Source of the DNA: Ostreococcus lucimarinus
Lineage: Eukaryota
DNA: 64,000 bases
Assembly (NCBI GenBank): GCA_000092065.1
Contig: CP000591.1
Direction: 5' to 3' (one strand)
In this document: piece by piece, positions 1 through 64,000 of the stretch
Layout: each line of letters opens with the position of its first letter
Numbering within the stretch: position 1 is the first letter of the stretch
Position numbers and translations under genes: made by a program
Notes under the pieces: model-generated
What the model was told of the DNA's origin: nothing
The model's input: the letters and a program-made list of their open reading frames with translations, nothing else
Databases searched by the model: none

Positions 1-486
1 GCTTATGCTCAGCGTCTTCTTCCTCCCCGCCCTGTGCGCGCGCGCGTCGTCCCCCTCGTCCCCGCTCTCTCGCGCGAACTCTCCTCCCGCGCTCCCTCGT
101 CCGAAACCAAAGCTAAAATTACTCTCTCTCCACGCCCGCTCCACCTCGCTCGAAAAGTGTCGATGGTGCCTATCCACCGCCGCGCGCAGCGCGTCCACGT
201 TGAACACCCCATCCTGCCCCGCCGCGCCCTGGCTCGTCGCCCGCGCGCGCTCGCGACCCAACCCCGCGTCCGTTCGTTCGCCCTTCACCGCGCCGCTTCT
301 TCGCTCGACGTCCGTCTCGCGCGTCGTCGTCGTCGTCGTCGTCGCCGCCGCGCGCGCCTTATCGCGTCGGCTCGCGTCGTCGCCGTCCCGGCCCCGTCCC
401 GCGTCGCGCATCCGCGCCGTCGCGACGCCCCGCGCGCGAAAACCGTCGCGTTTTCGCGCGTCGCGTCGTTCGCGTCGTCCTTCGTC

Positions 487-523
<37 letters not shown>

Positions 524-849
524 GTGCGAATGCGTGAATGAACGAATGAATCTCTTCGTCGCGTCGCCGTCTCGCGCGCACGCGGACTCGCGGCGCCGCG
601 TCGCGCCCCGCCGTCGCGCCCGTGCCTACGCGCCGCGTCCGCGACGACGCGCGCGTCGGCGTGTGCGGCCGCGGTGAATCGATTCGAATCGTAAAGATTC
701 GCGAAAACACGCGCGCGGCGTCACATCGCGACGCGCGCGCGCCGGCGAAGCCGCGCGTCGACTCGACGTCGGACCGCGCGCGCGCGACGTCGCGGGACGA
801 CGCGCGCGCGACGCGGCGGCGCCGAACGACGCGTCGGAAGATTTAAAAG

Positions 850-3702
850 ATGCGCGGAAACAGATGCGCGGCGACGGCGCGCGCGACGGACGATCTGGGC
901 GCGCGAACGGCGGCGGCGGTGTGCGATGACGATCCGTTCGCGTTCGGGGCGCGCGCGCGGGCGCTGTTCGAGGACATCGACGGGGAGACGCTGGCGGAGG
1001 ACGACGACGACGACGACGACGACGCGAGACGCGGCGACGCGCGAAGGATCGGTCGGGGGGTGAGCGTGTTCGAGAAGGTGCGACGGGAGAAGGCGGGGAC
1101 GACGATGACGGCGACGACGGCGACGACGGCGACGGCGACGGCGACGGCGGAGGAAGAGGAAGAGGACGCGTTCGACGAGCCGAGGGCGAAGGCGAAGGCG
1201 AACGCGAAGAAGCCGGCGAAGGCGAAGGCGGGACGCGAGAGAGCGAGGGAAAAGACCGCGCGGGACGGCGGTGATGACGACGTGATGGTCGTGGACGACG
1301 ACGTCGGGGAGTGCGCGAGGCCGGCGGAGGATTTGTTTGACGAAGTCGCGGCGACGGGCGATAAGCGCGCGAAACGCGAGGTGAAGACGCTGGCGCGGCC
1401 GAAGAAGCGCGTCGTGGAGGCGCCGGCGGCGGTGGTCGAGACGCATGCGGTGATGCCGGCGCCGTCGGCGCGCGCGAAGGCGTCGACGACGGGGCGAATC
1501 CGGGCGTCGACGTCCGCCGCGGCGTCGGCGCCGCCGCCCGCGAAGAAGAAGAAGGTGTCGCTCAAGGAGTTCGCCGGGGAAGAAGACGGCGACGAGGGAG
1601 GGTTCGACGACGGCGAAGGCGACGACGACCACGGTCTGGTGCCGCAATCGGGCGCGCAGTTGGCGGACATCGATGAGGCCAACTACGCGGTGTCGGGGTT
1701 GTCCACCGTGAGGGACGTCAAGGAGAAGATGCGGTGCGTCGGCGTCTTGGCCAATTTGATGGGTAATCAGCGCACGCGCAGGCTGTTGGCGTCGTACGGC
1801 ATACCGATGAAGATCATCAAGGCTGCGCAAGACGCCGCGATGGCGCCGCACGCGCCCAATGCGTTGAAGTTTGGCGCCGCGGCGCTGTTGTATCTCGCCG
1901 CGAGCGATTTGCGGGCGCCCGCGACGGACGCGATGCGCAGCGTCAAGTCGGCGAACGCGATTCGCGCTTTGCTCCGTCCAGCGAGTTCGAGCGATGACGC
2001 GCTGTACTTGAAAACCGCCAACACGGTTCGCTCGGCGTTGAAGGCGTTGAAGTTTTTGCCGAACGAGGCCAAGGACGCGCCGACGCTCGCGCTCCTCGTC
2101 GCGCATCAAACGCTCAAGGGTGAGCAGGACGCCGTGCTCGCCTCGGGATCGGGTCCGGGCGCGGGTGACGTTGAAAATAGCTTCCGAACGATTTTGGCGA
2201 ATCAAGGCGCGGTGCTCGCGACGTGTGAACTCGTCGCGCAAGCCACGACGACGTTGAGCAAATTCGGCGGCGCGTGTTTCGTCGCGTCGGCGTCGGCATC
2301 GACGAACGATAGCGTTGACGACGAGTCCACGATCGAGGAGTACGAACAGAGTGCCGCGCGCGTGATCGCGCGTCTGTTCCGCGCGTCGCGTGTGCTCGAG
2401 TGTGTGAGCTTTGAATCGCCAGCCGCGTGCGCGGTGATTTCGACCTCGGCGCTTGGCGGATCGAAGAGAGACGACACGAACGCCGATGTGCGCCCTCTCG
2501 ACTTGCTCGCCGTGTCCACGACGCGCCTGGCGCCGGAAGACGGTCTGAACTCGTCGCGTGGCGATGGGAGAGGGGTTGAATCCGCGACGACGACGGCGGC
2601 GATTGATATCCCGTCGCCTTCGCCCGTCAAATCACGCATCCCGGGTGGAATCACGATGACCCCGCCGAGCACGCCCGGCGCGGTGCGCGTCGCTGGAACA
2701 TCCTACGACGACAACGATGGTTTAACCCCGCTTTCGTCTCCTGTACCGATCGGGTTGATGCAAACAGCCGCGACGCGAGACAACGCGGCAGCGATTCAGT
2801 GGTTGGCGGATAACGTGCGCACCCCCGTGAAGGGTGGATCGCACAACGCGCGAACGGCGTGTCGAGCACTCGTGGAGGCGCTTCCGACGCTTGCGGCGGC
2901 GACGACGGCGTCGGTCGTAGGCGCGAAGAAAGGAGACGTCGTGCAAGGCATCGAGATTCGTTACAACGCCGCCATCGCCGTCGACCACCGCGTCGCCGTC
3001 GGCGCGTTGAAATCCGCGTTGTGCACGCTGACGAACGTGACGAACGAGAATAAGGAGGGTTGTGACGCCGTCGTTGGGGAAGATAGTCGTGGATTACTCG
3101 TCATCGCGAGTTTAATTCCCTGGTTGGCGTTATCGATTGAAGGATTCACGCTTCGCGACGCGAAGGAGCGCAAGCGCACCCGAACGCCGACGGATGATTC
3201 CGGATCGTCACTCTTGAATGCCGCGCTGGTGTTGCTCGTCAACATCGTCGAAGCAGATGCGACGACGGCAGATGTCCTGCGCAACGCAATGGTGCGCTTA
3301 CCGGGCGACTCGTCTCGAGGCGCGTCCTTCGTCGAAGCGCTCACGATGTTGTACCTGCAGTCGGGCGGCGCCGACGAAGACGAAGACGAGGGCGAAAAAG
3401 AGACGGCCGAGGAGGCGCAACATCTCACGGCGGACATGATTAAATCTTACTCGTCGAAAACCAACGGCGACGATTTGATCTTACAGGCGTACTGCGGATT
3501 GTTGCTCGCGTTTTTGATCGAAGACGACGCCGCGTTGCGCGCCGAAGTCACGTCGACGTTTCCCGAAAAGCCGCAAGGCACTTCGCGTCTCAAGCCGTTG
3601 GCCGACACCCTCGAGCGTTTCCACGCGTTTCACGAGAGTTTGAATAGCATCTCTGCCGCGTCCAGCGAGCGACTGGTAAAGGTGGTGACCTGGCTCCGAT
3701 GA
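850..3702 (+). CDS. WAPL-like protein (possible cohesin release factor) with a long acidic, low-complexity N-terminal region
   Basis: 950-aa ORF. The C-terminal segment DDLILQAYCGLLLAFLIEDD...LERFHAFHESLN follows the pattern of the WAPL C-terminus (ASYTALLLGCL...KKFLSFMNL). Alpha-solenoid-like repeats lie upstream. Similarity is judged from memory and not verified. Confidence 0.4.
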   Translation: MRGNRCAATARATDDLGARTAAAVCDDDPFAFGARARALFEDIDGETLAEDDDDDDDDARRGDARRIGRGVSVFEKVRREKAGTTMTATTATTATATATAEEEEEDAFDEPRAKAKANAKKPAKAKAGRERAREKTARDGGDDDVMVVDDDVGECARPAEDLFDEVAATGDKRAKREVKTLARPKKRVVEAPAAVVETHAVMPAPSARAKASTTGRIRASTSAAASAPPPAKKKKVSLKEFAGEEDGDEGGFDDGEGDDDHGLVPQSGAQLADIDEANYAVSGLSTVRDVKEKMRCVGVLANLMGNQRTRRLLASYGIPMKIIKAAQDAAMAPHAPNALKFGAAALLYLAASDLRAPATDAMRSVKSANAIRALLRPASSSDDALYLKTANTVRSALKALKFLPNEAKDAPTLALLVAHQTLKGEQDAVLASGSGPGAGDVENSFRTILANQGAVLATCELVAQATTTLSKFGGACFVASASASTNDSVDDESTIEEYEQSAARVIARLFRASRVLECVSFESPAACAVISTSALGGSKRDDTNADVRPLDLLAVSTTRLAPEDGLNSSRGDGRGVESATTTAAIDIPSPSPVKSRIPGGITMTPPSTPGAVRVAGTSYDDNDGLTPLSSPVPIGLMQTAATRDNAAAIQWLADNVRTPVKGGSHNARTACRALVEALPTLAAATTASVVGAKKGDVVQGIEIRYNAAIAVDHRVAVGALKSALCTLTNVTNENKEGCDAVVGEDSRGLLVIASLIPWLALSIEGFTLRDAKERKRTRTPTDDSGSSLLNAALVLLVNIVEADATTADVLRNAMVRLPGDSSRGASFVEALTMLYLQSGGADEDEDEGEKETAEEAQHLTADMIKSYSSKTNGDDLILQAYCGLLLAFLIEDDAALRAEVTSTFPEKPQGTSRLKPLADTLERFHAFHESLNSISAASSERLVKVVTWLR

Positions 3703-3866
3703 CGAGACGATTTCGACGCCGATCGCGTAGCCGTGTGCGTTTTCTTGTGATAAAAATGAAACATCGTCGCCTTCGAAGACGACGCGGAGTGGTGCGATGC
3801 AAGCAAGGCAGTGCTTTTTCTTGTGCGCAGCTCGTAAAAAAACTTTTGCTCGCCAAAAGAGAAGTC

Positions 3867-3982
3867 GTGACCCAGGCAGGAGTCGAACCCGCAACCTTCA
3901 GATAACTTCAACGGCGTCCTCGCGTTCGCGAGGAGACTCTCGAATCACTGGAGTCTGACGCACTACCATTGTGCTACCGAGC
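3867..3982 (-). tRNA. tRNA-Trp (anticodon CCA) with a roughly 44-nt intron between positions 37 and 38
   Basis: The reverse complement reads GGCTCGG-TA-GCAC-AATGGTA-GTGC-G-TCAGA-CTCCAG[intron]A-TCTGA-AGGTT-GCGGG-TTCGACT-CCTGC-CTGGGTC-A. This closely matches eukaryotic tRNA-Trp (GTCTGACTCCAGATCAGAAGGTTGCG). The intron sits at the canonical position. Confidence 0.7.
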
Positions 3983-4612
3983 CATACATATTAAAGACAC
4001 ATTTAAGTCCATATGATATGACTAAATGAGCGATAAACTCCAATTAATGCGCCCTCTCGCGGGGATCGCACATGTGTTACGGGCGCGTCGACGCGCGACG
4101 CGTCGCGCGCGAATTCGCGGTCCACGTTCGCGCGCGCCGCACACTCCGCACGGATCTCTCACCCCCACCACACCTCTCGAGCGCGTTCCGCCCTCGTACG
4201 GTCGATAAAACGCACGCAGTTTTATCGTTTCATCGTTTCATCGCAGTTCAGGTGCGGGATTCGCGCGCGCGCGCGAGAAGGACGACATCGGGCGACACCG
4301 CGGGATTCGCGCGAGGGGTCGGTCGCGTCGCGCGGTGGATGCGCGACGCGACGCGGCGCGACGCGACGCGAATCCTCGTCGCGGTCGCGCGCGCGCGGGT
4401 TCGGCGATACGTTTTCGTCGACGTCGAACGCGCGCGCGAGGACGCGCGCGAAACGATCGACGAGGCGCGCGCGCGTCGATCGAACGCGACGAGGATTCGA
4501 GGGCGAGATAAAGATGGGAGCGAAGGCGGGAGCGAAGGCGGGAGCGAGCGAGCGAACGACTGACGCGATCGATCGTCGCGCCTGATGTAGACTACGAACA
4601 CACAGAAGAAGA

Positions 4613-4819
4613 ATGCCCGGCACGCAATCGGTATACGTCTCGCTGTCCATCCTCGCCCTGACGGGACTCGTCGGGACCGGGGTCGCCATCGGCTCGGGCG
4701 TGTCCATGATGTCCATGGCCATGGTCGAGGAAGAGCAAAAGCAGCAAGCGGTCGTGGCTTCCGTGAAGGAGGCGTCGGCGCGCGTGCCGTCTCGCGGTTT
4801 CGCCGCGAGCGGTAACTAG
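4613..4819 (+). CDS. hypothetical small membrane protein with a glycine-zipper TM helix
   Basis: 68-aa ORF in a lower-GC patch. It has a hydrophobic GLVGTGVAIGSGVSMM segment of GxxxG/GxGxG type followed by a charged tail. It may continue by splicing (GTAACT follows the stop). Very tentative. Confidence 0.2.
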   Translation: MPGTQSVYVSLSILALTGLVGTGVAIGSGVSMMSMAMVEEEQKQQAVVASVKEASARVPSRGFAASGN

Positions 4820-5014
4820 ACGGCCCGCCGTCGGTAAACATGTACCTACCGCCTTCACTTCCGGACGTCTCAAATCCGCCGTTCGTCGTGTTCGATACAT
4901 TCTTCACCTCCATCGTGTACCCGTAAAAGTTACTCACTTTCCTGATCTGTAATAAAAAGAAGCGGATGATGAAATATTAATTACACAAGTTTGTTTCGCG
5001 GTTTATTTCACTGC

Positions 5015-6946
5015 TTACTTGATTTTCATGACGTCCACGCGCGTGCGCTTGGCGACGTCGTGCGGGTGCGATTCGCCGTCGTCTTGTCCATCCGTCGTCG
5101 GGTGCACGACGATTTTCGCCAAGCCGCCGCCGACGGCGCCGCGCGCCAATCGACCGGGGTTGACGCACACGACGCCGTCGATGTCTTCGGCGAATGTTTT
5201 CAAGTCACTCGGCATGATCAACACGTCCGGGGTTTGCTTAAACGTCAGATCCTCGCCGTAACGCGCGTCCAAGCACGCCGACGCGTCCGGCGGGTACAGC
5301 GGGTACGCGCAGCCTTGCGTCAAGACGTGCTTGGCGAGACGCGCGAGGCGGTCTTTGGGCACGAATCCCTTGGAGATTTCTTGTGCGCTCAGATGCTTCA
5401 ACACGTCGTGCGAGCACGCGGAAAACACGATGCCGTTGATGGTGAACGTCCCGGGATTCGAGGCGGAGAACGCGCGCTTGGCGCGCGCCGCGTCGGCGCT
5501 CACGTACGCGTCGAGCGACGCCGCGGGTTGCGGGAACACGGGATCGAGCGTCACGTCGCGGATGCTCGGGACGAAGATCACTTTCGTGCGGATCGTCTCG
5601 TCCTTGAAGAGCTTGTCTTCAATCTTATCCACCACAACCTTGGCCACTTCGTCGTACGTCAACCCCCCGCACTCGGCGCGCTTGACAAAGGCGTTTTCGG
5701 CGTCCACGAGCGGGCCACACAAAACCAACGCGTCGGGATTTTCTTCGCGCACGTAATCCAACATATCGTTCAATGGCTCGTACTTCAAATCGCTCGAGCA
5801 CGAGAACGGCCCGCTGGCGACGATGACTTTCGTCCCTCTCGCGAACGCCGGCGACGTCTTTTTCGAACGCGCGGGCGCTCGCGCGGAGACGGCGTCGATG
5901 GATTTCGCCACCAAGCAGTGCCCCGCGGGGTTGCGCCCGCACACCTTGACGACTTGTCCCGGGAACAAGCTGTACTCTTTCATGTCGCGAAGCTCCAAGC
6001 GCACGCGCGCGCCGAACGAACCCTCGGTCGAGCCCTCGATGGCGACGGTTTTCTCCGTCAACTTGGCGTCGCCGGCGTGCGCGCTCACCACGCGCCCGAC
6101 AAAGTGTCCATCTTCGTCGCCAGTCTTTGACCCCACGGCGGAGACGCGCACGACGTCGGACGCCGAAGTCGTCGTCTGCGTCGCCTCGGTCGCCTTGACG
6201 TCCTCGTCGTCGTCCGCGTCGCCCAAAACCTCGAACAAATTCTCCGCGTCTCGAATGCGCTCGTCGACGACGCGCACGCGGTCGGAGATCCTATCCCGCA
6301 TGTATCGAAATTTGTCCGCGCTCACGATTTGCGTCATCGACACTTCGCTCTCTTCCGCGTCGTCCCGTTTCACCACGTCGCTTCCCAAGTGCGCGTTCAT
6401 CACCGTCCCCGCGCCGCCGTCGCTCCGACTCGCCAAACTCCCCGCGCTCCCCGGCGTCGCCGCGCGTTTCGCGTACTCACTCGTCTGCTCCCCCCCCACC
6501 GCGTTCAGCGCCTCCGACCACTCCCTCTTACTCCGCATCGGCGTTTTATACGTCCCCGTCGACGTCGATTCGCGTCTATCGCCACCCTTCGCGCTCGCCG
6601 GCGTCGTCGGCGTCGTCGGCGTCCCGCCCCGTCGTCGTTTTCTTCCGAATTCGCTCGTTTTCTGCGCCGTTTTCGTCGCGCTCTGCGATTCGCGCTGTTG
6701 TTTCCACGTCATCGCGAATCGTTCGAACGTTTCGATGCGCTCGATCGCGACGCTCTGGCGGTCTCGCGCGTCGAGCGTGTTCGAGAGTTCTAAATCAAAC
6801 ATCACCCAGCAGTCGGCGAGATCTTTCGACGTGAACGACAGCGCGCGCGCGACCGACGCGAGCGCGTCGCGGGCGACGTCGCTCGGGACGTCGAAGCCGT
6901 GCTCTTCGAAGCGCTCGCGGATGTCGGGCGGGAGGGCGGTCGTCAT
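5015..6946 (-). CDS. POLA2: DNA polymerase alpha subunit B (POLA2/Pol12)
   Basis: N-terminal domain followed by a calcineurin-like phosphoesterase domain with IVASGPF, LVLCGPLVD, KVIFVPSIRDV and VLIMPSDL motifs. Start taken at MTTALPPDIRERFEEHGF (ATG at 6946). The ORF-track extension to 7552 overlaps UGM in another frame and is run-through. Confidence 0.85.
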   Translation of the reverse strand: MTTALPPDIRERFEEHGFDVPSDVARDALASVARALSFTSKDLADCWVMFDLELSNTLDARDRQSVAIERIETFERFAMTWKQQRESQSATKTAQKTSEFGRKRRRGGTPTTPTTPASAKGGDRRESTSTGTYKTPMRSKREWSEALNAVGGEQTSEYAKRAATPGSAGSLASRSDGGAGTVMNAHLGSDVVKRDDAEESEVSMTQIVSADKFRYMRDRISDRVRVVDERIRDAENLFEVLGDADDDEDVKATEATQTTTSASDVVRVSAVGSKTGDEDGHFVGRVVSAHAGDAKLTEKTVAIEGSTEGSFGARVRLELRDMKEYSLFPGQVVKVCGRNPAGHCLVAKSIDAVSARAPARSKKTSPAFARGTKVIVASGPFSCSSDLKYEPLNDMLDYVREENPDALVLCGPLVDAENAFVKRAECGGLTYDEVAKVVVDKIEDKLFKDETIRTKVIFVPSIRDVTLDPVFPQPAASLDAYVSADAARAKRAFSASNPGTFTINGIVFSACSHDVLKHLSAQEISKGFVPKDRLARLAKHVLTQGCAYPLYPPDASACLDARYGEDLTFKQTPDVLIMPSDLKTFAEDIDGVVCVNPGRLARGAVGGGLAKIVVHPTTDGQDDGESHPHDVAKRTRVDVMKIK

Positions 6947-7068
6947 GGCGCGCGACGGCGTGTGGCGATCGCGCGGCGAGGCGTTTGAAAATTTAAAATC
7001 CGAGCTGTCGGGGGTGTACGAACGCGCGACGACGCGACGCGACGCGAAGCGCGCGGAATCGCGATCGA

Positions 7069-8433
7069 TCACTTCGGGCCGTCGCCCTCGCCCAGGACGG
7101 TCTTTTGGCGCTTCGCGTCGCGCGCGTCGCCGACGCTGAAGACGTCGTCGAAGGTTTCGAGCGCGTTTAAAAACGCCTGGTCCATGTTGAAGTACTTGTA
7201 ACTCGCGAGGCGGCCGACGAAGACGACGCCGGGCTCTTTCGCCGCCATGTCGCGGTACTTTTCGTATAACTCGCGGTTGGCGGGGTTGGGAACGGGGTAA
7301 TACGGCTCGCCGTGATCGCACGAGTACTCTTTGAAGACGACGGTGCCCGCGTGCTCGCGCGCCTCGCGCGGCTGGTTGGGCTTGTGCTTGTACTCGACGA
7401 CGCGCGTGTGCTCGACTTCCGGACCGGGGTAGTTGAGCTGTAAGCACGGTTGGTAGAAGAATGGTTTCGTTTTGTCCTCGCCCTCGTGGTACTCTTCGAA
7501 GAAACGCAGACTTCGGTACTCGAGCTTGGGCAAACCTTGAGACGCGTACCACGCGTCGATGGGGCCGGTGAAGACGACGAACTTTCGCGCCTTGCTTCTC
7601 AACATGTCTTTGTGCTCAAAAAAGTCGGTGTTCAGGCGCACGGTGATGTTCGGATCGCCCATGATCATATTTTCGAAAATCCTCGTGTACCCGTGCTTCG
7701 GCAACGCTTGGTGCGGATCGCTAAAGTACCTATCGTCGACGTCTTCGCGCACGGGTATCCTCGCCAAGACGCTCGCGTCCAGCTCCTCGGGGTACTTATC
7801 CCACTGCTTCTTCGTGTAATGCTTAAATATCGCCTCGTACAGCTCCGCCCCCGCCCTCGTCAGCGCGCTCTCTTCTCCGTTCTTCGGATTCTCGTTCACC
7901 GACCGTCTGGCGTCCAACCATCTTCGCGCGTCCTCGTCCGTCTTCAAATCCGCCTCGGGAAACAGCGCGTTGATCGTGTCCCTGTTCGGCGGCACCCCCA
8001 CGATTCGGTACCGCCTCCCCCCGTGTTCGTACTCCCCGTCCTCGCGCTCGATCGCCGCCTTCACTCGGTGTTCGTACGGCGTCCACTCGCTGAATCGATT
8101 CACGTATTCCCACACCCGCGCGTGCTTCGTGTGAAACAAGTGCACGCCGTACTGCGACACCCTGAACCCCTTCGCGTTCACGAAGTCGTAGCAGTTCCCG
8201 CCGACGTGATCGCGCTTGTCCACGAGAAGCGTCTTCATCCCGAGCTCTCGCGACGCGCGGCTCGCGAAGACGCAGCCCGAGATGCCGGCGCCGACGACGA
8301 CGAGGTCGAACTCGCGGTCGCGAATCCGCGCGTCGCTCGCGACGCCGGCGAACCAGCTCGGATCGTGGTCGTTGCCGCGACGGACGGAGACGTCCACGCC
8401 CGCCCACTCGTCGGCGTCGGCGCGCGCGCGCAT
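7069..8433 (-). CDS. UGM: UDP-galactopyranose mutase
   Basis: FAD-binding DLVVVGAGISGCVFA motif. The segments YTKKQWDKYPEELDASVLARIPV and PYYPVPNPANRELYEKY are typical of eukaryotic UGM (Glf). Start taken at MRARADADEW (8433). The upstream 208 aa of the track ORF are repeat and run-through. Confidence 0.85.
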   Translation of the reverse strand: MRARADADEWAGVDVSVRRGNDHDPSWFAGVASDARIRDREFDLVVVGAGISGCVFASRASRELGMKTLLVDKRDHVGGNCYDFVNAKGFRVSQYGVHLFHTKHARVWEYVNRFSEWTPYEHRVKAAIEREDGEYEHGGRRYRIVGVPPNRDTINALFPEADLKTDEDARRWLDARRSVNENPKNGEESALTRAGAELYEAIFKHYTKKQWDKYPEELDASVLARIPVREDVDDRYFSDPHQALPKHGYTRIFENMIMGDPNITVRLNTDFFEHKDMLRSKARKFVVFTGPIDAWYASQGLPKLEYRSLRFFEEYHEGEDKTKPFFYQPCLQLNYPGPEVEHTRVVEYKHKPNQPREAREHAGTVVFKEYSCDHGEPYYPVPNPANRELYEKYRDMAAKEPGVVFVGRLASYKYFNMDQAFLNALETFDDVFSVGDARDAKRQKTVLGEGDGPK

Positions 8434-8648
8434 GGCGACGCGACGCGGCGCGGTGTGCGGCGGAGCGGTCGGACGTCGGCGAACGACGACCGGTCGGCGA
8501 CGACCGCGGCGTCGCGCGCGACGTCGAGCGACGGCGCGCGCGCGTCGGCGCGTCGTCGACGTCGCGTCGGCGCGCGCTCTCGCGCCGTCGCGCGTCGCGT
8601 CGGGACACCGCGACGGCGTGAAGAGTCGAATCGTCACTTCGGCGCGCC

Positions 8649-8661
8649 ATGGGCGCCGCGC

Positions 8662-8723
<62 letters not shown>

Positions 8724-9467
8724 CCGCGCGACGCCGCGCGCGCGTCGTCGTCGCCGCCGGACGACGACGCGCCGACGCTCGCGCGCGCGCGCGAGGACGA
8801 CGCGACGCTGCGAACGAGCGAACCGTTGTTGACGCCGCGCGTGGCGCGCGCGCTGCGAGCGCGCGTCGAGCCGAGGGCGGGCGCGGTGACGTGGACGCGC
8901 GCGTTCGATTCGCGCGCGTGCGGATTGGCGAGTCTTCGTCGCGTCGTCGAGCGGTGCGCGGGCGTCGGACGCGCGCTCGTGCTCGTGCAACCCGAGGCGG
9001 CGGACGAGGCCGAGGCCGAGGACGAGGACGAGGCGTACTACGTCGCGCACGTCTCACCGGGTTTCCAAGCGAAGCCTCGGCACGATTTCCACGGCGACGA
9101 CGCGTGCAAGACGTTTCGCGTCGACGGAAAACGCGGCGTCGTCGTCGACACGTCCGGGGTCTCCGTCGCGCCGCTGTATTGCGCGTACGGCTACTCCCGA
9201 CACGGCGACGTCGTCAACGGGTTCGGGATGTTCGGTAAGATCGGGCGCCACGCCTTATTCGTGGACGCCGCCCTGGAAAACGCGCACGCGGACTTCGGCG
9301 CGCGTCGCTTCTCCGTGCGTCGCGTCGAAGTCTGGGCGCTTGAGGCGCGCGCGCCCGGAATCGACGCCGGCGCTTCGCCGCGCGCGGCGACGCGCGATCG
9401 AGCGACGATGGCGCAGTTTACGTCATCCGCGATCGCCCGCGACGTCCTCGACGCCACGACCGGCTGA
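8649..9467 (+). CDS. hypothetical protein whose C-terminal approximately 96 aa are duplicated downstream at 11611-11904
   Basis: 272-aa ORF. The N-terminus is low-complexity (MGAAPSSPSS..., possible MGxxxS myristoylation motif). A globular-looking region (AYYVAHVSPGFQAKPRHDFHGDD...GFGMFGKIGRHALFVDAALENAHADFG) spans the repeat boundary at 9175. No family recognised. Confidence 0.4.
8651..8726. repeat. (GTCGTCGCC)n microsatellite, about 8 units, in the divergent UGM / 8649-gene promoter and 5-prime region
   Basis: Direct reading. It translates as SPSSPSS on the plus strand and TTATTATT on the minus strand inside two different ORF extensions. Confidence 0.6.
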
Positions 9468-10119
9468 CATCAAGACCGCGACGGAACGTCGAGGAAAGAT
9501 CTCGTCGACGCGCTGTTTCGCGAGTGCGGCGGACCAGAAGGTGTGGGAGGCGCTGACGGATACGCGCGGCGTACGAGGCGACGTTCGCGGCGATTGAGGA
9601 CGCGCGTCGCGCGAGATAGATGATAGATTGATACTAGATAGATCTGATGCAGCTCCTAGGCAGTCTCCTACGCGGTAGGAGACCTTGTTGTAACATACGA
9701 TGTACGACGGATCCAAAAAGTGCGAGCACGTCACCGTCGACGACCCGTCCTCGAGCGCGCGAGCGCGACGCGCCGTTTTCAGTGACAAAAAAGAATGGCA
9801 ACTTTGTTACCTCACCGGGATTCGAACCCGAGTCTGTTCGTGGAAGCGCGTGGCGTGTCCGTCAGTGTCGCGTTCACAATTTTTGGTGTCAACGTGTCCG
9901 TTCGCGTGTTCACGTGCGATGGGCGCGAAGATGCGTAGAATACGTACCTCTAGGGTGAAAGCCTAGCGTGATAACCATCTACACTATGAAGTACCGCTCG
10001 ACCCCGCAAGGGGCCGCAGCGATCGATCTCTCCGATGTTTCGGAGTTCACGGGATGTACTCATGTTTCAGCTCGTCCACACTTTCGTGTGGCTAGATAGA
10101 GATGTGTGCGGCTTGACAC
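9175..10119. repeat. Copy 1 of a 945-bp direct repeat (segment A)
   Basis: Identical at the ORF-translation level in three frames to 11612-12556, with a constant offset of 2437 bp. Starts TGTATTGCG and ends GCTTGACA(C). Contains an ENY2-like gene fragment, a hairpin and a tRNA-like fragment. Confidence 0.8.
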
Positions 10120-10359
10120 GACGACGAGGTCGAACTCGCGGTCGCGAATCCGCGCGTCGCTCGCGACGCGGCGTCGTCGCGCGTCGTCGCTCGCGGGTGC
10201 GCGCGCGGCGCCATCACCGCGCGCCGCGAAGTGACGACGCCCGCGCCGCTCAGGAAAAATTTATATATCGCCCCTTTAGAGAGTACCTACACACATGACG
10301 AGTCATGAACCAAGGATGCGGGGAGATCTCGCCGTCGGCGCCACTCGTCGCCGCATACG

Positions 10360-11376
10360 ATGACCGATTCAGTCGCGCACGCCTCACCGACGTGGAGAAC
10401 GTACTCATTAGACCCGTCGCTGCAACCGGACTGGATGAACGGCACGGCGGAGGTAGAGGCGGTCAAAACAGCGGAGGATGAACTCGAGCGCTCGTACAAG
10501 AACAAGCCATTCTTCAAGAACACAAGCTACGAGGCATTCGCCAGAAAACGAGGCGAGTATGATAAACCGACGCCCGACGGCCTCGAGGAGTTCAAGCGTC
10601 TCCTACGGGCGAGTTATCTTCGCACCGTAGAGCGCATCGATGAAGATACCCAAGTTCTGGAAGCCCAGCTACAAGACGAGAATATCTCTGAAACGCGACG
10701 GTCGGTTATCCCGCAGCACATCGAGGACACTCGTGCGAAATTAAAAGAGCAAGACAATTCATTGAACGCGCTGTGCGCCGATGTGGATGCGGTTATCGCA
10801 GATTTGAAAGGCTTGCCCGATAAAATTGCCGACATAAAAGAACACGCCTCTGAACAACTTCAGCAACACAAAAGAAAAAGAACCAGTATATCTTTGGAAC
10901 GCAACCTCGAGGAGCTGAGCGATGCGCTGCGCAGCTACGAGGCGAAAAAAGAACAGGAGAGGCTCACAATTACCGATTATCGTGGGAAATATGGGTCATG
11001 TCCATCCCAGTATGTTCGCCAGACCGCCTGGGCACGCAGACCTTCTGGTCGTGAAGAAATTAGCTTCATTGTTCATCCTGTGGGTGTCATTGGCTGCGAT
11101 GGCAGTAACCTGAGCGTTGATGGACGTGTTTCGATTGATGGTTATGGTGAGTTTAACGTACCAAAATGGCAGCCTGAATGGGGACCTGAGAAGCAAATGT
11201 GTGCGTGCGAATGCTTCCAAGAGTGGTACAAAGTCGACGCCCAAGACCTTCTTTACAGCGCGCTTCGTGGCGTAGAGGGCGCGCTAAAGGCGCTCAGTGG
11301 TTCGGGAGATGACACGTCTTCGCTTCGACGGCGCTTGGGCGATGCCAATTTGGACGAAGCAAGCACGGGGAGTTAA
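10360..11376 (+). CDS. hypothetical coiled-coil protein, a compositional outlier at about 50% GC
   Basis: 338-aa intact ATG-initiated ORF with codon usage unlike the neighbouring genes. It has a Lys/Glu-rich predicted coiled-coil middle and a Cys/Trp-containing C-terminal region. Lies inside segment B between the two repeat copies. No family recognised. Confidence 0.45.
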   Translation: MTDSVAHASPTWRTYSLDPSLQPDWMNGTAEVEAVKTAEDELERSYKNKPFFKNTSYEAFARKRGEYDKPTPDGLEEFKRLLRASYLRTVERIDEDTQVLEAQLQDENISETRRSVIPQHIEDTRAKLKEQDNSLNALCADVDAVIADLKGLPDKIADIKEHASEQLQQHKRKRTSISLERNLEELSDALRSYEAKKEQERLTITDYRGKYGSCPSQYVRQTAWARRPSGREEISFIVHPVGVIGCDGSNLSVDGRVSIDGYGEFNVPKWQPEWGPEKQMCACECFQEWYKVDAQDLLYSALRGVEGALKALSGSGDDTSSLRRRLGDANLDEASTGS

Positions 11377-11410
11377 TATATGTGGACGTATATTTTGTTG
11401 TCCACGAATG

Positions 11411-11447
<37 letters not shown>

Positions 11448-11611
11448 CGCCTCCAGTCTCGACACAGTATCACTGAGTTCACTGCGAAGTTCGTCGATTT
11501 GCTGATCTCTCGAGGCAACGGCGGCCTCTAAATCGGCGATTTGAGCGTCGTGCTCGACGATTCTTTCGTGCAGCTCCTGGTTTGACTTGACGAGCACAGG
11601 AATGATTTGAG

Positions 11612-12556
11612 TGTATTGCGCGTACGGCTACTCCCGACACGGCGACGTCGTCAACGGGTTCGGGATGTTCGGTAAGATCGGGCGCCACGCCTTATTCGTG
11701 GACGCCGCCCTGGAAAACGCGCACGCGGACTTCGGCGCGCGTCGCTTCTCCGTGCGTCGCGTCGAAGTCTGGGCGCTTGAGGCGCGCGCGCCCGGAATCG
11801 ACGCCGGCGCTTCGCCGCGCGCGGCGACGCGCGATCGAGCGACGATGGCGCAGTTTACGTCATCCGCGATCGCCCGCGACGTCCTCGACGCCACGACCGG
11901 CTGACATCAAGACCGCGACGGAACGTCGAGGAAAGATCTCGTCGACGCGCTGTTTCGCGAGTGCGGCGGACCAGAAGGTGTGGGAGGCGCTGACGGATAC
12001 GCGCGGCGTACGAGGCGACGTTCGCGGCGATTGAGGACGCGCGTCGCGCGAGATAGATGATAGATTGATACTAGATAGATCTGATGCAGCTCCTAGGCAG
12101 TCTCCTACGCGGTAGGAGACCTTGTTGTAACATACGATGTACGACGGATCCAAAAAGTGCGAGCACGTCACCGTCGACGACCCGTCCTCGAGCGCGCGAG
12201 CGCGACGCGCCGTTTTCAGTGACAAAAAAGAATGGCAACTTTGTTACCTCACCGGGATTCGAACCCGAGTCTGTTCGTGGAAGCGCGTGGCGTGTCCGTC
12301 AGTGTCGCGTTCACAATTTTTGGTGTCAACGTGTCCGTTCGCGTGTTCACGTGCGATGGGCGCGAAGATGCGTAGAATACGTACCTCTAGGGTGAAAGCC
12401 TAGCGTGATAACCATCTACACTATGAAGTACCGCTCGACCCCGCAAGGGGCCGCAGCGATCGATCTCTCCGATGTTTCGGAGTTCACGGGATGTACTCAT
12501 GTTTCAGCTCGTCCACACTTTCGTGTGGCTAGATAGAGATGTGTGCGGCTTGACAC
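11612..12556. repeat. Copy 2 of the 945-bp direct repeat (segment A-prime)
   Basis: Same sequence as 9175-10119. The duplicated ORFs 11611-11904, 11628-11894, 11777-12034, 11860-12225, 12084-12395 and 12137-12403 are identical to their copy-1 counterparts. Confidence 0.8.
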
Positions 12557-12700
12557 CGCACATCTGATGAATGACTGTGCGCTAAACTTTTTCACCCAGA
12601 AATCGCGTCGACGGACGCGCGAATGTTACGGTCGGGCGTGACGTGTTTTCGCACGCCGCGCGCCGCGCGTCGTCGCGTTCGTCGCATTCCGCACTTCGCG

Positions 12701-14101
12701 ATGCCGCCGCGAAAGCGCGCGCGCGAGGCTTCGGGCGACCCGGTCGAAACAGAGGAGGGTTCAGCGCGCGCTCGGGATTCGACCGAACCGCCGTCGACCA
12801 CCGCGCCGTCGGCGCCGTGCCCGTACCTGGACACGGTGAACCTCGCGAACCTGGATTTTGACTTTGAGAAGCGGTGCGCGGTGTCGCTGTCGCCCGTGCA
12901 CGTGTACGCGTGCTTGGTCTGCGGCAAGTACTTCGCGGGACGAGGAAAGAAGACGCACGCGTACGCGCACGCGCTGGAGTGCGGACATCACGTGTTCATG
13001 CGCCTGGCCGACGGCGCGGCGTGGTGCCTGCCGGATGGGTACGAGGTGGTGGACGAAGGGACGACGCTGTCGAGGATTCGAGACGTGCTCGCGCCGACGT
13101 ACGCGAAAAAGTACGTGGAGGAAGAGATCGAGGGCGCGCGACCGATGTGGCGGCGCGCGCTGGACGGCACGGAGTTTCTCGTCGGCGTCGTCGGATTGAA
13201 CGCGATTTGGAGCAAACGCGACGACGGCGTGAGCGCGGTGCTGCAATCGCTGAACAGAGTGGCGCCGCTGCGGCGCGCGCTGTTGCTCGACGACGCGAGG
13301 GAACGCGAGGACGTCTATCGCGCCTTGGCGGACATCACGAAGAAGATTTGGAACGCGCGAAATTTTAAAGGTCACTCGAGCCCGCACGAGTTCATGCAAG
13401 CGGTTCGAAATCGATCGAAAGACGCGTTCGGCGCGGAGACGGGGAACCACGACGCCGCGCAGTTCTTGCGTTGGTTGCTCAACGAATTGATTCGCGACGA
13501 AAAGAAACGCGGCGAAAAGCGATCCGTCATTCAGTCGTGTTTCCAGGGAGAAGTGGAAATCATCGACGATTCGTCCGCGTCGCGCGCGTCGCCGTTCCTC
13601 ATGCTCTCGATGGACCTCCCGAACGCGCCGCTGTTTCAAGACGTCATGGAGAAGAACATCATCCCGCAAGTCTCCCTCGAGCGCGCGCTGCTGAAGAAAT
13701 TCGACGGCGTCACCGCGGACCCCAAGACGCGGCGCAGGTTCAAGATCACCAAGCTCCCAAACTACTTGATCGTGAATTATTCGCGCTTCACCAAGAACAA
13801 CTTCTTCGTCGAAAAGAACCCGACCATCGTGACGTTTCCGACGCGGGGGCTGAACCTCGCCGATCACATCCCGGTGCCGAGAGGGGACGAAAATTCGGCG
13901 ACGTACGATTTGATCGCCAACATCGTGCACGACGGCGCGCCCGACGACGGGTCGTATCGCGCCATGGTGTACCACGCGCCGGATAAAAATTGGTACGAGA
14001 CGCAGGATTTGCGCGTCGCCGAGGTGTTGCCGCAACAAGTCAACCTCACGGAGACGTACGTGCAGATTTACGAGCGTCGAGACAAGCGACGAGACGCGTA
14101 G
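12701..14101 (+). CDS. USP39: U4/U6.U5 tri-snRNP-associated protein 2 (USP39/Sad1), an inactive UBP-type hydrolase
   Basis: ZnF-UBP region (CPYLDTVNLANLDFDFEKRCAVSLS...YACLVCGKYFAGRGKKTHAYAHALECGHHVFM) followed by a UCH-like domain (GLNAIWSKRDDGVSAVLQSLNRV ... YDLIANIVHDG). ATG taken at 12701 (MPPRKRARE). Confidence 0.8.
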   Translation: MPPRKRAREASGDPVETEEGSARARDSTEPPSTTAPSAPCPYLDTVNLANLDFDFEKRCAVSLSPVHVYACLVCGKYFAGRGKKTHAYAHALECGHHVFMRLADGAAWCLPDGYEVVDEGTTLSRIRDVLAPTYAKKYVEEEIEGARPMWRRALDGTEFLVGVVGLNAIWSKRDDGVSAVLQSLNRVAPLRRALLLDDAREREDVYRALADITKKIWNARNFKGHSSPHEFMQAVRNRSKDAFGAETGNHDAAQFLRWLLNELIRDEKKRGEKRSVIQSCFQGEVEIIDDSSASRASPFLMLSMDLPNAPLFQDVMEKNIIPQVSLERALLKKFDGVTADPKTRRRFKITKLPNYLIVNYSRFTKNNFFVEKNPTIVTFPTRGLNLADHIPVPRGDENSATYDLIANIVHDGAPDDGSYRAMVYHAPDKNWYETQDLRVAEVLPQQVNLTETYVQIYERRDKRRDA

Positions 14102-14202
14102 GACTCGAAAACCACATTTAGAATAATAATAGAAAACAAACGTCTCGCGATGACGAATACAACGAATACAAATACAATACACACGTCGCGCGTCGACGGA
14201 CG

Positions 14203-14216
14203 CTAATCGCCCTCGC

Positions 14217-14247
<31 letters not shown>

Positions 14248-14985
14248 CCACCCGAGCGCTTCCATCGCGTTCGCGAGCTCCGCCTCGAGCACGGGCGCGT
14301 CCGCCGCGCGCGCCGCCGCGCTGTTCTCCACCGTCGCGTGATCCACCGCGCTCCGCATCGAATACATCACCCGCCACTCCAACGCCCAAGCGTCCACGGG
14401 TCCGAACGACCGCGAGTCCTCGTGTCTCCCCGCGCTCTTCGCCGAATCCGTCTCCGCGTCCGCGTCCGCCGTCACCCACGCGTGATCCTTCGGCACCACG
14501 TACACGCTCGCGTTCGCCGCGTCCACGAGTTCGTCGCCCTCCGTCGCGCTCACGCGTCGTATCAGCGTTCGCGTCGCGTCGCTCGGGTGCGCGAACGCCA
14601 CCACGTCCCCGATCGCGGCGCTCCGAAACGGGTGCGCCAGCCTTCGCGCGAGCACGTACTCCGTCCCGGATCCTCCTCGCGCGCTCGACGGTCCCGGCGC
14701 GTCGCGCGCGCCGCCGCGCAGCGTCGGCGTCATCGCGTCGCCGCGAAACGCGAACACGCGCGTCATCGCGTCCTCGCCGATCGCGCGCACCGCCTCGGCG
14801 AGCGGCGCGCGCGGCGCGCGCGGCGCCGTCGTCGGGTCGTCGTCGTCGTCGTCGTCGTCGTCGACGTCGCGCGAGCGCGCGGTCGCGGCGACGGGGCGCG
14901 CGGCGGCGGACGACGCGGCGACGAGGGCGGGGACGAAGAGCGTCATGATTCGCTCCCAGTGGTACGACAGGCGGAGGGCGCCCAT
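14203..14985 (-). CDS. mitochondrial inner membrane protease (IMP1/IMP2, S26 signal peptidase I) homologue with a substituted catalytic dyad
   Basis: Collinear with IMP2: RGDAMTPTL versus GASMQPSL, GDVVAF...LIRRVSATEGDEL versus GDIVSL...IIKRVIALEGDIV, and HEDSRSFGPV versus SFDSNSFGPV. Ser is replaced by Ala in the first motif and Lys by Arg in the second, read directly from the DNA. Confidence 0.6.
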
Positions 14986-15115
14986 GACGGGCGTCGGCGC
15001 GTCGACGAGTGGCGCGGGCGCGGCGCGAGCGGGCTCGATCGGCGCGTACCGCTGTCTGTGAAACGTGGCTAATGATTCGCGACGATCTCGAACGTCGAGT
15101 CCTAAACGCTAGGTT

Positions 15116-16915
15116 TTAATTCGCGGTTTCGTCCGCCGTCGCGTCGATCGCGCGATCCTCGATGCGCTTTTCGCGGCGATTCCACTGGGCGCGGTCGCGC
15201 GCGGCGAGGAGCAAAGGTATCTCCGGCGGAACGGGCGCGTCGCGCCTGACGAAGCAATCGCCCATGAACTCTTTCTCTTGTTCGTCTTTGCACGACACGC
15301 GCTGGAGGAAATCGAGCGGTGATCGCGGCACGCCGGTTTCGTGGTGCTTCGAGCGAAACCGCGCGGCTTCGATGTAGGCGCCAAAGTCGCCGTGTTTGAC
15401 GCCGAGAAGATCGGCGTCGGAGGAGCATCCGCCCATTTTATCGGCTTTGGGGAACACGGTGGGGCCTTTGGCGAGCACCGCGCACAGGCCAACCTTGATG
15501 TCCGTGCTTTGCACTCGCAAGAGCTTGCGGAAGCCGGGAGACCACGTGCTCGGATGATCGTACCGCCAACTCGTGTACTCGTTGTACCTCGACTCATCGC
15601 TCGCGATCGCCTCGAGCTCGGCCGCGAGCGCCTCGAAGCTATCGTAGTCGCGCAAATCAATGTATGATTTCTTCGTCGGCATGAGCTCGGTGAACGAATC
15701 GTGACCAGTGTATATCGGAATCGAGCCGCGGGCGAGCGCCATCCACACCTTCTCCGTCATGTACCCTTGGCACATCGGTGCGTTCTCCACGGCGAAATAA
15801 AACATGTAGCGCGCCATCTTACTCTGATACTCCAGGTTTTCCACCCCGCGGCCGGGCAAGTTGCGCGGCAAGTGGTAGTTATTGAAGCAATTCCCCATGG
15901 AAAACGTCGGAAAGTGTTCGGCGAGACCGACGACGATGCCGGGTCGCGGAGGAAGGCAATCGATGGCGATCCAAGCCACCGCGGGAATCCTCTCCGAGTG
16001 AGGAATCGTGTACGCGGGGAAATCTTCCGCCATCGAATCCAGCGACGGGCCGAACGGCCACCAAATAGCCGACCGTTTCTGATCGAAATACCCGACGTAA
16101 TCGAACTCTCTGACGACTTTCGGGTTTTGCAAATCCTTCCCAAAAGTCGCCACGGCTTCGTGCGCCATGTACACGTCCACCTGACCCGGGTCTATCTTTG
16201 CAGGTTTCGCGTACGAACCGTCTTTCCCTTTATTCTTGCCGCGCCACAAGTACCCCGATTGACTAAACACTCTCACGTCGGCTCTCTTGTCGCCGTCGCA
16301 TCCGATGACGACCTTCTCCACGCACGCGCCGGGAGTGAACAACCTTCCGAACCCTTTCACGTAGGTCGAGTCCCAGGCATCCGCCGGCATGTCCACGCAC
16401 ATCGTGAACCCGGTCTCCGAGCGCGTCACCGCCGGCGCGTGCGCGTACGACGACACGTCGACGTCGGCGTCGTAGCCTCGAAACGCGTCCGGCAGATACG
16501 CGTGCCGAATCGGATCCAACGCCGCCGCCACCGCGAGCTGATCCACCTTCCCGTGCGCGTTCCTGTAGTACGCCTGCGCGATCATCGCCTTCCGAGTCGC
16601 CCTCGCGTCGCCGAGCTTCGCCGCGCTCGCGCCGAGACCGCCGTCTCGCGTCGCCGCCGCCGCCGCGCCGATCGCCGCGCACGCCGCCAGCGCGCCCGCC
16701 CCGACCCGCGCCCGCGTCCACCGTCCGCCGCGCCTCGCGTCGCCGGCGTCGCCGCCGCCGCCGTCGCCTCGCGCGCGCGTCGCGTTCGCCGTCGTCGTCG
16801 TCGCGCGCTCGACGTCGTCGAGGTGTTGACGCCATCCTTCGTCATCCGTCGCCGTCGCGCGCGCGCGCGTCAGCAGGGACGCGCGCTCGGCGCTCGCCGT
16901 CGACGCCGTCGGCAT
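15116..16915 (-). CDS. alpha-1,3/4-fucosyltransferase (glycosyltransferase family 10), type II membrane protein
   Basis: GT10 signature YMFYFAVENAPMCQGYMTEKVWMALARGSIPIYTG (compare YKFYLAFENS..DYVTEKLW). N-terminal hydrophobic anchor GAGALAACAAIGAAAAA. Confidence 0.75.
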   Translation of the reverse strand: MPTASTASAERASLLTRARATATDDEGWRQHLDDVERATTTTANATRARGDGGGGDAGDARRGGRWTRARVGAGALAACAAIGAAAAATRDGGLGASAAKLGDARATRKAMIAQAYYRNAHGKVDQLAVAAALDPIRHAYLPDAFRGYDADVDVSSYAHAPAVTRSETGFTMCVDMPADAWDSTYVKGFGRLFTPGACVEKVVIGCDGDKRADVRVFSQSGYLWRGKNKGKDGSYAKPAKIDPGQVDVYMAHEAVATFGKDLQNPKVVREFDYVGYFDQKRSAIWWPFGPSLDSMAEDFPAYTIPHSERIPAVAWIAIDCLPPRPGIVVGLAEHFPTFSMGNCFNNYHLPRNLPGRGVENLEYQSKMARYMFYFAVENAPMCQGYMTEKVWMALARGSIPIYTGHDSFTELMPTKKSYIDLRDYDSFEALAAELEAIASDESRYNEYTSWRYDHPSTWSPGFRKLLRVQSTDIKVGLCAVLAKGPTVFPKADKMGGCSSDADLLGVKHGDFGAYIEAARFRSKHHETGVPRSPLDFLQRVSCKDEQEKEFMGDCFVRRDAPVPPEIPLLLAARDRAQWNRREKRIEDRAIDATADETAN

Positions 16916-16962
16916 CGCGCGTCCGACGCGCGCGTCCGTCGCGACGCGCGACGCGTCGTCGT

Positions 16963-18441
16963 GTGTCGTTCGGTCGCGACGACCGACGAAGGGTGTTGAC
17001 GCGCCAAAGCTCTAAACCCTACATCGCCGCGCGCGGCGGCGCCTCGCGCATGCGCGCGCGCGCGCGCGGCGCCCTCGAGCGCGCCGAACCCTCCGCGCGC
17101 GTTTCCCGCGCCGCGCGACGGCGCTTCCCGCGCCCTCGCGCGCCGTCGCGCGCGACATCGCGCGCGAACGACCGATTTCGCGACGCGCGCGACGACGACG
17201 ACGACGACGACGCGCGCGCGCGACAGTTCCTCCGACTCGCGCGCGACGCGCGCGATGGATCGTGGGCGCTGCAGAGCGCGACGGTGACGCTGCGGCCGCG
17301 CGACGCGAGCGCGCGAGCGACGCGAGCGCTGCGGGTGTGCGCGCTGGTGCACTACGGCGAGGCGCGGTACTATCGCGGCGTGGCGAAGGACTTCGAGACG
17401 CGCGAGAACGACGCGACGCTGGTCGAGCTGATCACGTCGAGGAAGCACTTGGAAGCGAGCGACGAGCGAGGGCTGAAACTGTGGCGGTTGAGCGAGGCGC
17501 TGGCGCCGACGGCGGAGGCGCGAGCGCTGGCGAACGCGCACGGGTTGCGCGCGCAGCTGGACGCGCTGGACGCGAGGGCGCGAGGATGGTACGTCGCGGA
17601 CGTGACGCGAGAGGAGTTGATCGCGCTGCGACGAGAGGCGGGAGAGATGACGGCGAAGACGGCGGAAGAGACGACGCGAAACGCGAAGCGGAGCGCGGTG
17701 TCGATGGGAGGGAATCTGCCGCCGGCGCTCGAGGCGCTGGCGGTGACGGCGTTCGGAAGGGCGTCGGAGGGCGATCCCGCGAGGCTGTTCGCGCGGTTGA
17801 GCTGTTGGTTCGTGCCGTGTCCGGAGGCGCATTTGTTGCTGCTCGATTGGGTGTGGGCGGGCGGGCGTCCGTCCGAGGTCTTGGGCGCGATGGTGGACTG
17901 TTGCGCGTCGGGTGATTTAGAATCCGCGCGTCGCTTGGCGTTCGCGCAGATGATCGTGAGCGCGCAAGCCGAGGGGCCGGCGGGCGGCGGTTCGACCGAG
18001 CCCGTTTTGGTCGCCCGACGCAACGACGTCGCGATGGACGGGGTGAACAAGGCGTTCAAGGCGCCCGAAATCGACACCGTCAACCTGTTGTACGGCGGTT
18101 TGCACGTCCCGGGACTCGTGCGGTGCGCCCGCGAGCGTTTAGACATGGAAGTCGTCGACGTGGCGTGGCGAGACGCCTGGCGCGTGCAACCGCCGGAGAA
18201 CGCGTCGCCTCTCAGATACGCCATAGTGCCGCTCATTCTCGGCATCGACGGCACGGATTGGGCGCAAACGCTTCACGACGCCGTCGCGCTCGGCGCGAGC
18301 GCCGGTATTCTTTCCACGTTTCTCTACATCGTTCGTCACGGCGCGCTGTATTACGCCCTCGGCAAGTGGCTTCTCGAGTGGAATCGCCAACTCTTCGACG
18401 CCGACGTCGGTCCGTCGCCGGAGAATGTAAAATATCGTTAA
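16963..18441 (+). CDS. hypothetical protein, possible TraB/PrgY/GumN family
   Basis: 492-aa ORF with VCALVHYGEARYY and a C-terminal NLLYGGLHVPGL segment reminiscent of TraB-family motifs. The Arg-rich N-terminal roughly 100 aa may be a presequence or run-through. Weak. Confidence 0.3.
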   Translation: MSFGRDDRRRVLTRQSSKPYIAARGGASRMRARARGALERAEPSARVSRAARRRFPRPRAPSRATSRANDRFRDARDDDDDDDARARQFLRLARDARDGSWALQSATVTLRPRDASARATRALRVCALVHYGEARYYRGVAKDFETRENDATLVELITSRKHLEASDERGLKLWRLSEALAPTAEARALANAHGLRAQLDALDARARGWYVADVTREELIALRREAGEMTAKTAEETTRNAKRSAVSMGGNLPPALEALAVTAFGRASEGDPARLFARLSCWFVPCPEAHLLLLDWVWAGGRPSEVLGAMVDCCASGDLESARRLAFAQMIVSAQAEGPAGGGSTEPVLVARRNDVAMDGVNKAFKAPEIDTVNLLYGGLHVPGLVRCARERLDMEVVDVAWRDAWRVQPPENASPLRYAIVPLILGIDGTDWAQTLHDAVALGASAGILSTFLYIVRHGALYYALGKWLLEWNRQLFDADVGPSPENVKYR

Positions 18442-18491
18442 TCGCCTAGCCAACGACTTCGTCGTCCGTCGTCGCGCGTCGACGCCACACC

Positions 18492-18875
18492 ATGCCTCGC
18501 CCCACCCCCGCGCCGCCGCCGCCGCCGGCGGCGCGCGACGTCGACGTCGAGCGCGACGCGCTCACCGCGATGCGCAAAGACGGCACGCTCGACGCCCTGC
18601 GCGCGCGCGCGGTCGAGCGCGTTCGCGCGGACCCAGAGATGAAAACCTTCACGGAATTCGCGGCGCGCGCGTCGCAGACGCTGCGCGACCCGCGAGCGAG
18701 GCGCGCGTCGAGGAAAGATCTCGTCGACGCGCTGTTTCACGAGTGCGGCGGACAGATTTTGAAGCAGGCGGACCAGAAGGTGTGGGAGGCGCTGACGGAT
18801 ACGCGCGACGAACTCGGCCGCGCGGCGTACGAGGCGACGTTCGCGGCGATGGAGGACGCGCGTCGCGCGAGATAG
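18492..18875 (+). CDS. ENY2/Sus1-like small protein (SAGA/TREX-2 subunit)
   Basis: 127 aa. ...PEMKTFTEFAARAS...DLVDALFHECGGQILKQADQKVWEALTD follows the ENY2 pattern (LKAHCKEVIKEKG...[26 protein letters not shown]). Degenerate partial copies of its 3-prime end occur at about 9490-9650 and 11927-12087. Confidence 0.4.
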   Translation: MPRPTPAPPPPPAARDVDVERDALTAMRKDGTLDALRARAVERVRADPEMKTFTEFAARASQTLRDPRARRASRKDLVDALFHECGGQILKQADQKVWEALTDTRDELGRAAYEATFAAMEDARRAR

Positions 18876-19157
18876 ATACCGATAGATAATAGATTGATAA
18901 TACATAGATCTGATGTAGCTGATGCCGCCGCCGTCGCGTCGGACGGATCGCCTCGGTCGCCTTCGGTTCGCTTCTCGGCGGCGGCCGCCGACGCGGACGC
19001 CGCCGCGCGTCGCGGTCGTCATGCGCGCGGTTGTGCGGCGACGATTTATTTTACGCCGCGCGACGGGCGAGCGACGCCGGCGAATCGAGCGACGCTGAAT
19101 GCCCGTACGCTGGAATCGCGCGCGAACGCTGACGCGACGATTCGTCCGAGTGGGTGG

Positions 19158-20558
19158 TTAGGCGCGCGCGGCGGCGGCGGCGGCGATGCCGTCGCCCAAC
19201 GCCCAGCTCGCCTCGACGTCTCGACGCCGGTAACGAATCTTGTCGAGCGCGCGAATCGTCTCGTCGTCCGCGGCGCCGTGACCGACGGTGAGGAGGGCGT
19301 ACACGTAGACGAGGTCGAGGCAGAGGTAGTTGACGTCGACGGCGTCGCGCGCGGCGACGGGGAAGCGAGCCTCGAGCTCGGCGGCGGGCGTGGAGCACGC
19401 GCGAAGGGCGGCTCGCTTCACGTCGCGCGGTGTCATGGTCGCGATATCGGTCGGGCGCCTCGGCGGCGGCACCGCGCCGCCTTGAATCGCGCGTTCGACG
19501 ATGAAGGACATGACGAAGAGGGGCGTTTTGCGCGGCGTCGTCCAAGCGCCGGCGAACGAACACGGTGCTTTCGCGCAATTTCCCTCGAGCGCCTGCGTCG
19601 TGGCGAGCAGACACCGTGTAAAGTCGCTGCCGTCGCTGGATCCGATGGCGGCGTACGTCTCCCCAGGCTCGAGCCCGTAGCAATCTTTTTCGCACGAATC
19701 CGCGAACGCGTTCGGTAAGCACGGATGCGAACCGTCTTTATTCTTCCCCACGCTAAATATCTTCGGCCGTACGGCGACGATACCGTAGCCCTTAAACGAA
19801 TGCACGTATGTCCTATACGTCGTCGACGCCGCCTCGATGTCGCGCACGTACCCTTTCGGCGCGTCCTTCGCCGCGCCCCCGCCCACCGCGTACGCGATTT
19901 GCGTACTCCCGCCGCCTAAATCTACCACCGTCACAGTCTTCTCCGGCGCCCCGCCGAGATTCCCTAGCAAATAATTTACACTCACCCACGCGTGCGCGCC
20001 CTCGTCTTCGCCGTCCATGATGCTCACGAACGACGCCGACGACGGATGAAATCCCGCGTTCGCGATTTTTCGTCGCACCGCCTCCACGATGGCGTCCGCC
20101 GCCTCCCGCCCTTCGGGCATCAGTCTCAATCCCGCCGTCGCGCGCACACTAAACGGTGTTTCTCGTCTCGCGCTCTCCGGCACGACTCCTTTCGCCACGT
20201 CGATCAGCGCCTCGATCGACGTCGCCGCCGCCTCGGCGTCGCCGCCGTAGCTCTTCAGTCCCGGTTCGATCGAGCGAAACGTCTCGTCTCGCAGCGCCTC
20301 GCCGCCGCTCGCGAACGCCGATCGAGAGAACGTGAACACGTGCACGCGCGTGCCCGTGGAGCCGGCGTCGATGACGACGGCGTAGCGTGTTTTCGCCGCG
20401 CGCGTGCTCTCAAAGCCGGTGACATCGGCGAGCGCGCTGAGCGCGACGAGCGCGACGACGAGGACGGTGAAGGCGACGACGAGGGCGAGCTGGCGGAACG
20501 TTCTCGCGCGCGCGTACTCCTGGGTCTGGGGGTACGATTGCGCGCGGGGAAGAGGCAT
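19158..20558 (-). CDS. apyrase / nucleoside triphosphate diphosphohydrolase (GDA1/CD39 family)
   Basis: Apyrase conserved regions IDAGSTGTRVHVF, ATAGLRL, DGEDEGAHAWVSVNY and VVDLGGGSTQ. N-terminal membrane anchor. Confidence 0.85.
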   Translation of the reverse strand: MPLPRAQSYPQTQEYARARTFRQLALVVAFTVLVVALVALSALADVTGFESTRAAKTRYAVVIDAGSTGTRVHVFTFSRSAFASGGEALRDETFRSIEPGLKSYGGDAEAAATSIEALIDVAKGVVPESARRETPFSVRATAGLRLMPEGREAADAIVEAVRRKIANAGFHPSSASFVSIMDGEDEGAHAWVSVNYLLGNLGGAPEKTVTVVDLGGGSTQIAYAVGGGAAKDAPKGYVRDIEAASTTYRTYVHSFKGYGIVAVRPKIFSVGKNKDGSHPCLPNAFADSCEKDCYGLEPGETYAAIGSSDGSDFTRCLLATTQALEGNCAKAPCSFAGAWTTPRKTPLFVMSFIVERAIQGGAVPPPRRPTDIATMTPRDVKRAALRACSTPAAELEARFPVAARDAVDVNYLCLDLVYVYALLTVGHGAADDETIRALDKIRYRRRDVEASWALGDGIAAAAAARA

Positions 20559-20690
20559 CGCGACGCGATGTAACCGCGCTCGACGCAGGCGAGCGGGACG
20601 CGCGAGCGGGACGCGAGAACGCCGCGGATCGATCGGCGTGTCGCGCGAAGGACGACCAGTAGTACACGTATTTTACATTGACGATGTCCG

Positions 20691-22307
20691 TTACGTGGGA
20701 CAACGAGCCGCGAGCGGCGCGCGGGCGAGGCCGAGGACGAGGGCGACGGCGCCGGCGATGAGTGCGAGCGCCGCGAAAAAGCCACTCGGGGAGTCAAAGG
20801 ATGGGTACGTGGAGCCGAGCACGCCGCTGAAATAGTTGCCGAAGAAGTATGAGCCGAACCATAAACCGATTATGGCGCTGAGTAAACCATCCGGAGCGAT
20901 TTTGGAAATGTAAGAAAGCGCCACGGGGAAGGTGAAGAGCTCGCCGGCCGTGAGGAAAATCTGATTGAGGACGATCCAAAACACGCTCACGCGAGTCGGC
21001 GAGGCGTGCGAGTCGATCGGTAAAGCACCGAACATCAGCACCGCGAATGATGAAGACAGAAGCGCACACCCGATGGCAATTTTCGACATCTGGTGCGGCT
21101 CCGCACCGCGTCGCGCTTGCCAATCCCAAAGCGCCGTCACCGCCGGCGTCAGCGAGAGGACGAGCAACGGATTCAACGCTGCGACGAACTCGGTCGGCAT
21201 CCCGTGTAAATCGACGTGCTCGTCCGAGAACAACATCAGGGTGCTTCCTGATTGTTCATAAACCATGCTAAATCCGATCCCAGCCACGCAAACGATGGCG
21301 ACGGCGAACATGGCGTTCGAGTTTTCGCGTATCAATCGCGCCATGTCGTTGAGACTCTTGCGTGATTCGCCGTTTGAACGCCCGTTTTCTTCTTCAAAAT
21401 CTTGTTCGTTCGATCCCATCCGACGCAGCGGGCTTCTGGACTCCTCGTCATTGTCGTTCGCCGACGCTGGAATCATGGCGTCCACGACGTGCCTGCGGTT
21501 CAAGGCGTAAATTGCCAACGCGCACCACATTCCCACGGCGGCGCTCGCGAACGCGGCGCCGTAACCAAAGTACACGCGCACCGTCCCAGCGATCAAGGGC
21601 GAAAAGAACGCCCCAACATTGATACAACAATAAAAAATACTGAATCCCGCGTCGCGTTTCGGATCATCCTTGGCGTACAACGCGCTCAACTGCGTGCTAA
21701 TCGAAGGCTTAAACGCCCCGTTTCCGACGCACACCAACGCCAACCCGATCAAAAACGCCCACTCGCTCGCCATGGCGCCGTACCCTAACGCCATCACCAC
21801 CGCCCCCACCACTGCGCTTCGATGCGCCCCCAAAACCGCGTCGGCGACGATCCCACCGAACACTGGCGTCAGGTACGCCAAACACGCGAACGCGCCGTAC
21901 GTCTTCGCGCTCGTCGCCTCCGCCGCTCGCGTCCTCTCCATCATCCCCACCGCATCGCTCGCGTTCACCGCCATCGCGAAATCATAATTCGAGAACGTTT
22001 TCCCCACCGTTCGCAGTCCCAACACGCGCTCGACGTCGAACGTCGGATCGCGCAATACCTTCGTCACGTACAGCGCCAACAGCGCGCGCGCGGCGTAGTA
22101 CCCGAACCGCTCCCACATCTCCGTCGCGCCCAGGACGACGAGTCCGAGCGGGTGCGCGCCGCGCATGATCGTCGCGCGCGCGCGAGCTCCCGCGTCCCGC
22201 GCGCGCGGCTCCAGCAGCGGTCGCGCGTCGTTTTCGTCGTCCGAGGGCGCGCTCGAGGTGCCTTCGCCGCGTCGATCGCGCGTCGTCGCGTCGTCGCGCG
22301 ACGCCAT
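20691..22307 (-). CDS. proton-dependent oligopeptide transporter (POT/PTR2/NPF family)
   Basis: EMWERFGYYAARALLALYVT, PTR2 signature 1 GGIVADAVLGAHRS and signature 2 FSIFYCCINVGAF, with multiple TM segments. Confidence 0.8.
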   Translation of the reverse strand: MASRDDATTRDRRGEGTSSAPSDDENDARPLLEPRARDAGARARATIMRGAHPLGLVVLGATEMWERFGYYAARALLALYVTKVLRDPTFDVERVLGLRTVGKTFSNYDFAMAVNASDAVGMMERTRAAEATSAKTYGAFACLAYLTPVFGGIVADAVLGAHRSAVVGAVVMALGYGAMASEWAFLIGLALVCVGNGAFKPSISTQLSALYAKDDPKRDAGFSIFYCCINVGAFFSPLIAGTVRVYFGYGAAFASAAVGMWCALAIYALNRRHVVDAMIPASANDNDEESRSPLRRMGSNEQDFEEENGRSNGESRKSLNDMARLIRENSNAMFAVAIVCVAGIGFSMVYEQSGSTLMLFSDEHVDLHGMPTEFVAALNPLLVLSLTPAVTALWDWQARRGAEPHQMSKIAIGCALLSSSFAVLMFGALPIDSHASPTRVSVFWIVLNQIFLTAGELFTFPVALSYISKIAPDGLLSAIIGLWFGSYFFGNYFSGVLGSTYPSFDSPSGFFAALALIAGAVALVLGLARAPLAARCPT

Positions 22308-22467
22308 CGCGCGCGCGCGTCGGCGACGACGATTCGCGCGCGCGCGGTCGTCGCTCGACGACGCGGCGTCGCGGCGCGGTGTGGCGACGGCGCCCTCACC
22401 GACGACGGTTTGAAATCCGAGTCGTCACTCCTCGAAGCGACGCCGACGTCGCGAGCGCGCGCGCGCG

Positions 22468-23568
22468 ATGGCGTCGAGCGCGGTCGCGGCGCGGTGTGGA
22501 ACGCTCGCGGCGCCGACGCGCGGCGCGCGGGACGGCGCGCGCGCGCGAAAGACTCGCGCGAGGGCGATGAAGATGACGTTGATGCCGCTGGCGCCGGGCG
22601 ATCGCGCGACGCCGCGACGCGCGAGGGCGTCGTCGTCGTCCGCGGGGGGCGCGGAAAGTGAGAACGCGACGACGACGTCGTCGAGCGGGCGAGAGACGCG
22701 CGCGAACGGTGGCTTGGCGGCGGTGACGGCGGACGTCGAGCGTCGCGTCAACGAGGCGCTCATCGGCGTCGCGGTGACGGTGATCGATAATCTTTACGGT
22801 GGACGCTCGTACGCGCGATTTCACGCGCTGGAGACGGTGGCGAGAGTGCCGTATTTTAGCTTTATGTCCGTGCTTCACCTGTACGAGACGTTCGGGTGGT
22901 GGCGAAAGGCGGATTATCTCAAGGTGCACTTTGCGGAGACGATGAACGAGTATCATCACTTGCTCATCATGGAATCTCTGGGCGGGGCGGAGCTTTGGAA
23001 GGATCGGTTCGTGGCGCAACACATCGCGGTGGCGTATTACTGGATTTGCGTCGCGCAGTACTTGGTGTCGCCGAGATGGGCGTACAACTTGCTCGAGCAG
23101 GTGGAATCGCACGCGTACGCGACGTACGACGGATTTTTAAACGCCAACGAGGAGGTGCTGAAGGCGACGCCGCCGCCGAGCGTGGCGGTGCAGTACTACA
23201 CCAAGGGTGATTTGTACTTGTTTGACGAATTTCAAACCGTCGATCGGGGCGAGAGACGACCGAAGATTGACAATCTGTACGACGTCTTCGTCAACGTACG
23301 AAACGACGAAGCCGAACACATGAAGACGATGGAATTTTGCCAGCGTCCTGGCAACGGCTTACGCTCGCCGTCGAGCAAGGAGGCGATGGTATTGCTCAGT
23401 AAAGACGCTTGCGAGGTGGACGAGGACTTCCAAGTCGATGAAGATTGTGAGAAGGCGTCCATCGCGGCGAGCGCCGAGGACGAGCGCGTGTGCGAAGGCT
23501 TGGTCGACTGCGTCGTCAACTTTGGCACGGGCGCGATGAGTTACGAGCCCGAGGTCGATCGCGAGTGA
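22468..23568 (+). CDS. PTOX: plastid terminal oxidase (PTOX/IMMUTANS), alternative-oxidase family di-iron protein
   Basis: ARFHALETVARVPYFSFMSVLHLYETFGWW, HFAETMNEYHHLLIMESLGG, DLYLFDEFQT and NDEAEHMKTMEFCQ iron-binding motifs. N-terminal Ser/Arg-rich presequence. Confidence 0.85.
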   Translation: MASSAVAARCGTLAAPTRGARDGARARKTRARAMKMTLMPLAPGDRATPRRARASSSSAGGAESENATTTSSSGRETRANGGLAAVTADVERRVNEALIGVAVTVIDNLYGGRSYARFHALETVARVPYFSFMSVLHLYETFGWWRKADYLKVHFAETMNEYHHLLIMESLGGAELWKDRFVAQHIAVAYYWICVAQYLVSPRWAYNLLEQVESHAYATYDGFLNANEEVLKATPPPSVAVQYYTKGDLYLFDEFQTVDRGERRPKIDNLYDVFVNVRNDEAEHMKTMEFCQRPGNGLRSPSSKEAMVLLSKDACEVDEDFQVDEDCEKASIAASAEDERVCEGLVDCVVNFGTGAMSYEPEVDRE

Positions 23569-23698
23569 TTTCAATCCGGTCGTCGATTTTACCGTCGCGC
23601 GCGCGACGACGCCGACACACTACCCATAGTACAACAATTACGAGCGACGAATTTCTAGATTTTAACGACGCGCGTCGCCGCGTTTCACACCCGTCGCG

Positions 23699-24337
23699 TC
23701 ACTCCGCGCGAACGACGCGCGACACCACCATCTCAAACGTGTCCTCGACCACCGCGCGCTTAATCTCTTCCCTCACCGCGGACTCTCCCACCACCTCGCA
23801 CTCCTCGTCGACGTCCGTCGTCGACGTCGCTCGCCACCCCTCCGGCGCGTCCTCGCTCGTCGCCTCCGCGACGATCTCAAACTCCACCCGTCCCTCCCTC
23901 GCCGTCGCCAGTCGCGCCTTCCGCGCGCCTTCGTCCGCGACGAACACAAACTTCGTCGCCGTCGCCGCCAGCGCGTCTCTCGCGTCCCTCTTCCGCGCCG
24001 CGCTCGGCGTCTCGCCGCCGCGCGCGTCCACCCGCGCGTCGAACCGGTACGCGTCGAACGCCGCGTTCGCGCGTCGAAACACGACGCCGACGGACGCGCA
24101 CCGTCCTCGCGCGACGTCTCGTCGCAGGCTCGCGAATATTTCGTCGCAGTACGCGCCGACGTCGGCGCGATGGCGCTTTCCGACGGTGGCGAGCTTGACG
24201 CCGAAGAGGTCGGACTTGGCGCTTGAAGCGTCGTCGTAGACGCCGTACCGCGCGACGGCGTGCTGCGCGAGGGCGTTGATGAACTCGAGGAGGACGTCCG
24301 CGATCGCGATCGCGGCGTCGTCGCTCGAGTCGGGCAT
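23699..24337 (-). CDS. HORMA-domain protein, REV7/MAD2L2-like
   Basis: 212 aa. ADVLLEFINALAQHAVARYGVYD...GVKLATVGKRH...VGAYCDEIF...ASVGVVF parallels REV7 ([23 protein letters not shown]...YNVPVQMSCHPELNQYI...KVVVVIL). The length matches REV7. Confidence 0.4.
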   Translation of the reverse strand: MPDSSDDAAIAIADVLLEFINALAQHAVARYGVYDDASSAKSDLFGVKLATVGKRHRADVGAYCDEIFASLRRDVARGRCASVGVVFRRANAAFDAYRFDARVDARGGETPSAARKRDARDALAATATKFVFVADEGARKARLATAREGRVEFEIVAEATSEDAPEGWRATSTTDVDEECEVVGESAVREEIKRAVVEDTFEMVVSRVVRAE

Positions 24338-24422
24338 GCGCGGCGACGTGCGGCGGATGATGATGATGTACAGCGTTACAGCGCGGCTCGACGACGAACG
24401 AAGACGACGACGCGGCGCGGAA

Positions 24423-25259
24423 TCACACGACCTCGGCGTCGAGTAAACGCCACTCGTTCGCCACGCGCGGACTGGAATGGTCGATGGGAGGTAAAACCAT
24501 CGGCGCCGCGACCTCGCGCGCCTTATCCGCGCCGAAGAGCTTCTCCGCGAGCGCCAACGCGAACTCGAGCGCGGTGCCCGGACCGCGCGAGGTGACGACG
24601 TCGCCGTCGACGACGACGCGACCGTTCGCGCTCGCGTCCGAGGGTAAATCCTTCACGAACGCGGGATGCGCGGTGCACGCCAAACCGTCGAGCATGCCGC
24701 GCGGCGCCAACACGACGCCCGGCGACGCGCACATCGCCGCGACGAGCGCGCCCGGCGTCTCCATCTGCCTCGTCAGCGCGCGCGTCAACCGTTCAGATTT
24801 CGCCAGATTCGCCGCGCCGGGCATCCCTCCCGGCAGCGCGATCAGATCCCACGCCCTCGTCTCCACGCGCGCGAGATCTCGCAGGCGCGCGTCCGGGACG
24901 ATTCGCACCCCTCTCGAGCACTCCACCGCGTCGTCGCGTCTCGCGGCGTCGTCGTCGTCGTCTCGCCGCGTCTCGTCGTCGTCCCCAGGTTCGATCGACG
25001 CCACCGTCACGTCCGCGCCCGCGCGTCGCAGGACGTCGACGATGATCACCGTCTCCATCTCCTCGCTGCCGCGCGCGATCGGCACCAGCACCGTCGGCGC
25101 CGTCGCGCGTTGGCGCGCGTTCGATTGCGATTGCGTTCGCGATTGCGTTCGCGATTGCGTTCGCGTTCGCGTTCGCGCGCGCATCGCGCGTCGCGCGCGC
25201 GTCGGTCGTCCCGTCGGTCGTCCCGCCGATCGTCCCGCGCCGAGCGCGCGCGCGCGCAT
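24423..25259 (-). CDS. DJ-1/PfpI (ThiJ) family protein with an N-terminal targeting extension
   Basis: VLVPIARGSEEMETVIIVDVLRRAG, IALPGGMPGA and the nucleophile-elbow AAMCASPGVVL (compare AAICAGP in DJ-1). Confidence 0.75.
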   Translation of the reverse strand: MRARALGAGRSAGRPTGRPTRARRAMRARTRTRTQSRTQSRTQSQSNARQRATAPTVLVPIARGSEEMETVIIVDVLRRAGADVTVASIEPGDDDETRRDDDDDAARRDDAVECSRGVRIVPDARLRDLARVETRAWDLIALPGGMPGAANLAKSERLTRALTRQMETPGALVAAMCASPGVVLAPRGMLDGLACTAHPAFVKDLPSDASANGRVVVDGDVVTSRGPGTALEFALALAEKLFGADKAREVAAPMVLPPIDHSSPRVANEWRLLDAEVV

Positions 25260-25308
25260 GGCCGCCGCGGTGCGCCGTCGTCGGCGGCGGCGTCGCGTCG
25301 GCGTCGCG

Positions 25309-25554
25309 GACGCGAGTCCCCTCCGATCGACGAGTGCTGACCCACGAACACGTATTTAAGCCACAAAACGCCACTGTAATCGAACCGCGCGACGCGAGTC
25401 CCCTCCGATCGACGAGTGCTGACCCATAAACACGTATTTAAGCCACAAAACGCCCGCGTAATCGAACCGCGCGACGCGAGTCCCCTCCGATCGACGAGTG
25501 CTGACCCACGAACACGTATTTAAGTCACAAAACGCCCGTGTAATCGAACCGCGC
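25309..25554. repeat. Tandem repeat of 3 x 82 bp, each unit containing a TATTTAAG motif
   Basis: Direct reading. The unit is GACGCGAGTCCCCTCCGATCGACGAGTGCTGACCCACGAACACGTATTTAAGCCACAAAACGCC...ATCGAACCGCGC, with a few substitutions between copies. It lies between the DJ-1 start (25259) and exon 1 of the VDAC-like gene (25796). Confidence 0.8.
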
Positions 25555-25795
25555 GACGCCGACCCCACCCGCGCGCGCGACGCGGCGCGCCATTCGACGC
25601 CGCTCGAGGTGCGCGACGCGACGCGACGCGACGGCGCGACGCGCGAAACCCGACGAACGATGGCGACGATCGACGCGACGGCTCGCGGCGCGGGCGCGCG
25701 CGACGACGGCGCGACGCGACGGCGAACGATGACTGACGCGAGGCGATCACGCCGTTTGCGCAGAGACGGAAATCGCGCACGCGCGCGCGAACGAC

Positions 25796-27253
25796 ATGGC
25801 GAAGTACTACGGCGACATCGCGAAATCGGCGAAGGGTGCGTGGGAGATCGACGACGACGGCGGGGGGGGGGAGACGCGAGGGCGCGAGGATGGATTGAGG
25901 GAGGATCGGGGGGACGCGCGCGAGGGCGACGACGCGCGCGGGGCGAGGACGACGAAGGACTGACGATGCGATCGATCGCGCGCGCGCAGACTTGCTCACG
26001 GGCGGGTTCAATTATGACACGAAGGTTTCCGTCGATACTAAGTCGGCCGGGACGGTGCGTGAGGCGCGGAAGCGCGAGGCGAGGCGACGGCGGAGAGACG
26101 CGAGGCGAGCGGCGGACGACGGACGACGACGGCGCGAGGGGGTCCGCGCGCGCGGTCGAGCGCTCGAGCGCGGCGCGCGGGAGGGCGGTCGATGGGGATA
26201 TATTTTGCGTCGTCGAGCGGCGCGCGCGCGCGAGGTTCGCGGGACTGACTTTCGGAATGGGTGCGTTTTTCGACGTCGCAGGGCGTGTCCGCCTCCGTCG
26301 TTCAAAAGGGCGAGGCGGTGAGCGGCGACTTGAAGGTGAACGCGAACGTTGTCGATCAAGTGATCGACATCGAGTTGAACCAAGATGCCAAGGCGAAGGT
26401 GACTGCGTCTTTCCCGTCTCTCATCCCCAACGGAAAGCTTTCCGTCGGCGGTACGGTGCAAGATCTCGAAACCGTCAAGGTTTCCGCTTCGGTGCTCGCC
26501 GGTCCCCTCGGCGTCAAGGCTGACGTCGCCAACTACGCGGCGCCGAAGGCCGATGCGAGCTTGTGCTATGCCATCGGTGGTGGCTTCGCGGTCGGCGCCA
26601 TGGCGACGATCAAGAGCTCCTCCGCGTTGGCGTACACGGTCGCGGCGCAATCCAAGCAAGGCGACGTCACGTACGCGTTGACGGCGGCGGATCAATTCAA
26701 GACGTTCAAGGCCAGCGTGGTGACCGCGTTGGACAGCAAGCAAACCCTTGGTGCCGAAGTGGTTTACAAGAAGGCGGCGACGGCGACGATCGGCTACTCC
26801 AAGAAGATGGATGGCCACTCTTTCAAAGCCGTCGTCGCCAACCCGGTGAGCGCCGAGTTCAACCCGACGCTCTCCGTGCACGCGAGCCTCGGGAGCTTGA
26901 TCCCGAAGACGACCGCCACGATCAGCTGCCAAGTGGACAAAACGGTACGTACGACGACATTTTCTTCTCGGAGTCGGAATCGACGATGCTCTCGACGACG
27001 CGACCCTTCTTCACGGCGCCTATTGTCAAACAATCGCCGTTCCGCCCGTGTTCGGATGGTTGCCGCGGGTTGCCAACATCAACAATGCTCGAAGATGGTG
27101 CCCGCGCTTCTCCGTGCGCGGTGCGCCATAAATAGTATTAATATTTCGCGTCACAAATTCTCGATCGTGTCACTGACCGCGCGCGACGGTTTCTCCCTTT
27201 CGAAACAACAGATGAAGTACAAGTACGGCTTCCAGTTCGCGACCAAGCTTTGA
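25796..27253 (+). CDS. eukaryotic porin (VDAC-like beta-barrel), 4 exons
   Basis: Exon 1 at about 25796-25835 (MAKYYGDIAKSAKG, donor GTGCGT). Microexon 2 at 25990-26054 (DLLTGGFNYDTKVSVDTKSAGT, matching the VDAC DLLTKGY..D.K...TKS motif; donor GTGCGT). Exon 3 at 26282 to about 26946 (donor GTACGT). Exon 4 at about 27212-27253 (MKYKYGFQFATKL). Phases are consistent (1,0,0). The alternating hydrophobic C-terminus is typical of beta-barrels. Confidence 0.55.
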
Positions 27254-27505
27254 TCGAGACGGCTCGGACAGCTTCCGTTAGAACACTAGCACGCCGACCC
27301 CGTTCGCCGAATCGCTCGTCATTTCTTCCTCGAGCGAGGTGGTGACTTTTAAAGTATACAATACAATATCACGACGGAACGAGCGCCGCGTCCCGAGCGG
27401 CGCTCGCCTCCCGAGCCGTCCGCGTCGCGCGTCGACGTTCCTCTAACACTAATCCACCATATTCACCGACGATCGTCGATCGTCACACACCGTCGCGCAC
27501 CCACG

Positions 27506-30169
27506 ATGGCGGTGCCGCCGGGAACGGGAAATCGACAGTTTGTCGATGACGCGCAGGTGCGTAAACGGACCGCACGCGCGCGCGTCGCGCGTTACGTGTC
27601 GCGCAAGCGTCGCGAATTCGTCACGCGATCGTCGAGACGCGATGAATCGTGCGCGCGGAACGCACCGTGTGGAAGCGCGAAGAAGGGGTTGAACGACCCG
27701 AATTCGCGTCTCGCGGGCGTGGTCGCGGGATGCGCGCTCGATGCGCGCGCGCGCGCCGTCTGAACGACGCGAAAGACGCGATGAAGACGCGTTCGCGCTC
27801 GACGAGCGCGAGAGCCAGAGGACTGACGCGACGCCGCGACGTTTTCCAACCCGTAGATCGCGGAGGAGCAGCGCGAGCTCGACACCAAGCTGCGATCGAC
27901 GAATACGCGGGATAAACTCGATGCGCTGAAGAGGCTGATCGCGCTCATGGCGACGGGACGAGACGTGAGCGTGTTTTTTCCCTCCGTCGTGGTGAACATC
28001 GTGAGCGAATCGTTCGAGGTGAAGGTGTTGGTGTACATGTTCTTGGTGCGAACGGCGGATCAGAAGCCCGAGGAGGCGCTTTTATCGATCAATTCGTTTC
28101 AGAAGGATCTGGCGCACCCGAACCCGAGAGTGCGGGCGTTAGCGCTTCGAGTGATGTCAAGCATTCGCATCCAGGTCATCGTGCCGGTGGTTATATTGGC
28201 GGCGCGAAAGTGCGCGGTTGATCCGAGTCCGTACGTGCGCAAATCGGCGGCGCATGCGATCCCAAAAATTTACAGAATGGATAACACGCGAAAGGAAGAG
28301 CTCATCGAAATCATCGAAACGATGTTGCGCGACAGTACGCCCTTTGTGTTGTCGTCCGCGGTGGCGGCGTTCACCGAGGTGTGCCCGGACAGGATCGATT
28401 TGTTGCATCGACACTACCGCAAGATTTGCCGCATGTTGGTAGACATGGACGAGTGGGGACAGATTTTGTTGAGCGAGCTCCTGCTCAGGTACGCGCGATC
28501 GCAGTTTTTGGCCCCCGACGCGCACACGCGCGAGCTCGGCGGCGTTTCGGGTAAAGGGGAAAAGAAGCTCGAACTCGCGCTTCCTTCGACAAACGAAGCC
28601 TCTTACCACGAATCCAACAACGCCGGGATCCAGTCGATCGTGGCGAGTGGCGCGGCGTTCTATTCCGATTCCGATGAGGAGGAGGAAGACTCCGACGATG
28701 ACAGCGACGATAGCGACGGAGGCAAGGCGAAGAAGGCGGGCAAGTCGAGCGGCGGCGCCACGGCTGAGTCTCGCGGTCCAGGTTGGATGGACGAAGACCA
28801 TCGTCTTTTGTTGCGTTGCACGCGTCCGTTACTGCAGTCTCAAAACGCTGGCGTCGTTATGGCTGTTGCGGCGCTGCACTTTTACCTGAGCCCAGCTGCG
28901 GACTTGCCCAAGGTTGTTCGAGCGTTGGTTTTCACAGCGCACGGCAGGCCCGAGGTGCGACATGTCGTCATCAAGAACATTTGTACCATGGTCACCACGC
29001 AGCCGATATTGTTCCAGTCGCACTTCAATGCGTTCTTCGTCACTCCACGAGATCCGTTGCAAGTCCGCGCTCTGAAACTCGAAATCTTGACGCACATCGT
29101 CACGAGCGAAAACGCGCCCACGCTGTTGAGAGAGCTTCAAGCTTACTTGCGCTCATCAAACCACGATTTTGTGGCGCTGACGATTCGAGCCATCGGAAGG
29201 TGCGCGGCCATAATGCCGCAAATCGCATCAGTGTGCATCCGCTCTTTGCTCGAACTTTCGCTTCATCCTTCGCCAAAGGTTGCGTCTGAAGCAGTCGTCG
29301 TCATTCGCGCCTTGGTGCAACAAAATCCGAAGGAGCACATCGTCGTGGTGATGCGCTTGATGCGTCGATTGGACTCATTGATCGCCCCCGAAGCGCGCTC
29401 AGCGGTGATTTGGCTCGCGGGTGGTGAGATCTTTGATGGCGACGCGGAGAACATCAAGGCGTCTGATAAGGAACTCCGTGAAAAGTTCTTTGAACTCGCA
29501 GTGCAAATGATGCGTCGCGTCGTCAAGAGCTTCCCAGATGAACACGAGATGACGAAGCAGCAAATCGTGAACACATCGTGCAAGATGTACATCCAAGATC
29601 CCATCCGCATCGCGCCAATGCTCAAAGTCGTATTTGCGCTCGCTGCTGCGGATCCTTCGGTGGACATGCGCGATCGAATTCGCGTCTTCCGCGCCCTCTT
29701 CCCCGTGGACGGGAAGCCGAGCGCGGTCAAGCACTTCGGAGACGCCGTCGTGCTGTGCGCCAAACCTGAGCCCAAACTCCCGTCACCCGCGATGCAAACG
29801 TGCGAGCACGCGCTCGGTTCTCTGTCGCATTTCATGGATCACATGGCGCCAGGGTACACGCCGCTCGCGAAGCATCCGACGGTGCAACCGCCGACGAATG
29901 TTCGCGAGCAATACTTCGCCGGGGGATCGGGCAGAGAAGGCTCCTCAGCCATTGCGGTGCACAACGGCAAATCCAACGGCCTCGGTGCGAGTGGATTCTA
30001 CAGCTCTAGCGATGACAGCGATGATAGCGACAGTGATTCGAGTAGTTACACGGGGAGCGACGATTCAGACGATAGCTCGGATGACTCTGGTGATTCCTCA
30101 GACGACGACGAAGACGAAGACGAAGACGACGAATCGGACGATTCCTCGTCGTCGAACGACTCGGATTAG
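27506..30169 (+). CDS. AP3B: AP-3 adaptor complex subunit beta, 2 exons
   Basis: Exon 1 at 27506-27556 (MAVPPGTGNRQFVDDAQ, donor GTGCGT). The intron runs to the AG at 27856. Exon 2 at 27857-30169 begins ...ELDTKLRSTNTRDKLDALKRLIALMATGRDVSVFFPSVV, which aligns with human AP3B1 [39 protein letters not shown] and runs through RALALRVMSSIR...EVCPDRIDLLHRHYRKICRMLVDMDEWGQ. The Ser/Asp-rich acidic C-terminus is typical of AP-3 beta. Confidence 0.8.
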
Positions 30170-30263
30170 CTACCAATGACGAAACAATGTAAAACAAATC
30201 GCGTGTCTATATTAAAGCTATTATTAAGCCGCTCGGTGAATGAATGAATGAATGAATGACGCG

Positions 30264-31094
30264 TCACACGTCGAAACCGTTTTCGCGCGCGCGTTTGAGA
30301 AACTCGAGTTGTTCGTCGGACCCCTCCTCGAGCGCTTGAAACATGAAGATTGATTTATCCCCGATATCGTCCTTGATCGGCTGCGAATACTTGCGCAACG
30401 CAAGAACGACTAGAAGTGCGAGCACGACGTTCGCCTCCACCCCGCACACGTCTGCGCTCGCGCCGAAAAGATGACTCAAACACATCGCCGGCACGGCGAA
30501 GAATAAAAGCGCCGCCTCCGGCTTACCGTAACACATCCCCTCCTTAAACGCCAGCCCTGTCAACGCGGCGAACATCGGACCGACGAGCAAAACGCTCATC
30601 GGATGTTCCCAGACGTACACCGGCAGCGGCTCCTGCGCGCTCATCGCGATCGCCGCGCTTCCCAAAAACCCCACCGACCAGAGCGCGCGCATCGCCGCGC
30701 GAATCTCGCCGACGTACATGTGCACCATCAGCAGCGCCCCCCCCAGCCCCAATCCGCCCAAGAAGTACGCTTTTTCCGCGTCCACGTAATCCCCGGCGTG
30801 ACACAACCCCGCGGTGAGCGCGGCGCCGAGCGACATCGCGCTCAACGACCCTCGATACGCGAACACCTCCGCGCGGTCCGCGGCGTCCACCGTCCAGTCT
30901 GCGTAGGCGCCGCGGTACACGCGCGGATCCACCGACTGTTCCGCCGCGAACCGCGGTCCCGCGCGAAGCGGTTTCAGAATATCGAACCTCGCGCGCGTTC
31001 GCACCGTCGCGCGCGCCCTCGCGCGCCCTCGTCGGCCCGTCGTCGGCGCCGAACGCGTCGCGATGACGTCCTCGATGCCTCGCGCGCCGACCAT
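30264..31094 (-). CDS. hypothetical integral membrane protein, possibly organelle-targeted
   Basis: 276 aa with an Arg-rich presequence and at least 4 hydrophobic, Gly-rich helices (LGGLGLGGALLMV, VLLVGPMFAALTGLAF, VVLALLVVLAL). No family recognised. Confidence 0.35.
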   Translation of the reverse strand: MVGARGIEDVIATRSAPTTGRRGRARARATVRTRARFDILKPLRAGPRFAAEQSVDPRVYRGAYADWTVDAADRAEVFAYRGSLSAMSLGAALTAGLCHAGDYVDAEKAYFLGGLGLGGALLMVHMYVGEIRAAMRALWSVGFLGSAAIAMSAQEPLPVYVWEHPMSVLLVGPMFAALTGLAFKEGMCYGKPEAALLFFAVPAMCLSHLFGASADVCGVEANVVLALLVVLALRKYSQPIKDDIGDKSIFMFQALEEGSDEQLEFLKRARENGFDV

Positions 31095-31330
31095 GTTTCC
31101 TCCCCTCGCGCTTCGCTCGCGCCGCCTCGGCGCCGCGCGTCCGCGCGTCCGCGCGTCCGCGCGTCTCTCCGCCTACCGCGCGCGCCTCGTCGCGATCGAG
31201 CGCCGCGACGCGTCGCGACGCGACGATTTGTGCCGCCGCGGTGCGCCGACGATCGGCGATCGGCCGCGGCGGCGCGCGACGATCGCGCGCACACCGCGAC
31301 GCACCGCGAGACGGACGCGAGGCGCGCGCG

Positions 31331-32146
31331 ATGGGTAAATGGATGGACGATGACGCGCCCGGTGGGCCGCAGGGCGCGCGCTCGTACGCCCCGTACGCGG
31401 GCGCGCAGGCGAACGATGCGTGTCGGAATTGCGGCCAGCTCGGACACTACGCGAGAAACTGCGCGCAGAACGCCGGACTGAACGGCGGCCGCGGCGCCGA
31501 TCGATGCAATCGATGCGGACAGATCGGACACTGGGCGAGCGAGTGCTCGCTGCCGTACTCGGGCGGCGCGGGCGCGGGAGGGTTCCGAGGGGCGGTCGGC
31601 GGCGGCGGCGCGCGGCCGGGCGATCGGTGCTCTAGGTGCGGAGGACTCGGACACTACGCGCGCGCGTGCCCGTCGCCGGCCATGGCGGCGTTCGCGGGAG
31701 GTGCGGGAGGCGCGCCGAAGACGTGCCATAACTGTGGACGCGTGGGACACATCGCGCGGGACTGCCGACAAGGCGGCGGCGCGCGAGGGTACGATAACGC
31801 CAGAGCGCCGAAGCAACGCAAGGGTGCGGGTCCGGACGATGTGTGTAATCGCTGCGGCGAAAAGGGACACTGGGCGAGCTCGTGCTCGCAACCGGACACG
31901 CGAACGGAGGCCGAGCGCACGAGACAAGCCAAGCCGGACGATAAGTGCCACCGATGCGGCGAGCTCGGGCACTTCGCCAAGGATTGCTCGTTGCCCCCGG
32001 ACAACACGTGCAGAATTTGCAAGCAAGAGGGACACTTCGCCAGAGAGTGCCCGAACAAGGACACCGCGGCGGCAGCGAACATGGATGCGGACCTTGATAA
32101 CTACATGAAGGAGGGCGCGGAGAAGAAGGAAAGCGGCGAGGCGTAA
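31331..32146 (+). CDS. CCHC zinc-knuckle protein (CNBP-like), 7 knuckles
   Basis: Seven CX2CX4HX4C repeats (CRNCGQLGHYARNC, CNRCGQIGHWASEC, CSRCGGLGHYARAC, CHNCGRVGHIARDC, CNRCGEKGHWASSC, CHRCGELGHFAKDC, CRICKQEGHFAREC). ATG at 31331 (MGKWMDD). Confidence 0.75.
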   Translation: MGKWMDDDAPGGPQGARSYAPYAGAQANDACRNCGQLGHYARNCAQNAGLNGGRGADRCNRCGQIGHWASECSLPYSGGAGAGGFRGAVGGGGARPGDRCSRCGGLGHYARACPSPAMAAFAGGAGGAPKTCHNCGRVGHIARDCRQGGGARGYDNARAPKQRKGAGPDDVCNRCGEKGHWASSCSQPDTRTEAERTRQAKPDDKCHRCGELGHFAKDCSLPPDNTCRICKQEGHFARECPNKDTAAAANMDADLDNYMKEGAEKKESGEA

Positions 32147-32395
32147 TATATCGAACGCGCGCTCCTCGCGACGCTTCTTCAATAAATCCGACGCCGCGGT
32201 CGTTCGCCGCGCCGTCTCCATCACCACGAACCAGACGACGATGAAACGACACGATTACGCGTCGAACTCATCGTCTCGTCCCGGCGCGTGTGTTTCACCA
32301 TCACATACCACGTAGTGTTGTCTTTGTAATGGCCTTCTAAAAATCAATCTCACAAACCCGTCTCGGAGCGCGCCACGACTCGCCTCTCCTGAATC

Positions 32396-34138
32396 ATGTC
32401 GAAAAAGTTCTTGAACGCCCCCGACGACGTCGTGAGCGAAATGCTCGACGGCGTGTGCCTCGCCACGCCCTCGATCGCGCGCATCGCCGATCAGAACGTG
32501 CTCGTGCACGTTCGCGAGGGCGAGGACAAGGTGGTTGTGATTTCAGGCGGCGGAAGCGGCCACGAACCAGCCATGGCGGGGTATCTCGGTCGAGGCATGC
32601 TCGACGCCGCGGTGTGTGGGAACGTCTACGCCAGCCCGAGCGTGGAGGCGGTGCTGAGCGCGATTCGCGCGACGACGACCGACGCGGGGGCGGCGCTCGT
32701 GGTGATGAACTACACCGGGGACAGATTAAACTTTGGATTGGCCGCCGAACGCGCGAAACTCGAAGGTTTCGACGTGGAGATGGTGATCGTGAATGACGAT
32801 TGCGCGCTGGCGAGCGATCGAGTCGGGATCGCCGGCAGGCGCGGGCTTGCGGGGACGCTCTTCGCGCATAAAGTCGCCGGCGCGGCGGCGGACGCCGGTA
32901 AGTCTCTGAAGGAAGTGTGCGCGGAAGCGAGGGCGTGCGTCGAGGCCACGGGGACGATGGGGGTAGCGTTACAAGCGTGCACGCTTCCGGGATCGTCTGG
33001 CGTCGCGAGAGAGATTGCGGAAGGGACGATGGAGCTCGGACTCGGGATTCACGGCGAACCGGGAGCGCACACGGCTAAGACGACGAGCGCCGATGAAGTC
33101 GTAGAGACGCTCATGACGAGTATTTTCGCGCAGAATGAAAAGATTGGGAAACTGAGCGAAGGTTCAAACGTAGCGCTCATGGTGAACTCGCTCGGGGCGA
33201 CACCGTTGATGGAGTTGTACGTCGCCGCCCGCGCCGCGTTCTCGTGGCTTGCGGGCGTGAAGAAAATAAACGTCACGCACGCATACGTCGGCACGTTCAT
33301 GAGTGCGATCGATATGAACGGTTTTAGCGTCACCGTATGTGCGCTCGATGATGACACTAGAGTGCAGCGCCTCGAGGCGCCGTGTTCATGCTCCGCGTGG
33401 CCGAAGACGGCAAAACTCACTCCTGCGAAGCTCTTGTCGGTGTCAGCGCCGGCTTCCGATAGAAACGAAACCATCGCGAGCGGGCCACCGACGACTCCCG
33501 AGGGTGTCATGGCGTTGAAAGCTATCAAGCGCGTCGCAAAGGATCTCATCGCAGTGGAGGATACTCTCACAAAGTACGACACCGCGGTCGGCGACGGCGA
33601 TTGCGGCACCACGATTCGCAAGGGCGCTGAGGCTTTAATGAAAGCTGCGGATACTTACCCGATTGACGATGTCTCGGCGCTTATGCGTGCTATCGGGGAC
33701 ACAATCCGTCAGAACATGGGCGGTACGAGCGGCGTATTGTACGATATCTTTTTCACCGCCGCGGCGGATAAACTCGCAAAGGTTGCCAAGGGCAAAGCGC
33801 CGAGCGTCGACATCGTCCTTCTTGCGTTCTCAACGGGCGTGCAGGCGATGTGCCAGTACGGTGGCGCTCGCGCTGGTGATCGCACGATGCTAGACGCGCT
33901 CGTTCCTGCGTTAACAATGGCGACGACGACGTATATGTCGAAAAAGTCTGTCATCGAAGTTGCGTCCGAAGCCGCAAAGGCGGCTGCGAACGGCGCCGAA
34001 GACACAAAGAGCATGAAGGCAAACGCCGGACGTTCAAGCTATGTCAACCAAGACGTGTTGAAGGAAACACCTGACCCCGGTGCAGTCGCGGCGGCGACGT
34101 GGATTAACGCAATCTTTGCTGCAGTGTCTGAAAGTTGA
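32396..34138 (+). CDS. DAK: dihydroxyacetone kinase / triokinase (Dak1 + Dak2 domains)
   Basis: KKFLNAPDDVVSEMLDG...KVVVISGGGSGHEPAMAGYLGRGMLDAAVCGNVYASPS (DhaK motif), followed by a C-terminal DhaL-like domain. Confidence 0.85.
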   Translation: MSKKFLNAPDDVVSEMLDGVCLATPSIARIADQNVLVHVREGEDKVVVISGGGSGHEPAMAGYLGRGMLDAAVCGNVYASPSVEAVLSAIRATTTDAGAALVVMNYTGDRLNFGLAAERAKLEGFDVEMVIVNDDCALASDRVGIAGRRGLAGTLFAHKVAGAAADAGKSLKEVCAEARACVEATGTMGVALQACTLPGSSGVAREIAEGTMELGLGIHGEPGAHTAKTTSADEVVETLMTSIFAQNEKIGKLSEGSNVALMVNSLGATPLMELYVAARAAFSWLAGVKKINVTHAYVGTFMSAIDMNGFSVTVCALDDDTRVQRLEAPCSCSAWPKTAKLTPAKLLSVSAPASDRNETIASGPPTTPEGVMALKAIKRVAKDLIAVEDTLTKYDTAVGDGDCGTTIRKGAEALMKAADTYPIDDVSALMRAIGDTIRQNMGGTSGVLYDIFFTAAADKLAKVAKGKAPSVDIVLLAFSTGVQAMCQYGGARAGDRTMLDALVPALTMATTTYMSKKSVIEVASEAAKAAANGAEDTKSMKANAGRSSYVNQDVLKETPDPGAVAAATWINAIFAAVSES

Positions 34139-34167
34139 TTTAATGCTACGTAATGCTATTTCTAAAG

Positions 34168-37100
34168 TCACTCTGGAGGTCGCGGCGCGCGGCGAAATTC
34201 TCGCGGAACCTTCGTCGTGCCGTACCTAGGAGCTGTGAACGTTGGTCGCTCATTGAGCGCTGCAATGTTTGAACTCACGACTACTTCGCTTGCCTCGTTA
34301 TTTGCGCTTTCTATCGACCGTTGACGTCGGAAGTTTTCTCCACCGTACCAACGATCGGAAGCCGCCTCTCGTTTAGCGAGTCGATCGGCATGGAGCGCAC
34401 TTCTCGCCCTGCGCTGTCGTTCGAGTCTTTCCGTCGGTGGTGGTGGCGGCGGATGACGCACAATCTTCGGAGTCGCCTGATCCGGGACCCTCTTAAATCC
34501 TGTGGTGCCTTTCACCATCGTCATACGACCTCCGATGGGTGGGGCCGGCCCCTTGCTCGGATCGGAATCGCGTTCGATTTCTACTCTACCGCCTCGCGTT
34601 GACTTTGCCTGGCGGTGCGAGTTTCCTGAATGTTCCCTTTCCTTCATTTTACGCCAGAACTCGTTCAATCGAAGCTTGGATATCGTCTCATCCTTCTGGC
34701 GTTGCCTCTCGACAGAGCTGTGAATGATTGCACTCACGTTGTGCAGCGTCTCGCGCGAGGGGGCCGCGCCACGTACATCTCGCACATCGCTACTTTCGTC
34801 GTAAAGCGTGATTGCCGTGAGAGCTGAATCGTCCGACAATAGCGCTCGCATATCACTTATGCCGCGCTCGGCCGCCGCGCGAACGCCGGCGTTGTCGTCG
34901 GTGTTTACGATTTTCAAGAGCACGGCGATAAGCTTGTCGGTGTCTTTTTGTAGCCCTTGTACTTTGATATCGCCGTATAGACGCCGATACATCGTCTTTG
35001 ACATCAACGCTCCCCCGGGCATTTTGCGCTTTGCCGCGTCCACGAACCTCTCGAATGCAGCATCCGTGTACGACCCCGTTACGGGTACCTCAAAGTCATA
35101 AAAATTGCCCTCGGTTCCCCATACGAAGAGAGTAATCAAATCCACCAAGGCGTGTATCGAGAGTTCACGCGTCTCAGCTTCATCGTCGATCAGCATACCG
35201 TACAACGCATCGTGCACAAACTGCGCCGCCGACATAGAAATGAAAGCTTTGTAAGATTTTTTTGATACCTCGCCTTCGTCAGATTTTGTATTCATCACTC
35301 GGTAAACTGCGCTCATCTCCAGTTTAATCGATTGATGAAGAAGCTCGATGGCGTGAATTTTCTCTCGTTCTTTACCGGGCTCCATACTAACGATCAAGTG
35401 AGAGAGAGCGCTCAAAAACTCAGATCTGCACGCATCTGCGTTCGTCAGCGCGTAAAGGATTTCAGAGACAAACGTCTCCTTGGACGATCCAGCGTGCGCT
35501 TCCATACATTCAAAGAGAACTTTCAATCCATCGACGGCAAACACGCTCGGTCCCGCGTCACCAACTCGAACTAAAGTCGCGAGAGTCCGAATGGAATAGA
35601 ATGATATCTGCTTGTCCGTGCTTAGTGAGGCGTCGAGCAGCGTCTTCATGAAATCATGCGCGAGCTCAAGTCTTTCTTCATCCGCCTCGTTTTGCAACCT
35701 CCCGACGGCGGCATAATAACCCAGAGAACTGAACCAATTCAATTCAGGTCTATTCTTCGCTTTGACTTCTTGACGTAGCCAGCTACGCGCGACGTAAGTC
35801 ACGCGCTCAGCCTTGTCTAGTCTGCGGACCTCATCCGTGTCCGGATCCCTCACGTGCGTAATGGCTTGAGTGAGCTTTTTCGCAATCGGTCTCGGTGGAA
35901 TCTCGAACGCATCGTCAATTATTTGACGAAACATTCTCGCAGATACGACGTAATCTTCGCCATACATATCCAAATCAATGTCATGAGCTTTAAACAAGAG
36001 CGTCGACATGAGGTTTGCGAAGTCAAAAGACTGAATGCACTCCATCGATACCGTCGCCACGGTCGCTTGAAACGTTTTACTCTCCCCACCCTTGATGCAG
36101 TCTTTAACCGTGGAGACAATCGATTTGACCGCCTCCCATGTCGACGCTGGACTATCATCGTCGCACCAAAGTGCGATCTCTACCGTTCCCTGGACATACG
36201 CATGTATCACGCTTCTGATGAATCCTTCGCCGGCTACTTGGAGAAATTCTTGGTCTGGATCATCGATGATACAATGCATGATGATACCGAGCTCCTCAAA
36301 AGCGTCACTAGCTGTATCCCACGCGTCTCCAACGTCTTCATTCTCGCCGTCTTTCGTCTGCGAGGCCCTTGGCATGTTCGTCTTCTTCACCAAGGGAGAG
36401 AGCAATTGAGTGCGTTGCTCTGTGCTGAGAAGGTTATAAAACGCCACGAGCGCGACGACGCGATCTCTTCTATTCTCTGCCTCAACTTGTTCTTTGATAA
36501 ACTCCGGCGTCATGATCTTCTCAACCTTTTCCACTTGCTCTGGATCGCTCAATTTTTCAAGCTCTGAGCGAATGCACTTGTGATCTCCAAGACTATGATT
36601 GAAGACACGCACCATCACCATCGCGATCAACGTCATGATGATGCCAATCACAACTCCCGGGCGCGTCCAGTTTGAACCACCCGTGTGTGGAACTAAGCCA
36701 TGAGACATCCAAGGTGGATTATTGAAAATTCTCGAGAAATAGGTGACGACGGCGAACATAAACGCGCCACCGAAAGCACCAGCTCTCGATTCATTCCGCT
36801 TTTGCCCGAACCCGCGCAAAGACTGAATATTCATGTGCGCCACGAGTAAAACGAGGCAGACTACTACTGGCATGATATTTCGCAACGAGTTCAGACTTTC
36901 GAGTCGCGCCACGGAATCAAGTGCAGGGACGCCATGACCCGGAAGTTCACCTTCCATGTACGCCGCGATCGTAGCCAAGGAGACCTTCAAAAAGATGCTT
37001 AACATCTCAAAAATTGGGACGGGGCGTAAGTTGGGTTCAAGCGTCTCCGATACCACAGCCATCTTCATCGATACTGCAATCGCGCCGAGGCCAACGAAGA

Positions 37101-39006
37101 GTGAAATCATCAAGTTATCGCCGAAACTCGCGCTGGGGTCCTTCGACACGTGAATCCAAGGCGTCGGTGTGAACGACGTCGTCACCATGAGAAAGCCGAG
37201 CGAAGCAAAAACCATCGGAACGAGAGCGACTCGCAGGATTAACACGCGAAGTACGAACCCGACAGCTTTCACACGGTCTCTAAAGTCGCCCACGCGTTTC
37301 GAGTATGTCCTGCGCCTCAACGCGTACTCCGCCATGAGCTCCATTCTCTCAGCAGCTTCGCGAGGTATCAAGCGCAAATTGAGCGGCGAAGTCGTCTCCA
37401 AGCGCACGGTTCGGAGTATAGCTTCATCGCTACCGTTCTCCCACGCGACGTCGGGAACAACTTTGAAACGCTGTTTTTCGCGATCGCGCACTGGAGTGAA
37501 ATCATCTCGCATCGCAACTGGTTGAAGAAGAACACGTCGCATCGTCTTGCTCATCATCGCGTGCACTTTGGCCAACTTGTTCACTTGCACAGTCTCTTCG
37601 TCGACTTGCGCACCGCCACCTGATTCGGCGTCTGGGTCGTCCGAGTATTGCGTTAATGTTTTATCGCCGCCAAGCTCTACGTACTCCGCGAATGCCCACA
37701 TGCATTGATCAAAATGGTCTCGGACACGTCCACAAAACTTGACGACTACAGGGCAAATGACAACGCCGAACAAAAGCACGACGAACCAGTTCGTGAGCTC
37801 CGTCTTGGCACCACGCTCCGTCATATCCGGGCCGAATAAACCAGGGTAGAAGAACACGTCCGCTATCGCATCGCGATACATTTCGTTTGAATGACTCGAG
37901 CGGCGCCATGCAAACGCCGTAAATGCAAAGAACTCGATGTACAGCTGGAATCGAAGAAGATTGTGGCTCCAATACTCCTTGTCCAAGACCTTGGCCAACT
38001 TGTAACGAAACATTAGTGCAAACGTAGCGCTCCTTAGTCGCACGGTGTACTTCACCCACGCCATAAGTTTCGATGCGGTCGCGACAAGTTGCTCGCCAAC
38101 CATACTTCGACGCCGCTCGGCGCGCTCCGTTGCGTACAAATTCTTCTGAAACTGTTCCTCAGCTTCGTTCCACAGTCCCGCCTCTTTGGCCGCTCGTTCT
38201 CGCGCCGACTTTTTCTTGTCGACGAGTATATTTTTCAAATCTCGATCTAAATCAATCTTCGTGACGTACGTGATGTGCTCGCTCTTAATCTCCTGCGTCA
38301 ATTCATCCAGCTCTCGCTTGTACTCGTCATCCAACTCTGCGTCGGCTTCACCGCTCCCAATCATCTTATAAGACGCCCCGACGTCTAAAATAACGTTTCT
38401 CTTATCCTCGAAATCGGAAGATTCAAGATTTCGACCGAACGAGTACGCACAAAACGCGGCGAACGCGATGAACGCCGCCGCCACAGCGGTATTCGTCGAC
38501 GTCTCGCAAGTCCACGAAACCTCCACCTCGAGCGTCTGACTCGCGTAACAACCGTTCGTATCCACCAATGCTGCAGAATACTTCCCCTCGACGTCCGGTC
38601 GCAGCGTCGCCCGCGCGCTTCCATCGACGTCAAACGTCGCGTTCGCGAACGACGTCGCGTTCGTCAGCGCGCTCGTCGCCGGCCACGACATCAGCACCCA
38701 CCGCCGCGTCGCATCACTCGCGCTCTCGAACACGTAATCATCAAAGCATCGTTTCTTAGTCGCGTCCAGCGTCGTGGCGTCGTAGGGATCGCCACCGCGA
38801 CCGGCGATTTCGAGCGTCGTCGCCTTGGCGCCGTCGTCCGCGCGCGCCGTCACCGCCGCCATCGACGCGCTCGACACCGAGCACTGCGGCAGCGCGTCCA
38901 CCGCGCGCGCGAGCGCGAGCGCACCGATCACCGCGAGCGTCAACGCTCGCGCGGCGCCGTTCGCGCGCGCGCGCGTTCGCCGCGCGCCTCGTCGTCCCCG
39001 CGGCAT
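34168..39006 (-). CDS. large multipass membrane protein of unknown family, about 1,613 aa
   Basis: Start taken at MPRGRRG... with a signal peptide (ARALTLAVIGALALARAVDA). A cysteine-containing extracellular N-region is followed by roughly 10-11 hydrophobic helices and then about 800 aa of alpha-solenoid-like cytoplasmic sequence. GC is lower, about 50%. The first 303 aa of the track ORF overlap the LIG4 5-prime region and are run-through. Confidence 0.5.
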   Translation of the reverse strand: MPRGRRGARRTRARANGAARALTLAVIGALALARAVDALPQCSVSSASMAAVTARADDGAKATTLEIAGRGGDPYDATTLDATKKRCFDDYVFESASDATRRWVLMSWPATSALTNATSFANATFDVDGSARATLRPDVEGKYSAALVDTNGCYASQTLEVEVSWTCETSTNTAVAAAFIAFAAFCAYSFGRNLESSDFEDKRNVILDVGASYKMIGSGEADAELDDEYKRELDELTQEIKSEHITYVTKIDLDRDLKNILVDKKKSARERAAKEAGLWNEAEEQFQKNLYATERAERRRSMVGEQLVATASKLMAWVKYTVRLRSATFALMFRYKLAKVLDKEYWSHNLLRFQLYIEFFAFTAFAWRRSSHSNEMYRDAIADVFFYPGLFGPDMTERGAKTELTNWFVVLLFGVVICPVVVKFCGRVRDHFDQCMWAFAEYVELGGDKTLTQYSDDPDAESGGGAQVDEETVQVNKLAKVHAMMSKTMRRVLLQPVAMRDDFTPVRDREKQRFKVVPDVAWENGSDEAILRTVRLETTSPLNLRLIPREAAERMELMAEYALRRRTYSKRVGDFRDRVKAVGFVLRVLILRVALVPMVFASLGFLMVTTSFTPTPWIHVSKDPSASFGDNLMISLFVGLGAIAVSMKMAVVSETLEPNLRPVPIFEMLSIFLKVSLATIAAYMEGELPGHGVPALDSVARLESLNSLRNIMPVVVCLVLLVAHMNIQSLRGFGQKRNESRAGAFGGAFMFAVVTYFSRIFNNPPWMSHGLVPHTGGSNWTRPGVVIGIIMTLIAMVMVRVFNHSLGDHKCIRSELEKLSDPEQVEKVEKIMTPEFIKEQVEAENRRDRVVALVAFYNLLSTEQRTQLLSPLVKKTNMPRASQTKDGENEDVGDAWDTASDAFEELGIIMHCIIDDPDQEFLQVAGEGFIRSVIHAYVQGTVEIALWCDDDSPASTWEAVKSIVSTVKDCIKGGESKTFQATVATVSMECIQSFDFANLMSTLLFKAHDIDLDMYGEDYVVSARMFRQIIDDAFEIPPRPIAKKLTQAITHVRDPDTDEVRRLDKAERVTYVARSWLRQEVKAKNRPELNWFSSLGYYAAVGRLQNEADEERLELAHDFMKTLLDASLSTDKQISFYSIRTLATLVRVGDAGPSVFAVDGLKVLFECMEAHAGSSKETFVSEILYALTNADACRSEFLSALSHLIVSMEPGKEREKIHAIELLHQSIKLEMSAVYRVMNTKSDEGEVSKKSYKAFISMSAAQFVHDALYGMLIDDEAETRELSIHALVDLITLFVWGTEGNFYDFEVPVTGSYTDAAFERFVDAAKRKMPGGALMSKTMYRRLYGDIKVQGLQKDTDKLIAVLLKIVNTDDNAGVRAAAERGISDMRALLSDDSALTAITLYDESSDVRDVRGAAPSRETLHNVSAIIHSSVERQRQKDETISKLRLNEFWRKMKEREHSGNSHRQAKSTRGGRVEIERDSDPSKGPAPPIGGRMTMVKGTTGFKRVPDQATPKIVRHPPPPPPTERLERQRRARSALHADRLAKREAASDRWYGGENFRRQRSIESANNEASEVVVSSNIAALNERPTFTAPRYGTTKVPREFRRAPRPPE

Positions 39007-39319
39007 GGATTCGCTCGCCTCGGACGCGCGCGCGCGCGCCCGCGCGCTCGCGCGCCCGCGCGCGCCGCCCGCGCGCGCGGCGCCGAGCGATGACATCGCG
39101 CTACGCCTCGCGCATGCTCGCGAGACGACGGATCGCGGGCGACGCCGTGCGTCGCGGTTTACCGTCGCGCTGCAAACGGTCGATGACTCCGTCAGAACGC
39201 GACGACGACGAAGACGACGACGAAGACGACGAAGACGCGCGCGCGCGCGCGACGGAGGCGCGGCGAAACGCGCGTCGGCGTCGCGACGACTGCGCGGCGC
39301 GAACGCGCGCGTGACGGCG

Positions 39320-42304
39320 ATGGACGACGTTGCGAATGATTCCGGGCACCGTCTCGGAACGCGCGACGGCGGCGACGACGACGACGACGACGCGGAAGAG
39401 GACGGCGCGCGGTTGACGAGCGAACCTTCGACGTCGGGCGCGTCGCTGAGATACGCCACCGCGCGCGACGTGCCGTTTCGAAAGCTGTGCGGCGCGTTCG
39501 AGGCGTTGCAGAACGAACGCGGTCGGTCCAAGGCGACGAGCGCGCGGCGGTATCGAGTGCTCGATACACTGCACGATCGATGTCTCGTGAGCGCGCGCGA
39601 TGGAACCCGCGTCGACGCGTTCGACGCGTATCGGTTGATACTGCCGGCGTTGGACAAGGAACGAGGGGCGTATTTCTTGAAACACGACGCGTTGGCCAAG
39701 GTGGTGGTGTCGGCGTTCGACATGTCTCGAGCGAGCGAGGACGCGAAAAAGTTGGAGGATTGGAAACGAAAGGGTGGCGGTAACTTTCCGCAAGTTGTTC
39801 GAGACGTTTTGGCGGGTGGACATCTCGCGGATCGTGAGAAAGATGAAGACGCGCGCACGTTGACCATCGGAGACGTGAACGAGGCGTTGGACGCATTGGC
39901 GGCGTGCGATAACAAGGATCAGCGCGCGTCGACGCTGCGGGCGCTGTTTTCAAAGATGGATGCGACGCAAGTGAAATGGACGTGCGCAATCATATTAAAG
40001 GAAACAAAAATTTCAATGGGAGAGAAGGCGATATTGCGTCATTATCACTCCGAAGCGAATGACTTGTGGGATTGGACTAGCGATTTGCGAAGAGTTTGTG
40101 AAGACTTACCGCGGCGAGACTTCCGGATGAAGCGCGAGGACATCGATGTGGGCGTAGGTTTAATTAATCCTCAGATGGCGAGAAGGCAAAACAGCATCGA
40201 TGCCGTGTACCGCGCGTTGAAAGGTACGCAGTTTGTCATCGAAACCAAATTCGACGGCGAGCGCATTCAAATTCACAAAGACGGCGACATCATCAACTAC
40301 TGGACGAGAAACATGAACGATTTTGGCCCTCGTGGCTACGATGTGATGAATGCTCTCTTTCGTCATTTGCCAAAGCGATGCATTCTCGACGGCGAACTCA
40401 TGGTTTGGAACAAGCTTCGCGATCAGTCGTACCCGTTCGGCGCGTTGAAGAATCTCATCAAGGCTGCAAATATGCGCAAGGCCAAGGATGAATTGTTTCC
40501 ACTCAAGGCACACCTCGAAAACCGTGATGGTGGTGATAGCGACGGTGAGGAGGATCTCATGAGCTCCAAGTATGCGTGGTACGCCGAGAACGTAAAGAAA
40601 CTCACGTATGGAGACTTGGAATTGGTCTACGTTCCGTTTGATATATTGTATGCCGTCGATCGAAGTGTGAAGACTCATAAGCTGAGAGAGCGGCATGAAC
40701 TTTTGAAAGAGCATGTGCGTGAAGTATCAGTCATGTGTGGGAATATTCGTGCTAGAATTCTTCTCGCGACGCCCGATTGCGCGTTCTCACGTGTAGGCTC
40801 AACGAAGGAGGATATCGAGCGCGCGCTGTTAGAAGCGATGGATAACGGAGAGGAGGGATTGGTAATCAAAGATCTCGACGGTCCATGGATACCAGGTGAT
40901 CGTAGCAATAACTGGATGAAAATCAAACCAGACTACTTATCGAGTGAAGATTTGGACGTCGTTCTCATCGGCGGCTATTACGGCGCCGGTGAGTTGCGCG
41001 GGGGCAAAATTTCGCAGTTCCTCTGTGGCATTGTGGAGGCAACGAACGATCCGATTAGCACCGCTTCAGATGGAGTCAAAATCATGAGCTTTTGCAAGGT
41101 AGGTACTGGTATCAGCGCCATGCAGCTCGACGATTTGAGAAGTCGGCTAGGCGACTTCATGCACAGAGAAAAGCCTCAAGACATGAACTACAACGTCACG
41201 GATGCTTACAACGAAAAGCCGGACGTTTGGATCTGGCCTCCTCAGCGATCATTGGTTGTGACGGTGAAAGGTGACATTCGTGCGATTCGCACGACAACTT
41301 TCGCAACTGGTTACAGCCTGCGTTTCCCCCGCGTCACCGGTATTCGATATGACAAAAAATGGTCCGACATCTTGACACTCTGCGATCTCTTAAAGACGAT
41401 TGAAGAGGAAGTACCGACATTGAAAGTGAATATCGACGATACACGAGGCGGTACGAATGCCCGAAAGCGTTCGCGCACGACGGGACCCGCGACGCTACTA
41501 CCTGCACATCTCATGCCGGTTGACGTTTCGGGCGTCGTGCAGGAATCTGAAATCTTCAAAAACATGCAAGTGCACATCGCGAACTGTGAAAGTCGAGAAC
41601 AAAAGCAGGAGCTGTTCAAAGCTGTCATCGCACGTAGTGGTACTACGAGTGAGTTGTGGCACAAGCATGTGACGCACAGCGTTGCGTTGAACCGCGACGG
41701 CTCAAAGTTCAGGACGGCGAGTCGGGAAGGCGATGTGTACACGATTGCCTGGCTCCAAGAGTGCATTCACGAAGGACGTGTGGTACCGCCGAAACCTCGA
41801 CATCGCTTACATCTCTCAGCGACGACGTGGTATGGTACGGATGCCATGGATCGATACGGAGATGATCATTTCTCGGACTGCAATTTGGCCGACGTACACG
41901 CGCTCGTGCATCAAGTTGGCGATCAAACTAAGCGTTGGAAAACTGCCGAAGTTCCAGCATTGGTGGAGCTCGATCGCGAGTATCCATCGGTGTGTGCTGA
42001 TGTGAAACTTTTGACGTTTAGGGGTTGTGTGTTCGAGATTGACGATTCTCTCGGCAAAGATGCGCGTGTTGATGAGCAGAGTAGTATGTTTCCAAGTGTG
42101 CTGGCGGGCGAACGTCGAAACGTCGAACAGATTCTTCGGATTTATGGTGGAAAGCTCGCACCTGAAGGCAGAATGGGGACACATATTGTGCGCATGTACG
42201 ATGACTCCGTTGTCTTTGAAGATATGGATGATGGAAGAAAGCAAGTTTCGCTCTCTTGGGTGAAACGTTGCATCGACCGGTCGACAACGGCTGATGTAGT
42301 CTAA
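39320..42304 (+). CDS. LIG4: DNA ligase IV (ATP-dependent, NHEJ) with tandem C-terminal BRCT domains
   Basis: Adenylation motif ETKFDGERIQIHKDG, OB-fold region, and two BRCT-like modules (IFKNMQVHIANCESREQKQELFKAVIARSGT and LRIYGGKLAPEGRMGTHIV). ATG at 39320 (MDDVANDS). Confidence 0.85.
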   Translation: MDDVANDSGHRLGTRDGGDDDDDDAEEDGARLTSEPSTSGASLRYATARDVPFRKLCGAFEALQNERGRSKATSARRYRVLDTLHDRCLVSARDGTRVDAFDAYRLILPALDKERGAYFLKHDALAKVVVSAFDMSRASEDAKKLEDWKRKGGGNFPQVVRDVLAGGHLADREKDEDARTLTIGDVNEALDALAACDNKDQRASTLRALFSKMDATQVKWTCAIILKETKISMGEKAILRHYHSEANDLWDWTSDLRRVCEDLPRRDFRMKREDIDVGVGLINPQMARRQNSIDAVYRALKGTQFVIETKFDGERIQIHKDGDIINYWTRNMNDFGPRGYDVMNALFRHLPKRCILDGELMVWNKLRDQSYPFGALKNLIKAANMRKAKDELFPLKAHLENRDGGDSDGEEDLMSSKYAWYAENVKKLTYGDLELVYVPFDILYAVDRSVKTHKLRERHELLKEHVREVSVMCGNIRARILLATPDCAFSRVGSTKEDIERALLEAMDNGEEGLVIKDLDGPWIPGDRSNNWMKIKPDYLSSEDLDVVLIGGYYGAGELRGGKISQFLCGIVEATNDPISTASDGVKIMSFCKVGTGISAMQLDDLRSRLGDFMHREKPQDMNYNVTDAYNEKPDVWIWPPQRSLVVTVKGDIRAIRTTTFATGYSLRFPRVTGIRYDKKWSDILTLCDLLKTIEEEVPTLKVNIDDTRGGTNARKRSRTTGPATLLPAHLMPVDVSGVVQESEIFKNMQVHIANCESREQKQELFKAVIARSGTTSELWHKHVTHSVALNRDGSKFRTASREGDVYTIAWLQECIHEGRVVPPKPRHRLHLSATTWYGTDAMDRYGDDHFSDCNLADVHALVHQVGDQTKRWKTAEVPALVELDREYPSVCADVKLLTFRGCVFEIDDSLGKDARVDEQSSMFPSVLAGERRNVEQILRIYGGKLAPEGRMGTHIVRMYDDSVVFEDMDDGRKQVSLSWVKRCIDRSTTADVV

Positions 42305-42350
42305 ATTTAGCGGCTGGTGTTCGCGTCCCCTGAATGATTGACGCGATACG

Positions 42351-43688
42351 ATGCGCACGTCACAGGACTTGGCTCTTTTAGAACCATTTGTTCCGAAGGC
42401 GGCGAAATGGCTCTCGTCGCACGCAGCTGATGGATGTCTCTCCATTTCACGCCGCCGCGGGAGAGCCGCCTTGCTCTTTGTGGATATGAATGACTTTGTA
42501 AAAGTTAGTAATGGTGCGGTTCGCGAGCACGCATTGGCTGCCGCATCTTTCAACCACATTCGCCCGTCTATATACGGTAAACGGCGCAACCTCGAGGCCT
42601 CCGCTCGATGTGCAGCGTGCTTACGAGACGTGCTCGCTGAATACTTTTCTATACTCGCAGACATCGTGAGCGCGTACGACGGCGAGGTGTTGGCATTCAT
42701 AGGGGACGCCATGCTTGCTGCGTGGTTCGTACGCGGCGACATGGATGACGATGAAGAGATGCGGTGCGCCACAAAACGGGCTCGGCTCTGCGCGCAGGGC
42801 ATTCTCACGAATGTTCACGGGCGTGCCTTGAAAGAAATTGTCACCATCACGCTGAAAGCGATGATCTCTGCAGGCCCAGTCGTCGCCATTCCCACCAAGT
42901 TTCCCAATCATGCACGCGGTGTGGTGGTAATCGGTGACGCGTTTGATGACTTAAGAGCGATGAAGGGATTAATGCAATCGGGGAAGGTCGTTTTCAATGC
43001 GTTAAGTTGCGCACTCCTCGCATCGGGTGGAAACAGAGACACGGCGAGCGCAACGACATCGATTTTCACGACACTGCCACGCGCGCGTGTCAAGGAATTC
43101 ATCCCGTCGCACGTTTTCAACGCATTTGCAGATGGTTTGATCGGGTTCGACGATAAAACACCTTCCTTGAGCGAGGTGTGTACCGTCGCCTTTGTGCGAT
43201 TCAATCCCAAAGGAGACGACTGTGTAGTCGAATGCATCGGCGTCGTGCATCGCGTGGTTTCGCAATATCAGGGCGTTGTTTTGCAAAGTATCGTAGATGA
43301 CAACGGGCCTTCGTGCTTGTGCGCGTTCGGCGTTCCCGGAACCCCCAAGCGCGGCGCGACGACGAGAGGATTGCGATTCGCGCGAGATCTCTTGAAAACA
43401 CTAGACGGTGCGCTGACGCACGCGCGGTGTGGGTTGTCCACAGGCGTCGTGAACATAGGTGCCGCGTGTGAGGTGAACTCTAAGTCGCATTCCGAGTTCT
43501 CGCTCGTCGGTGTCCCAGTGATACTGGCCGCCCGACTAGCTGATGCGGTGAAACCTGGCGTCGCGGCGATGGATGAAGAGACGCGTGTTTGGGCGGCTTC
43601 AGCGCTCAACAATAATGCGCGTACGTCTCGCATTGAATTATGTTTAAAAGGTTTCCCGCGAGCGATGACAACGTTTATCATAGAGTAG
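42351..43688 (+). CDS. class III nucleotidyl cyclase with two tandem cyclase-homology domains (soluble adenylyl cyclase-like core)
   Basis: CHD1: AALLFVDMNDFVKVS...DGEVLAFIGDAMLAAW, with both metal-binding Asp positions present. CHD2: CTVAFVRFNPKG...GLSTGVVNIGAACEVNSKSHSEFSLVGVPVILAARLADAVKPG, lacking the Asp pair as in sAC C2. About 55% GC. Confidence 0.65.
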   Translation: MRTSQDLALLEPFVPKAAKWLSSHAADGCLSISRRRGRAALLFVDMNDFVKVSNGAVREHALAAASFNHIRPSIYGKRRNLEASARCAACLRDVLAEYFSILADIVSAYDGEVLAFIGDAMLAAWFVRGDMDDDEEMRCATKRARLCAQGILTNVHGRALKEIVTITLKAMISAGPVVAIPTKFPNHARGVVVIGDAFDDLRAMKGLMQSGKVVFNALSCALLASGGNRDTASATTSIFTTLPRARVKEFIPSHVFNAFADGLIGFDDKTPSLSEVCTVAFVRFNPKGDDCVVECIGVVHRVVSQYQGVVLQSIVDDNGPSCLCAFGVPGTPKRGATTRGLRFARDLLKTLDGALTHARCGLSTGVVNIGAACEVNSKSHSEFSLVGVPVILAARLADAVKPGVAAMDEETRVWAASALNNNARTSRIELCLKGFPRAMTTFIIE

Positions 43689-43708
43689 CTGCAACTAACT
43701 GATTCTTT

Positions 43709-45987
43709 CTATTCAATATCACCAAGTCCTGTCCTAGTTCTGTCGTCTTCGTCTCTTGATTGTGCGGCGCACCGCGTGTCGGCGAGCGCCTTGGGTAATT
43801 TGTAAGCCCACTCACACGAGCATGTTATTGGATCTTTCAATACCTCTGTCACGACGCCTCGAGTGGCGAGACGAGATTGCTCTCCCTCCGCGATGCCGCA
43901 GTGCCGCTCCACAACTCGCGGCTCGTACTCTTTTCCATCCTTTCCCCCGCCGCTGCGAGGTCGACCTTGCTTGTCGTACGCTTCGTTGAAGCAGAAGTAC
44001 TGGTCGTGGTTGAGCGCGTTGTTGATCGCCGTATCAAATGCCTCGTCCTTTTGTTTATCATCGAAACCGCAAAATGAGCCTTCATCGAGTTGGTCGATCA
44101 TGATGACGCCGTGATCGTTATACGATTCCAGCGCCTCGACGGCGTCACTCGCTGAGAAACCGCGCTCGATGACGACATCAGCCATGTTTTTGTCGTCTTT
44201 CGCGCCAATTTTAACGTGAATGACATCTTCTCGAACGTTCCCTTTAAGTCGCATGTCTTCGAGGAACCCTGCTTCGCGAAAATCAACGCCCAAGTCATGC
44301 AAGCCTTCGAGGTTGTAGATGTGATCCATCGGGCACGCGTACGGCAAATGCGCCGTCTCGGCGCCGAGCGCGCGACATCCGGCGAGCGTGTTCCATATTT
44401 TATCGCAGTAACATCGCGCGGGTGGTAGCACAAAGATTCGTCCGAGCGCTTTCGCCAGGGCGAAGCCGTTTCGAATCGTCGTTCTTCGCAATCTGTCCTC
44501 TTCAAAGTGTCGCGTGATGGCGGTTAAATACGCATCGTTTTCCATGCCGATGGCCCGAGAACCATTGAACTTCATCTGCGACCCTTTGGTGGAGATGGTC
44601 AAGTACTTCTTTGGCTTCCAATAATCTGTGTCATCGTCTGCATACCATAAACCATGCTGTCGCAGTCTTTGACGCTTGCCGTACGCGTACCGCGCAGAAT
44701 CGCCGTATTGGTACGTCGTGTGCACCGCGTACGGCTCACCGTCCTCGGGGTGGTACAAGTGGTGCTCTTGCACGAAGAAAGTATGACCGTTGGAGAATTG
44801 CGCGATGGGCAAAACGCCCATGCGAATCGTGCTGTTTGCTGCGAAGACGATCGAGCGATACCCCGGTAATCCGCGCTTGTCATCGGGAACCGCCACCGCG
44901 GGCGCGAGCGCGGGAGATCCTTCGCGCACGAGCAAATTCAGCGCCGGCTGGTCGCGCATCCACGCGATCTCGCTCGTCGCTACTTTTTGCTTCCACTTTT
45001 CCACGAACGCCTTCGCCGGCTCCGTGGGCCGAATGTGCACGATGCCCGTGTTAAAGTTGACGTTGCGACAGTTGGCGTTGTCGGCGCGATCGTTCACGGT
45101 GTCGATGCAATCGCTCGATATCAGCACGTCCGCGTATGCGTAAGTGCCGTTGTTGAATAGCTCGCGCGGATCGCGCATCCAAACCACGTCCGCGTCGCTC
45201 AGAATCGGCGCTATCCCAAGCTCGAGCAAATCTTGAATAAACTTCGTCTTCACCGTGCCCATCTTTTTAAACGTCTTGCTCTTTTGCGTGATGAACTCTT
45301 GATCCCTATTATCCAACACTGACCGCCCCGTGAGCAGCATGGATGGTATCCCAGCCTTAACACATAGTGTGTGCATCTCTTCGTCTAAAGCGCCGACGAA
45401 TATCGGCTCTAAACTCAACTTTTTCGCCGCCGCCGCCCAATTGAAGACGAAATCCTGCACGCTCGCCGTGCCAAACGTCACGAACATCTCCCCCCCAGCC
45501 TTAGCGCCGACCCGCCGCAACTCCTCCGGCACGTGTTCCATCTTCTTTCCAAGCTCCATTTTCGCCGCATCATCGAGCGCATCCGCGGAAACGTCCTTCC
45601 ACGCCTGTCGCATCCACTTCGGCTCGTCGTCGTCGATCGCCAGCCCCGCGAACGTCGTCGCCGGCGGTTCCAACAGCGCGAAATCCATCCCCCGATCCCT
45701 CGGCCTCGATCCCGTCGACGCCGCGTCATCGCGTCGGTTCAATTCCACCCGTCCTTTTTCTCCCTCGTCCGTCGTCGTCGTCGTCGTCGTCGCCGACGCG
45801 AACCGATTTCTCCGCGTCGCCGACGCGTTCGCGTTCGCGTTCGCGTTCGCGTTCGCCGCCGCGTTCGCGTTCGCGTCCGCGTCCACCGCCGCCTCCACGG
45901 CCGCGTCGCTCCGCGCGCGCGCCGTCGCGTCGTACATCGACGCCGACGCGTCGTCGCCCGCCCTCCGCGCCGTCGCGTCGTCGATCG

Positions 45988-46021
<34 letters not shown>

Positions 46022-46177
46022 CGCCATCGCGCGCGCGTTCGCCTCGCGCGCCGTCGTCGCGGCGTCCGCGATCGCGCCGTCGCGCGCGCCGCCGCGCGCG
46101 CCCTCGCGCATCACCATCGCGCACGCCGCGACGACGGCGACGCACGCGAGGCGGCGCGCGAGGCGGCCGCGACGCAT
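43709..46177 (-). CDS. nucleotide-diphospho-sugar transferase, GT77-like type II membrane glycosyltransferase
   Basis: Start taken at MRRGRLARRLACVAVVAAC (signal anchor). Ala/Asn/Thr-rich stem. Nucleotid_trans-like catalytic region with LSDADVVWMRDP (DxD) and a Cys-rich C-terminal domain. The track ORF upstream of about 46177 is Arg-rich run-through. Confidence 0.5.
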
Positions 46178-46603
46178 CGCGTCGCCTCGCGTCCCGCACT
46201 GACGCGCGCGGCACCGACGCGCCTCGCGTCGACGAGCGAGCGAGCGATGGACGCGGTGCGCGACGCGACGCGACGCGACGCGAGACGCGAGACGCGCGCG
46301 CGAGGCGACGCGACGCGCGCGACGAGAGAGGGCGACGCGCGCGCGAGGCGATGATGATTCGACGCCAACCGACGACGATCGGATCGGCGCGAGAACGGAC
46401 GCGCGAAGACGCGCGGCGCGAGGACGGACGCGCGCGACGACGCGACCGTGGACGCGCGAACGATCGACGCGCGCGGACGCGACGCGCGGCGACGGAGAAG
46501 AGGAAACGAAGACGATGAGACGATTGGAGCGATTGTTTGACTGACGGCGACGACGGCGCGGCGACGACGATTCGAATAGGCGATCGAAAAATGGTGCGCC
46601 GAG

Positions 46604-47338
46604 ATGGGCACGACGCCCGAAAAGGTGGTGACGATGTACTTGGATGAAAAGTTTAAGTCGGCGACGGTCGAGGGGGAACTTTTGGCCAAGTGTGAAAACT
46701 TGAAGACGCTGTCGTGCGCGTCGTGCGGGTTGACGACGCTCGCGGGGTTCCCGGCGCTGGCGAATTTGAAGGATTTGAGTTTGAACGATAATCGCATCGC
46801 GGATGGGTTGGAAGCCTTGGTGGGGTGCAAGGCGCTCTCGTCGTTGTCGCTGGCGAATAATAAGCTGGCGAACGTGGACGATTTGAAAGCCGTGGCGGAG
46901 GAGTTGACGCTGTCGGTGCTCGAGTTGGAGGCGAATCCGTTGACGGAGAACGAAGACTATCACGAAAAGGTCATGACCATGATGCCCACGCTTAACGTGT
47001 TGGACGGAAGGGACGAGTTCGGGAATGAGATCGAAGACGACGACGAAGACGACGACGAAGACGAAGACGACGAAGACGACGAAGACGAAGACGAAGACGA
47101 CGATGAAGACGACGAAGACGCAGACGAAGACGAAGACGAAGACGAGTCCGAGGAAGAGGAAGAGGAAGAGGAAGAGGAGATGGGCTTAGCCGATCTCTAC
47201 GGCGACAAGCCGCTCGAAGACGACGACGACGACGACGACGCTTTCGTCGAAGACGAAGATCCCGAGAGCGAAGACATCGACGAAGAGGAGTCGGACGACG
47301 ACGAAGACGAAGCGGCGGCGAAAAAGCCCAAAATATAA
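46604..47338 (+). CDS. ANP32: acidic leucine-rich nuclear phosphoprotein 32 (ANP32) family protein
   Basis: LRR plus LRRcap (LSLNDNRIADGLEALVGCKALSSLSLANNKLANVDDL...NPLTENEDYHEKVMTMMPTLNVLDG) followed by a long poly-Asp/Glu tail and a basic KKPKI end. Confidence 0.75.
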   Translation: MGTTPEKVVTMYLDEKFKSATVEGELLAKCENLKTLSCASCGLTTLAGFPALANLKDLSLNDNRIADGLEALVGCKALSSLSLANNKLANVDDLKAVAEELTLSVLELEANPLTENEDYHEKVMTMMPTLNVLDGRDEFGNEIEDDDEDDDEDEDDEDDEDEDEDDDEDDEDADEDEDEDESEEEEEEEEEEMGLADLYGDKPLEDDDDDDDAFVEDEDPESEDIDEEESDDDEDEAAAKKPKI

Positions 47339-47973
47339 CCGCGCGTCGCGACGCCGCGCGCGTCGAGATCTCGCCATCGCCGAAGGACCACGACGCGTAG
47401 TTTTGTTTGTTTAATTTACCACGCACGACTAGCAAATCACGCGCGTCCCCCGTTCGATCGAACTCGAAGATAAAGTTTGACTTTAGTGTTACAAGCATTC
47501 TTTCGTCCATCGTCTCGCGTTCGTCGCAAACCTCCCGAAGCGACGATCGCTCGCGCCGTTCCTACACCATGTTATCGCCGTCTCTCGTGGTGCCGTACGA
47601 CGTCCCACGCAGCAAGCTCTGCGTCTCGCTCGCGCCGCTCGCCCGTAACCGCCTCGTCACCGCGTAGCTCGCCATCGCCGCGATCGCCACGCCGATCCCC
47701 GCGATCAGCGCCACGGGCGCCGTGATCGTGTACGTCCCCACCGCGATCGTGTACGACCCGAGCGACCCGAGCGTTTCGCCGATCGCCGTGCCCGCCGCGC
47801 CGAGCGACGCCGTCGCGCCCGCCGACGCCGACGCCCCCGCCGCGCCGCCCGTCAGCGTCATCGTCTCCGCCACCGCCGCCGTCGTGAGCAGGCCGCCCAT
47901 GAGCGATTTCGCGCGCGCGCGCGATTTCGCGCGTCGCGAGATCGCGCCGTCGTCGCGCGCGCGCCGGCGCGCG

Positions 47974-48221
47974 CGCGATCGAATCGGCGCGATCGCGCGC
48001 GCGCGATCGATCGATCGCGCGACGCTCGACGCGACCCTCGACGCGAGGTTCGCGATCGACGCGCGATCGACGCCGCGAGGTTCGACCGACGCGCGCGCGA
48101 TCGAATCGGCGCGATCGCGCGCGCGCGATCGATCGATCGCGCGACGCTCGACGCGACCCTCGACGCGAGGTTCGCGATCGACGCGCGATCGACGCCGCGA
48201 GGTTCGACCGACGCGCGCGCG
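47974..48221. repeat. Tandem duplication of 2 x about 124 bp in a CG-rich low-complexity spacer
   Basis: GCGCGATCGAATCGGCGCGATCGCGCGCGCGCGATCGATCGATCGCGCGACGCTCGACGCGACCCTCGACGCGAGGTTCGCGATCGACGCGCGATCGACGCCGCGAGGTTCGACCGACGCGC occurs twice in succession. Confidence 0.6.
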
Positions 48222-48313
48222 ATCGATCGATCGCCGTCGCGATCGCGCGGCGACGCGTCGGCGCGACCGTCGCGCGAGACGACGACGCGCGCGGCGTCGA
48301 CGCGACGCGCGCG

Positions 48314-48382
48314 ATGGCGACGATCGCGCGGCGGGTCGCGCGCGCGGCGTGGACGCGCGGCGCGCGGTTCGCGACGGCGACG

Positions 48383-48418
<36 letters not shown>

Positions 48419-49396
48419 GCGCGCGCGATCGCGACGACGGCGGAGGCGGCGCGCGGGACGACGGCGCGGTGGACGCTCGATCGAGGCGCGCGGTGGAGGA
48501 CGCTCGCGAGCGATGCGTCGACGCGGGCGGCGACGGTCGGGGGCGGAGAGGGCGGGACGAGGGCGCGCGAGGCGGACGCGACGGCGGACGGGCGGGACGA
48601 CGACGACGACGCGCGCGCGAGGGTCGACGCGGGGGTCATGCGCGTGCGCTGGACGATCGCGGAGGGACAGGGGCGGGGGGAGGACGCGGTGGTGCCGGTG
48701 TACTCGTTCGACGGCGAAGCGCGAGGATCGGTGGAGCTTCCGGGGCGGATATTTGATCAGCCGTTGCGCGTGGACGTCGCGCACCGCGTGGTGCGGTGGC
48801 AACGCGCCAAGGCGAGGAAGGGTTTGCACAAGACGAAGTCGCGCGGGGAGGTCGCGGGGTCGACGCGGAAGGTGAGACCGCAAAAAGGGTCGGGGCGCGC
48901 GCGCGTGGGGAACCTGAAGGCGCCGCAGATGCGAGGCGGGGGGACGGCGCACGGACCGGTGGTGCGGTCGCACGCGCACGCGCTGCCGAAAAAAGTGCGG
49001 CGAATGGGGCTCAAGGTGGCGCTCAGCGCCAAGGCGGCGGAGGGGAAGCTCATCGTTGTCGATTCATTCGCTGGGATGGAGCCGAAAACGCGCGCGATGA
49101 AGGCGACGCTCGAGCGGTTGACGGGCGACCTCGGCTTGGCCGCCGGCGGCGAGTTTCACTCGACGCTCATCATCGACGGCGAATTCGAGGAAATGGCGGA
49201 GAGCGTCGTGGACGCCGAGGACCAGTTCGGGCCGAGCGAGCTCGTGCGCATGAGCGCTCGAAATTTGCCGCACGTGGAGGTGCTGCCGCAAATCGGCGCC
49301 AACGTGTATAGCATTTTGCGTCGCCGGACGCTCATCGTCACCAAAAGCGGGCTCGAGCAGCTCATCGCGCGATTAGACGCGCCGATCAAGCGATGA
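48314..49396 (+). CDS. RPL4: organellar ribosomal protein uL4 with an N-terminal presequence
   Basis: uL4 core KGSGRARVGNLKAPQMRGGGTAHGPVVRS. N-terminal MATIARRVARAAWTRGARFATATA resembles a targeting peptide. Confidence 0.8.
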
Positions 49397-49459
49397 ATAG
49401 AGATGAATAGAGTTGTGTTGTGTTAATACGAGCGAACGACGTGATTAGCAAGAGTACGC

Positions 49460-50497
49460 CTACCAAGTCAAAATCATATCCTTCGTGTAGCCGAGCTCCT
49501 CGAGCGCCGGGAGCACGGCGAACTTCAACATCGGCGGTGGGCCGCAAATCAAAATTTGCGTGCGCTTCCCCGGCGGTGGCATCGTCTTTTCGATCATTTC
49601 TTTGGTGATGAAACCGCAGAAGTGCGACCAGCCGGCTTTGGGCGGGCGGTCGAGCGTGTAGTCGGCGCTAAACTTGTCGGCGCCGTATTTAGCGACGTCG
49701 GATTCAATCTCCTCGCGACACAAAATATCCGCCTCGGTTTGGTTCGCGAACAACAAATTCATCTTCACCTTGTCTCCGTTATCTAAAATAGCGCGCGAGA
49801 TTTGCAACATGGGCGTGATTCCGCTGCCGCCCGCGATCATGCCGACGCGCGAGCACTTGCGTTTTTCAAACCCGCCGCCCTGCGAACGCAACCGCCTGAT
49901 CGCGAAGACCCCACCGCCTTCGTACGTTTTCATCCCTTTCGGCCCATCGAAGTCGCACGAGTCACCGACGCGCAACCCATCGAGGTGTTGGCTCACCTTC
50001 CCCCCGAGCGGAAACTTTTCGCACGGCTTGTACGCCTTAATCACAAACGTCACCGAACCCTCTTGATCGTCCGTGCTCACCGGCGTGTACGGTCGCTCGT
50101 GCCGCTCGCCGCTCTTCGCGTCCACGTACGACAACCCGACGTGCTGTCCCACGGGCAAGCCCAAGACGTGCGACGGCGTCGGCAGCGCGAACGTCAGCCG
50201 CGCCGCGTCCGGCGAAATCTGTTCTCTTCGCGCCAACTTCAGCGCGACGCGCGACGTCCCGAGCGTCTTCGGCGACGCCGCCGTCCGCGCCTTCGCTCGA
50301 CGACGCGCGCTCCCCTCGCGCGTCGCGCGCAGCGCGAGATCGAGGACGACCAAGAGCGCGGCGACCGCGATCCCGAGCACGGTGACCGCGTTGACGAACT
50401 CGGGCGTGCCGAACTCTGGGAGCGTCAGCGCGCCCGTCTTCGCGTCGAACAGCGTCTTGGGCAGCGCGAACAGCTCGCGCGGCGCGGGCGCGGGCAT
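49460..50497 (-). CDS. CBR: NADH-cytochrome b5 reductase
   Basis: FAD/NAD motifs RPYTPVS, GKVSQHL, MIAGGSGITPMLQ, LLFANQTEADIL and CGPPPM. N-terminal TM anchor. Confidence 0.85.
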   Translation of the reverse strand: MPAPAPRELFALPKTLFDAKTGALTLPEFGTPEFVNAVTVLGIAVAALLVVLDLALRATREGSARRRAKARTAASPKTLGTSRVALKLARREQISPDAARLTFALPTPSHVLGLPVGQHVGLSYVDAKSGERHERPYTPVSTDDQEGSVTFVIKAYKPCEKFPLGGKVSQHLDGLRVGDSCDFDGPKGMKTYEGGGVFAIRRLRSQGGGFEKRKCSRVGMIAGGSGITPMLQISRAILDNGDKVKMNLLFANQTEADILCREEIESDVAKYGADKFSADYTLDRPPKAGWSHFCGFITKEMIEKTMPPPGKRTQILICGPPPMLKFAVLPALEELGYTKDMILTW

Positions 50498-50691
50498 CGC
50501 GCGCGCAGCGCGACGAGCGTCGGCGCGTGACGCGACGGACGCGGACGCGATCGGCGCGACGCGATCGATCGATCGACGCGACGTCGAACCTCGGCCCGTA
50601 ACAAAAAAAACGCGCGCGCGGACGGGTGAGGGGGAGATGTTTATCGTGGTTTGCGTGTATCATGGGCGTTTGATACGCTTGAATATGTGAT

Positions 50692-50765
50692 GTTGGGTTG
50701 GTATAGTTGGTTATTACGTCCGCCTCACACGCGGAAGGTCAGGAGTTCGAACCTCCTACCCAATA
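50692..50765 (+). tRNA. tRNA-Val (anticodon CAC)
   Basis: GTTGGGT-TG-GTAT-AGTTGGTTA-TTAC-G-TCCGC-CTCACAC-GCGGA-AGGTC-AGGAG-TTCGAAC-CTCCT-ACCCAAT-A folds as a cloverleaf, with one mismatch in the D-stem and G1-U72. Confidence 0.75.
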
Positions 50766-50770
50766 CGCGC

Positions 50771-50778
50771 TTTTTTTG
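50771..50778 (+). terminator. RNA polymerase III oligo-T terminator downstream of tRNA-Val
   Basis: A TTTTTTT run begins 6 nt after the discriminator base. Confidence 0.4.
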
Positions 50779-50918
50779 TTTTGAGAGTGGAAATACTTCT
50801 TTTCCACGCATAATACGTATTTCGTCGACCGTTCACGACTCGTCAGCCTCGAGGGACGCCACACGCGGACGCGCGACGACCGACGCGCGCGCGCCGCGCG
50901 CCGCGTCGCGGACGCGCG

Positions 50919-51695
50919 ATGCTCGCGGGCGCGCCCCGCGCGCGTCCGCGCGACGTCGGCGCGCGTCGACGACGCCCCGCGTCGCGCGGAAGCGTCGCGG
51001 CGCGGACGCGCGCCGCCGCCGCCTCGCGCGAGTGCAGGCACTACGTCAACCTGAAGAACGGCATCGAGGCGCTGCCGACGCTGCGCGACGACCTGGGCGT
51101 GCGCTCGTACGAGTTCGTTCGCATACAGAGCTCGCTGCTCGAGAACGGGGACTGCGAGAAGATGATCTTGGAGCTCGACGCGTCGCTGCTGCTCAACCTG
51201 GCGCTCGGGCGGTCGTGCTTCGTGTGGGACTTTGGATCGCGCGACGTCGTCAAGGGGCGAGGCAATCCGCGCGCGCTGTGGTACGGGGCGGAGTTCATTC
51301 GATACGCGCTGCGGAAGGAGTGGTTTCCCGAGGGCGTGGGGGACGCCGCGCGACGCGAAAACGTGCCGGTGGTGCGCGGGAAGCAAGTCGAGCGCGAGTG
51401 GGCGACGAAATTGACCATGTTCGGTCGCTCGGCGAAGCGCAAGATTCGGTATTACAGACAATTCATTCCGGACGACGTGCGCGACGTGCGATTGATCGGG
51501 GTGTACAGACCGACGACGCACGACGACGACGCCGAATACTATCGCGAGGTGCTGTTGCGACACGAGTTCGGTGACGGAGGGGACGTTCCGGACGTCGTGC
51601 GCGACGAGCGCGAGACGATCGAGGCGATCAAGAGGTTGTCGTACAATATATTTTTTGCCGGCGTGGAGGAGCCGGCGTGGTTGAACCAAAAGTAA
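50919..51695 (+). CDS. hypothetical protein
   Basis: 258-aa ORF with a globular-looking region (CRHYVNLKNGIEALPTLRDDLGVRSYEFVRIQSSLLENGDCEKMILELD...) that is not Arg-run artefact. No family recognised. The first roughly 35 aa are Arg-rich. Confidence 0.35.
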   Translation: MLAGAPRARPRDVGARRRRPASRGSVAARTRAAAASRECRHYVNLKNGIEALPTLRDDLGVRSYEFVRIQSSLLENGDCEKMILELDASLLLNLALGRSCFVWDFGSRDVVKGRGNPRALWYGAEFIRYALRKEWFPEGVGDAARRENVPVVRGKQVEREWATKLTMFGRSAKRKIRYYRQFIPDDVRDVRLIGVYRPTTHDDDAEYYREVLLRHEFGDGGDVPDVVRDERETIEAIKRLSYNIFFAGVEEPAWLNQK

Positions 51696-51742
51696 TAGTA
51701 GTCTACGCATGTCAACACAATCACAGAAACGCTCGCTCACCG

Positions 51743-53545
51743 CTAACGCTTTTTGCTGAAATAATTCGTAATTTCGTTCTTACGCTTCACGCCGCCACCG
51801 GTGGACTTGTCTAACAAGCCCATGGACGCTCGAATCTCGCGCTGAATCGCCTCCGGGAGCTCGGCCAACACGTTTTTGTCGATTTGATCAGCCTTGATCG
51901 GACTCGCCGCGGGCGTCGCCGACACCGACGCCGGCGCCTTGGCTGCTTTCGTCGCGTTCTTAAACATCTCCACGACGTCGCCGCTGTCTTTTTCGAGCGA
52001 CACGAAATTTGACGCCGACACGGACATCCCGGTGATCGACCAACGCTCGCGACCACTGGCCCATTTCGAGAGCAACGTGAGCGCGTCTTGCGCCATTTCG
52101 TCCGCGCCAGGTCGCAAAGGACACCGTCGCGAGCAATGCCCACTGCTCGTCTCGCGCTCATCCGGGCTCGAAAGACCTAAAGTCAACAGCTTTGGCACGC
52201 GATTCCACTCTTCTTCGTCCGCCTCGCACCGATCGTTCAACTCGGCGGTGAGTTCGGCGAGCCAGTGCTTGGCGCTCGCGATGGAGCGAATCGCCAACGC
52301 CCCTCGAAACGTCTTCCCGGTGCCGATGCTTTTCGGCATCTCGCGCGCTTTGACAGGGTCATCATCTAAACCTAAAGACACTTTGCGCACCCACTGCGCT
52401 TTTTCTTCCCCACAAACTTCCTCGAGCTTGCGCAGCGGCGTCCTCGCGAGTTCGCCGATGGTTTTCACGTTTAAACCATCCGCGAGCTCGCGTCCAAACT
52501 TGGCACCTAAACCGCGAATGCGGTCGATGGGTAATTCATCTAAAAGCGTCGACGTGTGGTCGGGACAGAGTACCGTTTGCGACGCCGGCTTGTTCATCCC
52601 ACTCGTCAGCTTGGCGAGCATTTTGTTCAACGCGATGCCCGCGCTCAACGTGTACCCGAGCTCGTCCACGCACGCCTTGCGAAGATTGAAACAAATGTAC
52701 GCCCCCGCGGCGAGAAGTTTCTCTTCCTCTCGCCATTCGCTCTCGTCTCTATTCCACCACGCCACGGACGCCTCATCAGGAGGTCGCGGTCGAAAATTTC
52801 GCATCGGATCTTCTTCTTCCTTCGCCGCCGCCTCGACCGTCGCGTCCCCCGCCGCCGCCGCCTCGACCGACGCGTCCCCCGCCGCCGCGTTCTCGATGGT
52901 CTCCTCCACCGCGCCCGCGCCCAGCACCGGTCCATCCGCGCTGCCCGCCCGCAGCGCCTTCTTACTCACGTATCCTTTCCCGCTCACCGCGCTCGCGCCC
53001 GCCGCGTGACTCGTCCTCGCCTTTTCCAAAATCGTCGCCCACGCCGTCTCCTCCAAAACCTTCTTCGCGCTCTCCGTCAGATCCAAGTACGCCTCGTCGA
53101 TGCTCGCCCGCTCGATCGTCCCTCCGCGCGCCAGCACCGCCGCCACCTCGCGTCCCGCCTCCCTGTACAGCGTCAAATCCGCCTTCGACCGCCGCGTCGG
53201 CACCTGCACCACCGCGCACGCCGGCGCCAGCGCCCTCGCCTCGCGTCCTCGCATGTTCCGCTTCACCCCTCTCGCGCGCGCCTCGTACGACACCGCGATC
53301 AACGAGTGATTTTCGAACCCATCGCGAAGCTCTCGATCGTCGTCCGGCGCCAGCGCGCGCACGCCGCCGCGCTCGAACGGATTATACTGCACCACCACCA
53401 GCGGGACATCCTCCGCCGACGCGCGCCCGTCGCGGCGCCCCGCCGCGGTCTTCGCGCGCAGATCGCGGCGCTCGACCTGGCAGTAAAACGCGTCGAGGTC
53501 CAGGTGCGCGACGACGCGGTGCGTCGCGATCGCGCGCGTCGTCAT
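51743..53545 (-). CDS. POLH: DNA polymerase eta (Y-family translesion polymerase)
   Basis: VAHLDLDAFYCQVE (compare ALVDMDCFFVQVE), SIDEAYLDLT catalytic motif, and little-finger region. Confidence 0.8.
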   Translation of the reverse strand: MTTRAIATHRVVAHLDLDAFYCQVERRDLRAKTAAGRRDGRASAEDVPLVVVQYNPFERGGVRALAPDDDRELRDGFENHSLIAVSYEARARGVKRNMRGREARALAPACAVVQVPTRRSKADLTLYREAGREVAAVLARGGTIERASIDEAYLDLTESAKKVLEETAWATILEKARTSHAAGASAVSGKGYVSKKALRAGSADGPVLGAGAVEETIENAAAGDASVEAAAAGDATVEAAAKEEEDPMRNFRPRPPDEASVAWWNRDESEWREEEKLLAAGAYICFNLRKACVDELGYTLSAGIALNKMLAKLTSGMNKPASQTVLCPDHTSTLLDELPIDRIRGLGAKFGRELADGLNVKTIGELARTPLRKLEEVCGEEKAQWVRKVSLGLDDDPVKAREMPKSIGTGKTFRGALAIRSIASAKHWLAELTAELNDRCEADEEEWNRVPKLLTLGLSSPDERETSSGHCSRRCPLRPGADEMAQDALTLLSKWASGRERWSITGMSVSASNFVSLEKDSGDVVEMFKNATKAAKAPASVSATPAASPIKADQIDKNVLAELPEAIQREIRASMGLLDKSTGGGVKRKNEITNYFSKKR

Positions 53546-53587
53546 TCCGCGACGACGGACGCGCGCGCGACGGTTGCGATGTCGACG

Positions 53588-54904
53588 ACGTCGCGCGCGA
53601 TCGCGACGCCGCGGATCGACGCGCGCGCGCGCCGAGCGAGGACGACGCGATCGACGCGCGCGCGCGCGTCGACCGAGGACGACGGTCCGGCGACGTCGCG
53701 ACGCGCGGCGACGCTGAGGAATGAGGGCGCGTACGCGGTGCTCGAAAAAGTCGCGGCGCTCGAGCGACGAAGCGACGCGAAGGGCGCGAAGCGAGTGCTG
53801 CGATTGGAGATCGGACAGCCGGGATTCGCGACGCCGGCGCGCGTGTGCGACGCGGCGGTGCGAGCGATCGAGGGAGGGGAGACGAAGTACGCGGCGCCGA
53901 GCGGCGCGCCGAGGCTGCGCGAAGCCGTCGCGGAGTATCTCGTGAGAACGCGAGGCGTGGCGTACGAGGCGGAAAACGTGGTCGTGGGACCGGGCGCGAA
54001 GCCGGGGCTGTTTTTGCCGACGCTCGCGTGTTGCGATCCGGGAGATGAGGTGGTGTATCCGGATCCCGGATTTCCGACGTACGCGGCGATGTGCGCGGCG
54101 GCGGGCGCGACGCCGAGACCGGTGCCTCTGCGGAGCGATGGCGCGAGTTTCGACATGGCGGCGCTGGAGGCGAGCGTGAACGAGAAGACGAAGATGATCG
54201 TGATCAATTCTCCGGGGAATCCGACCGGTGGGGTGATGCCGAGAGAGGACGTGGCGGCGGTCGCGCGGCTGGCGAAAAAGTTCAACTGTTGGGTGATGAG
54301 CGATGAAATATATTCGCGATTGATTTACGACGACGAGGAGGAGGGGGGGGAGAACGACGAGAAGATATTCAGCATCTGTGCCTTGGATGGGATGAAGGAG
54401 CGCACGATTTTAGTCGACGGCTTCAGCAAGACCTATTGCATGACCGGGTGGCGTCTCGGCTGGGTGGCGTGCCCGAAACATCTCGCCGAGAAGATCAAAC
54501 TTCTCACCGTACACAGCGTTGGCTGCGTCGCTGCGTTCACGCAAATCGCCGGCGTCGAGGCGCTCACGGGCCCTCAAGACTCGGTGAAGGCGATGCGAGA
54601 CGAATATCGCGTCCGACGCGACTTCGTCGTCGACGCCCTCAACGACATCCCCGGCATCTCCTGTCCCGTGCCCAAGGGCGCTTTTTACGCCTTCCCGTCT
54701 TTTGACTTCCCCGACGTCACCGCCCAAGAGCTCGCGGATTACCTCTTAGAGGACGCCCGCGTCGCGCTCTTGCCCGGCACCGACTTCGGCGCCGCGGGCG
54801 AGCGTCACTTGCGACTCTCCTACGTCGGCGAGCTCTCCGATCTCCGCGAAGCCATGGCGCGGATCAAGACGTCTCTGGCCAAGCGCTTTCCCGACTTCGT
54901 TTAA
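53588..54904 (+). CDS. class I/II pyridoxal-phosphate aminotransferase (aspartate/aromatic family)
   Basis: ATG at 53588 (MSTTSRAIATP, presequence-like). LRLEIGQPGF, NSPGNPTGG, and the PLP-lysine motif FSKTYCMTGWRLGW. It is head-to-head with POLH, 42 bp apart. Confidence 0.8.
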   Translation, partial: TSRAIATPRIDARARRARTTRSTRARASTEDDGPATSRRAATLRNEGAYAVLEKVAALERRSDAKGAKRVLRLEIGQPGFATPARVCDAAVRAIEGGETKYAAPSGAPRLREAVAEYLVRTRGVAYEAENVVVGPGAKPGLFLPTLACCDPGDEVVYPDPGFPTYAAMCAAAGATPRPVPLRSDGASFDMAALEASVNEKTKMIVINSPGNPTGGVMPREDVAAVARLAKKFNCWVMSDEIYSRLIYDDEEEGGENDEKIFSICALDGMKERTILVDGFSKTYCMTGWRLGWVACPKHLAEKIKLLTVHSVGCVAAFTQIAGVEALTGPQDSVKAMRDEYRVRRDFVVDALNDIPGISCPVPKGAFYAFPSFDFPDVTAQELADYLLEDARVALLPGTDFGAAGERHLRLSYVGELSDLREAMARIKTSLAKRFPDFV

Positions 54905-55237
54905 ACGCCTCGAATCGCCGCGCGCCGGCGTCCGCGAATTTCGCCGCGGCGAACGCGATTTAATAACGAAATCCCGTCTCGTATTGCGCATCTCACGACA
55001 TCTCCAACACCCCCGGCGAGCGCGACACACGCGCGCGCGCGACCTGACACCGCGCGTCGACCGCGCGACGCGCGGCGCCGACGAAAAGCGCACGCTTCGT
55101 CGCACACCGCGCACGCGCACGCGACCGCACGGCGACCCTCAGCGACGCGCGCGCGGAAGATCGAGCGCGGATCGAGCCAACAACACCCGCGCGCGCGCGA
55201 CGCGTGCGGTAGAGCGCTCGAGGCGACGCGAGCGCTC

Positions 55238-58200
55238 GTGAGGACGAAAAGAGGCGACATGGGGCACGCTTCGAACGATGCGAGCGGTCGCGGTCGACGA
55301 GGGATGACGTCGGGGACGGCGCTGCGAGCGTTGATGGCGGCGAGCGCGGCGACGTTGGCGCGCGCGAGCGCGACGACTTCGACGTGCGATTATTACATGA
55401 CGCCCGAGGGTGAGGGAACGACGATCGGGCAAACCGACGCGGGTACTATCATGAATCCGTTCGGGAGCTTGGAGGAGGCGCAGTTGGCGCTGAAACCGGG
55501 GCAGACGCTGTGCGTGTTGAGCGGGACGTACGAGCTCGACACGTTCATCGGGGCGGAGATCTTGGCGCGAGGTAATGCCGACGCGCCGATTACCATTCGC
55601 GGCTACCGCACGAGCGATGGTGCGGATTTGCCAAAGTTCCGGTTTAGCGGTGGTGTTGCGTTGGATTTTAGAGGTGCCGAGTACGTCACCGTAGAAGACA
55701 TTGAAGTCGACGGCGGCGCCTCGGAGGCGACTACGGAGGATGTCGTCAAAGCGTGGTGGAATGGTGAAAAGCTCGCGCACGTGGGTAGGACTTGCTTTAG
55801 AATTGGTCAAAAGTCGCGACACGTGAGCATCAAGCGAAACGCGTGCCACGACGTCAGTGAGGTGGCGGTAAACGTCGTCGACGCGTTATATTCATCAATC
55901 AAGCTCAACGTGTTTTATCGCATCGGTTGGTTTGGTGTCGGCGATATCGCTGCGGTGAAACGCACATACACCGCCGCGGTGGACGAAGACGAAGAAGATG
56001 ACTATCGGCTGGATGTACAAGGCAACGCGATCTGGGGCGTCGAATCGCACTTGTATGAGCGAACGGAGAATGCTTCGTACTCCAAATTTGTGAAGACTTT
56101 CGGCGTCGCTTTGGACGCTGTGGCGGATGAAGATCTACGAATGCGATTTTCCGAGAACGTCATCGCGTTCAACGCTAACGTTGGGATGAAGATCGCGCGT
56201 TCGCCGTACGTTGTCGTGAGCAAGAACACGTTCTACTCCGATCCCACCGCCGGCGCGTCTTTACTCACTGACTCAGCCATGACTTCGAAGTTAATTTTGA
56301 AGGATAACATCTTCTCCACGAGTCAAAGTGCTGACTTCGCGCTCGATGTGGGCGCATCATATGGTACCGATATCGATCCTGATTTCTTCCGCAACAACAT
56401 TGTCGCCGGAGGCGGTGCGGTTCTCGATGGCAACCTCACCGTCACGCGTATCTCGTCGCAACTCTTCGCGGATGCCGCGCACGGCAACTTTACCCTTCTT
56501 CCGGCGGCCGAAGAAAGTATCAACGCCACTACGGTACCAGGAGTGGATGCGGCGGTTTTGAAGGTTCTCGCTCGCGTGATGAAGGATTTCAATGCCGGTA
56601 CGATGGCGAGAAGCGAGTGGGTGGCGAATCACAAGACGCTCACCCAGTTGATCATCAAAACGGCGCCGTCGATGTACACAAAAATCACGTCCACGCGAAA
56701 AGGTCCGGAAGACGCATCGGTGCAGTTCACTGATCCCGTCACGAATGAGTTTTTCACGTTGAAACTCAATCCTGCGTACGCGCGCGATCTTTTCGAGCGC
56801 GGTGCGTCTCCGTTGGACGGCTCCGAGGATGAGAACGCGTATCCGTTGGATGGCCCCGACGATGAGAACGCGTATCCGATCTCTGTGGGTGCACTCGGTC
56901 AAGGTTACCCGGCGAATAACACTGGTTACCCGTCGAATAGCACTGGTTACCCGTCGAGTAGCACTGGATACCCGTCGGATAGCACTGGTTCTGGTTACCC
57001 GTCGAATAGCACTGGATACCCGGCAAGCGGATACCCGGCGAATAGCACTGGATATCCGGCAAAGGGATACCCGGCGAACAGCAACGGATATCCGGCAAAG
57101 GGATACCCGGCGAACAGCACTGGATATCCGGCAAAGGGATACCCGGCGAACAGCAACGGATATCCGGCAAAGGGATACCCGGCGAACAGCACCGGATATC
57201 CGGCAAAGGGATACCCGGCGAACAGCAACGGATATCCGGCAAAGGGATACCCGGCGAACAGCACCGGATATCCGGCAAAGGGATACCCGGCGAACAGCAA
57301 CGGATATCCGGCAAAGGGATACCCGGCGAACAGCAACGGATATCCGGCCAACAGCGATGGGTATCCAGCGACGCGGACGCCAGCCATGCCGGAAAGCATC
57401 GCCGAACAGATAGAAGACGCCGTCGCGGACGCCGTCCAGCAAATTCAAAGTGTCACGGCGAACGCGACTGAGGAGATTGTACAGGCTGAGGCAGAAGCGG
57501 TGACTAACGTGACCGAGACGGCGGGAGACGAAGAAGGATCCGACGTGGATGAGTTGTTGGCGGACGCCACAAATGACGTTTCGCCACCGCCGCCACCGCC
57601 GCCGCCGCCGAGACGCAAGCCGCCGCCGCCGCCGCCGCCGTACCCGGGCACGGTCCAACCGCCGTCGCCACCGCTTCCGCCGGCACCTCCTCATGTGGAT
57701 AGCGAAGCTGGCCTCGTGAATGGTCGCATCGTCATTCCCGTAAGGGACACGCTCAGAGATTTCCTTCTGGAGAGAAATGAAGTAGTGAACGCGTCCTCGA
57801 TGAGCTTGGACCATCCGGATGAAGATGTATCCGAAATCGAAGATCTTGAGCCGGAGTGCTACAATCCTCCGCGCGGATGTCCGGCCATATTCCATTTGAG
57901 CAACTACAGAGCTCAAGCGGTGTCAAAAGTGTCTGATGACTCGTCCACGTCGTACTCGAGCGACCGAGCGGCGTTCGCGGCGTATCGTGGCGAGCGTTTC
58001 GCTACTGAACAGTCACGAGGTTCGGTGCAGGAGTTCGATGCACAGCGGCCGGTGGAAGATAGTCCGTACGGACCGAACATTGATAGAGCCTTCTTTGCCG
58101 CACTTGGGATGCAAAAGGAGTCCGCATTCAAACCGAATGAGATCATCGCCCCGATGGCTGTCCTCATGGTCATCGCCGCCGCGGTTGTCGCGAGCGAGAG

Positions 58201-59038
58201 ATTGACAAAGCGAGGTCCAATCGAGGAACGCGCTTCGTTGTTAGCGTCGACTTCTGACGTGGCCGAGCGTGAGGCGAGCAAGTTGCGAGCGATGAAGACG
58301 AGAAGGAATGCGATGGTCGCGTCGGCTCTTGCGGGTGTGTTCTTCGTCGCCACCGCCACTTCGTCGACGCCCGGAGCGGCGGCTGTGATGCGCGCAAAGA
58401 AGGAGGTGGCGCAGCTAGGCTCTAAGCTAGCGGACTGTGCCGGTAAGTTCTACGTTGTGAACTTACCTTTCTCTTCGTGCGCCGTCAAGGGAAGCGAAAT
58501 TCCTGTCGGTGCTCGGCCATTCCCTCTCGAAGACTTCATCAAATTTGAGGCTTTCGTCGTCGCGAGGCTCGGTTGGGGTGGATTCTGGTCTATGAAATCA
58601 TCGGGCTATGAAATCCGTTCCGCCGCTCGTGCGCACGTCATCGAGGAGCGTCGCGTGAAGAACGAAGAAAATGTCACCAACGGCTTGATGGATTATCATC
58701 GTCAGTGCTTGCGAACAAAGACGTGGTGCCTTGAAGAGGGGAGCGAAAACGCGTGCTGCAGGGACATGCCGGTGACGGCTGTTGAACAAGAAGAAGATGA
58801 CCTGGAGTTCAACACGTACGACTCGATCCTTCGCAATTTGTGCGGATGCGCGTTGATGATGGATAAGACACCGACGGGATGCGGACAAATCGACGCTCTT
58901 GGACGAGATTTGTACTGCGATAGAATGCGCGCGATGGGGATGGGCGACGATCTCCCCGCATGCTGCGATGCTCCGAACCCGTTCCGCGTGCAGGAATGCC
59001 TATGCAAAGGAGACGAGAATCACATGGCGTACACATAA
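55238..59038 (+). CDS. secreted/cell-surface protein with an N-terminal parallel beta-helix region, GYP tandem repeats, a polyproline segment, TM helix or helices, and a Cys-rich C-terminus
   Basis: Signal peptide. Beta-helix-like repeats (NAIWGV, SENVIAFNANVGMKI, LKDNIFSTSQSADFALDVG, FRNNIVAGGGAVLDGN). About 13 units of GYPAKGYPANS(T/N). PPPPPPPPPRRKPPPPPPPYP. Hydrophobic IIAPMAVLMVIAAAVVA and AMVASALAGVFFVATA. Terminal CC...C.C...C..CC...C.C. Confidence 0.55.
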   Translation: MRTKRGDMGHASNDASGRGRRGMTSGTALRALMAASAATLARASATTSTCDYYMTPEGEGTTIGQTDAGTIMNPFGSLEEAQLALKPGQTLCVLSGTYELDTFIGAEILARGNADAPITIRGYRTSDGADLPKFRFSGGVALDFRGAEYVTVEDIEVDGGASEATTEDVVKAWWNGEKLAHVGRTCFRIGQKSRHVSIKRNACHDVSEVAVNVVDALYSSIKLNVFYRIGWFGVGDIAAVKRTYTAAVDEDEEDDYRLDVQGNAIWGVESHLYERTENASYSKFVKTFGVALDAVADEDLRMRFSENVIAFNANVGMKIARSPYVVVSKNTFYSDPTAGASLLTDSAMTSKLILKDNIFSTSQSADFALDVGASYGTDIDPDFFRNNIVAGGGAVLDGNLTVTRISSQLFADAAHGNFTLLPAAEESINATTVPGVDAAVLKVLARVMKDFNAGTMARSEWVANHKTLTQLIIKTAPSMYTKITSTRKGPEDASVQFTDPVTNEFFTLKLNPAYARDLFERGASPLDGSEDENAYPLDGPDDENAYPISVGALGQGYPANNTGYPSNSTGYPSSSTGYPSDSTGSGYPSNSTGYPASGYPANSTGYPAKGYPANSNGYPAKGYPANSTGYPAKGYPANSNGYPAKGYPANSTGYPAKGYPANSNGYPAKGYPANSTGYPAKGYPANSNGYPAKGYPANSNGYPANSDGYPATRTPAMPESIAEQIEDAVADAVQQIQSVTANATEEIVQAEAEAVTNVTETAGDEEGSDVDELLADATNDVSPPPPPPPPPRRKPPPPPPPYPGTVQPPSPPLPPAPPHVDSEAGLVNGRIVIPVRDTLRDFLLERNEVVNASSMSLDHPDEDVSEIEDLEPECYNPPRGCPAIFHLSNYRAQAVSKVSDDSSTSYSSDRAAFAAYRGERFATEQSRGSVQEFDAQRPVEDSPYGPNIDRAFFAALGMQKESAFKPNEIIAPMAVLMVIAAAVVASERLTKRGPIEERASLLASTSDVAEREASKLRAMKTRRNAMVASALAGVFFVATATSSTPGAAAVMRAKKEVAQLGSKLADCAGKFYVVNLPFSSCAVKGSEIPVGARPFPLEDFIKFEAFVVARLGWGGFWSMKSSGYEIRSAARAHVIEERRVKNEENVTNGLMDYHRQCLRTKTWCLEEGSENACCRDMPVTAVEQEEDDLEFNTYDSILRNLCGCALMMDKTPTGCGQIDALGRDLYCDRMRAMGMGDDLPACCDAPNPFRVQECLCKGDENHMAYT
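56900..57365 (+). repeat. 36-bp coding minisatellite of about 13 units (GGATACCCGGCGAACAGCAACGGATATCCGGCAAAG)
   Basis: Direct reading. Units alternate AGCACC and AGCAAC and encode the GYPANS(T/N)GYPAK repeat. Confidence 0.8.
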
Positions 59039-59197
59039 ACTTGATGAATAGAACTAAACCTTACAATATGAAATAGCAAGATTAAGTAAATGAACAAAAG
59101 ATCGCGGGCGTTGTGAAGAAGACGTCGGCGCTTCTCAGCGCTCGTTCGCTCACCGTCGCCGCGACGCAGTGGTGATATCGTCCTAGATCGCATCATG

Positions 59198-60223
59198 TCA
59201 TTCCATCCCCGTCACTCCGCCTTCCGTGATCTGGAATTCAGCTTCGTCTTCTTTCAGAGTCGGACCTTGAAGCACTTTGAGCACGCGCGCCTCGGCTCTG
59301 CCCTTTCTTACCATCAGACGAATCGTAGACGCATGGGCCAAAACGTGCCCCCCGATCGCCTTCTTTGGTTCAACTCCCGCGAAAGCCATGCCCCCCGGGT
59401 CAGATTGGACTTGATTAGTGAGCACGACGGCGACGTTGAATTCTTCGGCAATTTTTCGCAAGCGAGAGAGGAACTGATTGAGTGTCTGCTGTCGTTCGCT
59501 CAACTCTCCTCTCGCGACGTAATCCACTCGAAAAATCGCCATGATGCTGTCGACGACGAGTAACTTGAAAGGTTCTTCAGCCATTTTCGCGCCAATAGCG
59601 ATGAGAGCATGCATCATTTGATCGACGGTATCCACGCGAGCGACCATGACGTTCGATAAAACGGCGTCAGCGTCCAGTCCAAAGCGGTTCGCGATTTGAA
59701 CGAGGCGGTCTCCGCGGAAGGTGTTTTCGGTATCGATCCACGCCACCTTGGCGCATCCACCGCCCATTTCCACCGGCATTTGCGTCGTAACGGCAATAGT
59801 GTGACATAGCTGGGTCTTGCCGCATCGCCACTCGCCGTAAATCTCCGTGATCGCTCGACTTTCAAATCCGCCGCCCAAGATCGCGTCCACCGCGGCGGCT
59901 CCAGATGTAATATGCACCACATCCTTGCGTCGCTCCGCATCCTCCGCCGCCGTGACAAATCCCCCAGCTTCGCTCTCCGGTAACAGTTTGACCGCACCTT
60001 CCAAAACCTTATCCGCTTTAGCGTCAGAGAAGCCTTTGACCGCGATGATCGCCTTTCGCGGAAACATCAACAACTGTCTCACCGTGACGAATCCCGCGTC
60101 TCTCAACTTTTTTATATCCGTCGCCGACACCCCGCTCTGCTGCAGCGCATCGATGGACACGATGTTCGACTGTTCCTCCGCAAACGTCACCCCGGCGTCT
60201 TCTTCCACGTCAACCCTACGCAA
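59198..60223 (-). CDS. DMC1: meiotic recombinase DMC1 (RecA/RAD51 family)
   Basis: N-terminal HhH domain. Walker A GEWRCGKTQLCHT. IDTENTFRGDRL, DSIMAIFRVDY, ERQQTLNQFLSRLRKIAEEF and GGHVLAHAS match DMC1 better than RAD51. Confidence 0.8.
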   Translation of the reverse strand: MRRVDVEEDAGVTFAEEQSNIVSIDALQQSGVSATDIKKLRDAGFVTVRQLLMFPRKAIIAVKGFSDAKADKVLEGAVKLLPESEAGGFVTAAEDAERRKDVVHITSGAAAVDAILGGGFESRAITEIYGEWRCGKTQLCHTIAVTTQMPVEMGGGCAKVAWIDTENTFRGDRLVQIANRFGLDADAVLSNVMVARVDTVDQMMHALIAIGAKMAEEPFKLLVVDSIMAIFRVDYVARGELSERQQTLNQFLSRLRKIAEEFNVAVVLTNQVQSDPGGMAFAGVEPKKAIGGHVLAHASTIRLMVRKGRAEARVLKVLQGPTLKEDEAEFQITEGGVTGME

Positions 60224-60701
60224 TCGAGCGTCGTTCGTCTTCGTCAGTCGCGCGCGCCGATTCGATCGCGTCGATTCGTCTCTCGGAGTCTCGGAACCTC
60301 ATAAACGTCGTTTCTCCCCTCATCCGCGCTCTCCGTCTCCGCGAATCGTCGCGCGCGAGCGAGACATTCCTCCGCGCACGCACATCGTCTCCTCCGCCGC
60401 CGCCGCGGCGCTCTTCTTTCGTCGCGCCGCCGTCGTCGACATGTTCGCGTCGCGCGCGGTGTCTCGGAAGAGGTGCCGAGTTTCGCGTCGGTCGTCGCGT
60501 CGCGCGCGCGCGTCGCGCGCGCGCGCCGGCGCGCCGTCGGGCGATCGGGCGGTGCGCTCGCGTCGCGTTCGCTCGCGTGCGAGCTCGCGAGGTCGTCGTC
60601 GCGCGCGAGGTCGCGCGTCGAAAAGTGAGGCGCGCGGCGACGGGCGCGCGGCGTTCCATTCGTCGTCGTCGTCGTATCAAAGCAATGCAATCGCTAATTC
60701 T

Positions 60702-61520
60702 CTACGCGTGTTTCGCGAGCGCGCGCGTGATCAAACCGATAAACTCGTCGTCTTCGATGAGCTCCGACATCGCCGCGCGCACGGCTGCGGGATTGAGCGC
60801 GGAAGACGTCGTCGGCGGCGCGGATTTCGCGACGGATTTCGTCCTCGGCGCCGAGGCGGACGTTCCCGTAATCTTACGCGGCGGTTGTAACACCCGCGTC
60901 GGCGCCACCGATTCGCTCCCTCTCGCCCCGTTCCCGATGGACACCGATCCCATCAACTGCGCCATTAAATCTCCGCCCGTCGGCGCGCTCGTCGCCTTCG
61001 TCGTCGTCGCGCTCGCGAACAATCGCGCCCCCGCCTCCGTCGTCGTCCGCGTCTCGCTCCCCACCTCGTTTCCCTCTCCCCGCGCCCGCGCCTCCGCCAG
61101 CACGCCCTCCAGCACCGCGCTCATCGCTTCGCACTCCTCCGCGTCGTGAAACCATATCCCGTTCACCTCTCGTCCGACGCGATACATCAAATACGGCGGC
61201 GACCGCTCCAGCTCGAATCCCGCGCCGCCGACGCGCTGTCGCAGATTCTCCGTCCCGCACCGATTCAGCACCACGAACGCGTCTCGCGGTTCCGTCGCGC
61301 GTCGCACGACGAACAGCGCCCCCTCCACGTTCTTCCGCGCCCACTGTCGCGCGTCCGCGTCGAATCCGTACAGCACCGCGTGTTTCGAGTGCGCGACGAT
61401 GCGCTCGATCGCGTCGTCCTCCTTGCGCAGCACGCGCAGGTTCATCGCGCTCGTCGCGTCCGTGCGCGCGAGCGCCGCGGGAGCGTCGTCGAGCTTCGGT
61501 TTCACCGTGCGCGGCGGCAT
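60702..61520 (-). CDS. DCP1: mRNA-decapping enzyme subunit 1 (DCP1), EVH1-like domain
   Basis: Start at MPPRTVKPK. NLRVLRKEDDAIERIVAHSKHAVLYGFD...WARKNVEGALFVVRR...FVVLNRCGTENL...GIWFHDAEECE fits the DCP1 EVH1 pattern. C-terminal DEFIGLITRAL trimerisation-like end. The track ORF upstream is run-through. Confidence 0.6.
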   Translation of the reverse strand: MPPRTVKPKLDDAPAALARTDATSAMNLRVLRKEDDAIERIVAHSKHAVLYGFDADARQWARKNVEGALFVVRRATEPRDAFVVLNRCGTENLRQRVGGAGFELERSPPYLMYRVGREVNGIWFHDAEECEAMSAVLEGVLAEARARGEGNEVGSETRTTTEAGARLFASATTTKATSAPTGGDLMAQLMGSVSIGNGARGSESVAPTRVLQPPRKITGTSASAPRTKSVAKSAPPTTSSALNPAAVRAAMSELIEDDEFIGLITRALAKHA

Positions 61521-61598
61521 GGCGGCGAAGCGTCGGACGCGCGTCGGCGTCTGACGCGCGTCGCGAAGGGGCGAATCGAAGCGAACGCGACCGCAGAG

Positions 61599-62708
61599 AT
61601 GCGCGCGCGGAGCGCGGTGCGCGCGGCGACGCGAGCGATCGAGCGCGCGATGACGACGCAAAGCGCGACGACGACGACGGCGCGGAGCGCGACGACGACG
61701 GCGACGACGACGCTGTGCGTGGTGACGCACGAAAAGTTGTTGAATTCGCGACCCCTGACGGAACGATTGCGGGCGGAAACGCCGCGCGCGTTCGACGTCG
61801 TCGTCGTGTCGAACGAGGAAGAGATCGACAAAATGAGGCGCGAGCGCGCGGACGGGGACCTGGCGATGCTGTGGTGGTTCGCGACGAAGGAGGTGACGAC
61901 GGCGTTCGCGAGTCGACGAGACGTGGCGGAACGCGTCAAGTGGATGCACAGCGGGAGCGCGGGAGTGGATCATTTGATGGCGATTCCGAGCGTGCGCGAA
62001 CATGCGAGCACGCTGACGAACGGACGAGGGGCTTTCTCGGCGAGTCTAGGCGAGTGGGGGGTGTTCGCGTGCATGCACTTCGCGAAGCGGGTGGACGCGA
62101 TGCGGGCGGCGCAGCGAAGGAAAGAGTGGATACGGATGACGGTGGGGTTGATCGAGGGGAAGAAACTGGTCATCGTCGGATACGGGGACATCGGGCAACA
62201 CGTCGCGCGAAGGGCCAAGGCGATGGGGATGAAGGTGTGCGCGGTGCGGAGAACGCCGGAGAAGACGGATCCAAACGACGACTACGTCGAAAACGTCGTG
62301 GGGTTCCACGCGTTGAAGGAGACGTGCGCCAAGGCTGATTACGTACTCGTCGCGCTGCCATCGACGGAGGAGACGGATAAGATGATCAACGCCGACGTAT
62401 TGAGCGCGATGAAGGACACGGCGGTGCTCATAAACGTCGGTCGAGGATCGACGGTGGACGAGGACGCGCTCGTCGACGCGTTACGGAACAAGAAAATCGC
62501 CGGCGCGGCGTTGGACGTGTTCGCGGTGGAACCGCTTCCGAGCGACCACCCGTTCTACACCATGGAAAACGTGCTCATGAGTTTTCATTGCGCAGACTTG
62601 ACGTCGGATTACCACGACTTGGCGCTCGACTGCTTCATCAAGCACGCCGAGCAATACGCGACGAACGCCCCGTTCACGAACGTCGTCGACAAGCGGCTCG
62701 GATACTAG
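61599..62708 (+). CDS. D-isomer-specific 2-hydroxyacid dehydrogenase family protein (NAD-binding)
   Basis: KLVIVGYGDIGQHVARRAKAMGMKV (GxGxxG), INVGRGSTVDEDALVDAL, and catalytic region ...ALDVFAVEPLP...HPF. Confidence 0.8.
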   Translation: MRARSAVRAATRAIERAMTTQSATTTTARSATTTATTTLCVVTHEKLLNSRPLTERLRAETPRAFDVVVVSNEEEIDKMRRERADGDLAMLWWFATKEVTTAFASRRDVAERVKWMHSGSAGVDHLMAIPSVREHASTLTNGRGAFSASLGEWGVFACMHFAKRVDAMRAAQRRKEWIRMTVGLIEGKKLVIVGYGDIGQHVARRAKAMGMKVCAVRRTPEKTDPNDDYVENVVGFHALKETCAKADYVLVALPSTEETDKMINADVLSAMKDTAVLINVGRGSTVDEDALVDALRNKKIAGAALDVFAVEPLPSDHPFYTMENVLMSFHCADLTSDYHDLALDCFIKHAEQYATNAPFTNVVDKRLGY

Positions 62709-62778
62709 CGCGTCCCATCGCCGCCTCGCGCGCGCGCGAACCGACGATCGCCTCCTAATACTTTGTTTTCGTATTACA

Positions 62779-63279
62779 TCAAAACTTGCTCTTGTCGACG
62801 CATCGCACGTCCTCCGCCCCCACCTCGTACTTTTCGCAAATCAACGCCGCCAACTGCTCCGAGTAATCCCCTTGCAAGTCCAGCTCATCCCTCCCCGTCG
62901 CCCCCTTCGTCACCGAGCACCCGCACGCGAACTTTTTCCCGAACGCCTTGCTCGCCTCCTTCAGGTCGACGTCGAACCGCTCCAGCCCGACGACGTTGGT
63001 GATCATCTTTTTCCTGTTCCGGCTCAACCGCGTCACGACCACCTCGCGCGCCTTGGACTTGGATTTCTTCTTCGACGTCGTTTTTCGCGTCGCGTCGTCG
63101 TCGTTCTCGCCGTCGTCGTCGTCGCGCGTCGCCGCCGCCGCCGCCGTCGTCGTCGTCGTCGCCGTCGCGTCGTCGTCGAGCGCGACCCGCTCGAGCGCGC
63201 GCGCGGCGACGCGCGCGCAGCCGACGACGTCGCAGTACTCGAGCGGGCACGCGCACGACGCGCAGTACTCGACCTCCAT
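62779..63279 (-). CDS. DENR: density-regulated protein DENR (SUI1-domain translation reinitiation factor)
   Basis: MEVEYCASCACPLEYC zinc motif (compare VLYCGVCSLPTEYCEY), a basic linker, and the SUI1 domain VGLERFDVDLKEASKAFGKKFACGCSVTKGATGRDELDLQGDYSEQ. Confidence 0.7.
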   Translation of the reverse strand: MEVEYCASCACPLEYCDVVGCARVAARALERVALDDDATATTTTTAAAAATRDDDDGENDDDATRKTTSKKKSKSKAREVVVTRLSRNRKKMITNVVGLERFDVDLKEASKAFGKKFACGCSVTKGATGRDELDLQGDYSEQLAALICEKYEVGAEDVRCVDKSKF

Positions 63280-63379
63280 CGCGTCGCGGCGCGGCTTCGG
63301 GTCGCGCGTCGACGGCGGCGCGATCGATGCGCGCGTCGTCGAGTGGCGACGGCCGCACACGCGCGCGCGGCGACGCGCG

Positions 63380-63946
63380 ATGCCGCGCGCGCGCGACGCG
63401 ACGCGCGAGGACGGCGCGCGCGGTGACGTCGCGGACGCGGACGCGGACGCGGACGCGGCGCGACGACGACGCGCGACGGACGACGACGGCGCGACGACGA
63501 CGAGGAGAACGACGACGACGGCGCGGACGACCTCGAGCGACGTCGCGGACGCCCTGGACGCGTGCCTGACGATCGAGGCGACGGCGCGCGACGACGGGCG
63601 GGACGAGGGCGTCGTCGCGGGACGCGCGATGGGCGCGCGCGAGGGGCGGGAGATGGGATTTCGCAAGGGGTTCGAGCTCGCGGAGGAGGTGGGGTACTAC
63701 GCCGGGTGCGCGGCGGTGTGGCGGACGTGCGCGACGCGAGACGGCGACGCGCGCGGAGGGCGAGTCGAGCGCTTGATCGAGAGCTTCGAGCGCGAGCTCG
63801 AGGAGAGCGCGATCGGGAATCCGCTGGACGAGGGGATATTGGAACGCGTCGAGCGGTTGCGAGGACGATTTAAGACGCTCGCGGCGTTGCTCGGACGTCG
63901 AGGGGAGCACGCGCGCGCGGATGCATCGCTCGGGATTAGTTTTTAG
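63380..63946 (+). CDS. LTO1/ORAOV1-like protein (Yae1_N deca-GxxxG motif)
   Basis: GRAMGAREGREMGFRKGFELAEEVGYYAG matches the Yae1_N repeated GxxxG pattern. Start at MPRARDATRE. Head-to-head with DENR. Confidence 0.45.
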   Translation: MPRARDATREDGARGDVADADADADAARRRRATDDDGATTTRRTTTTARTTSSDVADALDACLTIEATARDDGRDEGVVAGRAMGAREGREMGFRKGFELAEEVGYYAGCAAVWRTCATRDGDARGGRVERLIESFERELEESAIGNPLDEGILERVERLRGRFKTLAALLGRRGEHARADASLGISF

Positions 63947-64000
63947 TCGTGGTCGGGCGGAACGCGCGGTCGGTTGTAGTGCGCACGCGATGCGTGGTGA

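What the first reader, a model, noticed from the sequence alone, without database searches (positions are those of the whole stretch)
27950..43700. Gene-by-gene GC mosaic: 47-55% GC genes embedded among 70-78% GC genes
By eye, the 3-prime half of LIG4 (40.1-42.3 kb) is about 47-53% GC. The big membrane protein, the sAC-like cyclase, AP-3 beta, DAK and the 10360 ORF are about 50-58%. UGM, PTOX, DJ-1, uL4, USP39 and the spacers are 70-78%, with near-exclusive G/C third positions. The switch happens at gene boundaries, not over long isochores. This fits expression-linked GC3 bias (gBGC or selection in highly expressed genes), or the window lying at the edge of a low-GC outlier region, as described for big-outlier chromosomes of Mamiellales. 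That could be relevant to mating-type or sex-related regions.
Basis: partly seen in the sequence, partly recalled or inferred. Interest (0 to 1): 0.5.

Follow-up and report, generated by a model that had tools for sequence, protein, structure and literature searches.

The report
Promoter-centred GC islands in Ostreococcus
The uneven GC content is real, but it is ordinary fine-scale base-composition structure of a standard Ostreococcus lucimarinus chromosome (GC-rich islands at gene starts, GC-poorer gene interiors), not the edge of a sex-related low-GC region.

Summary
Observation confirmed and sharpened. The window is Ostreococcus lucimarinus CCE9901, on a 593.5-kb record. Its size, 62% GC and conserved gene order argue against the low-GC outlier chromosomes. 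Across 35 gene models, GC runs 52.6-74.5% and GC3 56-92%, about four times the spread of a synonymous shuffle.

Two details are wrong. UGM, PTOX and USP39 are 62% GC overall, not 70-78%; only their GC3 is high. Most switches are not at gene boundaries.

Segmentation gives 15 GC-rich islands (68-83% GC, 0.2-2.6 kb). Each holds at least one gene start and is rich in CG simple repeats. They alternate with valleys that fall to 51-53%. One 6.1-kb valley spans LIG4, the cyclase-like gene and the glycosyltransferase body. GC3 falls 5' to 3' in 29 of 32 genes, on top of a gene-specific baseline.

The profile recurs in two other Ostreococcus-like lineages. One low-GC3 gene stays low at a different locus in O. 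tauri.

Likeliest cause: a regional GC-raising force focused near promoters, probably GC-biased gene conversion, plus expression-linked codon selection. Neither was measured here. Low interest: a known kind of pattern in a well-studied genome.

The parts
26251..30625 (.). GC valley (58.0% GC): porin exon, spacer, AP-3 beta body, and the convergent AP-3 beta | DUF2301 junction
   Evidence: Segmentation. Pfam Adaptin_N E=1e-108. AP-3 beta GC3 is 0.71.
30626..31925 (.). GC-rich island (72.5% GC). It is centred on the divergent DUF2301 | zf-CCHC spacer (31,095-31,330, 79.7% GC) and reaches into both coding regions.
   Evidence: CG-rich tandem repeats at 31,133-31,298. The peak is at the same place in L007 and L009.
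31926..34900 (.). GC valley (59.0% GC): zf-CCHC 3' part, DAK (32,396-34,138 +, GC3 0.71, falling from 0.85 to 0.59 along the gene), and the convergent DAK | big junction (29-bp spacer, 27.6% GC)
34901..38600 (-). Deepest GC valley (51.0% GC): body of the 1,643-aa signal-peptide protein 'big' (34,168-39,096 -). It has no Pfam match. Body GC3 is 0.60.
   Evidence: Orthologues in L007 and L009 have GC3 0.61 and 0.60.
38601..39550 (.). GC-rich island (72.6% GC). It covers the first 495 nt of 'big', the 223-bp divergent spacer (39,097-39,319, 72.6% GC) and the first 231 nt of LIG4. It contains a (CG)~30 run at 39,025-39,083.
   Evidence: CpG observed/expected is 1.96-1.99 here against 1.3-1.6 in the flanking valleys.
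39551..45625 (.). One continuous GC valley (53.4% GC) across three genes: the LIG4 body (CDS 39,320-42,304 +, GC3 0.595), the sAC-like cyclase (42,351-43,688 +, GC3 0.596, no 5' peak) and the 3' three-quarters of the Nucleotid_trans glycosyltransferase (43,709-46,177 -)
   Evidence: The same profile is seen in L007 and L009.
45626..46500 (.). GC-rich island (75.5% GC) over the glycosyltransferase 5' end and the divergent spacer to the ANP32-like LRR gene. It is dense in CG-rich repeats.
   Evidence: Metagenome contigs of this species all break here.
10360..11376 (+). orf10360, an isolated low-GC3 gene (GC 52.6%, GC3 0.56) between high-GC3 neighbours. The protein was found only in Ostreococcus and related marine metagenome sequences.
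   Evidence: The O. tauri orthologue (81% aa identity) lies in a different genomic context and has GC3 0.54.
55376..60325 (.). Second multi-gene GC valley (56.4% GC): beta-helix repeat protein (55,259-59,038 +, GC3 0.66) convergent with a DMC1-like recombinase (59,198-60,223 -, GC3 0.635)

Best explanation
This is the normal kilobase-scale base-composition landscape of a standard (non-outlier) chromosome of Ostreococcus lucimarinus. It has three layers.

(1) GC-rich, CpG-rich, simple-repeat-rich islands of 0.2-2.6 kb sit on gene starts, above all on divergent promoters. They spill 100-750 nt into the coding regions.

(2) From each island, GC declines 5'->3' at all three codon positions and in the adjacent non-coding DNA. 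Long genes and convergent 3'-3' junctions therefore become 51-56% GC valleys.

(3) Each gene also has its own GC3 baseline. It recurs in the other lineages compared, and in one tested case it moves with the gene.

Proposed mechanism (inferred, not shown). Mutation in these algae is AT-biased. A GC-raising process concentrated near promoters holds islands and 5' ends far above mutational equilibrium. The likeliest process is GC-biased gene conversion at recombination events that start in open promoter chromatin. Gene interiors far from promoters relax toward equilibrium. Weak translational selection for mostly G/C-ending codons in better-expressed genes adds the gene-specific baseline.
For: SHOWN HERE.
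- Every one of the 15 islands contains a gene start, and 26 of 35 starts lie in islands.
- Divergent spacers have a median GC of 73%, against 47% for convergent spacers (p = 1e-4).
- GC3 of the first 100 codons exceeds the rest in 29 of 32 genes, by 9.6 points on average (p = 7e-7). GC1 and GC2 fall in parallel.
- Spacer GC tracks the GC3 of the neighbouring 100 codons (rho = 0.66, p = 2e-5).
- GC12 co-varies with GC3 (r = 0.51).
- 14 of 18 amino-acid families shift to G/C-ending codons in high-GC3 genes. GGT halves from 0.27 to 0.12 (p = 2e-9). GGT is reported as weakly optimal in O. tauri, so this shift runs against the published expression axis (PMC3673656).
- Gene identity still explains 62% of the variance left after the distance model is fitted.
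- The 50-codon GC3 profile correlates with two other lineages at r = 0.68 and 0.77. Four-fold sites in the seven genes present in both loci are only 29-48% identical, against 25-33% expected from composition.
- orf10360 keeps GC3 0.54 in a different O. tauri locus.

FROM THE LITERATURE.
- Mutational equilibrium GC is 36.8% in O. tauri, against 59% observed (PMC5455958).
- The O. tauri site-frequency spectrum fits gBGC, and chromosome GC rises with recombination rate (PMC5498103).
- Chromosome size correlates negatively with GC in O. lucimarinus (PMC5635611).
- Codon bias rises weakly with expression (rho = -0.22; PMC3673656).
- Non-recombining mating-type genes have GC3 about 20 points lower (PMC8557840). 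That matches the size of the drop in the valleys here.
Against: - No recombination, expression or methylation data were examined for this window, so the driving force is inferred.
- Cys, Phe, Asn and Gln codons do not shift with GC3. A pure gBGC model does not predict this. For Gln it matches the published absence of an expression effect, which points to a tRNA or selection component.
- Distance from a gene's own start explains only 35% of the 50-codon-bin GC3 variance. Distance to the nearest divergent spacer explains 20%.
- Some long genes stay GC3-rich throughout (PolA subunit B 0.81-0.85; unk950 at least 0.72). PolEta, not expected to be highly expressed, has GC3 0.77.
- The 59 SNPs among nine metagenome haplotypes give no usable W->S versus S->W signal.
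- In O. tauri, GC correlates negatively with expression genome-wide (rho = -0.37; bioRxiv 10.1101/2025.04.21.649811). This is partly driven by the outlier regions.
- Gene starts were chosen by eye. Some large 'spacers' may hide unannotated genes or exons.
Confidence: 0.55

Rival explanations
1. Pure translational selection. GC3 differs among genes only because highly expressed genes are selected for G/C-ending optimal codons. Rarely used genes (LIG4, DMC1-like, cyclase-like, orf10360) drift toward AT.
For: - Codon bias rises with expression in O. tauri, and nearly all optimal codons end in G or C (PMC3673656).
- The low-GC3 set includes plausibly rarely expressed genes: a DMC1-like recombinase and LIG4.
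- Gln codon use does not change with GC3, as reported for expression.
- The low GC3 of orf10360 follows the gene to another locus.
Against: - Non-coding divergent spacers are the most GC-rich DNA in the window (61-82%), and spacer GC tracks neighbouring GC3.
- GC1, GC2 and amino-acid content shift too. GARP residues make up 42% of the first 100 residues against 31% of the rest.
- The 5'->3' decline within genes is not predicted.
- GGT, reported as weakly optimal, halves in the high-GC3 class. CCC, reported as non-optimal, does not fall.
- PolEta and PolA subunit B are GC3-rich.
- The published expression correlation is weak (rho = -0.22).
Confidence: 0.2
2. A methylation landscape like vertebrate CpG islands. 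Promoter-proximal DNA is unmethylated and keeps its CpGs. Gene bodies carry CG methylation, as described for Mamiellales, and lose CpG to TpG/CpA. That lowers GC most in long or heavily methylated genes.
For: - CpG observed/expected is 1.9-2.0 in islands against 1.3-1.6 in valleys.
- TpG/CpA observed/expected rises from about 0.5-0.75 to about 1.0-1.1 as GC3 falls (rho = -0.77).
- CpG methylation of about 22% is reported for standard regions of O. lucimarinus CCE9901 (bioRxiv 10.1101/2025.04.21.649811).
- Islands are packed with CGCGCG: 28 per kb against 4.5 per kb in valleys.
Against: - CpG is over-represented everywhere, even in the deepest valley (observed/expected at least 1.27). There is no net CpG depletion of the vertebrate kind.
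- G/C-ending codons that create no CpG within the codon also rise (GTG 0.38 to 0.55, GGG 0.15 to 0.31, GAC 0.48 to 0.73).
- No nucleosome-scale periodicity in CpG or GC was detectable.
- Methylation was not examined at this locus.
Confidence: 0.15
3. The window borders or belongs to a low-GC outlier region (BOC1 mating-type region or SOC). Or the low-GC genes are foreign DNA acquired by horizontal or viral transfer.
For: - Valley GC (51-53%) equals the 53% reported for the O. lucimarinus small outlier chromosome.
- The GC3 drop of about 20 points matches that reported for mating-type genes.
- Several low-GC proteins have no Pfam match ('big', cyclase-like, orf10360).
Against: - The record is 593,542 bp. 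Chromosome 18 is 149 kb, and the mating-type locus is on chromosome 2.
- A 593.5-kb record is below the mean chromosome size of 629 kb (13.2 Mb over 21 chromosomes).
- Window GC is 62% and both ends are GC-rich.
- Valleys are 1-6 kb long and interleaved with 72-79% GC islands.
- Gene order is conserved in two other lineages with the same GC profile.
- The low-GC genes include core eukaryotic LIG4, DMC1-like, AP-3 beta and DAK.
- orf10360 is conserved across Ostreococcus at 65-99% identity.
Confidence: 0.03

Closest known systems
5'->3' GC gradients and wide GC3 spread among genes in GC-rich plant genomes (rice and other grasses), attributed largely to GC-biased gene conversion (PMC4684703; PMC13473671)
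   Same: GC declines steeply from the 5' end of genes. [quoted passage not shown] GC3 varies widely among genes, and short genes are GC-richer than long ones (Spearman length vs GC3 = -0.56).
   Different: The genes here are almost intron-free, so the intron 'barrier' structure described in rice does not apply. The genome is 30 times more compact, so one island usually serves two divergent genes. Body GC3 here is a continuum with a low tail (0.51-0.89), not clearly bimodal.
Low-GC outlier regions of Mamiellales (BOC1 candidate mating-type region; SOC)
   Same: The GC and GC3 levels reached are similar: about 51-53% GC, with GC3 about 20 points below the background. The explanation usually proposed, reduced gBGC, is the same kind as proposed here for the valleys.
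   Different: Outlier regions run for hundreds of kb, are intron- and/or TE-rich, are non-collinear between species, and lie on chromosomes 2 and 18. The valleys here are 1-6 kb, collinear, largely intron-free, and on a 593.5-kb standard chromosome.
Vertebrate CpG-island promoters
   Same: Short CpG-rich, GC-rich islands centred on promoters, often bidirectional ones, that extend into the first part of the transcribed region.
   Different: The surrounding DNA is not CpG-depleted (observed/expected 1.3-1.6). The islands are partly coding and 20% simple tandem repeat. Their methylation status is untested.
Expression-linked codon usage bias in Ostreococcus tauri (Michely et al. 2013, PMC3673656)
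   Same: The main axis of codon variation is GC3. G/C-ending codons dominate in the biased genes. Gln shows no shift.
   Different: The contrast here also involves non-coding DNA and codon positions 1 and 2. It moves GGT in the opposite direction to the reported expression effect.

Membership tests
Mamiellales big outlier chromosome low-GC region (BOC1, candidate mating-type locus) | Lies on the big outlier chromosome (chromosome 2 in O. lucimarinus) | tested here: not met
   LIG4 and UGM of the window belong to O. lucimarinus CCE9901 proteins on a 593,542-bp record. That is below the mean chromosome size of 629 kb (13.2 Mb over 21 chromosomes). The chromosome number itself was not read from a record title. 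The exclusion rests on size and assumes chromosomes are numbered by decreasing size, which is my own knowledge.
Mamiellales big outlier chromosome low-GC region (BOC1, candidate mating-type locus) | Continuous GC deficit of about 10-15 points over hundreds of kb | tested here: not met
   Window mean is 62.0% against a genome mean of 60%. The low-GC segments are 0.2-6.7 kb long and alternate with 68-83% GC islands.
Mamiellales big outlier chromosome low-GC region (BOC1, candidate mating-type locus) | Loss of collinearity between species, and many small introns | tested here: not met
   The gene order AP-3 beta, DUF2301, zf-CCHC, DAK, big, LIG4, cyclase, GT is kept in L007 and L009. Long uninterrupted ORFs run up to 1,643 codons.
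Mamiellales small outlier chromosome (SOC) | Whole small chromosome (149 kb, 53% GC in O. lucimarinus) with many lineage-specific genes | tested here: not met
   The record is 593,542 bp, against 149 kb (PMC3491373). Most genes have Pfam families and orthologues.
Codon bias from translational selection (expression-linked) | Bias correlates with expression level | not testable with these tools
   No expression data could be queried. RNA-seq for CCE9901 exists.
Codon bias from translational selection (expression-linked) | The effect is confined to synonymous sites of coding DNA | tested here: not met
   Spacer GC co-varies with adjacent GC3 (rho = 0.66). GC1, GC2 and amino-acid content shift too.
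Codon bias from translational selection (expression-linked) | Codon shifts follow the published optimal-codon set (GGT up, CCC down, Gln unchanged) | tested here: inconclusive
   GGT goes down (0.27 to 0.12, p = 2e-9). CCC goes up but not significantly. Gln is unchanged. The published effects for GGT and CCC are themselves weak and come from O. tauri.
GC-biased gene conversion landscape with promoter-proximal recombination | All site classes, coding and non-coding, shift together toward GC | tested here: met
GC-biased gene conversion landscape with promoter-proximal recombination | The W->S shift is independent of codon identity | tested here: inconclusive
   14 of 18 amino-acid families shift by +0.12 to +0.25. 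Cys, Phe, Asn and Gln do not.
GC-biased gene conversion landscape with promoter-proximal recombination | GC correlates with local recombination rate, and W->S alleles segregate at higher frequency | tested here: inconclusive
   Only 59 variable sites were found among nine metagenome haplotypes, with no outgroup close enough to polarise them. Recombination maps cannot be obtained with these tools.
CpG-island promoters | A CpG-rich island against a CpG-depleted, methylated background | tested here: not met
   Island CpG observed/expected is 1.9-2.0, but the background is 1.3-1.6, which is still over-represented. Methylation was not tested.
Horizontally acquired or viral DNA island | Atypical composition together with patchy or absent orthologues in close relatives | tested here: not met
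   Orthologues occupy the same order and have the same GC3 in two other lineages. orf10360 is conserved across Ostreococcus.

The most novel reading that the evidence does not exclude
In Ostreococcus, and perhaps Mamiellales generally, GC-raising recombination or conversion may be confined to a few hundred bases around promoters. The interiors of long genes on ordinary chromosomes would then be as free of gBGC as the non-recombining mating-type region, and would reach the same GC3 of about 0.5-0.6. The resulting kilobase-scale GC map has stayed stable across the Ostreococcus-like lineages compared here, whose four-fold sites are largely randomised. If so, raw GC3 profiles could serve as a fossil, base-pair-resolution map of promoter hotspots in organisms whose sex has never been observed. 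The CG-repeat islands would mark the hotspot cores.
Probability: 0.3. Interest if true: 0.5.

Novelty: new member of a known kind. Interest (0 to 1): 0.22.

Why it matters
Mostly as a correction. A low-GC gene in a Mamiellales genome is not in itself evidence of an outlier chromosome, a mating-type region or foreign DNA. Ordinary chromosomes contain valleys of 1-6 kb at 51-53% GC.

Such scans should compare GC3 after removing the first ~100 codons and should take gene length and orientation into account.

If the promoter-hotspot reading is right, the conserved GC3 profile would give an indirect map of recombination initiation in algae whose sexual cycle has never been seen. The pattern is otherwise a familiar kind, in a genome published in 2007.

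Tried and rejected
(1) Nucleosome-scale periodicity of GC or CpG. I looked for a sequence trace of linker methylation. There was only a weak, inconsistent excess at 170-210 bp, and no null model supported it, so I dropped it.

(2) A polymorphism test for gBGC. Nine near-identical metagenome contigs gave 59 variable sites. In the LIG4-to-GT valley my hand count was about 11 W->S against 9 S->W. The sites are unpolarised and the test has no power.

(3) Distance to a promoter as the sole explanation. It accounts for only 20-35% of bin variance, and a large gene effect remains.

(4) HGT or orphan status for orf10360. Rejected, because the protein is conserved across Ostreococcus.

(5) Reading Palenik 2007 and Huff & Zilberman 2014. 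Neither is held in the library. Chromosome 2 size, the numbering of chromosomes by size, and the statement that Mamiellales gene bodies carry CG methylation therefore rest partly on my own knowledge. One search confirms only that bisulfite and MNase data for CCE9901 exist, together with the overall methylation levels.

(6) Literature searches for a prior description of promoter-centred GC islands or intragenic GC gradients in Ostreococcus found nothing specific. This does not prove that none exists.

(7) The exact-match look-up of the cyclase-like protein and of LIG4 returned only metagenome contigs, not the NCBI chromosome record. The chromosome number was therefore not read directly.

Full report
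**Identity of the window.** The window is gene-dense and almost intron-free, with 62.0% GC. Its DNA ligase IV (39,320-42,304 +) is 100% identical over 994 residues to XP_001420309.1 of Ostreococcus lucimarinus CCE9901. That protein and the UGM protein of the window (XP_001420469.1) both come from a record 593,542 bp long. O. lucimarinus has 21 chromosomes totalling 13.2 Mb at 60% GC. Its small outlier, chromosome 18, is 149 kb at 53% GC (PMC3491373). Its candidate mating-type region is on chromosome 2 (PMC8557840). A 593.5-kb record is below the mean chromosome size of 629 kb, so it is a mid-sized standard chromosome. I could not read the chromosome number itself.

**Gene models.** I defined 35 gene models from ORFs, frame-specific GC3 and Pfam. 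In and around the finding they are:
- AP-3 beta (Adaptin_N)
- DUF2301
- a zf-CCHC protein
- DAK
- a 1,643-aa signal-peptide protein with no Pfam match ('big')
- LIG4
- a 445-aa protein with no Pfam match that hits human soluble adenylyl cyclase ADCY10 at E = 1.4e-11
- a Nucleotid_trans glycosyltransferase

UGM, PTOX (Pfam AOX), DJ-1, uL4 and USP39 (UCH plus zf-UBP) all have matching Pfam hits. Start codons were chosen by eye. For AP-3 beta, the porin and the DMC1-like gene, the 5' exon is missing from the ORF.

- Per-gene GC runs from 52.6% to 74.5%, and GC3 from 0.56 to 0.92.
- Shuffling synonymous codons among genes gives an SD of per-gene GC3 of 0.024 (maximum 0.034 in 500 shuffles). The observed SD is 0.094.
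- Body GC3 is heterogeneous among genes: chi2 = 646, df 34.
- In the finding's interval, 500-bp windows span 48.0-75.2% GC, with 10.7 times binomial variance.

Two details are wrong.
- UGM, PTOX and USP39 are 62% GC overall, not 70-78%. Only their third positions are GC-rich (0.80-0.85).
- 'Spacers 70-78%' is true only of divergent 5'-5' spacers (median 73%, range 61-82%). Convergent 3'-3' spacers are AT-rich (median 47%, down to 28%; Mann-Whitney p = 1e-4). Tandem spacers are intermediate.

**Anatomy.** A likelihood segmentation splits the window into two kinds of segment.
- 15 GC-rich islands: 68-83% GC, 0.2-2.6 kb, mean 72.5%, together 28% of the window.
- 16 valleys: mean 58.0% GC. The deepest are 34,901-38,600 (51.0%) and 39,551-45,625 (53.4%).

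Every island contains at least one gene start, and 26 of 35 starts lie in an island. The nine starts outside islands either follow another gene in tandem or are among the three starts that are undefined.

Of 30 breakpoints, 18 lie inside a coding region within 750 nt after the start codon, and only 8 lie in spacers. The switches are therefore tied to gene 5' ends but are not at gene boundaries. The 6.1-kb valley at 39,551-45,625 runs without a break through the LIG4 body, the whole cyclase-like gene and three-quarters of the glycosyltransferase. Low-GC3 genes are neighbours more often than chance allows (lag-1 r = 0.33, p = 0.015).

The islands are not just GC-rich.
- 20% of their bases are tandem repeats of CG-rich units, such as (CG)n, (CGA)n/(CGT)n and GCGACG. 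The figure for valleys is 1.7%.
- CGCGCG occurs 28 times per kb in islands against 4.5 per kb in valleys.
- CpG observed/expected is 1.9-2.0 in islands against 1.3-1.6 in valleys.

**Gradient and baseline.** GC3 of the first 100 codons exceeds the rest in 29 of 32 genes, by 9.6 points on average (p = 7e-7). Pooled GC3 falls from 0.88 (codons 1-50) to 0.74 (codons 200-300) and 0.59 (beyond codon 900). GC1 and GC2 fall in parallel. N-termini are enriched in Gly, Ala, Arg and Pro: 42% against 31% in the rest.

Distance is not the whole story. Distance from a gene's own start explains 35% of the variance among 50-codon bins. Gene identity explains 58%. Gene identity still explains 62% of the variance left after the distance model is fitted.
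- Well below expectation: LIG4, orf10360, 'big', the cyclase-like gene and the DMC1-like gene.
- Above expectation: the 950-aa protein, PolA subunit B, USP39, the S26 peptidase and uL4.

**Is the force translational or regional?** Evidence for a regional, non-translational force:
- The most GC-rich DNA is non-coding, namely the divergent spacers.
- Spacer GC tracks the GC3 of the adjacent 100 codons. Overall rho = 0.66 (p = 2e-5). Within convergent spacers alone rho = 0.63.
- GC12 co-varies with GC3 across genes (r = 0.51, slope 0.26).
- Comparing high-GC3 with low-GC3 gene bodies, 14 of 18 amino-acid families shift toward G/C-ending codons by 12-25 points.
- GGT halves (0.27 to 0.12, p = 2e-9) and CCC does not fall. 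In O. tauri, GGT is reported to rise and CCC to fall with expression (PMC3673656).

Evidence for a codon-specific component:
- Cys, Phe, Asn and Gln do not shift at all.
- For Gln this matches the reported absence of any expression effect.

I therefore read the pattern as a regional GC pressure plus a weaker codon-selection layer.

**Conservation.** Two syntenic loci from marine metagenomes carry the same gene order: L007 (LIG4 70-72% identical) and L009 (67% identical). They show almost the same per-gene GC3.

| Gene | Window | L007 | L009 |
|---|---|---|---|
| big | 0.61 | 0.61 | 0.60 |
| LIG4 | 0.60 | 0.62 | 0.62 |
| cyclase-like | 0.60 | 0.54 | 0.57 |
| DAK | 0.71 | 0.70 | 0.70 |
| DUF2301 | 0.79 | 0.81 | 0.86 |

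Their GC peaks lie at the same divergent promoters. GC3 in aligned 50-codon bins correlates at r = 0.68 and 0.77. Within-gene residuals after codon 100 still correlate (r = 0.34 and 0.50). Four-fold sites under identical amino acids, in the seven genes present in both loci, are only 29-48% identical, against 25-33% expected from composition. The landscape is therefore maintained rather than merely inherited.

One natural experiment addresses gene against place. orf10360 has GC3 0.56 and sits between neighbours at 0.82-0.88. Its O. tauri orthologue is 81% identical and lies near the end of contig CAID01000009.2, among different genes. There it has GC3 0.54, the lowest of its intact neighbours, which range from 0.60 to 0.72.

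**Mechanism.** Published work shows the following.
- Mutation in these algae is AT-biased. Equilibrium GC is 36.8% in O. tauri against 59% observed (PMC5455958).
- The O. tauri frequency spectrum fits gBGC, and chromosome GC rises with recombination rate (PMC5498103).
- GC falls with chromosome size in O. lucimarinus (PMC5635611).
- Non-recombining mating-type genes have GC3 about 20 points lower (PMC8557840).
- Codon bias rises weakly with expression (rho = -0.22; PMC3673656).

The valleys here reach the GC of the outlier chromosomes (51-53% against 53-54%), and their GC3 drop is of the same size. The most economical account is a GC-raising process concentrated near promoters, most likely gBGC at recombination events that start in open promoter chromatin. 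It would decay over a few hundred bases to about 1 kb. Gene interiors far from promoters relax toward mutational equilibrium. Expression-linked codon selection would add a gene-specific offset. This is inference. No recombination, methylation or expression data were examined for this locus.

A methylation-based rival is compatible with the CpG-to-TpG signature (rho = -0.77 between GC3 and TpG/CpA observed/expected). It proposes unmethylated promoter islands and methylated gene bodies. It fits poorly with CpG being over-represented everywhere, and with the rise of G/C-ending codons that create no CpG within the codon.

**The outlier and mating-type idea.** Not supported. The evidence against it is:
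- the size of the record
- a window GC above the genome mean
- GC-rich flanks at both ends of the window
- kb-scale alternation of islands and valleys
- collinearity with other lineages
- lack of introns

All of these run against BOC1 or SOC. The window does hold a DMC1-like recombinase (best PDB matches are DMC1, E = 1e-101, against RAD51 at 4e-96) and LIG4 among its low-GC3 genes. That fits 'rarely expressed genes have weak bias' as well as anything sex-specific does.

**Comparison and novelty.** The closest described pattern is the steep 5'->3' GC gradient and wide GC3 spread of GC-rich plant genomes (PMC4684703). It appears here in an intron-poor, extremely compact genome where one island usually serves two divergent genes. 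I found no paper describing promoter-centred GC islands or intragenic gradients in Ostreococcus, but the search is limited. The phenomenon is a known kind in a genome published in 2007. Its practical value is as a warning against reading kb-scale low GC in Mamiellales as a sign of outlier or foreign DNA.

Noticed in passing
window 39025-39083: A run of about 30 alternating CG dinucleotides (79% matches) inside the 5' coding end of the 'big' gene, next to the divergent spacer shared with LIG4. Alternating CG of this length can form Z-DNA.
   Followed up: no
window 47964-48289 and 25305-25559: Two longer non-coding tandem repeats in promoter-side spacers. One is 122 bp x 2.7 copies upstream of the uL4 start; the first 2.2 copies (47,964-48,226) are 99% matched, and the full array is 89% matched. 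The other is 82 bp x 3.1 copies (94% matches) between DJ-1 and the porin gene.
   Followed up: no
window 50692-50766 (+): A tRNA-Val(CAC) gene sits in the divergent spacer between the cytochrome b5 reductase gene and the next gene. It accounts for a 200-bp, 45% GC segment inside an otherwise GC-rich promoter region.
   Followed up: partly
window 45800-46120; L001 6439-14326: All nine near-identical metagenome contigs end, or stop matching the window, within about 320 bp in the CG-repeat island at the 5' end of the glycosyltransferase gene. L001 continues with about 7.9 kb that matches nothing in the window (aminotransferase, fibrillin and TPK genes). This is either an assembly chimera at the repeat or a structural variant.
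   Followed up: partly
window 9468-12700; L016 7796-9901; L018 2666-3661: The orf10360 neighbourhood is rearranged between lineages. In L016 a CA_like gene occupies this position and the TLDc gene is inverted relative to UGM. In O. tauri the orf10360 orthologue lies about 3 kb from the end of the chromosome 9 contig. The flanking spacers (892 and 1,324 bp) are unusually long for this genome.
   Followed up: partly
whole window: CpG is strongly over-represented everywhere (observed/expected 1.3-2.0). NCG codons dominate: in GC3-rich genes, GCG is 75% of Ala, ACG 77% of Thr and CCG 69% of Pro. Gln prefers CAA (56-60%) despite the GC-rich genome.
   Followed up: partly
window 42351-43688 (+): The 445-aa protein has no Pfam hit at E<0.001. 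It does match human soluble adenylyl cyclase ADCY10 in two stretches (E = 1.4e-11) and cyanobacterial class III cyclases weakly. The protein is only 45-47% identical between Ostreococcus lineages.
   Followed up: partly
window 56996-57348 (+): A 36-bp unit is repeated 9.8 times (95% matches). It encodes the repeat YPANSNGYPAKG in the 1,259-aa beta-helix protein, followed by a proline-rich stretch. This looks like a cell-surface repeat protein.
   Followed up: no
window 27857, 26249, 60223: The AP-3 beta, porin and DMC1-like ORFs begin without an ATG, while their Pfam matches start at the ORF edge. Short 5' exons and introns are therefore likely upstream. Their starts, and the adjacent 'spacers', are not well defined.
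   Followed up: no
window 29310-46121 vs L002-L013: Environmental haplotypes of this species from several marine metagenomes differ from the window by only 0-0.45% in alignment identity, and 59 sites are variable among the contigs compared, over up to 16.6 kb. Nucleotide diversity at this locus is very low.
   Followed up: partly

What the first reader, a model, noticed from the sequence alone, without database searches (positions are those of the whole stretch)
34168..39006. Unclassified multipass membrane protein of about 1,600 aa with a signal peptide and an approximately 800-aa cytoplasmic solenoid
A cleavable-looking signal peptide and a Cys-containing ectodomain of about 130 aa are followed by roughly 10-11 TM helices and a long C-terminal region with armadillo/HEAT-like periodicity. 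I cannot place it in the OSCA/TMEM63, TMEM16, Piezo, TRP or TMC families from sequence memory. It is one of the lower-GC genes in the window, at about 50%.
Basis: partly seen in the sequence, partly recalled or inferred. Interest (0 to 1): 0.5.

Follow-up and report, generated by a model that had tools for sequence, protein, structure and literature searches.

The report
Orphan algal multipass membrane receptor-like protein
This is a real single gene of the tiny marine alga Ostreococcus lucimarinus encoding a large membrane protein (small sugar-coated outer domain, about nine membrane helices, long inner helical-repeat arm); its membrane core matches no known protein family, relatives turned up only in closely related picoalgae, and its function is untested.

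Summary
Window 34168-39006 (minus strand) is one uninterrupted 1612-codon ORF. From Met106 it is identical to Ostreococcus lucimarinus XP_001420476.1/A4S4Q5 ("predicted protein", "Armadillo-type fold"), whose public model lacks the first 105 residues.

Anatomy:
- signal-peptide-like N-terminus
- 130-aa Cys-containing, N-glycosylation-sequon-bearing beta ectodomain, weakly PKD/Ig-like
- TM1
- 150-aa cytosolic helical hairpin
- TM2-3
- 150-aa cytosolic loop
- six-helix conserved core (TM4-9)
- about 600-aa HEAT/ARM-like solenoid
- about 200-aa basic tail with conserved motifs

I count 9 TM helices, not 10-11. The solenoid is about 600 aa, not 800. GC is 54%, not 50%.

It is one gene. The ORF is intact and syntenic in at least five divergent Ostreococcus lineages, and dN/dS is 0.10-0.25 in every segment.

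No Pfam, NCBIfam or PDB family matches the membrane part. An exhaustive HMM search of 1.8 billion proteins found relatives only in Mamiellophyceae: Ostreococcus, high-GC Micromonas-like contigs, and Crustomastix, whose copy adds three FN3 domains.

AlphaFold models were too poor (pLDDT 52 and 56) to classify the core by fold.

Best reading: a receptor/adhesion-like multipass scaffold. A channel or transporter is not excluded. Interest is moderate to low.

The parts
34168..39006 (-). Complete single-exon CDS, 1612 codons plus stop. It corresponds to O. lucimarinus XP_001420476.1 extended by 105 N-terminal residues.
   Evidence: The ORF is conserved and syntenic in orthologues. dN/dS is 0.18.
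38893..39006 (-). Residues 1-38: signal-peptide-like N-terminus, with an Arg-rich n-region, the hydrophobic core LTLAVIGALALA and an A-V-D-A site.
   Evidence: Read from the sequence and hydropathy. The hydrophobic core plus AxA is conserved in orthologues, while the Arg-rich extension is not.
38503..38892 (-). Residues 39-168: ectodomain, predicted beta-sandwich, weakly PKD/Ig-like, with invariant C87, C153, C167 and an invariant N116-A-T sequon.
   Evidence: The family profile hits 18 and 9 repeated Ig/PKD-like modules of bacterial adhesins. Foldseek gave only non-significant beta-sandwich hits.
38431..38502 (-). Residues 169-192: TM1 (out to in).
   Evidence: Hydropathy, AlphaFold helix, positive-inside count.
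37972..38430 (-). Residues 193-345: charged cytosolic region predicted as two long antiparallel helices (coiled-coil-like hairpin).
   Evidence: helices at protein residues 220-275 and 281-341, pLDDT 74-83, the best part of that model. Composition.
37717..37971 (-). Residues 346-430: TM2 (weakly hydrophobic, FAFTAFAWRR) and TM3, joined by the conserved loop NEMYRD...LFGPD.
37279..37716 (-). Residues 431-576: cytosolic loop of about 146 aa, acidic in the middle, ending in a basic juxtamembrane stretch. It is the least conserved segment.
   Evidence: conservation 0.55; dN/dS 0.25.
36586..37278 (-). Residues 577-807: six-helix conserved membrane core (TM4-TM9). It carries the family signature P597, GFLMVTTSF-PTPW-H-SKD (603-623), L-R-P-x-P-x-F-E (660-667), K674, E685, H724, Q-S-L-R-G (728-732) and R741.
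   Evidence: This is the region that retrieves distant homologues. No Pfam or PDB match.
34807..36585 (-). Residues 808-1400: cytosolic all-alpha HEAT/ARM-like solenoid of roughly 28 helices. It includes the conserved RRDRVVALVAFY and FANLM..LLF.AHDIDLD motifs and a HEAT-like DKLIAVLLKIVNTDDNAGVRAAAE repeat.
   Evidence: confident only for residues about 1114-1294; ARM/HEAT Foldseek hits; HEAT in 5 of 7 orthologues; UniRef 'Armadillo-type fold'.
34171..34806 (-). Residues 1401-1612: basic, Arg/Pro/Ser-rich tail (K+R 43 against D+E 28), probably mostly disordered. It has invariant short motifs: DET..K.R.NEFWR, RHPP, RLA.R.A..RWYG and LN...T.TAP..G..P..F.
   Evidence: dN/dS is 0.20, so it is translated and constrained.
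39007..39319 (.). Intergenic region of about 310 bp shared with the divergently transcribed DNA ligase gene, a presumed bidirectional promoter. It is GC-rich with (CGT)n/(GCG)n runs.
   Evidence: Ligase orthologue lengths of 974-994 aa point to the Met at 39320.

Best explanation
Shown. This is one intron-less, single-copy nuclear gene of Ostreococcus lucimarinus. It encodes a 1612-aa polytopic membrane protein of the secretory pathway, with this layout:
- a cleavable-type signal peptide;
- a small, N-glycosylation-sequon-bearing, disulfide-capable beta-sandwich ectodomain on the outside or lumen;
- nine TM helices (N-out, C-in), of which the last six form the conserved core;
- everything else in the cytosol: a helical hairpin, a 146-aa loop, a 600-aa HEAT/ARM solenoid and a 200-aa basic tail.

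It belongs to an unnamed protein family detectable only in Mamiellophyceae.

Inferred. It most likely works as a receptor/adhesion-type transmembrane scaffold.
1. The Ig/PKD-like ectodomain binds an external or luminal partner. In Crustomastix this ectodomain is extended to about 850 aa with three FN3 and two PKD-like modules.
2. The conserved membrane core couples this to its cytosolic face, where the most conserved motifs sit (LRPxPxFE, and QSLRG...R at the inner ends of TM5/6 and TM7/8).
3. The HEAT/ARM solenoid and the tail motifs recruit cytosolic proteins.

Confidence is about 0.9 for the anatomy and the single-gene status, and about 0.35-0.4 for the mechanism. The figure given is for the mechanism.
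For: Gene and anatomy:
- ORF, hydropathy and topology.
- Identity to XP_001420476.1.
- Orthologues with an intact ORF and ligase-gene-DAK synteny.
- dN/dS 0.10-0.25 in all eight segments.

Secretory or external ectodomain:
- The hydrophobic core plus AxA is conserved.
- The N-x-T sequon and three Cys are invariant.
- The Crustomastix homologue has a plain signal peptide followed by 3 Pfam fn3 domains (E 3e-26) and PKD-like modules.
- The family profile hits repeated Ig/PKD-like adhesin modules.

Scaffold:
- ARM/HEAT fold class.
- Conserved linear motifs in the tail.
- The strongest cross-genus conservation lies at the cytosolic ends of TM5-TM8.
Against: - There is no experimental or expression data.
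- The membrane core could not be modelled (pLDDT below 50), so its fold is unknown.
- The core contains invariant charged or polar residues inside predicted helices (K674, E685, H724). These would also fit a channel, transporter or intramembrane enzyme.
- The PKD/Ig assignment of the ectodomain is weak. It rests on a multi-repeat hit (E 2e-7) and on Foldseek E>=0.58.
- The window protein itself has no Pfam HEAT hit.
- Subcellular location (plasma membrane or endomembrane) is unknown.
Confidence: 0.38

Rival explanations
1. It is an ion channel or transporter of a new sequence family. The six-helix core (TM4-9) would form a polar permeation or translocation path using K674, E685 and H724, plus R587/R592 in Ostreococcus. 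The cytosolic solenoid would be a regulatory or gating module, as in RyR, IP3R and TRP-type channels that carry large helical-repeat domains.
For: Charged or polar residues in predicted TM helices are invariant across genera. The core is a compact six-helix bundle followed directly by a large cytosolic alpha-solenoid. The core is the most widely conserved part of the protein.
Against: - No Pfam hit to Ion_trans, PKD_channel, Anoctamin, RSN1_7TM, Piezo, TMC or any transporter family at E<=10, in 7 orthologues or 11 core sequences.
- Nothing in PDB by profile.
- The TM8-TM9 loop, where a P-loop would sit, is short in Ostreococcus and neither length- nor sequence-conserved in the distant homologues.
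- The two TM4 arginines are not conserved outside Ostreococcus.
- There is no 3+3 internal repeat (hhalign probability 0.5%).
Confidence: 0.25
2. It is an intramembrane or membrane-embedded enzyme, for example a lipid- or glycan-modifying transferase. The invariant His/Glu/Lys/Arg residues of the core would be catalytic, and the solenoid would be a substrate- or partner-docking arm.
For: Invariant H724, E685, K674, R661, R731 and R741 cluster in and near the core helices. Many polytopic enzymes have no soluble catalytic domain. That last point is general knowledge and was not tested here.
Against: There is no similarity to MBOAT, GT-C, DHHC, rhomboid or any other Pfam or NCBIfam enzyme family. 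Most of the invariant residues lie at the cytosolic membrane interface rather than in a recognisable active-site motif.
Confidence: 0.1
3. The long ORF is an artefact. It would be two adjacent genes (a membrane protein and an ARM protein) read through, or a fused or mis-assembled model.
For: GC-rich genomes give long spurious ORFs, and the same frame stays open for a further 303 codons upstream of the ATG, to 39915.
Against: - The same 1576-1642-aa ORF is uninterrupted in at least seven Ostreococcus lineages that are only 41-57% identical to each other.
- Flanking genes are the same.
- dN/dS is 0.10-0.25 in each of eight consecutive segments, including the TM9-solenoid junction.
- The distant homologue P0091 is collinear from the ectodomain to the solenoid across 873 aligned columns.
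- Crustomastix transcripts of 1957-1993 aa carry ectodomain, core and HEAT-like C-terminus in one ORF.
- The NCBI model is also a single CDS.
Confidence: 0.03

Closest known systems
Ostreococcus tauri XP_003081973.1 / Q00YY3 'Armadillo-type fold' (uncharacterised), with the unnamed orthologues in other Ostreococcus clades
   Same: It is a full-length orthologue, 53% identical, with the same domain order and length (1623-1632 aa). The other Ostreococcus orthologues examined lie in the same ligase/DAK neighbourhood.
   Different: Nothing functional is known for it either. The only annotation is the superfamily label for the C-terminal solenoid.
Crustomastix stigmatica MMETSP0803 protein (EukProt EP00217_P009027; P0102/P0129)
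   Same: It has the same overall plan: signal peptide, beta-domain ectodomain ending in a '...Y.V.L.V.DGC....I...V.W...C' module just before TM1, the conserved TM core (LRPLPQF, H..., ISIRG; hhalign probability 91%, E 1e-6), and a long helical C-terminus with HEAT-like motifs.
   Different: Its ectodomain is about 850 aa with three FN3 domains and two PKD-like modules. Only the core is alignable by sequence. The coiled-coil hairpin and tail motifs were not detectably conserved.
Polycystin-1 / PKD1-like (PKD-REJ) proteins
   Same: This is a resemblance of plan only. Both have an Ig/PKD-type ectodomain, a first TM helix separated from the remaining TM helices by a cytosolic domain, a final six-helix bundle and a cytosolic C-terminal interaction region.
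   Different: No GPS/GAIN, REJ, PLAT or PKD_channel match. There are 9 TM helices, not 11. A coiled-coil hairpin stands in place of PLAT. There is a 600-aa HEAT/ARM solenoid. It is not a member.
ARM/HEAT alpha-solenoid scaffolds (beta-catenin, Vac8, importin-alpha, CAND1, AP-2 beta)
   Same: The fold class of residues about 808-1400 matches. Foldseek gives E 1.7e-4 to 2e-3 and probability about 1.0. Pfam HEAT is sub-threshold in orthologues.
   Different: TM-scores are only 0.13-0.27 and identity 8-13%, on a low-confidence model. No specific ARM/HEAT family is matched. Those proteins are soluble, not fused to a nine-helix membrane domain.
PKD/Ig-like repeat modules of cell-surface adhesins (K319L-like PKD, Ig_7/CHU_C-associated, POM152 Ig-like)
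   Same: The C-terminal half of the ectodomain (residues about 112-163, '...LRPDVEGKYSAALVDTNGC....LEVEV') matches 18 and 9 tandem modules of two Bacteroidetes T9SS adhesins that carry these Pfam domains. There is a weak K319L-like PKD hint in the high-GC homologue locus (E 0.076).
   Different: No Pfam PKD or Ig model matches the window protein itself. Foldseek hits to beta-sandwiches are not significant.

Membership tests
OSCA/TMEM63 (CSC1-like) channels | Sequence match to Pfam RSN1_TM / PHM7_cyt / RSN1_7TM | tested here: not met
   No such hit at E<=10 in any of 7 orthologues, in the isolated TM region or in 11 diverse core sequences.
TMEM16/anoctamin, TMC, Piezo | Sequence match to Pfam Anoctamin, TMC or Piezo models | tested here: not met
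   No hits. PDB sequence and profile searches were empty.
TRP / voltage-gated-like 6TM channels including polycystin-2 | Ion_trans or PKD_channel match, and a conserved pore loop between the last two helices | tested here: not met
   No Pfam hit. The TM8-TM9 loop is about 21 aa in Ostreococcus and is not conserved in length or sequence in distant homologues.
Polycystin-1-like (PKD-REJ) | GPS/GAIN motif before TM1 and a PLAT domain after TM1 | tested here: not met
   No GPS, REJ or PLAT Pfam hit. The post-TM1 segment is predicted as a helical hairpin.
PKD/Ig-like beta-sandwich domains (ectodomain) | Beta-sandwich fold with the PKD-type C-terminal strand motif, and a match to a PKD or Ig profile | tested here: inconclusive
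   About 8 predicted strands at pLDDT 55-72. The family profile hits repeated Ig/PKD-like adhesin modules at E 2.4e-7 and 5.8e-4. However, there is no direct Pfam hit and Foldseek E is >=0.58.
ARM/HEAT alpha-solenoid superfamily (C-terminal region) | Tandem helical-hairpin repeats structurally superposable on ARM/HEAT proteins | tested here: met
   The region is all-alpha with about 28 helices. The top 50 Foldseek PDB hits are almost all ARM/HEAT-type alpha-solenoid proteins, 19 of them at E<=1e-3. Caveat: model pLDDT is 56 and TM-scores are <=0.27.
ARM/HEAT alpha-solenoid superfamily (C-terminal region) | Pfam HEAT or ARM repeat above the gathering threshold | tested here: inconclusive
   HEAT (PF02985) is found in 5 of 7 orthologues, best E 7.3e-5. 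The window protein itself has only ARM_LIN_C at E 0.12, below the cut-off.
Unnamed Mamiellophyceae family (O. tauri Q00YY3 and relatives) | Collinear full-length homology with conserved core motifs LRPxPxFE / H...QSLRG / RRDR | tested here: met
   Synteny is shown.
Secretory-pathway type-I-like N-terminus | Cleavable signal peptide confirmed by a predictor or by experiment | not testable with these tools
   Only sequence features (n/h/c regions, AxA) and their conservation were assessed.

The most novel reading that the evidence does not exclude
The conserved six-helix core, with its LRPxPxFE / K...E / H...QSLRG signature, is a genuinely new membrane-protein fold or family. It could be a new class of channel, transporter or signal-transducing module that arose in Mamiellophyceae and is coupled to an adhesion-type ectodomain and a HEAT/ARM arm. 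In other words, it would be a lineage-specific surface sensor of the ocean's smallest eukaryotic phytoplankton with no counterpart elsewhere.
Probability: 0.3. Interest if true: 0.6.

Novelty: new variant of a known kind. Interest (0 to 1): 0.35.

Why it matters
Ostreococcus and Micromonas are globally abundant picophytoplankton with minimal genomes of about 8,000 genes. Large, conserved, single-copy genes of unknown function are therefore likely to do something the cell needs.

A surface-exposed Ig/PKD-type domain wired to a conserved membrane core and a big cytosolic scaffold is the kind of protein that could mediate cell-cell, cell-virus or environmental sensing in organisms that have no wall, scales or flagella. 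If the core proved to be a new channel, transporter or receptor fold, it would add a membrane-protein family.

As things stand it is an uncharacterised lineage-restricted gene. It is useful to flag, and O. tauri genetics could test it, but it is not in itself surprising.

A practical by-product is that the public O. lucimarinus model should be extended by 105 codons to include the signal peptide.

Tried and rejected
- Pfam, NCBIfam and PDB sequence or profile searches were run on the whole protein, on four sub-regions, on 7 orthologues and on 11 diverse core sequences. They gave only sub-threshold, inconsistent hits (DUF6305, ARM_LIN_C, DUF7819, holin and others), which I rejected as noise.
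- AlphaFold2 was run on residues 40-830 and 805-1470 with the 7-sequence alignment. pLDDT was 52 and 56, and the TM core was below 50, so the models were unusable for fold assignment.
- Both word-index homologue searches with the full-length protein or profile returned only six Ostreococcus clusters. A third search, with the diverse core profile, returned only three fragments and was effectively wasted.
- The viral-contig scan gave no relatives. The metagenome pattern scan gave only Ostreococcus-type loci.
- The test for an internal 3+3 duplication of the core was negative. Self-BLAST for repeats was negative.
- A downstream ORF in the high-GC homologue locus is not related to the solenoid.
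- Literature searches by accession and keywords found no paper mentioning this protein.
- I considered a chloroplast or thylakoid (Tat-like) reading of the Arg-rich N-terminus and rejected it. The Arg-rich extension is absent in three lineages that keep a plain signal peptide. The ectodomain also carries a conserved N-glycosylation sequon and, in Crustomastix, FN3 domains.
- I considered an arms-race (virus receptor) signal and did not see it. The ectodomain dN/dS is 0.12, among the lowest in the protein.
Full report
**What is there**

The minus strand of window 34168-39006 carries one uninterrupted reading frame of 1612 codons, from the ATG at 39006 to the stop at 34168-34170. From Met106 onwards the product is letter-for-letter identical to Ostreococcus lucimarinus CCE9901 XP_001420476.1 / UniProt A4S4Q5. 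That entry is 1507 aa, "predicted protein", with UniRef name "Armadillo-type fold". The window is therefore nuclear DNA of this prasinophyte picoalga.

The public model starts 105 codons too late. The segment upstream of Met106 aligns with conserved residues in all orthologues (E66, G69, G72, Y75-D76, R86-C87-F88, F93-E94, R102-W103) and carries the signal-peptide-like N-terminus. An alternative ATG 33 codons further upstream (39105) cannot be excluded without transcript data.

**Anatomy**

Kyte-Doolittle hydropathy, AlphaFold secondary structure and a positive-inside count agree on the following plan.

| Residues | Feature |
|---|---|
| 1-38 | Signal-peptide-like: Arg-rich n-region, hydrophobic LTLAVIGALALA, A-V-D-A site |
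| 39-168 | Ectodomain with about eight predicted beta strands; invariant C87, C153, C167; invariant N116-A-T sequon |
| 169-192 | TM1 |
| 193-345 | Two long antiparallel cytosolic helices, the most confident part of the model (pLDDT 74-83) |
| 346-430 | TM2 (weak) and TM3 |
| 431-576 | Cytosolic loop of 146 aa |
| 577-807 | Six closely spaced helices, TM4-TM9 |
| 808-1400 | All-alpha solenoid |
| 1401-1612 | Basic Arg/Pro/Ser-rich tail with invariant short motifs (NEFWR, RHPP, RWYG, LN..PT.TAP) |

With nine TM helices, N-out and C-in, the loops assigned to the cytosol carry 24 K+R near the membrane against 7 on the outside. I therefore count nine helices (ten if 577-614 were a hairpin) rather than 10-11, and a solenoid of about 600 aa plus a 200-aa tail rather than 800 aa. 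GC is 0.538 (GC3 0.61), against a window mean of 0.62 and GC3 of about 0.8 in most neighbouring genes. The neighbouring ligase gene and the ORF at 42351-43688 are similarly low.

**One gene, and a real one**

Full-length homologues of 1576-1642 aa were found in at least seven further Ostreococcus-type lineages, 45-57% identical to the window protein and 41-57% to each other across lineages. One of these is O. tauri XP_003081973.1/Q00YY3.

In the lineages whose loci I inspected, the gene sits between a divergently transcribed ATP-dependent DNA ligase and a convergent dihydroxyacetone kinase. These are followed by a zf-CCHC protein, DUF2301, an adaptin and a porin, the same order as in the window.

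Between two orthologues that are 90% identical, dN/dS is 0.18 overall and 0.10-0.25 in each of eight consecutive segments, including the loop, the TM9-solenoid junction and the tail. A distant homologue is collinear over 873 aligned columns, from the ectodomain to the solenoid. The two-gene and artefact readings are therefore rejected.

**Family search**

- Pfam-A gives nothing above threshold for the window protein (DUF6305 at E 0.065, ARM_LIN_C at E 0.12).
- NCBIfam gives nothing.
- PDB sequences give nothing with the single sequence or with profiles.
- Scanning all seven orthologues gives only HEAT (5 of 7, best E 7.3e-5) and related solenoid families, and nothing for the membrane part.
- The isolated TM region gives no Pfam family at E<=10.
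- Eleven diverse core sequences give no Pfam family shared by more than one member at E<=10.

This directly tests and rejects sequence-level membership of OSCA/TMEM63, TMEM16, Piezo, TRP/Ion_trans, PKD_channel and TMC. All of these have Pfam models.

**Wider distribution**

I ran an exhaustive HMMER search with a profile of residues 60-1255 against 1.84 billion representative proteins. It returned only 23 hits at E<=1e-3. They fall into the following groups.

- Full-length Ostreococcus orthologues and fragments of them.
- A set of Ala/Gly-rich proteins from marine metagenome contigs of 62-70% GC: P0091, P0092, P0096-P0099 and P0101. I take these to be Micromonas-like Mamiellales. That is an inference from composition and is not verified. 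The best of them aligns to the Ostreococcus profile with hhalign probability 99.3%, E 5e-20.
- A 1957-1993-aa protein of Crustomastix stigmatica (MMETSP0803). This is a Mamiellophyceae genus outside Mamiellales (taxonomic placement from my own knowledge). Its core aligns with probability 91%, E 1e-6.
- Two Bacteroidetes T9SS adhesins, which match only the ectodomain, 18 and 9 times over, through their tandem Ig/PKD-like modules.

The Crustomastix protein has a plain signal peptide, three Pfam fn3 domains (E 3e-26), two PKD-like modules, a TM helix, the conserved core and a long C-terminus with HEAT-like motifs.

The family plan is therefore signal peptide, beta-module ectodomain, TM1, cytosolic linker, conserved core, helical C-terminus. 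It is shared across Mamiellophyceae, and nothing outside that class was detected for the core.

Across genera the conserved positions are P597, K622-D/S-P, L660-R-P-x-P-x-F-E667, K674, E685, H724, Q/I-S-L/I-R-G (728-732) and R741. In my topology, most of these lie at the cytosolic ends of TM5-TM8.

**Structure**

The two AlphaFold2 runs were limited by the seven-sequence alignment.

- For the model of residues 40-830, mean pLDDT was 52.2 and pTM 0.32, with the whole TM core below 50.
- For the model of residues 805-1470, mean pLDDT was 56.3 and pTM 0.43, confident only for about residues 1114-1294.

Foldseek of the C-terminal model against PDB returned almost exclusively ARM/HEAT-type solenoid proteins: beta-catenin, Vac8, importin-alpha/beta, CAND1, SF3B1 and AP-2 beta. 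There were 19 hits at E<=1e-3, with TM-scores of 0.13-0.27. This supports the fold class and nothing more specific.

**How it most likely works**

*Shown:* it is a secretory-pathway polytopic protein whose small conserved ectodomain faces out or into the lumen, and whose coiled-coil hairpin, loop, solenoid and tail face the cytosol.

*Inferred:* it is a receptor/adhesion-type scaffold. Three observations support this.
1. The ectodomain is of the modular Ig/PKD/FN3 kind used for binding, and its size varies between genera while the core is kept.
2. HEAT/ARM solenoids and conserved short tail motifs are protein-docking devices.
3. The strongest cross-genus conservation is on the cytosolic face of the core, next to where the solenoid begins.

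I put this at about 0.38.

The main rival, at 0.25, is a channel or transporter of a new family with a regulatory solenoid. It is favoured by invariant K, E and H in the helices. It is disfavoured by four things: no homology to any known channel or transporter, no conserved pore-loop candidate, no internal repeat, and non-conservation of the TM4 arginines outside Ostreococcus. An intramembrane enzyme is a minor possibility at 0.1.

**Comparison with known systems**

In plan, the protein recalls polycystin-1-like proteins: an Ig/PKD ectodomain, a first helix set apart by a cytosolic domain, a terminal six-helix bundle and a cytosolic interaction region. However, every defining domain of that family (GPS/GAIN, REJ, PLAT, PKD_channel) was searched for and not found, so it is not a member.

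Its nearest named relative is the equally uncharacterised O. tauri Q00YY3. No paper in the searchable library mentions either accession.

**Verdict**

The finding is accurate and the gene is real, single and conserved. It is already in the databases as an unnamed predicted protein. What is new here is:
- the corrected N-terminus;
- the domain and topology map;
- the definition of a Mamiellophyceae-restricted family with a signature core;
- the exclusion of known channel families.

It combines known module types around a core of unknown affinity, so I file it as a new variant of a known kind (receptor-like multipass protein). I give a 0.3 chance that the core is a genuinely new fold or functional class. 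Interest is 0.35.

Noticed in passing
window 38692-39006 (minus strand; residues 1-105): The public O. lucimarinus model XP_001420476.1/A4S4Q5 begins at Met106. It therefore lacks the signal peptide and the conserved first third of the ectodomain, and should be extended.
   Followed up: yes
window 39004-39320: The ATG of this gene and the first in-frame ATG of the opposite-strand DNA ligase ORF share a CATG palindrome at 39004-39007. Orthologue lengths indicate the ligase really starts at the Met at 39320. That leaves a GC-rich bidirectional intergenic region of about 310 bp with (CGT)n/(GCG)n runs. The same minus-strand frame stays open 303 codons upstream of the ATG, a typical spurious ORF extension in GC-rich DNA.
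   Followed up: partly
window about 34000-44000: This is a block of adjacent genes with unusually low GC3 (0.60-0.63) in a window where most genes have GC3 of about 0.8. The genes are this one, the DNA ligase at 39320-42304, and the ORF at 42351-43688. The ORF at 10360-11376 is also low (0.56). The cause was not examined; possibilities include expression level, gene length or local recombination.
   Followed up: no
window 34138-34168: The convergent dihydroxyacetone kinase gene (32396-34138, plus strand) ends only 29 nt from this gene's stop codon. The two 3' UTRs must overlap or be extremely short.
   Followed up: no
protein residues 611-619 and 759-768 (window about 37150-37176 and 36703-36732): Two extracellular loops, after TM4 and after TM8, carry similar invariant motifs: SF-PTPW-H and FN-PPW--H. 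hhalign does not support a duplication (probability 0.5%), so the recurrence is unexplained.
   Followed up: partly
cluster member P0007 (JGI/IMG): An automatic JGI annotation calls a near-identical metagenomic copy 'Skp family chaperone for outer membrane proteins'. This is almost certainly a spurious hit of the charged coiled-coil segment (residues 193-345) to a bacterial model.
   Followed up: no
L025 (Crustomastix stigmatica MMETSP contig, 7893 nt): The 'transcript' contig carries the family homologue (422-6295, plus strand) and a MYST histone acetyltransferase on the opposite strand (6405-7640). This suggests overlapping convergent transcription or genomic carry-over in the transcriptome assembly.
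   Followed up: no
L026 7189-14652 (70% GC marine contig, 319 kb): The high-GC homologue is split by the gene caller into several consecutive plus-strand ORFs in different frames. The ectodomain match is in frame 1 at 8986-9357, and the core is in frame 2 at 10412-12109. This is consistent with introns or assembly frameshifts. Its true length and organism (Micromonas-like?) are unresolved.
   Followed up: partly
window 50692-50766 (+): tRNA-Val (CAC), the only tRNA gene ARAGORN reports in the window.
   Followed up: no
window 31241-32146 (+): This is a Gly/Arg-rich ORF with about eight CCHC zinc knuckles (C-x2-C-x4-H-x4-C). It is conserved next to the DAK gene in other Ostreococcus lineages, where it is annotated zf-CCHC.
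   Followed up: no

Follow-up and report, generated by a model that had tools for sequence, protein, structure and literature searches.

The open reading frame at 55238-59038 (+) of the 64,000-nucleotide stretch of Ostreococcus lucimarinus contig CP000591.1 analysed here (the window) is one real Ostreococcus gene encoding a large, predicted two-pass surface membrane glycoprotein. The one-gene architecture with a beta-helix fold has, in our judgement, a probability of about 0.85-0.9. For the complete explanation, which adds a hairpin membrane topology and a mechanism involving the stalk and a glycan ligand, we see about an even chance. The anatomy described below is not a product of chance, and on present evidence it is an unusual combination of known elements that involves no new principle.

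The reading frame is uninterrupted over 1266 codons counted from GTG, with the stop codon at 59036-59038. The GTG start is a product of the bacterial ORF rule, and plausible ATG starts are found at 55259 (M8), 55304 (M23) and 55334 (M33). GC content is higher at third than at second codon positions over the entire length, a coding-like signature. Three diverged Ostreococcus-like lineages carry orthologs (P0051, P0052 and P0225), each of which is one ORF, 1110-1252 aa long, with its domains in an identical order, which bears out the original prediction of a single modular cell-surface-type protein. In the two lineages where synteny was checked (P0051 and P0052), the gene is flanked, as here, by the genes for the aminotransferase and for Rad51. 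Because these diverged lineages carry single, collinear and stop-free ORFs, two of them in the same position, run-through between two genes, which had been named as the finding that would overturn the prediction, is ruled out. In a further relative with 45% identity (P0004), one ORF covers both transmembrane helices, the loop between them and the cysteine-rich domain. Throughout the genus Ostreococcus the gene is conserved and keeps its syntenic position.

At the N-terminus, hydropathy and the pattern of small residues at -3/-1 heuristically indicate a putative signal peptide (aa 23-45, 55304-55372, cleaved between ARASA and TT). The candidate, MTSGTALRALMAASAATLARASA followed by TT, is only weakly hydrophobic in this allele (best 10-aa Kyte-Doolittle score 1.7), while the ortholog N-termini are clearly hydrophobic (2.2-2.7), so that the signal peptide proposed earlier is plausible from the orthologs and weak in the allele at hand. 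For the head of ~480 aa that follows, a PL9-like right-handed parallel beta-helix is strongly supported by the predicted structure, which consists of stacked coils of three parallel beta-sheets. The helix core (aa 47-440, 55376-56557) is followed by a small alpha/beta subdomain (aa 441-525, 56558-56812), recognised from AF2 secondary structure and conserved across the wider family, whose consensus runs on through ...W..D....T..I....P. The pectate-lyase-like parallel beta-helix of the original prediction, which was to stand or fall with structure prediction, has thus survived it. The Pfam Beta_helix model (PF13229) matches the head alone with 26.8 bits, above the gathering cut-off of 25.9 bits; the whole protein scores 23 bits, under the cut-off, and ortholog P0051 scores 29.7 bits.

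Profile comparison also matches the head to structures of polysaccharide lyase family PL9 (5olq, E 2e-11; 1ru4, E 4e-8), mainly in the N-terminal cap at profile positions 80-189; a second stretch reaches just 6.7 bits, and the alignment there is not significant. Identity to the PL9 enzymes, Pel9A of Dickeya dadantii (1ru4) and the rhamnogalacturonan lyase BT4170 (5olq), is 15-18%, with the significant sequence match confined to approximately the first 100 residues. Pel9A uses a lysine as the catalytic base (PMC6796002), and the region that holds this lysine and the Ca2+-binding Asp cluster of the PB1 cleft gives no significant sequence alignment with the head. PL9 enzymes are bacterial, soluble and secreted, whereas the window protein is membrane-anchored and carries a stalk. 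A precomputed Pfam match to PF22842 (Pel9A-like_beta_helix) is listed for P0001, P0051 and P0052, and was not reproduced by hmmscan.

Much closer relatives of the head are found in a family of bacterial and protist surface beta-helix proteins similar to WP_007462767 of Photobacterium marinum, with phmmer E values of 1e-33 to 1e-20 over ~420-480 residues for dozens of members and 24-30% identity, the post-helix subdomain included. Other members are the Sulfurovum MAG protein TQV62778 and Salpingoeca rosetta PTSG_08606, and fusions to He_PIG Ig-like domains are frequent. These proteins lack the Tyr-Pro stalk, the transmembrane hairpin and the cysteine-rich domain of the Ostreococcus protein. Across 41 homologs, bacterial and other, and both domains of the distant relative P0054, conservation is 70-100% at GGHGI, IDEGK and the QR pair of VEQRIYS; in the four Ostreococcus orthologs all of these are replaced, QR becoming SH. 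Residues G236 and D285/E286/G287, 90-100% conserved elsewhere, are likewise replaced or deleted in all four. None of these four orthologs retains the family-wide polar set of GGHGI, VEQRIYS, IDEGK and IRLK. Given that several of the family's most conserved polar motifs are gone from the Ostreococcus heads, we weakly and very tentatively favour a head that binds glycans, for adhesion or for sensing, over one that cleaves them. It appears that a family of mostly bacterial beta-helix proteins has been re-used in a eukaryote, possibly in a catalytically inactive form.

Each Ostreococcus ortholog keeps one basic residue in IRLK, and H204, W174 and E269 are retained as well, which leaves room for catalysis with altered chemistry. 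Alternatively to glycan binding, the head might be catalytically active as a polysaccharide lyase, hydrolase or epimerase tethered to the membrane, where it would remodel or degrade extracellular acidic polysaccharide, with the stalk as a mere spacer; we consider this rather unlikely. Among eukaryotic plasma-membrane proteins, animal CEMIP2/TMEM2 (PMC10206443) similarly present a pectate-lyase-like beta-helix ectodomain to extracellular polysaccharide, and CEMIP_beta-hel matches, though weak, are obtained with bacterial relatives of the head. CEMIP2/TMEM2 differ in that they cross the membrane once, in type II orientation, contain G8 and GG domains and lack a repeat stalk, and they have no detectable sequence relation to the window protein.

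The head is followed by a stalk of ~190 aa, which is strongly supported as a low-complexity, Tyr-Pro and Ser/Thr-rich segment composed of tandem repeats whose number varies among alleles. A 33-bp repeat encoding DENAYPLDG-type units (2.3 copies, 56804-56878) precedes the 25 GYP units (56903-57380), which are arranged in the order of five heptads, nine 12-aa units and two heptads. TRF places 5.4 copies of a 21-bp unit, like the 33-bp repeat, upstream of the main array, which comprises 9.8 copies of a 36-bp unit with 95% matches (56996-57348). The nine 12-aa units consist of one GYPAS and eight GYPAK, each then followed by GYPANS[T/N], and alternation of NSN and NST units generates a higher-order period of 72 bp. 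The 36-bp repeats were therefore correctly recognised at the outset, while the estimate of about 13 near-perfect 12-aa units was too high. N-glycosylation sequons fall on the NST units only, seven of them inside the repeats. Of the Tyr-, Pro- and sequon-rich composition first described, the Tyr/Pro/Ser/Thr richness holds, and the sequons are specific to this species. Ortholog stalks do not conserve their sequence as such, but they do conserve the dipeptide Y-P in surroundings rich in Ser/Thr.

Repeat number varies in the manner anticipated from the near-perfection of the array. Near-identical metagenome alleles contain eight, three and two GYPAK units and differ by whole 36-bp units, as counted in assemblies from metagenomes, where repeat arrays may be collapsed. 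The ortholog repeat clusters also differ by whole units, of 7 or 9 aa. Slippage in the 36/72-bp repeats would change the stalk length in frame.

Between the stalk and the membrane, an acidic segment that looks helical by its residue pattern (aa 713-782, 57374-57583), with two N-x-T sequons, is partly conserved in P0051 and P0225. It is followed by a proline-rich rod (57584-57691), in which the nine and seven prolines split by RRK that were noted originally can be read directly as P9-RRK-P7, continuing as PSPPLPPAPP; TRF reports the corresponding CCG run at 57582-57640. A juxtamembrane module (aa 819-900, 57692-57937) contains two conserved cysteines (ECY.PP..C) and a DHPDEDVS motif, and is 67%, 34% and 38% identical to the orthologs. 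With green-lineage hydroxyproline-rich glycoproteins and hybrid proline-rich proteins the window protein has in common the signal peptide, the Pro/Tyr/Ser-rich repeats and the polyproline run, and differs in the transmembrane hairpin interposed before its C-terminal domain. Extensins are defined by two or more SPPP repeats (PMC4769139), and the protein, with a single SP(n>=3) run, SPPPPPPPPP, is no extensin by that definition.

No smaller free-living eukaryote is known than Ostreococcus, which serves as a model of marine picophytoplankton and is generally described as lacking a wall, scales and flagella. A wall- or scale-associated protein, as suggested earlier, would therefore have nothing to attach to, and for the same reason the plasma-membrane surface would be the whole interface of the cell with viruses, grazers, bacteria and mates. 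In the mechanism that we propose, the signal peptide would bring the head outside the cell, and the stalk, probably hydroxylated and O-/N-glycosylated as in green-algal hydroxyproline-rich glycoproteins, would combine with the polyproline rod to lift the beta-helix some tens of nanometres off the naked plasma membrane, where it could engage an extracellular glycan or polysaccharide. The gene is predicted to encode a large protein plainly displayed at the surface, one of few such in Ostreococcus. It offers several handles, namely a head predicted to bind or process glycans, a stalk that can differ in length from strain to strain, a trafficking signal and a conserved orphan cysteine-rich domain, and is a concrete candidate for studies of a role in virus adsorption.

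Surface exposure, together with a stalk that varies in length in every lineage and diverges in sequence between species while keeping its Y-P character, would also suit a molecule that serves recognition or adhesion and experiences diversifying pressure. Such a molecule could be a prasinovirus attachment site or decoy, or act in gamete or cell-cell recognition, with selection on stalk length; no host receptor of Ostreococcus viruses is named in PMC12906663. The evolutionary comparisons argue the other way. Neighbouring genes overall span 49-78% identity, and the head, at 44-50%, diverges no faster than some of them do. The gene lies in an ordinary syntenic context, the cysteine-rich domain has no viral homolog in IMG/VR, and the head gives generic beta-helix matches only in BFVD. 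We consider this recognition role unlikely. Beta-helix adhesins on repeat stalks are known, such as the Candida glabrata Awp proteins (PMC8746771) and PfbA of S. pneumoniae (3zpp/4mr0). They are anchored by GPI/wall or sortase and not by a transmembrane hairpin, share no sequence homology with the window protein beyond the fold, and have no C-terminal cysteine-rich ectodomain.

The membrane segment contains two of the one or two hydrophobic helices predicted. The first (aa 969-986, 58142-58195), with Kyte-Doolittle values up to 2.25, is present in all orthologs, and the second (aa 1025-1043, 58310-58366), with values of ~1.6, is conserved in the orthologs, as is the stretch of small residues (ATS-S/T-TP) that comes after it. 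Basic residues cluster on the loop side of both helices. The loop of ~35 aa between them (58196-58309) has EERASLL (58223-58243) as its sole 7-mer invariant across the four orthologs. Within it, ERASLL matches the acidic dileucine pattern [DE]xxxL[LI] in all four and would be a cytosol-facing sorting signal of the adaptor-binding type. Because the two helices flank a positively charged loop carrying EERASLL, the cysteine-rich domain is most likely extracellular, on the same side as the head, and the Cys-rich tail of the original prediction would not be cytoplasmic. In the distant relative P0054 the cysteine module also follows a transmembrane pair and is itself followed by a second beta-helix, so that the module there would lie on the same side of the membrane as the head. 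From these sequence features a hairpin with a cytosolic loop and an external cysteine-rich domain is reasonably probable. Under the proposed mechanism, the first helix would act as a stop-transfer sequence, leaving the basic loop in the cytosol, and the second would re-export the chain, so that the cysteine-rich domain would become extracellular and disulfide-bonded; the dileucine loop might direct sorting or recycling via clathrin adaptors. The same window contains a gene for the AP-3 beta adaptor subunit, which we count in favour of this topology.

The second helix is only moderately hydrophobic and could be cut as an internal signal peptide would be. Its surroundings, MKTRRN-AMVASALAGVFFVATATSS-TPGA, resemble a classical signal peptide: the n-region is basic, the h-region spans ~14 aa and small residues occupy -3/-1, and these features are conserved in all four orthologs. 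Cleavage after ATS and before S/T would release the cysteine-rich domain as a secreted protein from a polyprotein-like precursor. We regard this as improbable, since a reverse signal-anchor would look equally like this pattern and the equivalent segment of P0054 is followed by a long multi-domain region.

The C-terminal domain (aa 1045-1266, 58370-59035), which the hairpin topology would place outside the cell, is the best-conserved region of the protein, with 62-75% and 50-71% identity to orthologs. Relative to the two syntenic ones, it is 71% and 51% identical, against 50% and 44% in the head, 70% and 68% in the neighbouring aminotransferase, and 78% and 71% in Rad51. Of the 14 cysteines after the first transmembrane helix, 12 fall within the final 110 aa and include CC and CxC pairs, in agreement with the CC/CxC clusters originally noted; this 12-Cys module (58703-59035) has a spacing conserved in the orthologs and in P0054. 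No match to the domain was found in Pfam, NCBIfam or PDB sequences, and its AF2 model (pLDDT 32) is unusable; at the level of sequence this conserved domain of ~220 aa is without detectable relatives. The first eight of the 12 cysteines follow the order C..C..CC..CxC..C..C of the 8-cysteine motif that ends hybrid proline-rich proteins. The likeness is one of pattern only, as no LTP/8CM family in Pfam matches the cysteine-rich domain at E<=10. It would be a long shot that the protein is a lineage-specific picoalgal surface receptor, a prasinovirus attachment site or decoy whose head and slippage-prone stalk are shaped by co-evolutionary conflict and whose 12-Cys ectodomain signals or holds a complex together.

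Finally, long spurious ORFs do occur in GC-rich genomes, with examples in the window at 52556-54904 and, antisense, at 56357-57916, but an artefact in which two adjacent genes or non-coding GC-rich sequence are stop-free in one frame by chance is effectively refuted, since the frame is kept across indel-rich linkers in four lineages at 44-50% protein identity, conservation covers every module, the GC3 pattern is continuous, and no in-frame stop exists where an upstream gene could end. The first of these spurious ORFs, of 782 aa, reaches far upstream of the real aminotransferase, and the antisense ORF is 519 aa long.

The original prediction placed an open reading frame at 55238–59038, and a frame of 1266 codons occupies exactly that interval on the + strand. 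The GTG "start" at 55238 is a product of the bacterial ORF rule, and the candidate ATG starts lie at 55259, 55304 and 55334. A full HMMER scan of the N-terminal head against 1.84 billion cluster representatives returned three close relatives: P0050, a metagenome protein of 1163 aa that is 99% identical to the window protein, and the diverged Ostreococcus-like orthologs P0051 (1252 aa, 49% identical) and P0052 (1140 aa, 44% identical). A fourth lineage is represented by P0225 (1110 aa), found in the cluster of the partial ortholog P0004. The order of the modules is the same in all four proteins, each of which is encoded by one single ORF. Individually, the beta-helix head, repeat stalk, polyproline run, TM hairpin and dileucine signal are of known kinds, and fungal adhesins (PMC8746771) and the bacterial adhesin PfbA share the design in which a variable repeat stalk bears a beta-helix head. 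What appears to be new is that a TM hairpin and a conserved 12-Cys ectodomain without detectable relatives are part of the combination, that it is restricted to Ostreococcus-like picoalgae, with the rearranged double-head relative P0054, and that a domain of a mostly bacterial family has apparently degenerated in a eukaryote. We propose that the protein may be a surface-displayed, trafficked glycoprotein whose beta-helix would engage an extracellular glycan while being held clear of the naked plasma membrane. As matters stand, the protein is not unexpected in principle and does not resolve an outstanding question, but it is well suited to experiments on the surface biology of picoalgae. We found no description of this protein in the Ostreococcus literature on beta-helix, pectate lyase or HRGP.

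The pectate-lyase-like beta-helix that had been proposed for the head holds. Pfam Beta_helix scores 26.8 bits on the head alone compared to a gathering score of 25.9, and AlphaFold2 with a 22-sequence alignment predicted, with a mean pLDDT of 82.9 and a pTM of 0.85, a long series of short, regular strands with a small alpha/beta subdomain after it, making the beta-helix fold a solid prediction. The lower-ranked structural matches of the head include the alginate lyase PsAly, PL6 lyases, mannuronan epimerases, chondroitinase B, PfbA and phage tailspikes. Profile matches of the head family to 5olq (E 2e-11), the xylosidase 3vst (E 5e-10) and Pel9A (E 4e-8) are essentially confined to the N-terminal cap, and PL9 membership in the CAZy sense is therefore not established.

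The sequence family of the head comprises more than 200 uncharacterised proteins (216 at E ≤ 1e-3 in the HMMER scan), many of them with He_PIG Ig-like domains. Named bacterial members come from Photobacterium, a Sulfurovum MAG, Thiothrix, Thiolinea, Oceaniferula and Nonlabens, the last of which carries two adjacent copies of the gene. Eukaryotic members are scattered and include Salpingoeca rosetta PTSG_08606 (P0060) and a Biecheleria cincta transcript (P0057); this mostly bacterial and, in eukaryotes, patchy distribution hints at horizontal transfer. The bacterial relatives lie in varied genomic contexts; giant ORFs of the size of surface proteins occur nearby, and no polysaccharide-utilisation locus is obvious. 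At several of the inspected bacterial loci (L004–L012), ORFs longer than 2000 aa adjoin the head-family gene.

Motifs were compared in an alignment of 41 family domains, the four Ostreococcus orthologs and both domains of P0054. The strongest polar motifs of the family are S-L-S-G-G-H-G-I-M-R, V-E-Q-R-I-Y-S, I-D-E-G-K and I-R-L-K. P0054 retains all four in both of its domains. At the motif positions the Ostreococcus orthologs have GVGDIAAVKR, VESHLYE and V--KTFG, and of IRLK they keep one basic residue and no more; structural Asn/Gly ladder positions, W174, H204 and E269 are kept in the Ostreococcus heads. In the region of these motifs, the sequence alignment with enzymes of known active site is not significant. 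It is reasonable, but unproven, to regard the Ostreococcus head as degenerate and possibly non-catalytic. This loss of the family motifs makes it somewhat more likely that the head binds a glycan than that it cleaves one, and an active tethered lyase, hydrolase or epimerase is a tentative alternative to glycan binding.

It is unlikely that the protein serves as a recognition molecule for viruses or mates. The variable repeats described below could be read in this sense, but the divergence of the head is within the range of the neighbouring genes, and apart from the repeats nothing points positively to an arms race. The notion of a fast-evolving head was rejected, the neighbouring DCP1-like gene being at least as divergent. 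Among viral proteins, the structural relatives of the head were limited to tailspike and pectate-lyase folds of a generic kind, at low TM-scores.

Tandem Repeats Finder located four arrays: 2.3 copies of a 33-bp unit (56804–56878), 5.4 copies of a 21-bp unit (56903–57022), 9.8 copies of a 36-bp unit with 95% matches and no indels (56996–57348), and a CCG run (57582–57640). Dissection anchored on GGNTAYCC resolves the stalk into 25 GYP units, in the order of five GYPxxST heptads, nine 12-residue units and two further heptads. Each 12-residue unit consists of GYPAS or GYPAK followed by GYPANS[T/N], and the alternation of NSN and NST units creates a 72-bp higher-order period. Of the "about 13 near-perfect 12-aa repeats" expected originally, the near-perfect 36-bp array is thus real, while the count is about nine by dissection. 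The expected N-x-S/T sequons are also present, as seven N-S-T/N-N-T in the repeats; among the orthologs, N-glycosylation sequons in the stalk are a feature of this species only. The proline runs are present as described, in the form P9-RRK-P7.

Stalk identity between species is only 10–17%, the alignments consisting mostly of gaps, and every ortholog has short tandem Y-P units in a Ser/Thr/Ala/Asn context at the same position. The unit is GYPAKGYPANST in the window protein and NNYPTATPS, SEYPSSD or AYPS/AYPA in the orthologs; the window protein contains 28 YP dipeptides compared to 4 expected from its composition. Repeat number differs within each lineage. There are eight GYPAK units in the window, three in the 99%-identical metagenome contig L001 and two in P0050, differences from the window of 180 and 216 bp that correspond to whole 36-bp units. 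One, two or three DSEYPSS units occur in the cluster of P0052, P0213 has one additional NNYPATTGQ unit relative to P0051, and P0207 is missing one PPPPTATVVN unit. These alleles support in-frame expansion and contraction of the stalk repeats, and the length polymorphism predicted from them, with the caveat that arrays of this type can be collapsed during metagenome assembly. The stalk may be hydroxylated and glycosylated, by analogy with HRGPs of the green lineage (PMC7773692). Under the extensin criterion of SPPP ×2 (PMC4769139), the protein does not count as an extensin.

Where one or two hydrophobic helices had been suggested, hydropathy identifies two segments, a strong one at aa 969–986 and a moderate one at aa 1025–1043, and both are present in all four orthologs at a spacing of 35–40 residues. 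The intervening segment is Arg/Lys-rich beside both helices, and its sole invariant heptapeptide, EERASLL, fits the acidic dileucine consensus [DE]xxxL[LI]. Adaptor machinery exists, as indicated by an AP-3 beta gene in the same window, and ERASLL may mediate adaptor-dependent sorting. Given a predicted N-terminal signal peptide, which would direct the protein to the secretory pathway, and two TM segments, the simplest topology is a hairpin with the head outside, TM1, a cytosolic loop, TM2 and the C-terminal domain outside. The hairpin agrees with the positive-inside charge distribution, with the Cys content of the C-terminal domain (14 residues after TM1, 12 of them within the last 110 residues, in accord with the roughly 12 anticipated), and with P0054 and P0216, in which the Cys module is followed, on its own side of the membrane, by a beta-helix of the head family. 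The Cys-rich end is thus present, and its placement as a "tail" is revised to a probably extracellular domain. Around TM2 the sequence also resembles a signal peptide that could be cleaved: its n-region is basic, its h-region is short and its small residues are conserved. It is therefore a live, if rather improbable, alternative that the protein is a precursor from which signal peptidase would release the Cys-rich domain by cutting after TM2.

Conservation is highest in the C-terminal domain, whose blocks are 75/64/62% and 71/50/56% identical to the three orthologs compared to 51/46/44% for the head. By tblastn it is 71% identical to the related locus L002, compared to 70% for the neighbouring aminotransferase. 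The Cys spacing C-x6-C-x8-10-CC-x19-28-CxC-x7-11-C-x11-C-x10-15-CC-x9-10-CxC is conserved even in P0054; a pairwise comparison with this relative aligns the core motif L.NLC.C..TP.GCG.ID..GR..C at E 6e-6. A word-indexed profile search of a 5.8-billion-protein set found only close orthologs and fragments, with no relative beyond this small clade, a PDB profile search found nothing meaningful, and there was no match in Pfam or NCBIfam and no viral relative in an IMG/VR scan. AF2 of the TM-loop-TM-Cys region with a 12-sequence alignment gave no usable model (pLDDT 31.9). The order of the first eight Cys is similar to that of the plant 8CM, a likeness of pattern only. Internal duplication of the 12-Cys module is unsupported, with an hhalign probability of 0.2 for the two halves. 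P0054 and P0216, metagenome proteins from JGI and Logan of 1576 and 1702 aa, have the rearranged order signal peptide, beta-helix, TM, TM, 12-Cys module, second beta-helix, and their Ala-rich composition suggests a GC-rich picoeukaryote as their source.

GC-rich DNA typically contains long spurious ORFs, and in this window the length of an ORF says little by itself, but an artefactual frame is extremely improbable: the linkers between modules are rich in indels, and the frame has nonetheless stayed open through them in four lineages at 44–50% protein identity, which is not due to chance. GC3 exceeds GC2 in nearly all 50-codon blocks, those of the repeats and the C-terminal part among them. A run-through joining two genes, the condition raised against the original prediction, can be rejected, as the orthologs are collinear single ORFs and two of them are syntenic: on their metagenome contigs, P0051 and P0052 are flanked by aminotransferase and Rad51 genes as in the window, with a PolH-like gene upstream and a DCP1-like gene downstream also in common. 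In L001, a 1-bp insertion within 11400–11480 (near window position 56650; GAGA-AGCG in the window, GAGAGAGCG in L001) cuts the ORF to 491 aa (P0001), and represents either a pseudogenised allele or an assembly error.

The gene content of the window, including ribosomal protein L4, AP-3 beta, Rad51, DNA ligase and DNA polymerase alpha subunit B, and its GC content of 50–70% are those of a compact green-algal nuclear genome, and the target is therefore read as a eukaryotic gene. Looked up from five possible starts, the exact window protein is absent from a 15-billion-sequence collection in which neighbouring window proteins are present, one as an O. lucimarinus RefSeq entry (the dihydroxyacetone kinase at 32396–34135, identical to XP_001420308.1 of strain CCE9901). 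The reference annotation thus apparently differs at this locus or lacks it, and probably mis-models or omits the gene.

The target gene and its 3' flank (56000–60000) have a GC content of 0.55–0.57 compared to 0.63–0.67 in the surrounding genes. A 519-aa antisense ORF across the repeats (56357–57916, −) is spurious, as is a 782-aa ORF (52556–54904, +) that extends far upstream of the real aminotransferase. Where the GC content of the window is lowest (about 0.52 at 34–38 kb compared to 0.60–0.70 elsewhere), there is a 1914-aa ORF (34168–39915, −) that matches nothing in Pfam and could encode a further large protein specific to the lineage; its 5' portion and the beginning of the DNA-ligase ORF, which is on the opposite strand, overlap. 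A 1083-aa ORF (43709–46963, −), situated about 8 kb upstream of the target, contains a Nucleotid_trans glycosyltransferase domain (PF03407, E 4e-46). Plant members of this family include HRGP arabinosyltransferases, and a link between this ORF and the stalk of the target is a matter of speculation.
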